A stretch of 64,000 bases of DNA, taken from assembly GCA_977017645.1 (NCBI GenBank), contig OZ360241.1, forward strand, positions 34,100,001 through 34,164,000. Direction: 5' to 3'. This DNA is from Torpedo marmorata. Taxonomy: Eukaryota. The notes beneath the pieces are model-generated. The model saw nothing but the letters and a program-made list of their open reading frames with translations. It made no database searches and was not told where the DNA came from. Shown piece after piece: positions 1 through 64,000 of the stretch (positions are counted from its first letter, which is position 1; the number at the start of each line of letters is the position of its first letter). The position numbers and the translations under genes are program-made.

Positions 1-1381
1 TCCATCAACCATCCCCTTCTTGCATGACTTCCCCATGCATCTGCAGGAGCTGGAACTCATCAGTTCCCACAGTGTTATGACCAACAGTCCTTTCAGAAAA
101 AGCACCCTTTCACTGCATGGGATGTGGTACATGTACATAACGAGTCATACTGCAGAACTTAATATTGCATTGACCAATTTCAAATAATTTTTAATTGTCA
201 GCAAAGGGCCGTTTTTCTAAACCATAACAGCACCACTCATGTCGGTATGTTAGATGACAATGTCTGGGTGAACTCACTATGATCTGCAAACTGCGAACTT
301 GAAGGAAGTTGCTTGGAGAGAGTGGGAAAGCAGAGAAAGTCAAAATGGAGGTCTCTGACATGGTCAATGAGTCAGAGATGAGGATAGGTGTCAATGACAT
401 CCCAGATGAAATAATGGAAAATTGCACCTGAAAAACTGTATTAATGGTGAGGTATGGTCACTCCCTTGACAAATAATTCACATTTTGCACCATTGCTTTC
501 AGTTATTGAGAAGCACACTTTGAAATAAATTAGGAATAAAATTGCCATCATTTATTTGGCGGGGGATTTGATGACAAGATCATCTATCAAATTTTGAAAT
601 AAAAAATGAGCAGATAGACACCACACTATGTAAACAGTCAGACAGGTGCCATTCACGAGCTCCTGGAAAAAAGATTTTAGTGATTTTTGAACATTTTAGG
701 ATTCTACAAATTACACTGGCCAACATTTTTTTTCAAAAGGTTTAGTTCCTGAAAAATGATAGACAACCTCAAGCTGAACACAAAGATAATTTCAGATTTG
801 CTGTATCATGAAATAAGTTGCAGAAACATTAAATTAACTTTTATTGAATTTAGCATGTTTAATTACATAATGATGCTGACACATTGCATTTGTTCAACTG
901 ACCTAAAAATATTTTGGCGCTGATTTTCGTTTGTACTCAGCATCTGATGCCTCTCGTGTCAGTGTCCAAAAATAGGCTTGCATTGATGGATTCCAGTTGC
1001 CCTGATACTGCTTTTCATGGTCGCAATGTCCTGGTGAAACGTTTCACCATGTTCGTCACTGACTGCACCAAGATCAGCAGGGAAAAAGTCCAAGTGCAAA
1101 TGCAGAAAATTAATTTTCAGTGATATATTGCACTTCATGGTTTTGTATGTTTGAAGCATCACTGAAAATATGACAGGAAATCACAAAATTGAGTTATAAC
1201 TAAAGTACATGACAGTAAAGTTTTAAGGTAATTTTCTTCATCAGCAGCCCAAAATCCATAAAATACACCCAAAAGTGTTCTGGATGCAAAATCTTCGTTG
1301 TCCAGTGTTAATAAAAATGTCATGGTTTTTGAATACTTCAAATAATATTTTTGAATTCATTTTGTAAAACTTTCTTCATAG

Positions 1382-1432
1382 AGCCACCAATTGTTCCTGA
1401 AAGTAACAAGCCAATTGGTCAAGAGAAACCAG
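1382..1432 (+). CDS. 51-nt linker exon (EPPIVPESNKPIGQEKP) before the divergent SEA module
   Basis: tttcttcatag|AGCCACCA...AAACCAG|gtaatt; phase 1-1, open, Pro-rich, in frame with the exon at 2104. Confidence 0.7.
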
Positions 1433-4400
1433 GTAATTCAACTGCAACCTCCTCTCATATCTAATACATGAAGATGTCAAGTTCAGAAATCTGACTGAAG
1501 CATTTGTACTTCATAAAGAAATGCTTAAAATCGCAACAATATTGGTGTAGACGACAAACTATTATTACATAGAGAGTCAGGTAGTGAATGGTAGGGATTG
1601 TATCTGCCAGTCGGTGACGCGTTGCCTTGCAAGTGATTGGGGTGGGCAATTGAAAACAACCTCTGGAAAACAACAGCCAAAACATAAATTTGCTTGACAT
1701 TTCAAAATGAAAAGCAATAGAATGTTTTAATGATGAAAACAACAATGTTGATGAGCATTGATATTTAGAACTTAGTCTTAGACCATAAGAAATACATGAA
1801 TTCAAAAACATGCCGACTGAATAAAAAACATTTGTTGACAAAAAAAAGCAATGTACACATCTACTTCTTATCATTTCTGCCAGGCACGATGATTACATGT
1901 AAATGCTGCTGTCTGTGCCATCCTGCAGAATTTTACTCAATAGATGAAGCAAATATGTTTGAGAAAATATTTATGAATATCTTAATGAGATGTTTAAGCT
2001 GGGCAGCATTCCATCAATGTGAAACAGATCTTAAAATATGATACATGGTGTTCAGAAAATGGTGGTAACACCAAGTACCAAATTGTGTCTTCTATTTCCA
2101 CAGTTCCAACTGAAAAACCAAGAGCTATTAATCACAATGTAACTTTCACTGTAAAGAAACCAAAATTTGAAGAAATTCAAACAAACTCCCCGAAAGAGGC
2201 TTTCAGGATTCTAGCTGAGGTGAGGCAGTTGGACAACGTTGGTTTCTGGTCAAATATTACCTCATTGTTGTACTTTGTATTCCTTCAACTGACATGAACT
2301 TTGTTGTTGCCCACAGCTCACTGACCTCTTCAAGAACAGCAATATCAATGAAACATTTTTACAATGTGACCTACACTCAATCAGGTAATTTATAATAAGT
2401 GTTCTATTGTATGTGTAAAAATAATTTCTGATAACATCCCATTGTAAAGACACTGCCAGGTGCAGAACATGCAATATACAAGAATCTCAAAGTGGCATCA
2501 GGGCTGAGTACATGTGATTTCTAATGGAAGTGTGCACTGACCATTCCATCATTTGTCAAAATTCACGACCAGCAACATCCTTACTATGCTCTTGCTCTCC
2601 CTGCAATCAACTCTGCTCTTAAGCCTTTAACATTGATACCAAACTTCTTTTGACATTCTGCAGGTCGGCAGTGGGTGACAGCACCAGAGTGACAGCAAAT
2701 TGTTCATTCAACAATGAGTCTCCCAAGGAAGGCATCGACAAGCAACGGATTTATAACGTCTTTCAAGACAAGACCAATGACAGTTCCACACTAGGGACAT
2801 ATGAATTGCTTGGCTATAGCCTCTATGTTGATGGTACTTATCCATATTTTCCTCAGTGTTTCTCTTTGCATTGTCCCACACACAGTCTCCACGAACTGCT
2901 GACTTGTAGCCGGCAGATCACCACAATCAGGTGCAAGGCAACAAATGCACACAAGTTCCTGAGGAGCTCAACTGGGGACTGTTGGGGCCACGGGTGAGTC
3001 CTGGATAGAGCAGTCATTTATTCAACAGAAAGCATGGGCATGATAGAGGAAACAGTGGAAGTTATGAATGTGCAGCCAGGGCAACTTGTGGATTTTGGGA
3101 CACATTCATGGATAGACCTGAAAACAATGGTATTTGCAAATTCTTGTGTTGTTTGAAAATTTCAGTGTACATAAAATTTAAGATAGACTTTGATTCTTGA
3201 TTAAGACCTCCCACCTGAAAGATTTACCAATCACATTAATTGACACTCTGCATGAAACAAGACACAAACACACAACCATTAATCCCCATCTCATCAGCTC
3301 AGCATTGAGCATGGCCTTTGTCCAGAGACACCAGCATGCGGCCTTCCATTTCAGATCCACTTACACACAGACTTCCAGGTGCATTCCCACTCCAGTTTAC
3401 AATGGCTGATTTCAAATGGCTCACAGTCAATATTTCTCCAACTTTCATCACCGATCAACTCTTACGGGCTTCGACACGAACAATTTAGATACACCACTGA
3501 GAGAATATCGTCCCCTTTTGCAAATAAAGTTTAAGTTAATTCAAAGTCTTGCTTTTTAGGATGAGCCTTCCACACTAACTCTCTGCTTCAAACACGTGAC
3601 GCCCCACAAAAGTTTCTGTCTTCCTCACAAGTGTTGAATGAGCAAGTCAAAATCACATTCCTTGCAACAAGGGTAAAAATGAGGCAGCATGTAGGTAAAC
3701 TCATGCAAATAGCACAGCACCCAATGTTGAATAACAAAGTCCTTTATCACTGTTATTTGACATAAAAGAGGAGACATGATTTTTCTCTCTATTAATGCTG
3801 CACGTGGAATTGCAGTGTGAATTTCTGATCACTCAATCTTTCCTTCTTTTCCAGGCTATGGCATGGCGCCCATTGGTGAGTGTGGGTTTCAATTGTATTT
3901 TACACCGTTCTCGATGTTCGTTATAGTTGCACCAAACTATTTCAGCAATATTGTTATTTCATGTCGGTGAATCGAAGAGTCATGCTTTGATAAACATCTT
4001 CAGAGAAACGCACTGCACTGAGAGCACTGCACTGTTTAACTCCACTTTTTCTCTTTAACTCTATACCCTGCACTTTTGGCTTATGGGACATTATACCCCA
4101 TACATTTGTTTTATTGTATCATTGTATACGTTTGTTTTATTGTATCACCATGTTTTTATTCTTACACAACCTACTGGACAATCTAGGAGGTTGACTTGCC
4201 TGGATAGCACGCAAAACAACCTTTTCGCTGTATCTTTTTAAATGTGACAATAAACAATTCAATTCAATCTCTGCCTCCATCCATCCCACCTCACGTCAGT
4301 CTGATCTATACTGTACTGATGTTTCACCAACATTAGCTCTTGCTATGCAACCCCTCAATATTAATATTGTCACCTTGTTTGCAAAGAATTCCAAGGTCTC

Positions 4401-7400
4401 ACCCCTCACAATCTCCTAGACCATTTCTGCCCTTTAACCCTCCTAGATTTCTTACACTTTAATTGTAACAGTGAATATTTATTTATCTATCCTTTTAAAT
4501 TTATTATCACTTTTTCTGCCGTAGCATTTTGTGGTAAGTCAATTTATATTATTGTTGTTGGTGAATCTTACATATTTATTTGGATGCAGCAAGTAAGAAT
4601 TTCAGTGCATCTGTACATTGTACTTGTGTAAATGACAATAGATTCTCATCTCATTTTCTGTCACCTCCTTTTATTCTGGATTATATCACAAAGTAATTGT
4701 TCCCCTGATGTGGAATGTAGAGAACTGAAGTTCAGTAATTCCCTCTCAAAACCTGCTCACATCTCTTCCTTTCTCTGCCTTTCTCTTCCAAAGACATGGT
4801 CTTAAGGAAGAAGTGTCTACAGTAATTCTGTAAGACTGTTAAACATGTTAGACCAGACAGATTGATCCTGGGTCCTGATAAGACTGATTGCATTAATCTT
4901 GTTAAAACACTGTTAAGTATGGTAAAATTTATCCGACACCTCCTATTGACGAATTCATCAGACAATTAATGAGGAATGTAAAAACAATTAAAACAGCATG
5001 TTTGCTTTCTACTGTATAAATGTGAACTTGTAACTGCTGAAATTTAGAGTTGGTGGTAGTTCAGACTAACAAACTCGAGGAGCGAAACTCGAAGTATCTG
5101 TTTTTGAGTTAATTTCTGCGACAATTAATTTCAGTTTTGTAACAAAACGTAAATCACGAAAATCTGTAGACACAGTGGTTGAAGTAAAAACACAAAATGC
5201 TGGAGAGGTCAGCAGGTCAAACAGTGTCCAATATGTAGCAAAGGTAAAGACACATAACCGACATTTTGAATTGAGCCATTCATCAAAGTATGAGAAAATG
5301 CCAGCAGCCACCCGAATAAATACCTTTGCTACATAAATAAAAATGTTTGACCTGCTGAGCTTCTCCAGCTTTTTGTGTTTTTACTGAGTTTTGTAACAAG
5401 TGCACAAAGTCTTGTTGGTTTGATAGAATTAGTGCACCAAATGTAGAAAGTGTTTGACATCAGCTTCAGGACAGCTGTAATTAATGGCATGATGCTGTTG
5501 TCTTTTCAGATTATCATGAATCAACACCTACAACCAGTGAGAATAATTTGTGTTGCTTTCATGTATTAATGCTTCCATACTTTCATTTAAGCAGCAATCC
5601 TGATTGATGATGTATGTTGTTTCCCCTTATAGCTCCATGTGAATTGGATTTTGCTCTCTTGTGTGTCGAACAACCATTCAGTTAGATTATAGTTTGAAAG
5701 TGCCAAACAAAGCAGCAATGCAACAAGGTTGCTAATTTCATTTTTCTTTTTGGCAGAAGTACCAAATAAAAGTGAATATCCTGAATTTAATGTGACCTTC
5801 ACTATAACAAACTTGCCCTGCATGGAGTCACTTCAGAACCCGGCGACACCCTTGTTCCAATCAACTTCACAAACAATTACTAAACAGGTAAATGATCAAA
5901 GCTATATTCATTAAAATTACTTAATCGTCATTTAATATACCGGTATTCAGCTCATTGACATTCTCAAAATATCTTTCTTTCAGCTCACTAACCTACTAAA
6001 TAACAGCGTTATAAATACAACTTTTATAGCCTGCAACACAATCTCCTTCAGGTGAGAAATATACATTATTTTCCTCATTGTTCAATTAACTAATCTATCC
6101 AATAAGCGTCAGGATGGAGGGATCCATCATGTGTTCGGACCTGAAACGTTGACTGACCACATCTCTCCATGGATGCTGCCTGACCCACGGAGTCCCTCCA
6201 GCTCCTCTTTGTTCACTCAAGATTCCAGCAACTGCAGTGTTTGTGCATCTCTTCATCAGGAATCTCATCCTTGTCTCGGTGTTTCATTCTGTACAATTAT
6301 TTTGTTTCATTTCATTTACTTTCTCCCATGTGTTTGACCTGACTTCTCTGAAATTTCACTCCTCTCTTAAATGATTGATTGCTTCAGAATTAATTATCAT
6401 TTCTGGATTTACTTTCCAATCTTTAATATAACTTTAAAATATTTCTCCAACTGCTTCCTTTACATATTTCCAAATGTTCCTACATTAACAATTTTCATTA
6501 ATAAATTCAAAATCGGATGCATGCCACATTAATATTTACTTTCCTGCCTCCAAGGGACATTAAAAACTTCCAGCTTAGCATTTTTTTTTCATCAGACTCT
6601 GCTACTTACTCCAACTTTCTCTTTCAAATACCATACTTTTTATTATTGAATGTTATTTTTAATAGATTGCAAATTTCTAGTTATAATTAAGCTTTTATAT
6701 TTATTTTTGACTTTTAAGTTAACATTTTAAATTTTGGTTTAAGTTAGCGTTTAAATTCACTGGTACCATATCTCCATATCATTTATAAAGTGATCCAATT
6801 ATAATAATTAGCATTACTGTAACAGCAAATTTAAATCAGGGCTCATGAAAAATAGAGAACTCCAAATGTGATAAATCTGAAATAAAAATTGAGCATGTTT
6901 AAACAGTCAACAGATCAAGTAACACATGTGGAAAGAGAAAAGAAAGATCTTCCACCTGACATGCAATGCGAAAAAGTGCTGGAGAAACACAGCAGGTCAC
7001 GCAGAATCCATGTGAAGTAAAGTGTAAACAATGTTTCAGGCCTGGGCCCTTCATCAGGAATCGTTGGTTACCCGTTTCTTTCTTTGGATGCTGTGTGGCC
7101 TGCTGAGTTTGCGTTCTGCACTCAATTCCAGCATCCGCAGATTTTCTTGTTTCGCCCCAATCTTCCACCTGAAGCATTTTTCCACAGATGTTGCTGTGTT
7201 TCCAGCATTTTTGGTTTTATTATAAAACATGGCCATATTTGAGAATATAACCAGTGTATCATAATGACATCTTTATTCCCACAATCAGTAATGATCTATC
7301 CACTAAGCCATCAGATTTTGTGCATAAAATTGTCAAATATTTAAGTTATGAAAACCATCCTTAAATAAAATCAACCACCTATGAAGTGCATGAATGTAAT

Positions 7401-10400
7401 TAGTTAAATAATTTTCATTTTAATATCCTCCAGTTTTTCCTATATTTCATAATTATCATAATCACCAATTCTGATGAAGTCTCCTTCACCAGAAGTGCTG
7501 TTTCTCTTCCCTCTGCTGCTGTCTGACCTGCGAACTAAAAGAGTGCAGCATTTTCTGTTTTAGTTTTCCAGGATCTACAGTTTTATGCTCCAAATAAAAT
7601 GTTCTTGTTTGGCAGTGCTACAAGCAGTCACAAGACCAAAGTGCATGCAGTCTGTACATTCAACAATACTTCTGCTGCGGAGAATGTGGATAGAGTAATG
7701 GTGTATCATCAGATCAGTAACAAGACAAAGAACATCAGTGTTTTGGGACCCTATACTCTGGACAACAACAGCCTCCATGTAAATGGTACGAAATACCTGG
7801 TCTTTTTTTGCATTATATCCTGGAAACCATATTGTAACCTCAGATAATATATTAATGTGTTGAATCATTTTTACTCTTATATTTCCAAATGGAATTCTTG
7901 CATTAATCAGTGATCCTTAATTCCAGACTCCGTAACCAGCAAAAACATTTCCTAACCATTCCATGAGTCCTCCTACTGCCTTGATATGGCAATCACATCA
8001 AACCTTGACCTTTTTGTTTGTGTAATCTCTATCTATAAACTAACCCCAGAAGTCAGGTTTCATTCCAGTAAAAATGTGTTTTTTCCCAATCAAGGTGAAT
8101 ATAACCCTGAATATAACTTTTGCAAGGTGTAGTTAGTGTTTTCAAAAATCTCGGCATTGTCCAACCATGGATTTGCACAATAAAGCACAACTTCTATCCC
8201 CTGTGTTCTAGTTTTTTGCATATAAAAGTATCACTGGCCTTACCTCTTATTATCTGTTCTTGCCCATAACATTTGAAGTAGGGCTGAGGTAGATGAACAA
8301 CAAAACAATACTGCTGCAGAGAAGGTGGATGGAGTTACCTTGTACCATCAGTTCAGTAGCAACACAGAGAACATCATGAAATATGGATCTTATATTCTGA
8401 ATGAAAATAGTCTCGACGTAGATAGTACGAAATTTCTTATCATTCTACATATTACAGCAAAGCTTGTTCCAGAATATGTCCAGCAATGTGCCTTTCATTA
8501 AACTGTGTGCTGATTTGGTAGTGTTACCTTCCAACTGAATCCCCTTGAATTCCACTTCCCCACTGGGAGTGCAGTGCTGCATTATTCGTGTGAAAGAAAG
8601 GGCTAGTGCAGGTTGGGAAACTTGACTTTTACAAGCAAACTGAATTAAAAACTACTGATGCCAGCTGAGAGCAACGTTCAGTATAAGCAAAGTTGCGAGA
8701 GTTTCCAATAAACAAGACTGGTACCCCGTTTACACAGAGATCCCACTTAGTTGCATGTGAACGACCCGTGTTTAAAGCCAGGTCGGGTCGTACACACTTA
8801 ATGAAGGAAAGCTGGGTCAGTGCGACCATTTACTTAGCAACACGGCATCCGGAGCAAAAGGAGGTGGGACCTGCAGCATTACAGCGTCGGTGTCCTGTGT
8901 GATGTATAACGTACGCGCCGGGCAGTGACCTCGTCGCGACCTCGTTACTGCCGTTTTAAGTTTGAATCTCTCGCTGGTATGTCGTACACATTCAACGTCA
9001 TCAATGTGTCACAGCCTGCGAAATACATCGGCTCTGATACTACCTACCTTGGCGGGTAATACACGGGATGAAAATGACCTCCCATCCCGCGTTTGTTGTG
9101 TTCACACAGTTAAGTGAAACGGTTAAAAGGCAGTTAATTCCCGTCTTTTAACGGCTGTGTAAAAGGGGTATCGGTCTTAAGGAAGAAGTGTCTACATTAA
9201 TTCTGTAAGACTGTTGAACATGTGAGACCAGACTGATTGATCATGGTTCCTAATAAGACTGATTACATTAATCTTGTTCAAACACTGTGAAGTATGGTGA
9301 AAGACTGATTGAGTTAACCCATTGAAAAATTCATCAGACACCTCCTATTGACGAATTCATCAGACACTTCATAAGGAATGTAAAAACAATTAAACCAGCT
9401 TGTCTGCTTTCTACTGTACAATATAAAAATGAACTTGTAACTGCTGAAATTTAGAGTTGGTGGTGGTTTAGGCCACTGCAGGCTCTCCATGATATCATTT
9501 TAATAAACTCGAGGAGCGAACCTCGATGTATATGTTTTTGAGTGAATTTGTGCAACAATTCATTTGAGCTTTTTAACATGTGCACAAAGTCTTCTTGGTT
9601 TGATAGAATTAGTGCACCAAATGTAGAAAGTGTTTGACATCAGATTCAGGACAGCTGTAATTAATGGCATAATGCTGTTGTCTTTTCAGATTATCATGAA
9701 TCAACACCTACAACCAGTGAGTATGATTTGTGTTGCTTTCATGTATTAATGCTTCCATACTTTCATTTAAGCAGCAATCCTGATTGATGATGTATGTTGT
9801 TTCCCCTTATAGCTCCATGTGAATTGGATTTTGCTCTCTTGTGTGTCGAACAACCATTCAGTTAGATTATAGTTTGAAAGTGCCAAACAAAGCCGCAATG
9901 CAACAAGGTTGCTAATTTCATTTTTCTTTTTGGCAGAAGTACCAAATAAAAGTGAATCTCCTGAATTTAATGTGACCTTCACTATAACAAACTTGCCCTA
10001 CATGGAGTCACTTCAGAACCCGGCGACACCCTTGTTCCAATCAACTTCACAAACAATTACTGAACAGGTAAATAAATGATCAAAGCAATATTCATTAAAA
10101 TTAATCGTCATTTAATATATTCAGCTCATTGACATTCTCAAAATATCTTTCTTTCAGCTCACTAACCTACTTAATAACAGCGATATAAATACAACTTTTA
10201 TAGACTGCAACACAATCTCCTTCAGGTGAGAAATATGCATTATCTTCCTCATTGTTCAATTAACTAATCTATCCAATAAGCGTCAGGATGGAGGGATCCA
10301 TCATGTGTTCGGATCTGAAACGTTGACTGACCACATCTCTCCATGGATGCTGCCTGACCCACGGAGTCCCTCCAGCTCCTCTTTGTTCACTCAAGATTCC

Positions 10401-13400
10401 AGCATCTGCAGTGTTTGTGCATCTCTTCATCGGGAATCTCATCCTTGTCTCGGTGTTTCCTTCTGTACAATTATTTTGTTTCATTTCATTTACTTTCTCC
10501 AATGTGTTTGACCTGACTTCTCTGAAATTTCACTCCTCTCTTAAATGGTTGATTGCTTCAGAATTAATTATCATTTCTGGATTTACTTTCCAATCTTTAA
10601 TATAACTTTAAAATATTTCTCCATCTGCTTCCTTTACATATTTCCAAAAGTTCCTACATTAACAATTTTCATTAATAAATTCAAAATCGGATGCATGCCA
10701 CATTAATATTTACTTTCCTGCCTCCAAGGGACATTAAAAACTTCCAGCTAAGCATTTTTTTTTCATCAGACTCTGCTACTTACTCCAACTTTCTCTTTCA
10801 AATACCATACATTTAATTATTGAATGTTATTTTTAATAGATTGCAAATTTCTAGTTATAATTAAGCTTTTATATTTATTTTTGACTTTTAAGTTAACATT
10901 TTAAATTTTGGTTTAAGTTAGCGTTTAAATTCACTGGTACCATATCTCCATATCATTTATAAAGTGATCCAATTATAATAATTAGCATTACTGTAACAGC
11001 AAATTTAAATCAGGGCTCATGAAAAATAGAGAACTCCAAATGTGATAAATCTGAAATAAAAATTGAGCATGTTTAAACAGTCAACAGATCAAGTAACACA
11101 TGTGGAAAGAGAAAAGAAAGATCTTCCACCTGACATGCAATGCGAAAAAGTGCTGGAGAAACACAGCAGGTCACGCAGAATCCATATGAAGTAAAGGGTA
11201 AACAATGTTTCAGGCCTGGGCCCTTCATCAGGAATCGTTGGTTACCCGTTACTTTCTTTGGATGCTGTGTGGCCTGCTGAGTTTGCGTTCTGCACTCAAT
11301 TCCAGCATCCGCAGATTTTCTTGTTTCGCCCCAATCTTCCACCTGAAGCATTTTTCCACAGATGTTGCTGTGTTTCCAGCATTTTTGGTTTTATTATAAA
11401 ACATGGCCATATTTGAGAATATAACCAGTGTATCATAATGACATCTTTATTCCCACAATCAGTAATGATCTATCCACTAAGCCATCAGATTTTGTGCATA
11501 AAATTGTCAAATATTTAAGTTATGAAAACCATCCTTAAATAAAATCAACCACCTATGAAGTGCATGAATGTAATTAGTTAAATAATTTTCATTTTAATAT
11601 CCTCCAGTTTTTCCTATATTTCATAATTATCATAATCACCAATTCTGATGAAGTCTCCTTCACCAGAAGTGCTGTTTCTCTTCCCTCTGCTGCTGTCTGA
11701 CCTGCGAACTAAAAGAGTGCAGCATTTTCTGTTTTAGTTTTCCAGGATCTACAGTTTTATGCTCCAAATAAAATGTTCTTGTTTGGCAGTGCTACAAGCA
11801 GTCACAAGACCAAAGTGCATGCAGTCTGTACATTCAACAATACTTCTGCTGCGGAGAATGTGGATAGAGTAATGGTGTATCATCAGATCAGTAACAAGAC
11901 AAAGAACATCAGTGTTTTGGGACCCTATACTCTGGACAACAACAGCCTCCATGTAAATGGTACGAAATACCTGGTCTTTTTTTGCATTATATCCTGGAAA
12001 CCATATTGTAACCTCAGATAATATATTAATGTGTTGAATCATTTTTACTCTTATATTTCCAAATGGAATTCTTGCATTAATCAGTGATCCTTAATTCCCG
12101 ACTCCGTAATCAGCAAAAACATTTCCTATCCATTCCATGAGTCCTCCTACTGCCTTGATATGGCAATCAAATCAAACCTTGACCTTTTTGTTTGTGTAAT
12201 CTCTATCTATAAACTAACCCCAGAAGTCAGGTTTCATTCCAGTAAAAATGTGTATTTTCCCAATCAAGGTGAATATAACCCTGAATATAACTTTTGCAAG
12301 GTGTAGTTAGTGTTTTCAAAAATCTCGGCATTGTCCAACCATGGATTTGCACAATAAAGCACAACTTCTATCCCCTGTGTTCTAGTTTTCTGCGTATAAA
12401 AGTATCACTGGCCTTACCTGTTATTATCTGTTCTTGCCCATAACATTTGAAGTAGGCCGAGGTAGATGAACAACAAAACAATACTGCTGCAGAGAAGGTG
12501 GATGGAGTTACCTTGTACCATCAGTTCAGTAGCAACACAGAGAACATCATGAAATATGGATCTTATATTCTGAATGAAAATAGTCTCGACGTAGATAGTA
12601 CGAAATTTCTTATCATTCTACATATTACAGCAAAGCTTGTTCCAGAATATGTCCAGCAATGTGCCTTTCATTAAACTGTGTGCTGATTTGGTAGTGTTAC
12701 CTTCCAACTGAATCCCCTTGAATTCCACTTCCCCACTGGGAGTGCAGTGCTGCATTATTCGTGTGAAAGAAAGGGCTAGTGCAGGTTGGGAAACTTGACT
12801 TTTACAAGCAAACTGAATTAAAAACTACTGATGCCAGCTGAGAGCAACGTTCAGTATAAGCAAAGTTGCGAGAGTTTCCAATAAACAAGACTGGTACCCC
12901 GTTTACACAGAGATCCCACTTAGTTGCATGTGAACGACCCATGTTTAAAGCCAGGTCGGGTCGTACACACTTAATGAAGGAAAGCTGGGTCAGTGCGACT
13001 ATTTACATAGCAACACGGCATCCGGAGCAAAAGGAGGTGGGACCTGCAGCATTACAGCTTCGGTGTCCTGTGTGATGTATAACGTACGCGCCGGGCAGTG
13101 ACCTCGTCGCGACCTCGTTACTGCCGTTTTAAGTTTGAATCTCTCGCTGGTATGTCGTACACATTCAGCGTCATCAATGCGTCACAGCCTGCGAAATACA
13201 TCGGCTCTGATACTACCTACCTTGGCGGGTAATACACGGGATGAAAATGACCTCCAATCCCGCGTTTGTTGTGTTCACACAGGTAAGTGAAACGATTAAA
13301 AGGCAGTTAATTCCCGTCTTTTAACGGCTGTGTAAAAGGGGTATCGGTCTTAAGGAAGAAGTGTCTACATTAATTCTGTAAGACTGTTGAACATGTGAGA

Positions 13401-16400
13401 CCAGACTGATTGATCATGGTTCCTAATAAGACTGATTACATTAATCTTGTTCAAACACTGTGAAGTATGGTGAAAGACTGATTGAGTTAACCCATTGAAA
13501 AATTCATCAGACACCTCCTATTGACGAATTCATCAGACACTTCATAAGGAATGTAAAAACAATTAAACCAGCTTGTCTGCTTTCTACTGTACGATATAAA
13601 AATGAACTTGTAACTGCTGAAATTTAGAGTTGGTGGTGGTTTAGGCCACTGCAGGCTCTCCATGATATCATTTTAATAAACTCGAGGAGCGAACCTCGAT
13701 GTATATGTTTTTGAGTGAATTTGTGCAAAAATTCATTTGAGCTTTTTAACATGTGCACAAAGTCTTCTTGGTTTGATAGAATTAGTGCACCAAATGTAGA
13801 AAGTGTTTGACATCAGATTCAGGACAGCTGTAATTAATGGCATAATGCTGTTGTCTTTTCAGATTATCATGAATCAACACCTACAACCAGTGAGTATGAT
13901 TTGTGTAGCTTTCATGTATTAATGCTTCCATACTTTCATTTAAGCAGCACTCCTGATTGATGATGTATGTTGTTTCCCCTTATAGCTCCATGTGAATTGG
14001 ATTTTGCTCTCTTGTGTGTCGAACAACCATTCAGTTAGATTATAGTTTGAAAGTGCCAAACAAAGCCGCAATGCAACAAGGTTGCTAATTTCATTTTTCT
14101 TTTTGGCAGAAGTACCAAATAAAAGTGAATCTCCTGAATTTAATGTGACCTTCACTATAACAAACTTGCCCTACATGGAGTCACTTCAGAACCCGGCGAC
14201 ACCCTTGTTCCAATCAACTTCACAAACAATTACTGAACAGGTAAATAAATGATCAAAGCAATATTCATTAAAATTAATCGTCATTTAATATATTCAGCTC
14301 ATTGACATTCTCAAAATATCTTTCTTTCAGCTCACTAACCTACTTAATAACAGCGATATAAATACAACTTTTATAGACTGCAACACAATCTCCTTCAGGT
14401 GAGAAATATGCATTATCTTCCTCATTGTTCAATTAACTAATCTATCCAATAAGCGTCAGGATGGAGGGATCCATCATGTGTTCGGATCTGAAACGTTGAC
14501 TGACCACATCTCTCCATGGATGCTGCCTGACCCACGGAGTCCCTCCAGCTCCTCTTTGTTCACTCAAGATTCCAGCATCTGCAGTGTTTGTGCATCTCTT
14601 CATCGGGAATCTCATCCTTGTCTCGGTGTTTCCTTCTGTACAATTATTTTGTTTCATTTCATTTACTTTCTCCAATGTGTTTGACCTGACTTCTCTGAAA
14701 TTTCACTCCTCTCTTAAATGGTTGATTGCTTCAGAATTAATTATCATTTCTGGATTTACTTTCCAATCTTTAATATAACTTTAAAATATTTCTCCATCTG
14801 CTTCCTTTACATATTTCCAAAAGTTCCTACATTAACAATTTTCATTAATAAATTCAAAATCGGATGCATGCCACATTAATATTTACTTTCCTGCCTCCAA
14901 GGGACATTAAAAACTTCCAGCTAAGCATTTTTTTTTCATCAGACTCTGCTACTTACTCCAACTTTCTCTTTCAAATACCATACTTTTTATTATTGAATGT
15001 TATTTTTAATAGATTGCAAATTTCTAGTTATAATTAAGCTTTTATATTTATTTTTGACTTTTAAGTTAACATTTTAAATTTTGGTTTAAGTTAGCGTTTA
15101 AATTCACTGGTACCATATCTCCATATCATTTATAAAGTGATCCAATTATAATAATTAGCATTACTGTAACAGCAAATTTAAATCAGGGCTCATGAAAAAT
15201 AGAGAACTCCAAATGTGATAAATCTGAAATAAAAATTGAGCATGTTTAAACAGTCAACAGATCAAGTAACACATGTGGAAAGAGAAAAGAAAGATCTTCC
15301 ACCTGACATGCAATGCGAAAAAGTGCTGGAGAAACACAGCAGGTCACGCAGAATCCATGTGAAGTAAAGGGTAAACAATGTTTCAGGCCTGGGCCCTTCA
15401 TCAGGAATCGTTGGTTACCCGTTACTTTCTTTGGATGCTGTGTGGCCTGCTGAGTTTGCGTTCTGCACTCAATTCCAGCATCCGCAGATTTTCTTGTTTC
15501 GCCCCAATCTTCCACCTGAAGCATTTTTCCACAGATGTTGCTGTGTTTCCAGCATTTTTGGTTTTATTATAAAACATGGCCATATTTGAGAATATAACCA
15601 GTGTATCATAATGACATCTTTATTCCCACAATCAGTAATGATCTATCCACTAAGCCATCAGATTTTGTGCATAAAATTGTCAAATATTTAAGTTATGAAA
15701 ACCATCCTTAAATAAAATCAACCACCTAGAAAGTGCATGAATGTAATTAGTTAAATAATTTTCATTTTAATATCCTCCAGTTTTTCCTCTATTTCATAAT
15801 TATCATAATCACCAATTCTGATGAAGTCTCCTTCACCAGAAGTGCTGTTTCTCTTCCCTCTGCTGCTGTCTGACCTGCGAACTAAAAGAGTGCAGCATTT
15901 TCTGTTTTAGTTTTCCAGGATCTACAGTTTTATGCTCCAAATAAAATGTTCTTGTTTGGCAGTGCTACAAGCAGTCACAAGACCAAAGTGCATGCAGTCT
16001 GTACATTCAACAATACTTCTGCTGCGGAGAATGTGGATAGAGTAATGGTGTATCATCAGATCAGTAACAAGACAAAGAACATCAGTGTTTTGGGACCCTA
16101 TACTCTGGACAACAACAGCCTCCATGTAAATGGTACGAAATACCTGGTCTTTTTTTGCATTATATCCTGGAAACCATATTGTAACCTCAGATAATATATT
16201 AATGTGTTGAATCATTTTTACTCTTATATTTCCAAATGGAATTCTTGCATTAATCAGTGATCCTTAATTCCCGACTCCGTAACCAGCAAAAACATTTCCT
16301 ATCCATTCCATGAGTCCTCCTACTGCCTTGATATGGCAATCAAATCAAACCTTGACCTTTTTGTTTGTGTAATCTCTATCTATAAACTAACCCCAGAAGT

Positions 16401-19400
16401 CAGGTTTCATTCCAGTAAAAATGTGTTTTTTCCCAATCAAGGTGAATATAACCCTGAATATAACTTTTGCAAGGTGTAGTTAGTGTTTTCAAAAATCTCG
16501 GCATTGTCCAACCATGGATTTGCACAATAAAGCACAACTTCTATCCCCTGTGTTCTAGTTTTCTGCATATAAAAGTATCACTGGCCTTACCTGTTATTAT
16601 CTGTTCTTGCCCATAACATTTGAAGTAGGGCCGAGGTAGATGAACAACAAAACAATACTGCTGCAGAGAAGGTGGATGGAGTTACCTTGTACCATCAGTT
16701 CAGTAGCAACACAGAGAACATCATGAAATATGGATCTTATATTCTGAATGAAAATAGTCTCGACGTAGATAGTACGAAATTTCTTATCATTCTACATATT
16801 ACAGCAAAGCTTGTTCCAGAATATGTCCAGCAATGTGCCTTTCATTAAACTGTGTGCTGATTTGGTAGTGTTACCTTCCAACTGAATCCCCTTGAATTCC
16901 ACTTCCCCACTGGGAGTGCAGTGCTGCATTATTCGTGTGAAAGAAAGGGCTAGTGCAGGTTGGGAAACTTGCCTTTTACAAGCAAACTGAATTAAAAACT
17001 ACTGATGCCAGCTGAGAGCAACGTTCAGTATAAGCAAAGTTGCGAGAGTTTCCAATAAACAAGACTGGTACCCCGTTTACACAGAGATCCCACTTAGTTG
17101 CATGTGAACTACCCGTGTTTAAAGCCAGGTCGGGTCGTACACACTTAATGAAGGAAAGCTATTGACGAATTCATCAGACACTTCATAAGGAATGTAAAAA
17201 CAATTAAACCAGCTTGTCTGCTTTCTACTGTACAATATAAAAATGAACTTGTAACTGCTGAAATTTAGAGTTGGTGGTGGTTTAGGCCACTGCAGGCTCT
17301 CCATGATATCATTTTAATAAACTCGAGGAGCGAACCTCGATGTATATGTTTTTGAGTGAATTTGTGCAACAATTCATTTGAGCTTTTTAACATGTGCACA
17401 AAGTCTTCTTGGTTTGATAGAATTAGTGCACCAAATGTAGAAAGTGTTTGACATCAGATTCAGGACAGCTGTAATTAATGGAATAATGCTGTTGTCTTTT
17501 CAGATTATCATGAATCAACACCTACAACCAGTGAGTATGATTTGTGTTGCTTTCATGTATTAATGCTTCCATACTTTCATTTAAGCAGCAATCCTGATTG
17601 ATGATGTATGTTGTTTCCCCTTATAGCTCCATGTGAATTGGATTTTGCTCTCTTGTGTGTCGAACAACCATTCAGTTAGATTATAGTTTGAAAGTGCCAA
17701 ACAAAGCAGCAATGCAACAAGGTTGCTAATTTCATTTTTCTTTTTGGCAGAAGTACCAAATAAAAGTGAATCTCCTGAATTTAATGTGACCTTCACTATA
17801 ACAAACTTGCCCTACATGGAGTCACTTCAGAACCCGGCGACACCCTTGTTCCAATCAACTTCACAAACAATTACTGAACAGGTAAATGATCAAAGCAATA
17901 TTCATTAAAATTAATCGTCATTTAATATATTCAGCTCATTGACATTCTCAAAATATCTTTCTTTCAGCTCACTAACCTACTTAATAACAGCGATATAAAT
18001 ACAACTTTTATAGACTGCAACACAATCTCCTTCAGGTGAGAAATATGCATTATCTTCCTCATTGTTCAATTAACTAATCTATCCAATAAGCGTCAGGATG
18101 GAGGGATCCATCATGTGTTCGGATCTGAAACGTTGACTGACCACATCTCTCCATGGATGCTGCCTGACCCACGGAGTCCCTCCAGCTCCTCTTTGTTCAC
18201 TCAAGATTCCAGCATCTGCAGTGTTTGTGCATCTCTTCATCGGGAATCTCATCCTTGTTTCGGTGTTTCCTTCTGTACAATTATTTTGTTTCATTTCATT
18301 TACTTTCTCCCATGTGTTTGACCTGACTTCTCTGAAATTTCACTCCTCTCTTAAATGGTTGATTGCTTCAGAATTAATTATCATTTCTGGATTTACTTTC
18401 CAATCTTTAATATAACTTTAAAATATTTCTCCATCTGCTTCCTTTACATATTTCCAAAAGTTCCTACATTAACAATTTTCATTAATAAATTCAAAATCGG
18501 ATGCATGCCACATTAATATTTACTTTCCTGCCTCCAAGGGACATTAAAAACTTCCAGCAAAGCAATTTTTTTTCATCAGACTCTGCCACTTACTCCAACT
18601 TTCTCTTTCAAATACCATACTTTTTATTATTGAATGTTATTTTTTTTTTAAAAATATTTTATTTTAAGATTTTCAACTTTTTCACAATAATACAAAATAA
18701 TGTAAAATATACATTAAACATCAGTTAAATTCGATACATAGGAATTTCGTATTACCATGAATCTAACCCCATCTAAACCACCCTTGCTAAAACAACCCAC
18801 CCTCCACCCTTCCCATCCCTTATCCCCTCCCCGTACTAGAACTAAAATAGAAAAGAGAAGGGAAAAGAACAATTGAAAAAATATATCTGTACATATCCAT
18901 GGCTCGATGCAAGAAATTCAACAATGTTCATTCTTCAAATTTAAACTTAAAAGAGTCAGCGGGGTCTGGGATGTAGGGCAACATATTTAAATATTCATTC
19001 CTGATAATTGGATAAATGGACGCCAAATTTGTAAAAAGAGTCCATACTTATTCCTCATATTGTATGTTATTTTTTCCAATGGGATGCAACTCTGCATCTC
19101 TGAATTCCATCTACTCATACTCAGATTTGTGTCCGATTTCCAGGTCACTAATTGAATGTTATTTTTAATAGATTGCATATTTCTAGTTATAATTAAGCTT
19201 TTATATTTATTTTTGACTTTTAAGTTAACATTTTAAATTTTGGTTTAAGTTAGCGTTTAAATTCACTGGTACCATATCTCCATATCATTTATAAAGTGAT
19301 CCAATTATAATAATTAGCATTACTGTAACAGCAAATTTAAATCAGGGCTCATGAAAAATAGAGAACTCCAAATGTGATAAATCTGAAATAAAAAGTGAGC

Positions 19401-22400
19401 ATGTTTAAACAGTCAACAGATCAAGTAACACATGTGGAAAGAGAAAAGAAAGATCTTCCACCTGACATGCAATGCGAAAAAGTGCTGGAGAAACACAGCA
19501 GGTCACGCAGAATCCATGTGAAGTCAAGGGTAAACAATGTTTCAGGCCTGGGCCCTTCATCAGGAATCGTTGGTTACCCGTTACTTTCTTTGGATGCTGT
19601 GTGGCCTGCTGAGTTTGCGTTCTGCACTCAATTCCAGCATCAGCAGATTTTCTTGTTTAGCCCCAATCTTCCACCTGAAGCATTTTTCCACAGATGTTGC
19701 TGTGTTTCCAGCATTTTTGGTTTTATTATAAAACATGGCCATATTTGAGAATATAACCAGTGTATCATAATGACATCTTTATTCCCACAATCAGTAATGA
19801 TCTATCCACTAAGCCATCAGATTTTGTGCATAAAATTGTCAAATATTTAAGTTATGAGAACCATCCTTAAATAAAATCAACCACCTATGAAGTGCATGAA
19901 TGTAGTAAGTTAAATAATTTTCATTTTAATATCCTCCAGTTTTTCCTCTATTTCATAATTATCATAATCACCAATTCTGATGAAGTCTCCTTCACCAGAA
20001 GTGCTGTTTCTCTTCCCTCTGCTGCTGTCTGACCTGCGAACTAAAAGAGTGCAGCATTTTCTGTTTTAGTTTTCCAGGATCTACAGTTTTATGCTCCAAA
20101 TAAAATGTTCTTGTTTGGCAGTGCTACAAGCAGTCACAAGACCAAAGTGCATGCAGTCTGTACATTCAACAATACTTCTGCTGCGGAGAATTTGGATAGA
20201 GTAATGGTGTATCATCAGATCAGTAACAAGACAAAGAACATCAGTGTTTTGGGACCCTATACTCTGGACAACAACAGCCTCCATGTAAATGGTACGAAAT
20301 ACCTGGTCTTTTTTTGCATTATATCCTGGAAACCATATTGTAACCTCAGATAATATATTAATGTGTTGAATCATTTTTACTCTTATATTTCCAAATGGAA
20401 TTCTTGCATTAATCAGTGATCCTTAATTCCCGACTCCGTAACCAGCAAAAACATTTCCTATCCATTCCATGAGTCCTCCTACTGCCTTGAAATGGCAATC
20501 AAATCAAACCTTGACCTTTTTGTTTGTGTAATCTCTATCTATAAACTAACCCCAGAAGTCAGGTTTCATTCCAGTAAAAATGTGTTTTTTCCCAATCAAG
20601 GTGAATATAACCCTGAATATAACTTTTGCAAGGTGCAGTTAGTGTTTTCAAAAATCTCTGCATTGTCCAACCATGGATTTGCACAATAAAGCACAACTTC
20701 TATCCCCTGTGTTCTAGTTTTCTGCATATAAAAGTATCACTGGCCTTACCTCTTATTATCTGTTCTTGCCCATAACATTTGAAGTAGGGCCGAGGTAGAT
20801 GAACAACAAAACAATACTGCTGCAGAGAAGGTGGATGGAGTTACCTTGTACCATCAGTTCAGTAGCAACACAGAGAACATCATGAAATATGGATCTTATA
20901 TTCTGAATGAAAATAGTCTCGACGAAGATAGTACGAAATTTCTTATCATTCTACATATTACAGCAAAGCTTGTTCCAGAATATGTCCAGCAATGTGCCTT
21001 TCATTAAACTGTGTGCTGATTTGGTAGTGTTACCTTCCAACTGAATCCCCTTGAATTCCACTTCCCCACTGGGAGTGCAGTGCTGCATTATTCGTGTGAC
21101 AGAAAGGGCTAGTGCAGGTTGGGAAACTTGACTTTTACAAGCAAACTGAATTAAAAACTACTGATGCCAGCTGAGAGCAACGTTCAGTATAAGCAAAGTT
21201 GCGAGAGTTTCCAATAAACAAGACTGGTACCCCGTTTACACAGAGATCCCACTTAGTTGCATGTGAACGACCCATGTTTAAAGCCAGGTCGGGTCGTACA
21301 CACTTAATGAAGGAAAGCTATTGACGAATTCATCAGACACTTCATAAGGAATGTAAAAACAATTAAACCAGCTTGTCTGCTTTCTACTGTACAATATAAA
21401 AATGAACTTGTAACTGCTGAAATTTAGAGTTGGTGGTGGTTTAGGCCACTGCAGGCTCTCCATGATATCATTTTAATAAACTCGAGGAGCGAACCTCGAT
21501 GTATATGTTTTTGAGTGAATTTGTGCAACAATTCATTTGAGCTTTTTAACATGTGCACAAAGTCTTCTTGGTTTGATAGAATTAGTGCACCAAATGTAGA
21601 AAGTGTTTGACATCAGATTCAGGACAGCTGTAATTAATGGCATAATGCTGTTGTCTTTTCAGATTATCATGAATCAACACCTACAACCAGTGAGTATGAT
21701 TTGTGTTGCTTTCATGTATTAATGCTTCCATACTTTCATTTAAGCAGCACTCCTGATTGATGATGTATGTTGTTTCCCCTTATAGCTCCATGTGAATTGG
21801 ATTTTGCTCTCTTGTGTGTCGAACAACCACTCAGTTAGATTATAGTTTGAAAGTGCCAAACAAAGCCGCAATGCAACAAGGTTGCTAATTTCATTTTTCT
21901 TTTTGGCAGAAGTACCAAATAAAAGTGAATCTCCTGAATTTAATGTGACCTTCACTATAACAAACTTGCCCTACATGGAGTCACTTCAGAACCCGGCGAC
22001 ACCCTTGTTCCAATCAACTTCACAAACAATTACTGAACAGGTAAATAAATGATCAAAGCAATATTCATTAAAATTAATCGTCATTTAATATATTCAGCTC
22101 ATTGACATTCTCAAAATATCTTTCTTTCAGCTCACTAACCTACTTAATAACAGCGATATAAATACAACTTTTATAGACTGCAACACAATCTCCTTCAGGT
22201 GAGAAATATGCATTATCTTCCTCATTGTTCAATTAACTAATCTATCCAATAAGCGTCAGGATGGAGGGATCCATCATGTGTTCGGTTCTGAAACGTTGAC
22301 TGACCACATCTCTCCATGGATGCTGCCTGACCCACGGAGTCCCTCCAGCTCCTCTTTGTTCACTCAAGATTCCAGCATCTGCAGTGTTTGTGCATCTCTT

Positions 22401-25400
22401 CATCGGGAATCTCATCCTTGTCTCGGTGTTTCCTTCTGTACAATTATTTTGTTTCATTTCATTTACTTTCTCCAATGTGTTTGACCTGACTTCTCTGAAA
22501 TTTCACTCCTCTCTTAAATGGTTGATTGCTTCAGAATTAATTATCATTTCTGGATTTACTTTCCAATCTTTAATATAACTTTAAAATATTTCTCCATCTG
22601 CTTCCTTTACATATTTCCAAAAGTTCCTACATTAACAATTTTCATTAATAAATTCAAAATCGGATGCATGCCACATTATTATTTACTTTCCTGCCTCCAA
22701 GGGACATTAAAAACTTCCAGCTAAGCATTTTTTTTTCATCAGACTCTGCTACTTACTCCAACTTTCTCTTTCAAATACCATACTTTTTATTATTGAATGT
22801 TATTTTTAATAGATTGGAAATTTCTAGTTATAATTAAGCTTTTATATTTATTTTTGACTTTTAAGTTAACATTTTAAATTTTGGTTTAAGTTAGCGTTTA
22901 AATTCACTGGTACCATATCTCCATATCATTTATAAAGTGATCCAATTATAATAATTAGCATTACTGTAACAGCAAATTTAAATCAGGGCTCATGAAAAAT
23001 AGAGAACTCCAAATGTGATAAATCTGAAATAAAAATTGAGCATGTTTAAACAGTCAACAGATCAAGTAACACATGTGGAAAGAGAAAAGAAAGATCTTCC
23101 ACCTAACATGCAATGCGAAAAAGTGCTGGAGAAACACAGCAGGTCACGCAGAATCCATGTGAAGTAAAGTGTAAACAATGTTTCAGGCCTGGGCCCTTCA
23201 TCAGGAATCGTTGGTTACCCGTTACTTTCTTTGGATGCTGTGTGGCCTGCTGAGTTTGCGTTCTGCACTCAATTCCAGCATCCGCAGATTTTCTTGTTTC
23301 GCCCCAATCTTCCACCTGAAGCATTTTTCCACAGATGTTGCTGTGTTTCCAGCATTTTTGGTTTTATTATAAAACATGGCCATATTTGAGAATATAACCA
23401 GTGTATCATAATGACATCTTTATTCCCACAATCAGTAATGATCTATCCACTAAGCCATCAGATTTTGTGCATTAAATTGTCAAATATTTAAGTTTTGAAA
23501 ACCATCCTTAAATAAAATCAACCACCTAGAAAGTGCATGAATGTAATTAGTTAAATAATTTTCATTTTAATATCCTCCAGTTTTTCCTCTATTTCATAAT
23601 TATCATAATCACCAATTCTGATGAAGTCTCCTTCACCAGAAGTGCTGTTTCTCTTCCCTCTGCTGCTGTCTGACCTGCGAACTAAAAGAGTGCAGCATTT
23701 TCTGTTTTAGTTTTCCAGGATCTACAGTTTTATGCTCCAAATAAAATGTTCTTGTTTGGCAGTGCTACAAGCAGTCACAAGACCAAAGTGCATGCAGTCT
23801 GTACATTCAACAATACTTCTGCTGCGGAGAATGTGGATAGAGTAATGGTGTATCATCAGATCAGTAACAAGACAAAGAACATCAGTGTTTTGGGACCCTA
23901 TACTCTGGACAACAACAGCCTCCATGTAAATGGTACGAAATACCTGGTCTTTTTTTGCATTATATCCTGGAAACCATATTGTAACCTCAGATAATATATT
24001 AATGTGTTGAATCATTTTTACTCTTATATTTCCAAATGGAATTCTTGCATTAATCAGTGATCCTTAATTCCAGACTCCGTAACCAGCAAAAACATATCCT
24101 ATCCATTCCATGAGTCCTCCTACTGCCTTGATATGGCAATCAAATCAAACCTTGACCTTTTTGTTTGTGTAATCTCTATCTATAAACTAACCCCAGAAGT
24201 CAGGTTTCATTCCAGTAAAAATGTGTTTTTTCCCAATCAAGGTGAATATAACCCTGAATATAACTTTTGCAAGGTGTAGTTAGTGTTTTCAAAAATCTCG
24301 GCATTGTCCAACCATGGATTTGCACAATAAAGCACAACTTCTATCCCCTGTGTTCTAGTTTTCTGCATATAAAAGTATCACTGGCCTTACCTCTTATTAT
24401 CTGTTCTTGCCCATAACATTTGAAGTAGGCCGAGGTAGATGAACAACAAAACAATACTGCTGCAGAGAAGGTGGATGGAGTTACCTTGTACCATCAGTTC
24501 AGTAGCAACACAGAGAACATCATGAAATATGGATCTTATATTCTGAATGAAAATAGTCTCGACGAAGATAGTACGAAATTTCTTATCATTCTACATATTA
24601 CAGCAAAGCTTGTTCCAGAATATGTCCAGCAATGTGCCTTTCATTAAACTGTGTGCTGATTTGGTAGTGTTACCTTCCAACTGAATCCCCTTGAATTCCA
24701 CTTCCCCACTGGGAGTGCAGTGCTGCATTATTCGTGTGAAAGAAAGGGCTAGTGCAGGTTGGGAAACTTGACTTTTACAAGCAAACTGAATTAAAAACTA
24801 CTGATGCCAACTGAGAGCAACGTTCAGTATAAGCAAAGTTGCGAGAGTTTCCAATAAACAAGACTGGTACCCCGTTTACACAGAGATCCCACTTAGTTGC
24901 ATGTGAACGACCCATGTTTAAAGCCAGGTCGGGTCGTACACACTTAATGAAGGAAAGCTATTGACGAATTCATCAGACACTTCATAAGGAATGTAAAAAC
25001 AATTAAACCAGCTTGTCTGCTTTCTACTGTACAATATAAAAATGAACTTGTAACTGCTGAAATTTAGAGTTGGTGGTGGTTTAGGCCACTGCAGGCTCTC
25101 CATGATATCATTTTAATAAACTCGAGGAGCGAACCTCGATGTATATGTTTTTGAGTGAATTTGTGCAACAATTCATTTGAGCTTTTTAACATGTGCACAA
25201 AGTCTTCTTGGTTTGATAGAATTAGTGCACCAAATGTAGAAAGTGTTTGACATCAGATTCAGGACAGCTGTAATTAATGGCATAATGCTGTTGTCTTTTC
25301 AGATTATCATGAATCAACACCTACAACCAGTGAGTATGATTTGTGTTGCTTTCATGTATTAATGCTTCCATACTTTCATTTAAGCAGCACTCCTGATTGA

Positions 25401-28400
25401 TGATGTATGTTGTTTCCCCTTATAGCTCCATGTGAATTGGATTTTGCTCTCTTGTGTGTCGAACAACCACTCAGTTAGATTATAGTTTGAAAGTGCCAAA
25501 CAAAGCCGCAATGCAACAAGGTTGCTAATTTCATTTTTCTTTTTGGCAGAAGTACCAAATAAAAGTGAATCTCCTGAATTTAATGTGACCTTCACTATAA
25601 CAAACTTGCCCTACATGGAGTCACTTCAGAACCCGGCGACACCCTTGTTCCAATCAACTTCACAAACAATTACTGAACAGGTAAATAAATGATCAAAGCA
25701 ATATTCATTAAAATTAATCGTCATTTAATATATTCAGCTCATTGACATTCTCAAAATATCTTTCTTTCAGCTCACTAACCTACTTAATAACAGCGATATA
25801 AATACAACTTTTATAGACTGCAACACAATCTCCTTCAGGTGAGAAATATGCATTATCTTCCTCATTGTTCAATTAACTAATCTATCCAATAAGCGTCAGG
25901 ATGGAGGGATCCATCATGTGTTCGGTTCTGAAACGTTGACTGACCACATCTCTCCATGGATGCTGCCTGACCCACGGAGTCCCTCCAGCTCCTCTTTGTT
26001 CACTCAAGATTCCAGCATCTGCAGTGTTTGTGCATCTCTTCATCGGGAATCTCATCCTTGTCTCGGTGTTTCCTTCTGTACAATTATTTTGTTTCATTTC
26101 ATTTACTTTCTCCAATGTGTTTGACCTGACTTCTCTGAAATTTCACTCCTCTCTTAAATGGTTGATTGCTTCAGAATTAATTATCATTTCTGGATTTACT
26201 TTCCAATCTTTAATATAACTTTAAAATATTTCTCCATCTGCTTCCTTTACATATTTCCAAAAGTTCCTACATTAACAATTTTCATTAATAAATTCAAAAT
26301 CGGATGCATGCCACATTATTATTTACTTTCCTGCCTCCAAGGGACATTAAAAACTTCCAGCTAAGCATTTTTTTTTCATCAGACTCTGCTACTTACTCCA
26401 ACTTTCTCTTTCAAATACCATACTTTTTATTATTGAATGTTATTTTTAATAGATTGGAAATTTCTAGTTATAATTAAGCTTTTATATTTATTTTTGACTT
26501 TTAAGTTAACATTTTAAATTTTGGTTTAAGTTAGCGTTTAAATTCACTGGTACCATATCTCCATATCATTTATAAAGTGATCCAATTATAATAATTAGCA
26601 TTACTGTAACAGCAAATTTAAATCAGGGCTCATGAAAAATAGAGAACTCCAAATGTGATAAATCTGAAATAAAAATTGAGCATGTTTAAACAGTCAACAG
26701 ATCAAGTAACACATGTGGAAAGAGAAAAGAAAGATCTTCCACCTAACATGCAATGCGAAAAAGTGCTGGAGAAACACAGCAGGTCACGCAGAATCCATGT
26801 GAAGTAAAGTGTAAACAATGTTTCAGGCCTGGGCCCTTCATCAGGAATCGTTGGTTACCCGTTACTTTCTTTGGATGCTGTGTGGCCTGCTGAGTTTGCG
26901 TTCTGCACTCAATTCCAGCATCCGCAGATTTTCTTGTTTCGCCCCAATCTTCCACCTGAAGCATTTTTCCACAGATGTTGCTGTGTTTCCAGCATTTTTG
27001 GTTTTATTATAAAACATGGCCATATTTGAGAATATAACCAGTGTATCATAATGACATCTTTATTCCCACAATCAGTAATGATCTATCCACTAAGCCATCA
27101 GATTTTGTGCATTAAATTGTCAAATATTTAAGTTTTGAAAACCATCCTTAAATAAAATCAACCACCTAGAAAGTGCATGAATGTAATTAGTTAAATAATT
27201 TTCATTTTAATATCCTCCAGTTTTTCCTCTATTTCATAATTATCATAATCACCAATTCTGATGAAGTCTCCTTCACCAGAAGTGCTGTTTCTCTTCCCTC
27301 TGCTGCTGTCTGACCTGCGAACTAAAAGAGTGCAGCATTTTCTGTTTTAGTTTTCCAGGATCTACAGTTTTATGCTCCAAATAAAATGTTCTTGTTTGGC
27401 AGTGCTACAAGCAGTCACAAGACCAAAGTGCATGCAGTCTGTACATTCAACAATACTTCTGCTGCGGAGAATGTGGATAGAGTAATGGTGTATCATCAGA
27501 TCAGTAACAAGACAAAGAACATCAGTGTTTTGGGACCCTATACTCTGGACAACAACAGCCTCCATGTAAATGGTACGAAATACCTGGTCTTTTTTTGCAT
27601 TATATCCTGGAAACCATATTGTAACCTCAGATAATATATTAATGTGTTGAATCATTTTTACTCTTATATTTCCAAATGGAATTCTTGCATTAATCAGTGA
27701 TCCTTAATTCCCGACTCCGTAACCAGCAAAAACATTTCCTATCCATTCCATGAGTCCTCCTACTGCCTTGATATGGCAATCAAATCAAACCTTGACCTTT
27801 TTGTTTGTGTAATCTCTATCTATAAACTAACCCCAGAAGTCAGGTTTCATTCCAGTAAAAATGTGTTTTTTCCCAATCAAGGTGAATATAACCCTGAATA
27901 TAACTTTTGCAAGGTGTAGTTAGTGTTTTCAAAAATCTCGGCATTGTCCAACCATGGATTTGCACAATAAAGCACAACTTCTATCCCCTGTGTTCTAGTT
28001 TTCTGCATATAAAAGTATCACTGGCCTTACCTCTTATTATCTGTTCTTGCCCATAACATTTGAAGTAGGCCGAGGTAGATGAACAACAAAACAATACTGC
28101 TGCAGAGAAGGTGGATGGAGTTACCTTGTACCATCAGTTCAGTAGCAACACAGAGAACATCATGAAATATGGATCTTATATTCTGAATGAAAATAGTCTC
28201 GACGAAGATAGTACGAAATTTCTTATCATTCTACATATTACAGCAAAGCTTGTTCCAGAATATGTCCAGCAATGTGCCTTTCATTAAACTGTGTGCTGAT
28301 TTGGTAGTGTTACCTTCCAACTGAATCCCCTTGAATTCCACTTCCCCACTGGGAGTGCAGTGCTGCATTATTCGTGTGAAAGAAAGGGCTAGTGCAGGTT

Positions 28401-31400
28401 GGGAAACTTGACTTTTACAAGCAAACTGAATTAAAAACTACTGATGCCAACTGAGAGCAACGTTCAGTATAAGCAAAGTTGCGAGAGTTTCCAATAAACA
28501 AGACTGGTACCCCGTTTACACAGAGATCCCACTTAGTTGCATGTGAACGACCCATGTTTAAAGCCAGGTCGGGTCGTACACACTTAATGAAGGAAAGCTA
28601 TTGACGAATTCATCAGACACTTCATAAGGAATGTAAAAACAATTAAACCAGCTTGTCTGCTTTCTACTGTACAATATAAAAATGAACTTGTAACTGCTGA
28701 AATTTAGAGTTGGTGGTGGTTTAGGCCACTGCAGGCTCTCCATGATATCATTTTAATAAACTCGAGGAGCGAACCTCGATGTATATGTTTTTGAGTGAAT
28801 TTGTGCAACAATTCATTTGAGCTTTTTAACATGTGCACAAAGTCTTCTTGGTTTGATAGAATTAGTGCACCAAATGTAGAAAGTGTTTGACATCAGATTC
28901 AGGACAGCTGTAATTAATGGCATAATGCTGTTGTCTTTTCAGATTATCATGAATCAACACCTACAACCAGTGAGTATGATTTGTGTTGCTTTCATGTATT
29001 AATGCTTCCATACTTTCATTTAAGCAGCACTCCTGATTGATGATGTATGTTGTTTCCCCTTATAGCTCCATGTGAATTGGATTTTGCTCTCTTGTGTGTC
29101 GAACAACCACTCAGTTAGATTATAGTTTGAAAGTGCCAAACAAAGCCGCAATGCAACAAGGTTGCTAATTTCATTTTTCTTTTTGGCAGAAGTACCAAAT
29201 AAAAGTGAATCTCCTGAATTTAATGTGACCTTCACTATAACAAACTTGCCCTACATGGAGTCACTTCAGAACCCGGCGACACCCTTGTTCCAATCAACTT
29301 CACAAACAATTACTGAACAGGTAAATAAATGATCAAAGCAATATTCATTAAAATTAATCGTCATTTAATATATTCAGCTCATTGACATTCTCAAAATATC
29401 TTTCTTTCAGCTCACTAACCTACTTAATAACAGCGATATAAATACAACTTTTATAGACTGCAACACAATCTCCTTCAGGTGAGAAATATGCATTATCTTC
29501 CTCATTGTTCAATTAACTAATCTATCCAATAAGCGTCAGGATGGAGGGATCCATCATGTGTTCGGTTCTGAAACGTTGACTGACCACATCTCTCCATGGA
29601 TGCTGCCTGACCCACGGAGTCCCTCCAGCTCCTCTTTGTTCACTCAAGATTCCAGCATCTGCAGTGTTTGTGCATCTCTTCATCGGGAATCTCATCCTTG
29701 TCTCGGTGTTTCCTTCTGTACAATTATTTTGTTTCATTTCATTTACTTTCTCCAATGTGTTTGACCTGACTTCTCTGAAATTTCACTCCTCTCTTAAATG
29801 GTTGATTGCTTCAGAATTAATTATCATTTCTGGATTTACTTTCCAATCTTTAATATAACTTTAAAATATTTCTCCATCTGCTTCCTTTACATATTTCCAA
29901 AAGTTCCTACATTAACAATTTTCATTAATAAATTCAAAATCGGATGCATGCCACATTATTATTTACTTTCCTGCCTCCAAGGGACATTAAAAACTTCCAG
30001 CTAAGCATTTTTTTTTCATCAGACTCTGCTACTTACTCCAACTTTCTCTTTCAAATACCATACTTTTTATTATTGAATGTTATTTTTAATAGATTGGAAA
30101 TTTCTAGTTATAATTAAGCTTTTATATTTATTTTTGACTTTTAAGTTAACATTTTAAATTTTGGTTTAAGTTAGCGTTTAAATTCACTGGTACCATATCT
30201 CCATATCATTTATAAAGTGATCCAATTATAATAATTAGCATTACTGTAACAGCAAATTTAAATCAGGGCTCATGAAAAATAGAGAACTCCAAATGTGATA
30301 AATCTGAAATAAAAATTGAGCATGTTTAAACAGTCAACAGATCAAGTAACACATGTGGAAAGAGAAAAGAAAGATCTTCCACCTAACATGCAATGCGAAA
30401 AAGTGCTGGAGAAACACAGCAGGTCACGCAGAATCCATGTGAAGTAAAGTGTAAACAATGTTTCAGGCCTGGGCCCTTCATCAGGAATCGTTGGTTACCC
30501 GTTACTTTCTTTGGATGCTGTGTGGCCTGCTGAGTTTGCGTTCTGCACTCAATTCCAGCATCCGCAGATTTTCTTGTTTCGCCCCAATCTTCCACCTGAA
30601 GCATTTTTCCACAGATGTTGCTGTGTTTCCAGCATTTTTGGTTTTATTATAAAACATGGCCATATTTGAGAATATAACCAGTGTATCATAATGACATCTT
30701 TATTCCCACAATCAGTAATGATCTATCCACTAAGCCATCAGATTTTGTGCATTAAATTGTCAAATATTTAAGTTTTGAAAACCATCCTTAAATAAAATCA
30801 ACCACCTAGAAAGTGCATGAATGTAATTAGTTAAATAATTTTCATTTTAATATCCTCCAGTTTTTCCTCTATTTCATAATTATCATAATCACCAATTCTG
30901 ATGAAGTCTCCTTCACCAGAAGTGCTGTTTCTCTTCCCTCTGCTGCTGTCTGACCTGCGAACTAAAAGAGTGCAGCATTTTCTGTTTTAGTTTTCCAGGA
31001 TCTACAGTTTTATGCTCCAAATAAAATGTTCTTGTTTGGCAGTGCTACAAGCAGTCACAAGACCAAAGTGCATGCAGTCTGTACATTCAACAATACTTCT
31101 GCTGCGGAGAATGTGGATAGAGTAATGGTGTATCATCAGATCAGTAACAAGACAAAGAACATCAGTGTTTTGGGACCCTATACTCTGGACAACAACAGCC
31201 TCCATGTAAATGGTACGAAATACCTGGTCTTTTTTTGCATTATATCCTGGAAACCATATTGTAACCTCAGATAATATATTAATGTGTTGAATCATTTTTA
31301 CTCTTATATTTCCAAATGGAATTCTTGCATTAATCAGTGATCCTTAATTCCCGACTCCGTAACCAGCAAAAACATTTCCTATCCATTCCATGAGTCCTCC

Positions 31401-34400
31401 TACTGCCTTGATATGGCAATCAAATCAAACCTTGACCTTTTTGTTTGTGTAATCTCTATCTATAAACTAACCCCAGAAGTCAGGTTTCATTCCAGTAAAA
31501 ATGTGTTTTTTCCCAATCAAGGTGAATATAACCCTGAATATAACTTTTGCAAGGTGTAGTTAGTGTTTTCAAAAATCTCGGCATTGTCCAACCATGGATT
31601 TGCACAATAAAGCACAACTTCTATCCCCTGTGTTCTAGTTTTCTGCATATAAAAGTATCACTGGCCTTACCTCTTATTATCTGTTCTTGCCCATAACATT
31701 TGAAGTAGGCCGAGGTAGATGAACAACAAAACAATACTGCTGCAGAGAAGGTGGATGGAGTTACCTTGTACCATCAGTTCAGTAGCAACACAGAGAACAT
31801 CATGAAATATGGATCTTATATTCTGAATGAAAATAGTCTCGACGAAGATAGTACGAAATTTCTTATCATTCTACATATTACAGCAAAGCTTGTTCCAGAA
31901 TATGTCCAGCAATGTGCCTTTCATTAAACTGTGTGCTGATTTGGTAGTGTTACCTTCCAACTGAATCCCCTTGAATTCCACTTCCCCACTGGGAGTGCAG
32001 TGCTGCATTATTCGTGTGAAAGAAAGGGCTAGTGCAGGTTGGGAAACTTGACTTTTACAAGCAAACTGAATTAAAAACTACTGATGCCAACTGAGAGCAA
32101 CGTTCAGTATAAGCAAAGTTGCGAGAGTTTCCAATAAACAAGACTGGTACCCCGTTTACACAGAGATCCCACTTAGTTGCATGTGAACGACCCATGTTTA
32201 AAGCCAGGTCGGGTCGTACACACTTAATGAAGGAAAGCTATTGACGAATTCATCAGACACTTCATAAGGAATGTAAAAACAATTAAACCAGCTTGTCTGC
32301 TTTCTACTGTACAATATAAAAATGAACTTGTAACTGCTGAAATTTAGAGTTGGTGGTGGTTTAGGCCACTGCAGGCTCTCCATGATATCATTTTAATAAA
32401 CTCGAGGAGCGAACCTCGATGTATATGTTTTTGAGTGAATTTGTGCAACAATTCATTTGAGCTTTTTAACATGTGCACAAAGTCTTCTTGGTTTGATAGA
32501 ATTAGTGCACCAAATGTAGAAAGTGTTTGACATCAGATTCAGGACAGCTGTAATTAATGGCATAATGCTGTTGTCTTTTCAGATTATCATGAATCAACAC
32601 CTACAACCAGTGAGTATGATTTGTGTTGCTTTCATGTATTAATGCTTCCATACTTTCATTTAAGCAGCACTCCTGATTGATGATGTATGTTGTTTCCCCT
32701 TATAGCTCCATGTGAATTGGATTTTGCTCTCTTGTGTGTCGAACAACCACTCAGTTAGATTATAGTTTGAAAGTGCCAAACAAAGCCGCAATGCAACAAG
32801 GTTGCTAATTTCATTTTTCTTTTTGGCAGAAGTACCAAATAAAAGTGAATCTCCTGAATTTAATGTGACCTTCACTATAACAAACTTGCCCTACATGGAG
32901 TCACTTCAGAACCCGGCGACACCCTTGTTCCAATCAACTTCACAAACAATTACTGAACAGGTAAATAAATGATCAAAGCAATATTCATTAAAATTAATCG
33001 TCATTTAATATATTCAGCTCATTGACATTCTCAAAATATCTTTCTTTCAGCTCACTAACCTACTTAATAACAGCGATATAAATACAACTTTTATAGACTG
33101 CAACACAATCTCCTTCAGGTGAGAAATATGCATTATCTTCCTCATTGTTCAATTAACTAATCTATCCAATAAGCGTCAGGATGGAGGGATCCATCATGTG
33201 TTCGGTTCTGAAACGTTGACTGACCACATCTCTCCATGGATGCTGCCTGACCCACGGAGTCCCTCCAGCTCCTCTTTGTTCACTCAAGATTCCAGCATCT
33301 GCAGTGTTTGTGCATCTCTTCATCGGGAATCTCATCCTTGTCTCGGTGTTTCCTTCTGTACAATTATTTTGTTTCATTTCATTTACTTTCTCCAATGTGT
33401 TTGACCTGACTTCTCTGAAATTTCACTCCTCTCTTAAATGGTTGATTGCTTCAGAATTAATTATCATTTCTGGATTTACTTTCCAATCTTTAATATAACT
33501 TTAAAATATTTCTCCATCTGCTTCCTTTACATATTTCCAAAAGTTCCTACATTAACAATTTTCATTAATAAATTCAAAATCGGATGCATGCCACATTATT
33601 ATTTACTTTCCTGCCTCCAAGGGACATTAAAAACTTCCAGCTAAGCATTTTTTTTTCATCAGACTCTGCTACTTACTCCAACTTTCTCTTTCAAATACCA
33701 TACTTTTTATTATTGAATGTTATTTTTAATAGATTGGAAATTTCTAGTTATAATTAAGCTTTTATATTTATTTTTGACTTTTAAGTTAACATTTTAAATT
33801 TTGGTTTAAGTTAGCGTTTAAATTCACTGGTACCATATCTCCATATCATTTATAAAGTGATCCAATTATAATAATTAGCATTACTGTAACAGCAAATTTA
33901 AATCAGGGCTCATGAAAAATAGAGAACTCCAAATGTGATAAATCTGAAATAAAAATTGAGCATGTTTAAACAGTCAACAGATCAAGTAACACATGTGGAA
34001 AGAGAAAAGAAAGATCTTCCACCTAACATGCAATGCGAAAAAGTGCTGGAGAAACACAGCAGGTCACGCAGAATCCATGTGAAGTAAAGTGTAAACAATG
34101 TTTCAGGCCTGGGCCCTTCATCAGGAATCGTTGGTTACCCGTTACTTTCTTTGGATGCTGTGTGGCCTGCTGAGTTTGCGTTCTGCACTCAATTCCAGCA
34201 TCCGCAGATTTTCTTGTTTCGCCCCAATCTTCCACCTGAAGCATTTTTCCACAGATGTTGCTGTGTTTCCAGCATTTTTGGTTTTATTATAAAACATGGC
34301 CATATTTGAGAATATAACCAGTGTATCATAATGACATCTTTATTCCCACAATCAGTAATGATCTATCCACTAAGCCATCAGATTTTGTGCATAAAATTGT

Positions 34401-37400
34401 CAAATATTTAAGTTTTGAAAACCATCCTTAAATAAAATCAACCACCTAGAAAGTGCATGAATGTAATTAGTTAAATAATTTTCATTTTAATATCCTCCAG
34501 TTTTTCCTCTATTTCATAATTATCATAATCACCAATTCTGATGAAGTCTCCTTCACCAGAAGTGCTGTTTCTCTTCCCTCTGCTGCTGTCTGACCTGCGA
34601 ACTAAAAGAGTGCAGCATTTTCTGTTTTAGTTTTCCAGGATCTACAGTTTTATGCTCCAAATAAAATGTTCTTGTTTGGCAGTGCTACAAGCAGTCACAA
34701 GACCAAAGTGCATGCAGTCTGTACATTCAACAATACTTCTGCTGCGGAGAATGTGGATAGAGTAATGGTGTATCATCAGATCAGTAACAAGACAAAGAAC
34801 ATCAGTGTTTTGGGACCCTATACTCTGGACAACAACAGCCTCCATGTAAATGGTACGAAATACCTGGTCTTTTTTTGCATTATATCCTGGAAACCATATT
34901 GTAACCTCAGATAATATATTAATGTGTTGAATCATTTTTACTCTTATATTTCCAAATGGAATTCTTGCATTAATCAGTGATCCTTAATTCCCGACTCCGT
35001 AACCAGCAAAAACATATCCTACCAATTCCATGAGTCCTCCTACTGCCTTGATATGGCAATCAAATCAAACCTTGACCTTTTTGTTTGTGTAATCTCTATC
35101 TATAAACTAACCCCAGAAGTCAGGTTTCATTCCAGTAAAAATGTGTTTTTTCCCAATCAAGGTGAATATAACCCTGAATATAACTTTTGCAAGGTGTAGT
35201 TAGTGTTTTCAAAAATCTCGGCATTGTCCAACCATGGATTTGCACAATAAAGCACAACTTCTATCCCCTGTGTTCTAGTTTTCTGCATATAAAAGTATCA
35301 CTGGCCTTACCTCTTATTATCTGTTCTTGCCCATAACATTTGAAGTAGGCCGAGGTAGATGAACAACAAAACAATACTGCTGCAGAGAAGGTGGATGGAG
35401 TTACCTTGTACCATCAGTTCAGTAGCAACACAGAGAACATCATGAAATATGGATCTTATATTCTGAATGAAAATAGTCTCGACGAAGATAGTACGAAATT
35501 TCTTATCATTCTACATATTACAGCAAAGCTTGTTCCAGAATATGTCCAGCAATGTGCCTTTCATTAAACTGTGTGCTGATTTGGTAGTGTTACCTTCCAA
35601 CTGAATCCCCTTGAATTCCACTTCCCCACTGGGAGTGCAGTGCTGCATTATTCGTGTGAAAGAAAGGGCTAGTGCAGGTTGGGAAACTTGACTTTTACAA
35701 GCAAACTGAATTAAAAACTACTGATGCCAACTGAGAGCAACGTTCAGTATAAGCAAAGTTGCGAGAGTTTCCAATAAACAAGACTGGTACCCCGTTTACA
35801 CAGAGATCCCACTTAGTTGCATGTGAACGACCCATGTTTAAAGCCAGGTCGGGTCGTACACACTTAATGAAGGAAAGCTATTGACGAATTCATCAGACAC
35901 TTCATAAGGAATGTAAAAACAATTAAACCAGCTTGTCTGCTTTCTACTGTACAATATAAAAATGAACTTGTAACTGCTGAAATTTAGAGTTGGTGGTGGT
36001 TTAGGCCACTGCAGGCTCTCCATGATATCATTTTAATAAACTCGAGGAGCGAACCTCGATGTATATGTTTTTGAGTGAATTTGTGCAACAATTCATTTGA
36101 GCTTTTTAACATGTGCACAAAGTCTTCTTGGTTTGATAGAATTAGTGCACCAAATGTAGAAAGTGTTTGACATCAGATTCAGGACAGCTGTAATTAATGG
36201 CATAATGCTGTTGTCTTTTCAGATTATCATGAATCAACACCTACAACCAGTGAGTATGATTTGTGTTGCTTTCATGTATTAATGCTTCCATACTTTCATT
36301 TAAGCAGCACTCCTGATTGATGATGTATGTTGTTTCCCCTTATAGCTCCATGTGAATTGGATTTTGCTCTCTTGTGTGTCGAACAACCACTCAGTTAGAT
36401 TATAGTTTGAAAGTGCCAAACAAAGCCGCAATGCAACAAGGTTGCTAATTTCATTTTTCTTTTTGGCAGAAGTACCAAATAAAAGTGAATCTCCTGAATT
36501 TAATGTGACCTTCACTATAACAAACTTGCCCTACATGGAGTCACTTCAGAACCCGGCGACACCCTTGTTCCAATCAACTTCACAAACAATTACTGAACAG
36601 GTAAATAAATGATCAAAGCAATATTCATTAAAATTAATCGTCATTTAATATATTCAGCTCATTGACATTCTCAAAATATCTTTCTTTCAGCTCACTAACC
36701 TACTTAATAACAGCGATATAAATACAACTTTTATAGACTGCAACACAATCTCCTTCAGGTGAGAAATATGCATTATCTTCCTCATTGTTCAATTAACTAA
36801 TCTATCCAATAAGCGTCAGGATGGAGGGATCCATCATGTGTTCGGTTCTGAAACGTTGACTGACCACATCTCTCCATGGATGCTGCCTGACCCACGGAGT
36901 CCCTCCAGCTCCTCTTTGTTCACTCAAGATTCCAGCATCTGCAGTGTTTGTGCATCTCTTCATCGGGAATCTCATCCTTGTCTCGGTGTTTCCTTCTGTA
37001 CAATTATTTTGTTTCATTTCATTTACTTTCTCCAATGTGTTTGACCTGACTTCTCTGAAATTTCACTCCTCTCTTAAATGGTTGATTGCTTCAGAATTAA
37101 TTATCATTTCTGGATTTACTTTCCAATCTTTAATATAACTTTAAAATATTTCTCCATCTGCTTCCTTTACATATTTCCAAAAGTTCCTACATTAACAATT
37201 TTCATTAATAAATTAAAAATCGGATGCATGCCACATTATTATTTACTTTCCTGCCTCCAAGGGACATTAAAAACTTCCAGCTAAGCATTTTTTTTTCATC
37301 AGACTCTGCTACTTACTCCAACTTTCTCTTTCAAATACCATACTTTTTATTATTGAATGTTATTTTTAATAGATTGGAAATTTCTAGTTATAATTAAGCT

Positions 37401-40400
37401 TTTATATTTATTTTTGACTTTTAAGTTAACATTTTAAATTTTGGTTTAAGTTAGCGTTTAAATTCACTGGTACCATATCTCCATATCATTTATAAAGTGA
37501 TCCAATTATAATAATTAGCATTACTGTAACAGCAAATTTAAATCAGGGCTCATGAAAAATAGAGAACTCCAAATGTGATAAATCTGAAATAAAAATTGAG
37601 CATGTTTAAACAGTCAACAGATCAAGTAACACATGTGGAAAGAGAAAAGAAAGATCTTCCACCTAACATGCAATGCGAAAAAGTGCTGGAGAAACACAGC
37701 AGGTCACGCAGAATCCATGTGAAGTAAAGTGTAAACAATGTTTCAGGCCTGGGCCCTTCATCAGGAATCGTTGGTTACCCGTTACTTTCTTTGGATGCTG
37801 TGTGGCCTGCTGAGTTTGCGTTCTGCACTCAATTCCAGCATCCGCAGATTTTCTTGTTTCGCCCCAATCTTCCACCTGAAGCATTTTTCCACAGATGTTG
37901 CTGTGTTTCCAGCATTTTTGGTTTTATTATAAAACATGGCCATATTTGAGAATATAACCAGTGTATCATAATGACATCTTTATTCCCACAATCAGTAATG
38001 ATCTATCCACTAAGCCATCAGATTTTGTGCATAAAATTGTCAAATATTTAAGTTTTGAAAACCATCCTTAAATAAAATCAACCACCTAGAAAGTGCATGA
38101 ATGTAATTAGTTAAATAATTTTCATTTTAATATCCTCCAGTTTTTCCTATATTTCATAATTATCATAATCACCAATTCTGATGAAGTCTCCTTCACCAGA
38201 AGTGCTGTTTCTCTTCCCTCTGCTGCTGTCTGACCTGCGAACTAAAAGAGTGCAGCATTTTCTGTTTTAGTTTTCCAGGATCTACAGTTTTATGCTCCAA
38301 ATAAAATGTTCTTGTTTGGCAGTGCTACAAGCAGTCACAAGACCAAAGTGCATGCAGTCTGTACATTCAACAATACTTCTGCTGCGGAGAATTTGGATAG
38401 AGTAATGGTGTATCATCAGATCAGTAACAAGACAAAGAACATCAGTGTTTTGGGACCCTATACTCTGGACAACAACAGCCTCCATGTAAATGGTACGAAA
38501 TACCTGGTCTTTTTTTGCATTATATCCTGGAAACCATATTGTAACCTCAGATAATATATTAATGTGTTGAATCATTTTTACTCTTATATTTCCAAATGGA
38601 ATTCTTGCATTAATCAGTGATCCTTAATTCCCGACTCCGTAACCAGCAAAAACATTTCCTATCCATTCCATGAGTCCTCCTACTGCCTTGATATGGCAAT
38701 CAAATCAAACCTTGACCTTTTTGTTTGTGTAATCTCTATCTATAAACTAACCCCAGAAGTCAGGTTTCATTCCAGTAAAAATGTGTTTTTTCCCAATCAA
38801 GGTGAATATAACCCTGAATATAACTTTTGCAAGGTGTAGTTAGTGTTTTCAAAAATCTCGGCATTGTCCAACCATGGATTTGCACAATAAAGCACAACTT
38901 CTATCCCCTGTGTTCTAGTTTTCTGCATATAAAAGTATCACTGGCCTTACCTCTTATTATCTGTTCTTGCCCATAACATTTGAAGTAGGGCCGAGGTAGA
39001 TGAACAACAAAACAATACTGCTGCAGAGAAGGTGGATGGAGTTACCTTGTACCATCAGTTCAGTAGCAACACAGAGAACATCATGAAATATGGATCTTAT
39101 ATTCTGAATGAAAATAGTCTCGACGAAGATAGTACAAAATTTCTTATCATTCTACATATTACAGCAAAGCTTGTTCCAGAATATGTCCAGCAATGTGCCT
39201 TTCATTAAACTGTGTGCTGATTTGGTAGTGTTACCTTCCAACTGAATCCACTTGAATTCCACTTCCCCACTGGGAGTGCAGTGCTGCATTATTCGTGTGA
39301 AAGAAAGGGCTAGTGCAGGTTGGGAAACTTGACTTTTACAAGCAAACTGAATTAAAAACTACTGATGCCAGCTGAGAGCAACGTTCAGTATAAGCAAAGT
39401 TGCGAGAGTTTCCAATAAACAAGACTGGTACCCCGTTTACACAGAGATCCCACTTAGTTGCATGTGAACGACCCATGTTTAAAGCCAGGTCGGGTCGTAC
39501 ACACTTAATGAAGGAAAGCTATTGACGAATTCATCAGACACTTCATAAGGAATGTAAAAACAATTAAACCAGCTTGTCTGCTTTCTACTGTACAATATAA
39601 AAATGAACTTGTAACTGCTGAAATTTAGAGTTGGTGGTGGTTTAGGCCACTGCAGGCTCTCCATGATATCATTTTAATAAACTCGAGGAGCGAACCTCGA
39701 TGTATATGTTTTTGAGTGAATTTGTGCAACAATTCATTTGAGCTTTTTAACATGTGCACAAAGTCTTCTTGGTTTGATAGAATTAGTGCACCAAATGTAG
39801 AAAGTGTTTGACATCAGATTCAGGACAGCTGTAATTAATGGCATAATGCTGTTGTCTTTTCAGATTATCATGAATCAACACCTACAACCAGTGAGTATGA
39901 TTTGTGTTGCTTTCATGTATTAATGCTTCCATACTTTCATTTAAGCAGCACTCCTGATTGATGATGTATGTTGTTTCCCCTTATAGCTCCATGTGAATTG
40001 GATTTTGCTCTCTTGTGTGTCGAACAACCACTCAGTTAGATTATAGTTTGAAAGTGCCAAACAAAGCCGCAATGCAACAAGGTTGCTAATTTCATTTTTC
40101 TTTTTGGCAGAAGTACCAAATAAAAGTGAATCTCCTGAATTTAATGTGACCTTCACTATAACAAACTTGCCCTACATGGAGTCACTTCAGAACCCGGCGA
40201 CACCCTTGTTCCAATCAACTTCACAAACAATTACTGAACAGGTAAATAAATGATCAAAGCAATATTCATTAAAATTAATCGTCATTTAATATATTCAGCT
40301 CATTGACATTCTCAAAATATCTTTCTTTCAGCTCACTAACCTACTTAATAACAGCGATATAAATACAACTTTTATAGACTGCAACACAATCTCCTTCAGG

Positions 40401-43400
40401 TGAGAAATATGCATTATCTTCCTCATTGTTCAATTAACTAATCTATCCAATAAGCGTCAGGATGGAGGGATCCATCATGTGTTCGGTTCTGAAACGTTGA
40501 CTGACCACATCTCTCCATGGATGCTGCCTGACCCACGGAGTCCCTCCAGCTCCTCTTTGTTCACTCAAGATTCCAGCATCTGCAGTGTTTGTGCATCTCT
40601 TCATCGGGAATCTCATCCTTGTCTCGGTGTTTCCTTCTGTACAATTATTTTGTTTCATTTCATTTACTTTCTCCAATGTGTTTGACCTGACTTCTCTGAA
40701 ATTTCACTCCTCTCTTAAATGGTTGATTGCTTCAGAATTAATTATCATTTCTGGATTTACTTTCCAATCTTTAATATAACTTTAAAATATTTCTCCATCT
40801 GCTTCCTTTACATATTTCCAAAAGTTCCTACATTAACAATTTTCATTAATAAATTAAAAATCGGATGCATGCCACATTATTATTTACTTTCCTGCCTCCA
40901 AGGGACATTAAAAACTTCCAGCTAAGCATTTTTTTTTCATCAGACTCTGCTACTTACTCCAACTTTCTCTTTCAAATACCATACTTTTTATTATTGAATG
41001 TTATTTTTAATAGATTGGAAATTTCTAGTTATAATTAAGCTTTTATATTTATTTTTGACTTTTAAGTTAACATTTTAAATTTTGGTTTAAGTTAGCGTTT
41101 AAATTCACTGGTACCATATCTCCATATCATTTATAAAGTGATCCAATTATAATAATTAGCATTACTGTAACAGCAAATTTAAATCAGGGCTCATGAAAAA
41201 TAGAGAACTCCAAATGTGATAAATCTGAAATAAAAATTGAGCATGTTTAAACAGTCAACAGATCAAGTAACACATGTGGAAAGAGAAAAGAAAGATCTTC
41301 CACCTAACATGCAATGCGAAAAAGTGCTGGAGAAACACAGCAGGTCACGCAGAATCCATGTGAAGTAAAGTGTAAACAATGTTTCAGGCCTGGGCCCTTC
41401 ATCAGGAATCGTTGGTTACCCGTTACTTTCTTTGGATGCTGTGTGGCCTGCTGAGTTTGCGTTCTGCACTCAATTCCAGCATCCGCAGATTTTCTTGTTT
41501 CGCCCCAATCTTCCACCTGAAGCATTTTTCCACAGATGTTGCTGTGTTTCCAGCATTTTTGGTTTTATTATAAAACATGGCCATATTTGAGAATATAACC
41601 AGTGTATCATAATGACATCTTTATTCCCACAATCAGTAATGATCTATCCACTAAGCCATCAGATTTTGTGCATAAAATTGTCGAATATTTAAGTTTTGAA
41701 AACCATCCTTAAATAAAATCAACCACCTAGAAAGTGCATGAATGTAATTAGTTAAATAATTTTCATTTTAATATCCTCCAGTTTTTCCTCTATTTCATAA
41801 TTATCATAATCACCAATTCTGATGAAGTCTCCTTCACCAGAAGTGCTGTTTCTCTTCCCTCTGCTGCTGTCTGACCTGCGAACTAAAAGAGTGCAGCATT
41901 TTCTGTTTTAGTTTTCCAGGATCTACAGTTTTATGCTCCAAATAAAATGTTCTTGTTTGGCAGTGCTACAAGCAGTCACAAGACCAAAGTGCATGCAGTC
42001 TGTACATTCAACAATACTTCTGCTGCGGAGAATGTGGATAGAGTAATGGTGTATCATCAGATCAGTAACAAGACAAAGAACATCAGTGTTTTGGGACCCT
42101 ATACTCTGGACAACAACAGCCTCCATGTAAATGGTACGAAATACCTGGTCTTTTTTTGCATTATATCCTGGAAACCATATTGTAACCTCAGATAATATAT
42201 TAATGTGTTGAATCATTTTTACTCTTATATTTCCAAATGGAATTCTTGCATTAATCAGTGATCCTTAATTCCCGACTCCGTAACCAGCAAAAACATATCC
42301 TACCAATTCCATGAGTCCTCCTACTGCCTTGATATGGCAATCAAATCAAACCTTGACCTTTTTGTTTGTGTAATCTCTATCTATAAACTAACCCCAGAAG
42401 TCAGGTTTCATTCCAGTAAAAATGTGTTTTTTCCCAATCAAGGTGAATATAACCCTGAATATAACTTTTGCAAGGTGTAGTTAGTGTTTTCAAAAATCTC
42501 GGCATTGTCCAACCATGGATTTGCACAATAAAGCACAACTTCTATCCCCTGTGTTCTAGTTTTCTGCATATAAAAGTATCACTGGCCTTACCTCTTATTA
42601 TCTGTTCTTGCCCATAACATTTGAAGTAGGCCGAGGTAGATGAACAACAAAACAATACTGCTGCAGAGAAGGTGGATGGAGTTACCTTGTACCATCAGTT
42701 CAGTAGCAACACAGAGAACATCATGAAATATGGATCTTATATTCTGAATGAAAATAGTCTCGACGAAGATAGTACGAAATTTCTTATCATTCTACATATT
42801 ACAGCAAAGCTTGTTCCAGAATATGTCCAGCAATGTGCCTTTCATTAAACTGTGTGCTGATTTGGTAGTGTTACCTTCCAACTGAATCCCCTTGAATTCC
42901 ACTTCCCCACTGGGAGTGCAGTGCTGCATTATTCGTGTGAAAGAAAGGGCTAGTGCAGGTTGGGAAACTTGACTTTTACAAGCAAACTGAATTAAAAACT
43001 ACTGATGCCAACTGAGAGCAACGTTCAGTATAAGCAAAGTTGCGAGAGTTTCCAATAAACAAGACTGGTACCCCGTTTACACAGAGATCCCACTTAGTTG
43101 CATGTGACCGACCCATGTTTAAAGCCAGGTCGGGTCGTACACACTTAATGAAGGAAAGCTATTGACGAATTCATCAGACACTTCATAAGGAATGTAAAAA
43201 CAATTAAACCAGCTTGTCTGCTTTCTACTGTACAATATAAAAATGAACTTGTAACTGCTGAAATTTAGAGTTGGTGGTGGTTTAGGCCACTGCAGGCTCT
43301 CCATGATATCATTTTAATAAACTCGAGGAGCGAACCTCGATGTATATGTTTTTGAGTGAATTTGTGCAACAATTCATTTGAGCTTTTTAACATGTGCACA

Positions 43401-46400
43401 AAGTCTTCTTGGTTTGATAGAATTAGTGCACCAAATGTAGAAAGTGTTTGACATCAGATTCAGGACAGCTGTAATTAATGGCATAATGCTGTTGTCTTTT
43501 CAGATTATCATGAATCAACACCTACAACCAGTGAGTATGATTTGTGTTGCTTTCATGTATTAATGCTTCCATACTTTCATTTAAGCAGCACTCCTGATTG
43601 ATGATGTATGTTGTTTCCCCTTATAGCTCCATGTGAATTGGATTTTGCTCTCTTGTGTGTCGAACAACCACTCAGTTAGATTATAGTTTGAAAGTGCCAA
43701 ACAAAGCCGCAATGCAACAAGGTTGCTAATTTCATTTTTCTTTTTGGCAGAAGTACCAAATAAAAGTGAATCTCCTGAATTTAATGTGACCTTCACTATA
43801 ACAAACTTGCCCTACATGGAGTCACTTCAGAACCCGGCGACACCCTTGTTCCAATCAACTTCACAAACAATTACTGAACAGGTAAATAAATGATCAGAGC
43901 AATATTCATTAAAATTAATCGTCATTTAATATATTCAGCTCATTGACATTCTCAAAATATCTTTCTTTCAGCTCACTAACCTACTTAATAACAGCGATAT
44001 AAATACAACTTTTATAGACTGCAACACAATCTCCTTCAGGTGAGAAATATGCATTATCTTCCTCATTGTTCAATTAACTAATCTATCCAATAAGCGTCAG
44101 GATGGAGGGATCCATCATGTGTTCGGTTCTGAAACGTTGACTGACCACATCTCTCCATGGATGCTGCCTGACCCACGGAGTCCCTCCAGCTCCTCTTTGT
44201 TCACTCAAGATTCCAGCATCTGCAGTGTTTGTGCATCTCTTCATCGGGAATCTCATCCTTGTCTCGGTGTTTCCTTCTGTACAATTATTTTGTTTCATTT
44301 CATTTACTTTCTCCAATGTGTTTGACCTGACTTCTCTGAAATTTCACTCCTCTCTTAAATGGTTGATTGCTTCAGAATTAATTATCATTTCTGGATTTAC
44401 TTTCCAATCTTTAATATAACTTTAAAATATTTCTCCATCTGCTTCCTTTACATATTTCCAAAAGTTCCTACATTAACAATTTTCATTAATAAATTAAAAA
44501 TCGGATGCATGCCACATTATTATTTACTTTCCTGCCTCCAAGGGACATTAAAAACTTCCAGCTGAGCATTTTTTTTTCATCAGACTCTGCTACTTACTCC
44601 AACTTTCTCTTTCAAATACCATACTTTTTATTATTGAATGTTATTTTTAATAGATTGGAAATTTCTAGTTATAATTAAGCTTTTATATTTATTTTTGACT
44701 TTTAAGTTAACATTTTAAATTTTGGTTTAAGTTAGCGTTTAAATTCACTGGTACCATATCTCCATATCATTTATAAAGTGATCCAATTATAATAATTAGC
44801 ATTACTGTAACAGCAAATTTAAATCAGGGCTCATGAAAAATAGAGAACTCCAAATGTGATAAATCTGAAATAAAAATTGAGCATGTTTAAACAGTCAACA
44901 GATCAAGTAACACATGTGGAAAGAGAAAAGAAAGATCTTCCACCTAACATGCAATGCGAAAAAGTGCTGGAGAAACACAGCAGGTCACGCAGAATCCATG
45001 TGAAGTAAAGTGTAAACAATGTTTCAGGCCTGGGCCCTTCATCAGGAATCGTTGGTTACCCGTTACTTTCTTTGGATGCTGTGTGGCCTGCTGAGTTTGC
45101 GTTCTGCACTCAATTCCAGCATCCGCAGATTTTCTTGTTTCGCCCCAATCTTCCACCTGAAGCATTTTTCCACAGATGTTGCTGTGTTTCCAGCATTTTT
45201 GGTTTTATTATAAAACATGGCCATATTTGAGAATATAACCAGTGTATCATAATGACATCTTTATTCCCACAATCAGTAATGATCTATCCACTAAGCCATC
45301 AGATTTTGTGCATAAAATTGTCAAATATTTAAGTTTTGAAAACCATCCTTAAATAAAATCAACCACCTAGAAAGTGCATGAATGTAATTAGTTAAATAAT
45401 TTTCATTTTAATATCCTCCAGTTTTTCCTCTATTTCATAATTATCATAATCACCAATTCTGATGAAGTCTCCTTCACCAGAAGTGCTGTTTCTCTTCCCT
45501 CTGCTGCTGTCTGACCTGCGAACTAAAAGAGTGCAGCATTTTCTGTTTTAGTTTTCCAGGATCTACAGTTTTATGCTCCAAATAAAATGTTCTTGTTTGG
45601 CAGTGCTACAAGCAGTCACAAGACCAAAGTGCATGCAGTCTGTACATTCAACAATACTTCTGCTGCGGAGAATGTGGATAGAGTAATGGTGTATCATCAG
45701 ATCAGTAACAAGACAAAGAACATCAGTGTTTTGGGACCCTATACTCTGGACAACAACAGCCTCCATGTAAATGGTACGAAATACCTGGTCTTTTTTTGCA
45801 TTATATCCTGGAAACCATATTGTAACCTCAGATAATATATTAATGTGTTGAATCATTTTTACTCTTATATTTCCAAATGGAATTCTTGCATTAATCAGTG
45901 ATCCTTAATTCCAGACTCCGTAACCAGCAAAAACATATCCTACCAATTCCATGAGTCCTCCTACTGCCTTGATATGGCAATCAAATCAAACCTTGACCTT
46001 TTTGTTTGTGTAATCTCTATCTATAAACTAACCCCAGAAGTCAGGTTTCATTCCAGTAAAAATGTGTTTTTTCCCAATCAAGGTGAATATAACCCTGAAT
46101 ATAACTTTTGCAAGGTGTAGTTAGTGTTTTCAAAAATCTCGGCATTGTCCAACCATGGATTTGCACAATAAAGCACAACTTCTATCCCCTGTGTTCTAGT
46201 TTTCTGCATATAAAAGTATCACTGGCCTTACCTCTTATTATCGGTTCTTGCCCATAACATTTGAAGTAGGCCGAGGTAGATGAACAACAAAACAATACTG
46301 CTGCAGAGAAGGTGGATGGAGTTACCTTGTACCATCAGTTCAGTAGCAACACAGAGAACATCATGAAATATGGATCTTATATTCTGAATGAAAATAGTCT

Positions 46401-49400
46401 CGACGAAGATAGTACGAAATTTCTTATCATTCTACATATTACAGCAAAGCTTGTTCCAGAATATGTCCAGCAATGTGCCTTTCATTAAACTGTGTGCTGA
46501 TTTGGTAGTGTTACCTTCCAACTGAATCCCCTTGAATTCCACTTCCCCACTGGGAGTGCAGTGCTGCATTATTCGTGTGAAAGAAAGGGCTAGTGCAGGT
46601 TGGGAAACTTGACTTTTACAAGCAAACTGAATTAAAAACTACTGATGCCAACTGAGAGCAACGTTCAGTATAAGCAAAGTTGCGAGAGTTTCCAATAAAC
46701 AAGACTGGTACCCCGTTTACACAGAGATCCCACTTAGTTGCATGTGAACGACCCATGTTTAAAGCCAGGTCGGGTCGTACACACTTAATGAAGGAAAGCT
46801 ATTGACGAATTCATCAGACACTTCATAAGGAATGTAAAAACAATTAAACCAGCTTGTCTGCTTTCTACTGTACAATATAAAAATGAACTTGTAACTGCTG
46901 AAATTTAGAGTTGGTGGTGGTTTAGGCCACTGCAGGCTCTCCATGATATCATTTTAATAAACTCGAGGAGCGAACCTCGATGTATATGTTTTTGAGTGAA
47001 TTTGTGCAACAATTCATTTGAGCTTTTTAACATGTGCACAAAGTCTTCTTGGTTTGATAGAATTAGTGCACCAAATGTAGAAAGTGTTTGACATCAGATT
47101 CAGGACAGCTGTAATTAATGGCATAATGCTGTTGTCTTTTCACATTATCATGAATCAACACCTACAACCAGTGAGTATGATTTGTGTTGCTTTCATGTAT
47201 TAATGCTTCCATACTTTCATTTAAGCAGCAATCCTGATTGATGATGTATGTTGTTTCCCCTTATAGCTCCATGTGAATTGGATTTTGCTCTCTTGTGTGT
47301 CGAACAACCATTCAGTTAGATTATAGTTTGAAAGTGCCAAACAAAGCAGCAATGCAACAAGGTTGCTAATTTCATTTTTCTTTTTGGCAGAAGTACCAAA
47401 TAAAAGTGAATCTCCTGAATTTAATGTGACCTTCACTATAACAAACTTGCCCTACATGGAGTCACTTCAGAACCCGGCGACACCCTTGTTCCAATCAACT
47501 TCACAAACAATTACTGAACAGGTAAATGATCAAAGCAATATTCATTAAAATTAATCGTCATTTAATATATTCAGCTCATTGACATTCTCAAAATATCTTT
47601 CTTTCAGCTCACTAACCTACTTAATAACAGCGATATAAATACAACTTTTATAGACTGCAACACAATCTCCTTCAGGTGAGAAATATGCATTATCTTCCTC
47701 ATTGTTCAATTAACTAATCTATCCAATAAGCGTCAGGATGGAGGGATCCATCATGTGTTCGGTTCTGAAACGTTGACTGACCACATCTCTCCATGGATGC
47801 TGCCTGACCCACGGAGTCCCTCCAGCTCCTCTTTGTTCACTCAAGATTCCAGCATCTGCAGTGTTTGTGCATCTCTTCATCGGGAATCTCATCCTTGTCT
47901 CGGTGTTTCCTTCTGTACAATTATTTTGTTTCATTTCATTTACTTTCTCCAATGTGTTTGACCTGACTTCTCTGAAATTTCACTCCTCTCTTAAATGGTT
48001 GATTGCTTCAGAATTAATTATCATTTCTGGATTTACTTTCCAATCTTTAATATAACTTTAAAATATTTCTCCATCTGCTTCCTTTACATATTTCCAAAAG
48101 TTCCTACATTAACAATTTTCATTAATAAATTAAAAATCGGATGCATGCCACATTATTATTTACTTTCCTGCCTCCAAGGGACATTAAAAACTTCCAGCTG
48201 AGCATTTTTTTTTCATCAGACTCTGCTACTTACTCCAACTTTCTCTTTCAAATACCATACTTTTTATTATTGAATGTTATTTTTAATAGATTGGAAATTT
48301 CTAGTTATAATTAAGCTTTTATATTTATTTTTGACTTTTAAGTTAACATTTTAAATTTTGGTTTAAGTTAGCGTTTAAATTCACTGGTACCATATCTCCA
48401 TATCATTTATAAAGTGATCCAATTATAATAATTAGCATTACTGTAACAGCAAATTTAAATCAGGGCTCATGAAAAATAGAGAACTCCAAATGTGATAAAT
48501 CTGAAATAAAAATTGAGCATGTTTAAACAGTCAACAGATCAAGTAACACATGTGGAAAGAGAAAAGAAAGATCTTCCACCTAACATGCAATGCGAAAAAG
48601 TGCTGGAGAAACACAGCAGGTCACGCAGAATCCATGTGAAGTAAAGTGTAAACAATGTTTCAGGCCTGGGCCCTTCATCAGGAATCGTTGGTTACCCGTT
48701 ACTTTCTTTGGATGCTGTGTGGCCTGCTGAGTTTGCGTTCTGCACTCAATTCCAGCATCCGCAGATTTTCTTGTTTCGCCCCAATCTTCCACCTGAAGCA
48801 TTTTTCCACAGATGTTGCTGTGTTTCCAGCATTTTTGGTTTTATTATAAAACATGGCCATATTTGAGAATATAACCAGTGTATCATAATGACATCTTTAT
48901 TCCCACAATCAGTAATGATCTATCCACTAAGCCATCAGATTTTGTGCATAAAATTGTCAAATATTTAAGTTTTGAAAACCATCCTTAAATAAAATCAACC
49001 ACCTAGAAAGTGCATGAATGTAATTAGTTAAATAATTTTCATTTTAATATCCTCCAGTTTTTCCTCTATTTCATAATTATCATAATCACCAATTCTGATG
49101 AAGTCTCCTTCACCAGAAGTGCTGTTTCTCTTCCCTCTGCTGCTGTCTGACCTGCGAACTAAAAGAGTGCAGCATTTTCTGTTTTAGTTTTCCAGGATCT
49201 ACAGTTTTATGCTCCAAATAAAATGTTCTTGTTTGGCAGTGCTACAAGCAGTCACAAGACCAAAGTGCATGCAGTCTGTACATTCAACAATACTTCTGCT
49301 GCGGAGAATGTGGATAGAGTAATGGTGTATCATCAGATCAGTAACAAGACAAAGAACATCAGTGTTTTGGGACCCTATACTCTGGACAACAACAGCCTCC

Positions 49401-52400
49401 ATGTAAATGGTACGAAATACCTGGTCTTTTTTTGCATTATATCCTGGAAACCATATTGTAACCTCAGATAATATATTAATGTGTTGAATCATTTTTACTC
49501 TTATATTTCCAAATGGAATTCTTGCATTAATCAGTGATCCTTAATTCCAGACTCCGTAACCAGCAAAAACATATCCTACCAATTCCATGAGTCCTCCTAC
49601 TGCCTTGATATGGCAATCAAATCAAACCTTGACCTTTTTGTTTGTGTAATCTCTATCTATAAACTAACCCCAGAAGTCAGGTTTCATTCCAGTAAAAATG
49701 TGTTTTTTCCCAATCAAGGTGAATATAACCCTGAATATAACTTTTGCAAGGTGTAGTTAGTGTTTTCAAAAATCTCGGCATTGTCCAACCATGGATTTGC
49801 ACAATAAAGCACAACTTCTATCCCCTGTGTTCTAGTTTTCTGCATATAAAAGTATCACTGGCCTTACCTCTTATTATCGGTTCTTGCCCATAACATTTGA
49901 AGTAGGCCGAGGTAGATGAACAACAAAACAATACTGCTGCAGAGAAGGTGGATGGAGTTACCTTGTACCATCAGTTCAGTAGCAACACAGAGAACATCAT
50001 GAAATATGGATCTTATATTCTGAATGAAAATAGTCTCGACGAAGATAGTACGAAATTTCTTATCATTCTACATATTACAGCAAAGCTTGTTCCAGAATAT
50101 GTCCAGCAATGTGCCTTTCATTAAACTGTGTGCTGATTTGGTAGTGTTACCTTCCAACTGAATCCCCTTGAATTCCACTTCCCCACTGGGAGTGCAGTGC
50201 TGCATTATTCGTGTGAAAGAAAGGGCTAGTGCAGGTTGGGAAACTTGACTTTTACAAGCAAACTGAATTAAAAACTACTGATGCCAACTGAGAGCAACGT
50301 TCAGTATAAGCAAAGTTGCGAGAGTTTCCAATAAACAAGACTGGTACCCCGTTTACACAGAGATCCCACTTAGTTGCATGTGAACGACCCATGTTTAAAG
50401 CCAGGTCGGGTCGTACACACTTAATGAAGGAAAGCTATTGACGAATTCATCAGACACTTCATAAGGAATGTAAAAACAATTAAACCAGCTTGTCTGCTTT
50501 CTACTGTACAATATAAAAATGAACTTGTAACTGCTGAAATTTAGAGTTGGTGGTGGTTTAGGCCACTGCAGGCTCTCCATGATATCATTTTAATAAACTC
50601 GAGGAGCGAACCTCGATGTATATGTTTTTGAGTGAATTTGTGCAACAATTCATTTGAGCTTTTTAACATGTGCACAAAGTCTTCTTGGTTTGATAGAATT
50701 AGTGCACCAAATGTAGAAAGTGTTTGACATCAGATTCAGGACAGCTGTAATTAATGGCATAATGCTGTTGTCTTTTCAGATTATCATGAATCAACACCTA
50801 CAACCAGTGAGTATGATTTGTGTTGCTTTCATGTATTAATGCTTCCATACTTTCATTTAAGCAGCACTCCTGATTGATGATGTATGTTGTTTCCCCTTAT
50901 AGCTCCATGTGAATTGGATTTTGCTCTCTTGTGTGTCGAACAACCACTCAGTTAGATTATAGTTTGAAAGTGCCAAACAAAGCCGCAATGCAACAAGGTT
51001 GCTAATTTCATTTTTCTTTTTGGCAGAAGTACCAAATAAAAGTGAATCTCCTGAATTTAATGTGACCTTCACTATAACAAACTTGCCCTACATGGAGTCA
51101 CTTCAGAACCCGGCGACACCCTTGTTCCAATCAACTTCACAAACAATTACTGAACAGGTAAATAAATGATCAAAGCAATATTCATTAAAATTAATCGTCA
51201 TTTAATATATTCAGCTCATTGACATTCTCAAAATATCTTTCTTTCAGCTCACTAACCTACTTAATAACAGCGATATAAATACAACTTTTATAGACTGCAA
51301 CACAATCTCCTTCAGGTGAGAAATATGCATTATCTTCCTCATTGTTCAATTAACTAATCTATCCAATAAGCGTCAGGATGGAGGGATCCATCATGTGTTC
51401 GGTTCTGAAACGTTGACTGACCACATCTCTCCATGGATGCTGCCTGACCCACGGAGTCCCTCCAGCTCCTCTTTGTTCACTCAAGATTCCAGCATCTGCA
51501 GTGTTTGTGCATCTCTTCATCGGGAATCTCATCCTTGTCTCGGTGTTTCCTTCTGTACAATTATTTTGTTTCATTTCATTTACTTTCTCCAATGTGTTTG
51601 ACCTGACTTCTCTGAAATTTCACTCCTCTCTTAAATGGTTGATTGCTTCAGAATTAATTATCATTTCTGGATTTACTTTCCAATCTTTAATATAACTTTA
51701 AAATATTTCTCCATCTGCTTCCTTTACATATTTCCAAAAGTTCCTACATTAACAATTTTCATTAATAAATTAAAAATCGGATGCATGCCACATTATTATT
51801 TACTTTCCTGCCTCCAAGGGACATTAAAAACTTCCAGCTAAGCATTTTTTTTTCATCAGACTCTGCTACTTACTCCAACTTTCTCTTTCAAATACCATAC
51901 TTTTTATTATTGAATGTTATTTTTAATAGATTGGAAATTTCTAGTTATAATTAAGCTTTTATATTTATTTTTGACTTTTAAGTTAACATTTTAAATTTTG
52001 GTTTAAGTTAGCGTTTAAATTCACTGGTACCATATCTCCATATCATTTATAAAGTGATCCAATTATAATAATTAGCATTACTGTAACAGCAAATTTAAAT
52101 CAGGGCTCATGAAAAATAGAGAACTCCAAATGTGATAAATCTGAAATAAAAATTGAGCATGTTTAAACAGTCAACAGATCAAGTAACACATGTGGAAAGA
52201 GAAAAGAAAGATCTTCCACCTAACATGCAATGCGAAAAAGTGCTGGAGAAACACAGCAGGTCACGCAGAATCCATGTGAAGTAAAGTGTAAACAATGTTT
52301 CAGGCCTGGGCCCTTCATCAGGAATCGTTGGTTACCCGTTACTTTCTTTGGATGCTGTGTGGCCTGCTGAGTTTGCGTTCTGCACTCAATTCCAGCATCC

Positions 52401-55400
52401 GCAGATTTTCTTGTTTCGCCCCAATCTTCCACCTGAAGCATTTTTCCACAGATGTTGCTGTGTTTCCAGCATTTTTGGTTTTATTATAAAACATGGCCAT
52501 ATTTGAGAATATAACCAGTGTATCATAATGACATCTTTATTCCCACAATCAGTAATGATCTATCCACTAAGCCATCAGATTTTGTGCATAAAATTGTCAA
52601 ATATTTAAGTTTTGAAAACCATCCTTAAATAAAATCAACCACCTAGAAAGTGCATGAATGTAATTAGTTAAATAATTTTCATTTTAATATCCTCCAGTTT
52701 TTCCTCTATTTCATAATTATCATAATCACCAATTCTGATGAAGTCTCCTTCACCAGAAGTGCTGTTTCTCTTCCCTGTGCTGCTGTCTGACCTGCGAACT
52801 AAAAGAGTGCAGCATTTTCTGTTTTAGTTTTCCAGGATCTACAGTTTTATGCTCCAAATAAAATGTTCTTGTTTGGCAGTGCTACAAGCAGTCACAAGAC
52901 CAAAGTGCATGCAGTCTGTACATTCAACAATACTTCTGCTGCGGAGAATGTGGATAGAGTAATGGTGTATCATCAGATCAGTAACAAGACAAAGAACATC
53001 AGTGTTTTGGGACCCTATACTCTGGACAACAACAGCCTCCATGTAAATGGTACGAAATACCTGGTCTTTTTTTGCATTATATCCTGGAAACCATATTGTA
53101 ACCTCAGATAATATATTAATGTGTTGAATCATTTTTACTCTTATATTTCCAAATGGAATTCTTGCATTAATCAGTGATCCTTAATTCCCGACTCCGTAAC
53201 CAGCAAAAACATATCCTACCAATTCCATGAGTCCTCCTACTGCCTTGATATGGCAATCAAATCAAACCTTGACCTTTTTGTTTGTGTAATCTCTATCTAT
53301 AAACTAACCCCAGAAGTCAGGTTTCATTCCAGTAAAAATGTGTTTTTTCCCAATCAAGGTGAATATAACCCTGAATATAACTTTTGCAAGGTGTAGTTAG
53401 TGTTTTCAAAAATCTCGGCATTGTCCAACCATGGATTTGCACAATAAAGCACAACTTCTATCCCCTGTGTTCTAGTTTTCTGCATATAAAAGTATCACTG
53501 GCCTTACCTCTTATTATCTGTTCTTGCCCATAACATTTGAAGTAGGCCGAGGTAGATGAACAACAAAACAATACTGCTGCAGAGAAGGTGGATGGAGTTA
53601 CCTTGTACCATCAGTTCAGTAGCAACACAGAGAACATCATGAAATATGGATCTTATATTCTGAATGAAAATAGTCTCGACGAAGATAGTACGAAATTTCT
53701 TATCATTCTACATATTACAGCAAAGCTTGTTCCAGAATATGTCCAGCAATGTGCCTTTCATTAAACTGTGTGCTGATTTGGTAGTGTTACCTTCCAACTG
53801 AATCCCCTTGAATTCCACTTCCCCACTGGGAGTGCAGTGCTGCATTATTCGTGTGAAAGAAAGGGCTAGTGCAGGTTGGGAAACTTGACTTTTACAAGCA
53901 AACTGAATTAAAAACTACTGATGCCAACTGAGAGCAACGTTCAGTATAAGCAAAGTTGCGAGAGTTTCCAATAAACAAGACTGGTACCCCGTTTACACAG
54001 AGATCCCACTTAGTTGCATGTGAACGACCCGTGTTTAAAGCCAGGTCGGGTCGTACACACTTAATGAAGGAAAGCTATTGACGAATTCATCAGACACTTC
54101 ATAAGGAATGTAAAAACAATTAAACCAGCTTGTCTGCTTTCTACTGTACAATATAAAAATGAACTTGTAACTGCTGAAATTTAGAGTTGGTGGTGGTTTA
54201 GGCCACTGCAGGCTCTCCATGATATCATTTTAATAAACTCGAGGAGCGAACCTCGATGTATATGTTTTTGAGTGAATTTGTGCAACAATTCATTTGAGCT
54301 TTTTAACATGTGCACAAAGTCTTCTTGGTTTGATAGAATTAGTGCACCAAATGTAGAAAGTGTTTGACATCAGATTCAGGACAGCTGTAATTAATGGCAT
54401 AATGCTGTTGTCTTTTCAGATTATCATGAATCAACACCTACAACCAGTGAGTATGATTTGTGTTGCTTTCATGTATTAATGCTTCCATACTTTCATTTAA
54501 GCAGCACTCCTGATTGATGATGTATGTTGTTTCCCCTTATAGCTCCATGTGAATTGGATTTTGCTCTCTTGTGTGTCGAACAACCACTCAGTTAGATTAT
54601 AGTTTGAAAGTGCCAAACAAAGCCGCAATGCAACAAGGTTGCTAATTTCATTTTTCTTTTTGGCAGAAGTACCAAATAAAAGTGAATCTCCTGAATTTAA
54701 TGTGACCTTCACTATAACAAACTTGCCCTACATGGAGTCACTTCAGAACCCGGCGACACCCTTGTTCCAATCAACTTCACAAACAATTACTGAACAGGTA
54801 AATAAATGATCAAAGCAATATTCATTAAAATTAATCGTCATTTAATATATTCAGCTCATTGACATTCTCAAAATATCTTTCTTTCAGCTCACTAACCTAC
54901 TTAATAACAGCGATATAAATACAACTTTTATAGACTGCAACACAATCTCCTTCAGGTGAGAAATATGCATTATCTTCCTCATTGTTCAATTAACTAATCT
55001 ATCCAATAAGCGTCAGGATGGAGGGATCCATCATGTGTTCGGTTCTGAAACGTTGACTGACCACATCTCTCCATGGATGCTGCCTGACCCACGGAGTCCC
55101 TCCAGCTCCTCTTTGTTCACTCAAGATTCCAGCATCTGCAGTGTTTGTGCATCTCTTCATCGGGAATCTCATCCTTGTCTCGGTGTTTCCTTCTGTACAA
55201 TTATTTTGTTTCATTTCATTTACTTTCTCCAATGTGTTTGACCTGACTTCTCTGAAATTTCACTCCTCTCTTAAATGGTTGATTGCTTCAGAATTAATTA
55301 TCATTTCTGGATTTACTTTCCAATCTTTAATATAACTTTAAAATATTTCTCCATCTGCTTCCTTTACATATTTCCAAAAGTTCCTACATTAACAATTTTC

Positions 55401-58400
55401 ATTAATAAATTAAAAATCGGATGCATGCCACATTATTATTTACTTTCCTGCCTCCAAGGGACATTAAAAACTTCCAGCTGAGCATTTTTTTTTCATCAGA
55501 CTCTGCTACTTACTCCAACTTTCTCTTTCAAATACCATACTTTTTATTATTGAATGTTATTTTTAATAGATTGGAAATTTCTAGTTATAATTAAGCTTTT
55601 ATATTTATTTTTGACTTTTAAGTTAACATTTTAAATTTTGGTTTAAGTTAGCGTTTAAATTCACTGGTACCATATCTCCATATCATTTATAAAGTGATCC
55701 AATTATAATAATTAGCATTACTGTAACAGCAAATTTAAATCAGGGCTCATGAAAAATAGAGAACTCCAAATGTGAGAAATCTGAAATAAAAATTGAGCAT
55801 GTTTAAACAGTCAACAGATCAAGTAACACATGTGGAAAGAGAAAAGAAAGATCTTCCACCTAACATGCAATGCGAAAAAGTGCTGGAGAAACACAGCAGG
55901 TCACGCAGAATCCATGTGAAGTAAAGTGTAAACAATGTTTCAGGCCTGGGCCCTTCATCAGGAATCGTTGGTTACCCGTTACTTTCTTTGGATGCTGTGT
56001 GGCCTGCTGAGTTTGCGTTCTGCACTCAATTCCAGCATCCGCAGATTTTCTTGTTTCGCCCCAATCTTCCACCTGAAGCATTTTTCCACAGATGTTGCTG
56101 TGTTTCCAGCATTTTTGGTTTTATTATAAAACATGGCCATATTTGAGAATATAACCAGTGTATCATAATGACATCTTTATTCCCACAATCAGTAATGATC
56201 TATCCACTAAGCCATCTGATTTTGTGCATAAAATTGTCAAATATTTAAGTTTTGAAAACCATCCTTAAATAAAATCAACCACCTAGAAAGTGCATGAATG
56301 TAATTAGTTAAATAATTTTCATTTTAATATCCTCCAGTTTTTCCTATATTTCATAATTATCATAATCACCAATTCTGATGAAGTCTCCTTCACCAGAAGT
56401 GCTGTTTCTCTTCCCTCTGCTGCTGTCTGACCTGCGAACTAAAAGAGTGCAGCATTTTCTGTTTTAGTTTTCCAGGATCTACAGTTTTATGCTCCAAATA
56501 AAATGTTCTTGTTTGGCAGTGCTACAAGCAGTCACAAGACCAAAGTGCATGCAGTCTGTACATTCAACAATACTTCTGCTGCGGAGAATTTGGATAGAGT
56601 AATGGTGTATCATCAGATCAGTAACAAGACAAAGAACATCAGTGTTTTGGGACCCTATACTCTGGACAACAACAGCCTCCATGTAAATGGTACGAAATAC
56701 CTGGTCTTTTTTTGCATTATATCCTGGAAACCATATTGTAACCTCAGATAATATATTAATGTGTTGAATCATTTTTACTCTTATATTTCCAAATGGAATT
56801 CTTGCATTAATCAGTGATCCTTAATTCCCGACTCCGTAACCAGCAAAAACATTTCCTATCCATTCCATGAGTCCTCCTACTGCCTTGATATGGCAATCAA
56901 ATCAAACCTTGACCTTTTTGTTTGTGTAATCTCTATCTATAAACTAACCCCAGAAGTCAGGTTTCATTCCAGTAAAAATGTGTTTTTTCCCAATCAAGGT
57001 GAATATAACCCTGAATATAACTTTTGCAAGGTGTAGTTAGTGTTTTCAAAAATCTCGGCATTGTCCAACCATGGATTTGCACAATAAAGCACAACTTCTA
57101 TCCCCCGTGTTCTAGTTTTCTGCATATAAAAGTATCACTGGCCTTACCTCTTATTATCTGTTCTTGCCCATAACATTTGAAGTAGGCCGAGGTAGATGAA
57201 CAACAAAACAATACTGCTGCAGAGAAGGTGGATGGAGTTACCTTGTACCATCAGTTCAGTAGCAACACAGAGAATATCATGAAATATGGATCTTATATTC
57301 TGAATGAAAGTAGTCTCGACGTAGATAGTACGAAATTTCTTATCATTCTACATATTACAGCAAAGCTTGTTCCAGAATATGTCCAGCAATGTGCCTTTCA
57401 TTAAACTGTGTGCTGATTTGGTAGTGTTACCTTCCAACTGAATCCCCTTGAATTCCACTTCCCCACTGGGAGTGCAGTGCTGCATTATTCGTGTGAAAGA
57501 AAGGGCTAGTGCAGGTTGGGAAACTTGACTTTTACAAGCAAACTGAATTAAAAACTACTGATGCCAGCTGAGAGCAACGTTCAGTATAAGCAAAGTTGCG
57601 AGAGTTTCCAATAAACAAGACTGGTACCCCGTTTACACAGAGATCCCACTTAGTTGCATGTGAACGACCCGTGTTTAAAGCCAGGTCGGGTCGTACACAC
57701 TTAATGAAGGAAAGCTGGGTCAGTGCGACCATTTACTTAGCAACACGGCATCCGGAGCAAAAGGAGGTGGGACCTGCAGCATTACAGCGTCGGTGTCCTG
57801 TGTGATGTATAACGTACGCGCCGGGCAGTGACCTCGTCGCGACCTCGTTACTGCCGTTTTAAGTTTGAATCTCTCGCTGGTATGTCATACACATTCAGCG
57901 TCATCAATGCGTCACAGCCTGCGAAATACATCGGCTCTGATACTACCTACCTTGGCGGGTAATACACGGGATGAAAATGACCTCCCATCCCGCGTTTGCT
58001 GTGTTCACACAGGTAAGTGAAACGGTTAAAAGGCAGTTAATTCCCGTCTTTTAACGGCTGTGTAAAAGGGGTATCGATCTTAAGGAAGAAGTGTCTACAT
58101 TAATTCTGTAAGACTGTTGAACATGTGAGACCAGACTGATTGATCATGGTTCCTAATAAGACTGATTACATTAATCTTGTTCAAACACTGTGAAGTATGG
58201 TGAAAGACTGATTGAGTTAACCCATTGAAAAATTCATCAGACACCTCCTATTGACGAATTCATCAGACACTTCATAAGGAATGTAAAAACAATTAAACCA
58301 GCTTGTCTGCTTTCTACTGTACAATATAAAAATGAACTTGTAACTGCTGAAATTTAGAGTTGGTGGTGGTTTAGGCCACTGCAGGCTCTCCATGATATCA

Positions 58401-61400
58401 TTTTAATAAACTCGAGGAGCGAACCTCGATGTATATGTTTTTGAGTGAATTTGTGCAACAATTCATTTGAGCTTTTTAACATGTGCACAAAGTCTTCTTG
58501 GTTTGATAGAATTAGTGCACCAAATGTAGAAAGTGTTTGACATCAGATTCAGGACAGCTGTAATTAATGGCATAATGCTGTTGTCTTTTCAGATTATCAT
58601 GAATCAACACCTACAACCAGTGAGTATGATTTGTGTTGCTTTCATGTATTAATGCTTCCATACTTTCATTTAAGCAGCACTCCTGATTGATGATGTATGT
58701 TGTTTCCCCTTATAGCTCCATGTGAATTGGATTTTGCTCTCTTGTGTGTCGAACAACCATTCAGTTAGATTATAGTTTGAAAGTGCCAAACAAAGCCGCA
58801 ATGCAACAAGGTTGCTAATTTCATTTTTCTTTTTGGCAGAAGTACCAAATAAAAGTGAATCTCCTGAATTTAATGTGACCTTCACTATAACAAACTTGCC
58901 CTACATGGAGTCACTTCAGAACCCGGCGACACCCTTGTTCCAATCAACTTCACAAACAATTACTGAACAGGTAAATAAATGATCAAAGCAATATTCATTA
59001 AAATTAATCGTCATTTAATATATTCAGCTCATTGACATTCTCAAAATATCTTTCTTTCAGCTCACTAACCTACTTAATAACAGCGATATAAATACAACTT
59101 TTATAGACTGCAACACAATCTCCTTCAGGTGAGAAATATGCATTATCTTCCTCATTGTTCAATTAACTAATCTATCCAATAAGCGTCAGGATGGAGGGAT
59201 CCATCATGTGTTCGGTTCTGAAACGTTGACTGACCACATCTCTCCATGGATGCTGCCTGACCCACGGAGTCCCTCCAGCTCCTCTTTGTTCACTCAAGAT
59301 TCCAGCATCTGCAGTGTTTGTGCATCTCTTCATCGGGAATCTCATCCTTGTCTCGGTGTTTCCTTCTGTACAATTATTTTGTTTCATTTCATTTACTTTC
59401 TCCAATGTGTTTGACCTGACTTCACTGAAATTTCACTCCTCTCTTAAATGGTTGATTGCTTCAGAATTAATTATCATTTCTGGATTTACTTTCCAATCTT
59501 TAATATAACTTTAAAATATTTCTCCATCTGCTTCCTTTACATATTTCCAAAAGTTCCTACATTAACAATTTTCATTAATAAATTCAAAATCGGATGCATG
59601 CCACATTAATATTTACTTTCCTGCCTCCAAGGGACATTAAAAACTTCCAGCTAAGCATTTTTTTTTCATCAGACTCTGCTACTTACTCCAACTTTCTCTT
59701 TCAAATACCATACTTTTTATTATTGAATGTTATTTTTAATAGATTGGAAATTTCTAGTTATAATTAAGCTTTTATATTTATTTTTGACTTTTAAGTTAAC
59801 ATTTTAAATTTTGGTTTAAGTTAGCGTTTAAATTCACTGGTACCATATCTCCATATCATTTATAAAGTGATCCAATTATAATAATTAGCATTACTGTAAC
59901 AGCAAATTTAAATCAGGGCTCATGAAAAATAGAGAACTCCAAATGTGATAAATCTGAAATAAAAATTGAGCATGTTTAAACAGTCAACAGATCAAGTAAC
60001 ACATGTGGAAAGAGAAAAGAAAGATCTTCCACCTAACATGCAATGCGAAAAAGTGCTGGAGAAACACAGCAGGTCACGCAGAATCCATGTGAAGTAAAGT
60101 GTAAACAATGTTTCAGGCCTGGGCCCTTCATCAGGAATCGTTGGTTACCCGTTACTTTCTTTGGATGCTGTGTGGCCTGCTGAGTTTGCGTTCTGCACTC
60201 AATTCCAGCATCCGCAGATTTTCTTGTTTCGCCCCAATCTTCCACCTGAAGCATTTTTCCACAGATGTTGCTGTGTTTCCAGCATTTTTGGTTTTATTAT
60301 AAAACATGGCCATATTTGAGAATATAACCAGTGTATCATAATGACATCTTTATTCCCACAATCAGTAATGATCTATCCACTAAGCCATCAGATTTTGTGC
60401 ATAAAATTGTCAAATATTTAAGTTATGAAAACCTTCCTTAAATAAAATCAACCACCTAGAAAGTGCATAAATGTAATTAGTTAAATAATTTTCATTTTAA
60501 TATCCTCCAGTTTTTCCTCTATTTCATAATTATCATAATCACCAATTCTGATGAAGTCTCCTTCACCAGAAGTGCTGTTTCTCTTCCCTGTGCTGCTGTC
60601 TGACCTGCGAACTAAAAGAGTGCAGCATTTTCTGTTTTAGTTTTCCAGGATCTACAGTTTTATGCTCCAAATAAAATGTTCTTGTTTGGCAGTGCTACAA
60701 GCAGTCACAAGACCAAAGTGCATGCAGTCTGTACATTCAACAATACTTCTGCTGCGGAGAATGTGGATAGAGTAATGGTGTATCATCAGATCAGTAACAA
60801 GACAAAGAACATCAGTGTTTTGGGACCCTATACTCTGGACAACAACAGCCTCCATGTAAATGGTACGAAATACCTGGTCTTTTTTTGCATTATATCCTGG
60901 AAACCATATTGTAACCTCAGATAATATATTAATGTGTTGAATCATTTTTACTCTTATATTTCCAAATGGAATTCTTGCATTAATCAGTGATCCTTAATTC
61001 CAGACTCCGTAACCAGCAAAAACATTTCCTATCCATTCCATGAGTCCTCCTACTGCCTTGATATGGCAATCAAATCAAACCTTGACCTTTTTGTTTGTGT
61101 AATCTCTATCTATAAACTAACCCCAGAAGTCAGGTTTCATTCCAGTAAAAATGTGTTTTTTCCCAATCAAGGTGAATATAACCCTGAATATAACTTTTGC
61201 AAGGTGTAGTTAGTGTTTTCAAAAATCTCGGCATTGTCCAACCATGGATTTGCACAATAAAGCACAACTTCTATCCCCTGTGTTCTAGTTTTCTGCATAT
61301 AAAAGTATCACTGGCCTTACCTCTTATTATCTGTTCTTGCCCATAACATTTGAAGTAGGCCGAGGTAGATGAACAACAAAACAATACTGCTGCAGAGAAG

Positions 61401-63301
61401 GTGGATGGAGTTACCTTGTACCATCAGTTCAGTAGCAACACAGAGAATATCATGAAATATGGATCTTATATTCTGAATGAAAATAGTCTCGACGTAGATA
61501 GTACGAAATTTCTTATCATTCTACATATTACAGCAAAGCTTGTTCCAGAATATGTCCAGCAATGTGCCTTTCATTAAACTGTGTGCTGATTTGGTAGTGT
61601 TACCTTCCAACTGAATCCCCTTGAATTCCACTTCCCCACTGGGAGTGCAGTGCTGCATTATTCGTGTGAAAGAAAGGGCTAGTGCAGGTTGGGAAACTTG
61701 ACTTTTACAAGCAAACTGAATTAAAAACTACTGATGCCAGCTGAGAGCAACGTTCAGTATAAGCAAAGTTGCGAGAGTTTCCAATAAACAAGACTGGTAC
61801 CCCGTTTACACAGAGATCCCACTTAGTTGCATGTGAACGACCCGTGTTTAAAGCCAGGTCGGGTCGTACACACTTAATGAAGGAAAGCTGGGTCAGTGCG
61901 ACCATTTACTTAGCAACACGGCATCCGGAGCAAAAGGAGGTGGGACCTGCAGCATTACAGCGTCGGTGTCCTGTGTGATGTATAACGTACGCGCCGGGCA
62001 GTGACCTCGTCGCGACCTCGTTACTGCCGTTTTAAGTTTGAATCTCTCGCTGGTATGTCATACACATTCAGCGTCATCAATGCGTCACAGCCTGCGAAAT
62101 ACATCGGCTCTGATACTACCTACCTTGGCGGGTAATACACGGGATGAAAATGACCTCCCATCCCGCGTTTGCTGTGTTCACACAGGTAAGTGAAACGGTT
62201 AAAAGGCAGTTAATTCCCGTCTTTTAACGGCTGTGTAAAAGGGGTATCGATCTTAAGGAAGAAGTGTCTACATTAATTCTGTAAGACTGTTGAACATGTG
62301 AGACCAGACTGATTGATCATGGTTCCTAATAAGACTGATTACATTAATCTTGTTCAAACACTGTGAAGTATGGTGAAAGACTGATTGAGTTAACCCATTG
62401 AAAAATTCATCAGACACCTCCTATTGACGAATTCATCAGACACTTCATAAGGAATGTAAAAACAATTAAACCAGCTTGTCTGCTTTCTACTGTACAATAT
62501 AAAAATGAACTTGTAACTGCTGAAATTTAGAGTTGGTGGTGGTTTAGGCCACTGCAGGCTCTCCATGATATCATTTTAATAAACTCGAGGAGCGAACCTC
62601 GATGTATATGTTTTTGAGTGAATTTGTGCAACAATTCATTTGAGCTTTTTAACATGTGCACAAAGTCTTCTTGGTTTGATAGAATTAGTGCACCAAATGT
62701 AGAAAGTGTTTGACATCAGATTCAGGACAGCTGTAATTAATGGCATAATGCTGTTGTCTTTTCAGATTATCATGAATCAACACCTACAACCAGTGAGTAT
62801 GATTTGTGTTGCTTTCATGTATTAATGCTTCCATACTTTCATTTAAGCAGCACTCCTGATTGATGATGTATGTTGTTTCCCCTTATAGCTCCATGTGAAT
62901 TGGATTTTGCTCTCTTGTGTGTCGAACAACCATTCAGTTAGATTATAGTTTGAAAGTGCCAAACAAAGCCGCAATGCAACAAGGTTGCTAATTTCATTTT
63001 TCTTTTTGGCAGAAGTACCAAATAAAAGTGAATCTCCTGAATTTAATGTGACCTTCACTATAACAAACTTGCCCTACATGGAGTCACTTCAGAACCCGGC
63101 GACACCCTTGTTCCAATCAACTTCACAAACAATTACTGAACAGGTAAATAAATGATCAAAGCAATATTCATTAAAATTAATCGTCATTTAATATATTCAG
63201 CTCATTGACATTCTCAAAATATCTTTCTTTCAGCTCACTAACCTACTTAATAACAGCGATATAAATACAACTTTTATAGACTGCAACACAATCTCCTTCA
63301 G
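1382..63301 (+). CDS. MUC16: Internal part of a large spliced MUC16-like (CA125-type) tandem SEA-domain mucin; at least 17 SEA modules in the window, open at both ends
   Basis: Exons with GT-AG ends and compatible phases (1-1, 1-0, 0-2, 2-1) join without stops. Motifs FNVTFTITNLPY, a Cys pair, and LGPYTLDNNSLHVN resemble the MUC16 repeat motifs FTLNFTITNL, C..C and LGPYTLDRNSLYVNG. The family call is strong; orthology to MUC16 is not proven. Confidence 0.8.
2104..2219 (+). CDS. Divergent SEA module 0, exon B (VPTEKPRAINHNVTFTVKKPKFEEIQTNSPKEAFRILAE)
   Basis: tatttccacag| ... GCTGAG|gtgagg; 116 nt, phase 1-0; NVTFT motif shared with array exon B. Confidence 0.85.
2317..2384 (+). CDS. Divergent SEA module 0, exon C (LTDLFKNSNINETFLQCDLHSI-R)
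   Basis: cccacag|CTCACT...ATCAG|gtaatt; 68 nt, same size and phase (0-2) as array exon C; LFKN and first Cys as in MUC16 SEA. Confidence 0.88.
2664..2833 (+). CDS. Divergent SEA module 0, exon D (SAVGDSTRVTANCSFNN...LGTYELLGYSLYVD)
   Basis: ttctgcag|G...GTTGATG|gtactt; 170 nt, same size and phase (2-1) as array exon D; second Cys and LGxYxL..SLYV motif. Confidence 0.88.
3855..3875 (+). CDS. 21-nt microexon (GYGMAPI) after SEA module 0
   Basis: Strong acceptor ctttccttcttttccag and consensus donor G|gtgagt; phase 1-1; completes the SLYVD-GY motif. Confidence 0.7.
4010..4268 (+). repeat. Probable LINE/SINE 3'-end remnant
   Basis: Ends in gtgacaataaa followed by a caatt/caattc microsatellite-like tail; internal duplication of tttgttttattgtatca; family not identified. 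Confidence 0.4.
5146..5386. mobile_element. 241-bp fold-back (inverted-repeat) element with 13-bp flanking direct repeat, probably Penelope-like-derived
   Basis: agttttgtaacaa duplicated at 5133-5145 and 5387-5399; arms agtaaaaacacaaaatgctggagaggtcagcaggtcaaaca / tgtttgacctgctgagcttctccagctttttgtgtttttact; the homologous site in units 2-16 is empty. Confidence 0.75.
5510..7785 (+). CDS. SEA repeat unit 1: join(5510..5536,5757..5887,5984..6051,7616..7785), 132 aa
   Basis: GT-AG exons of 27/131/68/170 nt in frame; five amino-acid differences from the array consensus in exons B and C. Confidence 0.88.
6135..6260. mobile_element. Degenerate half copy of the same fold-back family, present in every unit
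   Basis: cctgaaacgttgactg...ggatgctgcctgacc...cctccagc...gattccagca.ctgcag resembles the right arm of 6968-7152. Confidence 0.45.
6968..7152. mobile_element. Fold-back element of the same family, in the C-D intron of every complete unit, with a hammerhead-like core on the minus strand
   Basis: Arms cagcaggtcacgcagaatcca / tggatgctgtgtggcctgctg; shares the gctggaga..cagcaggtc motif with 5146-5386; minus strand 7057-7033 reads CTGATGA-AGG-gcccagg-CCT-GAAAC. Confidence 0.6.
8304..8424 (+). pseudogene. Fossil, diverged 3' part of a SEA exon D (pseudo-exon D'), present in all 15 complete units
   Basis: Open frame NNTAAEKVDGVTLYHQFSSNTENIMKYGSYILNENSLDVD aligns to exon D NNTSAAENVDRVMVYHQISNKTKNISVLGPYTLDNNSLHVN and is followed by the same gtacgaaat donor context; the 5' Cys-containing part is missing. 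Confidence 0.8.
8722..9170. mobile_element. About 450-bp non-autonomous DNA transposon (MITE, possibly PIF/Harbinger-like); intact also at 12895-13343, 57625-58073 and 61798-62246
   Basis: Terminal inverted repeats taccccgtttacacag / ctgtgtaaaaggggta (15/16 match); interior is CpG-rich unlike the surrounding intron; no coding capacity. Superfamily is a guess and the TSD is not resolved. Confidence 0.7.
9690..11959 (+). CDS. SEA repeat unit 2: join(9690..9716,9937..10067,10158..10225,11790..11959)
   Basis: Consensus repeat DYHESTPTT KVPNKSESPEFNVTFTITNLPYMESLQNPATPLFQSTSQTITEQ LTNLLNNSDINTTFIDCNTISF SATSSHKTKVHAVCTFNNTSAAENVDRVMVYHQISNKTKNISVLGPYTLDNNSLHVN; splice sites intact. Confidence 0.9.
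13863..16132 (+). CDS. SEA repeat unit 3: join(13863..13889,14110..14240,14331..14398,15963..16132)
   Basis: Same four exons and splice sites as unit 2. Confidence 0.9.
17504..20291 (+). CDS. SEA repeat unit 4: join(17504..17530,17751..17881,17968..18035,20122..20291)
   Basis: Same exons; ENLDR variant; L1 insertion in the C-D intron. Confidence 0.9.
18645..19150 (-). mobile_element. 5'-truncated L1-clade LINE (ORF2 C-terminus + 3'UTR + A-rich tail), private to unit 4
   Basis: 506-bp insert absent from the other units; 16-bp TSD attgaatgttattttt at 18629-18644 and 19151-19166; minus-strand peptide LVTWKS..W..EM..CIPLEKITY..F..IWRPF* is typical of non-mammalian vertebrate L1 ORF2 ends; AATAAA and A-run on the minus strand. 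Confidence 0.88.
21663..23932 (+). CDS. SEA repeat unit 5: join(21663..21689,21910..22040,22131..22198,23763..23932)
   Basis: Same four exons and splice sites as unit 2. Confidence 0.9.
25303..27572 (+). CDS. SEA repeat unit 6: join(25303..25329,25550..25680,25771..25838,27403..27572)
   Basis: Same four exons and splice sites as unit 2. Confidence 0.9.
28943..31212 (+). CDS. SEA repeat unit 7: join(28943..28969,29190..29320,29411..29478,31043..31212)
   Basis: Same four exons and splice sites as unit 2. Confidence 0.9.
32583..34852 (+). CDS. SEA repeat unit 8: join(32583..32609,32830..32960,33051..33118,34683..34852)
   Basis: Same four exons and splice sites as unit 2. Confidence 0.9.
36223..38492 (+). 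CDS. SEA repeat unit 9: join(36223..36249,36470..36600,36691..36758,38323..38492)
   Basis: Same exons; ENLDR variant. Confidence 0.9.
39864..42133 (+). CDS. SEA repeat unit 10: join(39864..39890,40111..40241,40332..40399,41964..42133)
   Basis: Same four exons and splice sites as unit 2. Confidence 0.9.
43504..45773 (+). CDS. SEA repeat unit 11: join(43504..43530,43751..43881,43972..44039,45604..45773)
   Basis: Same four exons and splice sites as unit 2. Confidence 0.9.
47391..49409 (+). CDS. SEA repeat unit 12: join(47391..47521,47608..47675,49240..49409); exon A (47144..47170) has lost its AG acceptor
   Basis: Exons B-D intact; exon A acceptor reads ttttcac instead of ttttcag (position 47143). 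Confidence 0.85.
50780..53049 (+). CDS. SEA repeat unit 13: join(50780..50806,51027..51157,51248..51315,52880..53049)
   Basis: Same four exons and splice sites as unit 2. Confidence 0.9.
54420..56689 (+). CDS. SEA repeat unit 14: join(54420..54446,54667..54797,54888..54955,56520..56689)
   Basis: Same exons; ENLDR variant. Confidence 0.9.
58593..60862 (+). CDS. SEA repeat unit 15: join(58593..58619,58840..58970,59061..59128,60693..60862)
   Basis: Same four exons and splice sites as unit 2. Confidence 0.9.
62766..63301 (+). CDS. SEA repeat unit 16 (partial): join(62766..62792,63013..63143,63234..63301); exon D lies beyond the window
   Basis: Exons A-C identical in size and splice sites to unit 2. 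Confidence 0.88.
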
Positions 63302-64000
63302 GTGAGAAATATGCATTATCTTCCTCATTGTTCAATTAACTAATCTATCCAATAAGCGTCAGGATGGAGGGATCCATCATGTGTTCGGTTCTGAAACGTT
63401 GACTGACCACATCTCTCCATGGATGCTGCCTGACCCACGGAGTCCCTCCAGCTCCTCTTTGTTCACTCAAGATTCCAGCATCTGCAGTGTTTGTGCATCT
63501 CTTCATCGGGAATCTCATCCTTGTCTCAGTGTTTCCTTCTGTACAATTATTTTGTTTCATTTCATTTACTTTCTCCAATGTGTTTGACCTGACTTCACTG
63601 AAATTTCACTCCTCTCTTAAATGGTTGATTGCTTCAGAATTAATTATCATTTCTGGATTTACTTTCCAATCTTTAATATAACTTTAAAATATTTCTCCAT
63701 CTGCTTCCTTTACATATTTCCAAAAGTTCCTACATTAACAATTTTCATTAATAAATTCAAAATCGGATGCATGCCACATTAATATTTACTTTCCTGCCTC
63801 CAAGGGACATTAAAAACTTCCAGCTAAGCATTTTTTTTTCATCAGACTCTGCTACTTACTCCAACTTTCTCTTTCAAATACCATACTTTTTATTATTGAA
63901 TGTTATTTTTAATAGATTGGAAATTTCTAGTTATAATTAAGCTTTTATATTTATTTTTGACTTTTAAGTTAACATTTTAAATTTTGGTTTAAGTTAGCGT

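Follow-up and report, generated by a model that had tools for sequence, protein, structure and literature searches.

The defining feature of MUC16 is the presence of many tandem SEA domains in one polypeptide chain (PMC1552070). In human MUC16, each repeat covers 156 amino acids and five exons, and there are 19 such repeats, a number previously over-counted at 63. MUC16 repeats are devoid of the GSVVV autoproteolysis motif (PMC3431878). In mammals, the repeats are mostly 60-89% alike, and only 2 of 28 proteins contain four or more SEAs in a block at 95% identity.

In elasmobranchs, a paralogue of mucin-16-like proteins with a GIYYxHL tail (Pristis pectinata P0184 and P0047, Hemitrygon akajei P0003, Mobula hypostoma P0006, Amblyraja radiata P0001) is known from database annotations, and no functional study of it was found. 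These proteins harbor tandem blocks of near-identical SEAs (eight in each stingray, the sawfish having a total of 29 SEAs). They amplify an upstream SEA class with a 127-aa period, the third-from-last SEA being single. A literature search, outside of which most subscription papers lay, gave no publication about cartilaginous-fish MUC16. A shark skin-mucus proteome that gives gel-forming mucins never mentions MUC16, which counts against the reading proposed below.

Near-identical exon-intron units of several kilobases, each adding one folded domain to the protein, also make up the kringle IV-2 region of LPA, where copy-number polymorphism is established; the array described below is built in the same way, from a different domain and in a different gene. 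More generally, a published survey of protein repeats describes high repeat purity and a signal of recombination in lineage-specific, independently folding domains. These features are all shared by our array. The survey regards the pattern as rare and contains no mention of mucins, and here it is seen for whole exon-intron cassettes.

The present study concerns 64,000 nucleotides of Torpedo marmorata DNA, the whole of which is called the window. It probably corresponds to the middle of a batoid MUC16-family gene, belonging to the GIYYxHL-tail paralogue, with an array under concerted evolution and a type I membrane mucin as its product.

Organization of the Array

From about 5.4 kb to the end of the window, 20-mers have a multiplicity of about 15, with periods of 3,636-3,641 and 4,159-4,180 bp. 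Tandem Repeats Finder, whose maximum period is 500, called no repeats, and an Rfam scan of positions 1-21,700 gave no match. The repeated unit is a frame-preserving cassette of four exons, A to D (27 + 131 + 68 + 170 nt, i.e., 132 codons), made up of a 19-residue Thr/Pro linker and one MUC16-type SEA domain. It is repeated at least 16 times, in 15 complete copies and one cut by the window end, and is preceded by one diverged SEA (Table 1). Exons A, B, and C are each present 16 times and exon D 15 times. When spliced from position 1382, five lead exons and the array form a single frame of 2,196 codons with no stop, and the longest stop-free stretch obtained without splicing, in all six frames, is 143 codons. 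The original prediction of at least 16 copies of a four-exon cassette, giving 132-aa SEA units and more than 2,000 aa, is therefore borne out.

AG and GT ends bound 62 of the 63 array exons. Only exon A of copy 12 departs from this, at its acceptor, and skipping of this 27-nt exon keeps the frame open. Independent support for the exon calls comes from tblastn with relatives, which gives matches at the exons starting at 1382, 2104, 2317, 2664, 5757, 5984, and 7616. The first of these is the earliest exon of the gene that can be placed within the window, the gene itself beginning further upstream. The lead cassette contains one additional linker exon. Positions 1-1381 and 3876-5509 have no further SEA exons, the former being also devoid of a long ORF, and the window carries no gene other than the poly-SEA mucin.

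Table 1. Positions of the exons, copies, and intronic elements in the window.
Feature	Position	Strand	Remarks
Lead linker exon, 51 nt, Pro-rich	1382..1432	+	AG/GT ends; matches linker of skate and zebra-shark mucin-16-like proteins
Diverged lead SEA, exons 2104-2219, 2317-2384, 2664-2833	2104..2833	+	Open in spliced model; matched by family HMM
Putative 21-nt linker mini-exon 3' of lead SEA	3855..3875	+	AG/GT ends, in frame; without homology support of its own
Array left edge	4798..5509	+	Segments 4798-5144 and 5385-5509; see text
Copy 1, long form, at array edge: A 5510-5536, B 5757-5887, C 5984-6051, D 7616-7785	5510..9689	+	Exons B and D match Pfam SEA
Relic second D-type exon, D'	8293..8424 (copy 1)	+	Once per complete copy, in 15 of 15
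MITE-like intronic element, terminal inverted arms of 24 nt	8714..9178 (copy 1 coordinates)	.	
Copy 2, long form: A 9690-9716, B 9937-10067, C 10158-10225, D 11790-11959	9690..13862	+	
533-bp segment	12985..13517 (copy 2 coordinates)	.	Present in copies 1, 2, 14, and 15; deleted in copies 3-13
Copies 3-13, short form, 3,636-3,641 bp	13863..54419	+	Copy 4 is 4,159 bp via insertion
Starts of copies 3-13	13863, 17504, 21663, 25303, 28943, 32583, 36223, 39864, 43504, 47144, 50780	+	
Insertion of about 520 bp, only in copy 4	18630..19166	-	15-bp target-site duplication; A-rich end on minus strand
Broken exon A acceptor, copy 12	47142..47143	+	AC for AG
Long-form copies 14 and 15, 4,173 bp each	54420..62765	+	
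Copy 16, cut by window end: A 62766-62792, B 63013-63143, C 63234-63301	62766..64000	+	

The Unit Encodes a SEA Domain of the MUC16 Type

Seven single exons were used as queries against Pfam SEA (PF01390; gathering cut-off 26.4 bits) and three of them matched: exon B with 29.1 and 33.4 bits (profile 3-35) and exon D with 28.8 bits (profile 62-106). Exon C and three lead exons gave no match. An HMM built from relatives finds 17 domains in the spliced model, corresponding to the lead SEA, the 15 complete copies, and the cut one. In PDB searches, the best match of exon D is MUC16 (E 6e-9), with no other SEA family up to E 10, and exon B matches the mouse MUC16 homologue with E 2.9e-6 vs. 0.09 for MUC1. 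Hence, MUC16 comes first by several orders of magnitude and the unit is nearer to MUC16 than to MUC1 or TMPRSS SEAs. The same search with a shark relative also ranks MUC16 first; its matches at E >0.05 (Shiga-toxin and others) were discarded as chance. The Pfam and PDB matches together fix the predicted fold of the unit as SEA.

The two cysteines of the unit, Cys70 and Cys89, are present in all 15 complete copies and align with the pair of the baboon repeats; the loop has 18 residues, vs. 19 in mammalian MUC16. They probably form a disulfide. The initial assignment to a MUC16-type SEA with a Cys loop thus agrees with the Pfam scores, the PDB ranking, and the aligned cysteine pair. Mammalian MUC16/CA125 (PDB 7SA9, 8GKL, 8VM1, and mouse 1IVZ) shares with the window tandem SEAs, the paired-Cys loop, and a multi-exon cassette, with about 38-40% identity per unit. 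As in mammalian MUC16, the repeats have no GSVVV, the motif GS[VI]x[VI] being absent from all 2,196 aa; a GSVVV-like motif is found near the C-terminus of six of nine comparators, and in the last SEA of several orthologues. N-glycan sequons are more numerous, with nine per unit vs. 2-3 per mammalian repeat.

The chain has many tandem SEAs, as in MUC16, and differs from the human protein by its four exons and 132 aa per repeat. However, five exons and 156 aa do not define the family, since baboon MUC16 has 134-aa repeats devoid of the extra linker piece, at the same place as in the window unit, and since the periods of fish, frog, and turtle proteins range from 124 to 142 aa. Orthology to mammalian MUC16 is putative and rests on similarity and names.

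A Different SEA Position Was Amplified

Poly-SEA mucin-16-like proteins are annotated in sharks, rays, chimaera, bichir, lungfish, frogs, reptiles, and mammals. In a quick SEA tree (113 columns), the array unit groups with the third-from-last SEA of one batoid paralogue, in a clade with sawfish, skate, and two stingrays (SH-aLRT 98). Tree position and similarity thus assign the cassette to the third-from-last SEA of the family architecture. Identity to this SEA reaches 73% in sawfish and 63-65% in stingrays, so that the cartilaginous fish first thought probable can be narrowed to a batoid. The lead SEA falls into the class amplified by stingrays and sawfish (SH-aLRT 97), and monophyly of the lead and array SEAs is rejected (p-AU 1e-8). 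SEA classes and their order are the same as in the elasmobranch paralogue. Two SEAs located in sawfish between the lead class and the third-from-last SEA are missing here, which indicates that the gene also underwent deletions.

Near-identical blocks (four or more SEAs, 95% identity) were found in 13 of 72 named relatives. This survey took one isoform per gene, dropped domains under about 90 aa, and left out entries without a name, ape entries close to human, and several from mammals and sharks that were redundant or fragmentary. The window's block, with 15 or more units, is the largest among those surveyed, and exceeds the uniform blocks of the elasmobranch paralogues in size. It amplifies a different SEA from that amplified by stingrays and sawfish. 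As originally predicted, the amplification of one cassette is lineage-specific: the block is species-specific and the batoids compared keep this SEA position single. The unit also has eight sequons in its SEA core, vs. 4-6 in the elasmobranch paralogues, a number reached by 14 of 379 cartilaginous-fish SEA cores.

The amplification had also been proposed to be independent of MUC16, i.e., to have produced a poly-SEA mucin when a single SEA cassette was amplified in one very recent burst. The near-identity and species-specificity of the present copies, the difference in exon number and repeat length from human MUC16, and the fact that none of the batoids compared has this SEA position in a large block go in this direction. 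However, positional orthologues exist in poly-SEA mucin-16-like proteins across cartilaginous fish and tetrapods, primate repeats do without the same linker piece, the window SEAs are not one clade, and the edge segments have diverged by 10% and 2.3%. An independent origin is therefore largely refuted and extremely unlikely.

In sawfish, stingrays, skates, and sharks, every complete orthologue of the paralogue has a hydrophobic helix and a tail at its C-terminus, and the stingray orthologue has a hydrophobic N-terminus with only about 180 aa before the first SEA. These C-terminal ends argue against a secreted mucus or jelly glycoprotein devoid of membrane anchor. Such a product would agree with the absence of a hydrophobic helix in the window (maximum 0.92) and with several annotated relatives being fragments without helix, but the window stops inside the array, in copy 16. 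We consider it very unlikely, and favor a tethered mucin.

A Relic Exon and Intronic Elements

All complete copies contain a relic exon, D', which most closely resembles the fourth-from-last SEA in the sawfish protein. Its 5' part is gone and its acceptor is weak; the donor GT is intact in 15 of 15 copies and the frame is open. Identity to sawfish is 65% for D', with conserved residues lost, vs. about 77% for exon D and its orthologue. D' may serve as a 132-nt in-frame cassette. We rejected the idea that D' and exon D are used as mutually exclusive alternatives, since D' has lost the 5' part that would hold the second Cys and since a one-base indel segregates upstream of it.

The long and short forms of the unit differ by a 533-bp deletion, which takes out the right half of the intronic inverted-repeat element. 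The insertion in copy 4 is a 5'-truncated retroelement, which we take by resemblance to be LINE-like.

Copies Are Recombinant Mosaics

Protein identity among copies 2-15 is 99-100%. Copy 1 is at 96%, with five amino-acid differences, among them an additional Cys. No difference separates copies 6 and 7 over 3,640 bp, and the remaining complete copies are all distinct. The mean pairwise difference among copies 2-15 is 0.50% in introns vs. 0.09% in exons (0.58 vs. 0.29% when copy 1 is included). Introns are thus homogenised, as had been noted, although they are not quite as identical as the exons.

Within copies 2-15, 69 sites are variable, of which 42 are singletons and 27 are common to several copies, in recombinant patterns that depend on array position. 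The four-gamete test is failed by 138 of 351 informative site pairs, near pairs being more compatible (p 0.0005). Copies diverge more the farther apart they lie in the array (rho 0.42, p 0.0002), neighbours being more alike, and divergence also rises toward the edge, from 0.2% in the core to 2.3 and 10.1%. At the left edge, 4798-5144 is a copy of part of the unit's last intron that is 10% diverged, and 5385-5509 is 95% identical. Grouping of own-species copies, recombination, and more diverged edge copies are the hallmarks of concerted evolution. Altogether, the edge-to-core divergence, the recombinant copies, and the similarity of neighbours indicate an older duplication under concerted evolution, rather than one very recent burst. 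"Very recent" was therefore overstated for the array, given its left edge, and is apt in relative terms for its homogenisation; with a single shark mutation rate, 0.2-0.5% divergence corresponds to over a million generations.

The same variants bear on whether the assembler made many copies out of a few real ones, the differences being sequencing errors. The identical pair, the proportion of singletons, a transition to transversion ratio of 23:46, which is that of random errors, and the previous over-counting of human MUC16 itself would all be consistent with such an artefact. However, 14 of 15 complete copies are distinct, shared variants track array position, a retroelement flanked by a target-site duplication is private to one copy, four copies have the 533-bp segment in common, and errors would not leave exons less variable. 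The transition ratio does not prove sequencing error, since it is similar (13:22) in the old, 10% diverged edge. Over-expansion is thus quite improbable, though the exact copy number may differ by a few units.

Constraint on the array is weakly shown. In copies 2-15, variable sites are depleted in exons (1/396 vs. 68/3,240 in introns, p 0.005), but this depletion disappears with edge copy 1 (7/396 vs. 84/3,240, p 0.40), and six of the seven exonic variants are non-synonymous, as under neutrality (79% of sites expected). It may be asked whether the expansion is neutral or decaying, i.e., a pseudogene or mostly skipped cassettes with a frame open only because the copies are young. The non-synonymous variants, the unpaired Cys gained in copy 1, the acceptor lost in copy 12, the relic exon in every copy, and the deletion of neighbouring SEAs can be read in this way. 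Against it stand the 2,196 codons free of stops and frameshifts, which include the old lead SEA, the better conservation of exon D than of D' relative to sawfish, and the lower variability of exons in copies 2-15. We regard a neutral or decaying expansion as unlikely.

Proposed Model

The concerted evolution of an array in a membrane mucin gene, our preferred reading, would likely have begun with one older tandem duplication, the unit of which carried the relic exon of the preceding SEA. Unequal crossing-over and conversion would then have expanded the array and kept its copies uniform. Since the cassette starts and ends in the same phase, whole-cassette gain, loss, or skipping alters length only. 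By comparison with orthologues, the array would be followed downstream by two further SEAs, a transmembrane helix, and a short tail, which would make the product a type I membrane mucin. The ectodomain would be a long string of disulfide-stapled, non-self-cleaving SEA beads with about nine N-glycans each. Such a protein may act as an epithelial glycocalyx spacer and barrier, and may be shed by cleavage near the membrane.

Significance

The array is a real but largely expected variant of MUC16, neither a new kind of protein nor a new mechanism, and an extreme case of a process that recurs in vertebrate MUC16. The poly-SEA architecture of MUC16 is old, as it is common to cartilaginous fish and tetrapods, and the repeat region turns over by concerted evolution at the level of the cassette, the amplified SEA differing between lineages. 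Genes of this kind collapse or fragment in assemblies, which calls for caution.

More speculatively, jawed-vertebrate MUC16 could be a genomic accordion, in which exon-intron SEA cassettes are repeatedly amplified and homogenised and each lineage picks another SEA. The SEA picked in this ray is among the most N-glycan-dense of the family. For its extended glycocalyx, the animal might rely on folded beads that together carry about 145 or more N-glycan sites, not on an O-glycosylated PTS tract, and the length might segregate in the population under parasite or microbe pressure. The array offers a clean natural system for the role of tandem SEAs in length, N-glycan display, and ligand avidity.

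Gene model and structure of the array

The sequence is unique until ~4.8 kb, and from there a head-to-tail array runs through the end of the window, in which 20-mers recur about 15 times and the period is 3,636-3,641 or 4,159-4,180 bp. Fifteen copies of the four-exon cassette (exons A to D) are complete and a 16th is truncated after exon C. AG and GT ends border 62 of the 63 array exons; the exception is exon A of copy 12, whose skipping keeps the reading frame. Together with five upstream exons, the array gives a spliced model of 2,196 codons with zero stops, in a window where no unspliced open frame exceeds 143 codons, and translated searches using relatives matched the modelled exons independently. 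The original prediction, four-exon cassettes joined by splicing into a long open frame, was thus accurate. Its statement that introns are about as identical as exons needs a slight refinement, the differences in copies 2-15 being 0.50% in introns vs. 0.09% in exons. At ~940-960, a good acceptor precedes a 21-nt in-frame candidate mini-exon, possibly a linker exon before 1382, though without homology support.

Features of the SEA array and its surroundings
Feature	Position	Strand	Description
Upstream exons	1382-1432, 2104-2219, 2317-2384, 2664-2833, 3855-3875	+	Add one diverged SEA domain (lead SEA)
Cassette exons A, B, C, D (per period)		+	27, 131, 68 and 170 nt; 396 nt = 132 codons
D', second D-type exon, possible relic	8293-8424		Recurs at the corresponding site of each complete copy (15 in all); shares 74% identity with exon D
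Inverted-repeat element	8714-9178 (copy 1)		In the unit's last intron; half-deleted in copies 3-13
Retroelement insertion	18630-19166		Copy 4 alone; 15-bp target-site duplication; open 58-codon stretch on minus strand

Relationship to MUC16

The SEA assignment originally proposed is borne out at the single-exon level, exons B and D each passing the Pfam SEA cut-off singly (3 of 7 exon queries). Against the PDB, exon D matched MUC16 chains alone among SEA families (E 6e-9 to 2e-8), and exon B matched a mouse MUC16 homologue (2.9e-6) and MUC1 (0.09). Protein searches returned mucin-16 or mucin-16-like proteins from skates, rays, sawfish, sharks, chimaera, bichir, lungfish, frogs, reptiles, and mammals. 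In the full library, exon D had 156 matches. Each unit joins a 19-residue linker, rich in Thr and Pro, to a SEA domain, in which Cys70-Cys89 of the unit align with the primate C-loop. All MUC16 features that can be checked in the window are present except the human repeat of five exons and 156 aa, whereas the window unit has four exons and 132 aa. Repeat length is variable inside the family, baboon having 134-aa repeats without the same piece as the window unit. In chicken, MUC16 was already recognized as a multi-SEA mucin (PMC1552070). The window gene appears to work like MUC16; the basis for its deeper connection with the mammalian gene is similarity and not synteny.

Compared with the third-from-last SEA of other batoids, the repeat unit shows 73% identity in the sawfish orthologue (Pristis pectinata) and 63-65% in two stingrays (Hemitrygon akajei, Mobula hypostoma). 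In a quick tree search (113 columns, 54 rows), the array units cluster with the SEAs at the third-from-last position in four batoids (SH-aLRT 98), and the upstream SEA class amplified in those batoids takes in the lead SEA (97); constraining lead and array SEAs together is rejected (p-AU 1e-8). Judged by sequence comparison, these identities, groupings, and the rejection place the animal among the batoids and make the gene the GIYYxHL-tail paralogue, and the array is a single pre-existing position amplified within an old architecture. At least two elasmobranch mucin-16-like paralogues exist (two or three were seen), distinguished by two tail types, and several of them lie on contigs given with equal lengths; no literature on them was found. 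Annotated sawfish isoforms of 3,821, 3,694, 3,567, and 3,440 aa differ by 127-aa steps, i.e., models omitting whole SEA cassettes.

Evolution of the array

The 15 complete copies include 14 distinct sequences. Copies 2-15 have 69 variable sites, 27 of them shared; 138 of 351 site pairs fail the four-gamete test, and compatibility is greater for near than for far sites (p 0.0005). The farther apart two copies lie in the array, the more they diverge (rho 0.42, p 0.0002; inside copies 5-13, rho 0.31, p 0.047). From the left edge inwards, divergence is 10.1% (4798-5144), then 2.3% in the first kilobase of copy 1 and 0.2% in the core. A 533-bp deletion marks copies 3-13. The inverted-repeat element, possibly MITE-like, is missing from the homologous left-edge segment. 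The copy-4 retroelement, which may be LINE-like, is a usable marker for dating array turnover. The best match of D' is the fourth-from-last sawfish SEA, and D' may be a relic or a cryptic cassette. Its frame is open and its GT donor preserved in 15/15 copies, and its weak acceptor would give 44 extra in-frame residues. We infer from this pattern an older duplication, expanded and homogenized by unequal exchange. The LPA array offers a parallel. Such expansion and homogenization are described for domain repeats generally (PMC5100051).

Over-assembly would offer another origin for near-identical copies, and the transitions:transversions ratio of 23:46 in copies 2-15 is error-like. However, the old edge likewise has 13:22, and over-assembly is unlikely because variants are shared and ordered by position and insertions are specific to single copies. 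Such richness in transversions is in itself unusual for a vertebrate locus. Human MUC16 was formerly over-counted, with 63 repeats vs. 19 (PMC10829539), so the copy count in the window is provisional pending raw reads.

If the epaulette-shark mutation rate (7e-10 per site per generation; PMC10587355) is taken as a proxy, although it comes from a different order and could be severalfold off, the core would represent ~1.4 million generations of divergence, copies 2-15 would represent 3.5 million, and as much as 0.6 million could separate two identical copies. Neither a young age in years nor polymorphism of the array follows from copy identity alone.

On whether the homogenized array is functional, the evidence points both ways. 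The frame is intact, including the old lead SEA, and in copies 2-15 (copy 1 excluded as the edge copy) only 1 of 396 exonic sites varies vs. 68 of 3,240 intronic sites (p 0.005, sites being non-independent). Yet this contrast disappears when copy 1 is included (7 exonic vs. 84 intronic, p 0.40), and of the 7 variants in exons, 6 are amino-acid replacements, as expected under neutrality. Copy 1 has five residue differences (5757-6051), of which comparison with sawfish makes three derived in copy 1 and two in the array; one of the former creates an unpaired Cys, and both of the latter go towards acidic residues.

Homogenized SEA blocks in relatives

Named relatives were surveyed with one isoform per gene, a block meaning at least four SEAs with 95% identity. 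Blocks of at least four occur in 8/32 cartilaginous-fish proteins, 3/12 from other non-mammals, and 2/28 from mammals; blocks of at least eight occur in three, one, and none, respectively. All these counts are biased down by a 4,246-aa limit on the searches, by scoring of the best candidates only, and by the collapse of such arrays in assemblies. The largest blocks among these relatives have 12 SEAs (thorny skate) and 10 (lungfish), vs. 15 in the window; with 29, the sawfish orthologue exceeds the window in total SEAs but is less uniform. Within the mammalian set, near-identical blocks are confined to two ground squirrels (7 and 6). Because blocks recur across the relatives surveyed, the window is the most extreme instance of a recurring pattern and not an isolated case. 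Peculiar to it are the SEA position amplified, the loss of the two SEAs that would otherwise separate the amplified SEA from the lead class, and nine sequons per unit (eight per core vs. 4-6 in orthologues), a core density attained by 14 of 379 cartilaginous-fish cores.

Searches of chiefly open literature turned up no work on cartilaginous-fish MUC16 or on the concerted evolution of its cassettes. The feature is real, and both the MUC16 family and homogenized SEA blocks are already widespread. MUC16 goes unmentioned in a shark skin-mucus proteome (PMC10707392).

Proposed product

The units have no GSVVV self-cleavage motif (for background in MUC16 SEAs, see PMC3431878), which several orthologues have solely near the membrane. 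At their ends, complete orthologues carry a further pair of SEAs, then a hydrophobic helix and a short tail. The likely product would be a type I membrane mucin, whose ectodomain, a long, uncleaved, and heavily N-glycosylated string of beads, would extend the epithelial glycocalyx and might be shed near the membrane, and whose phase-symmetric cassettes would allow its length to change without breaking the frame.
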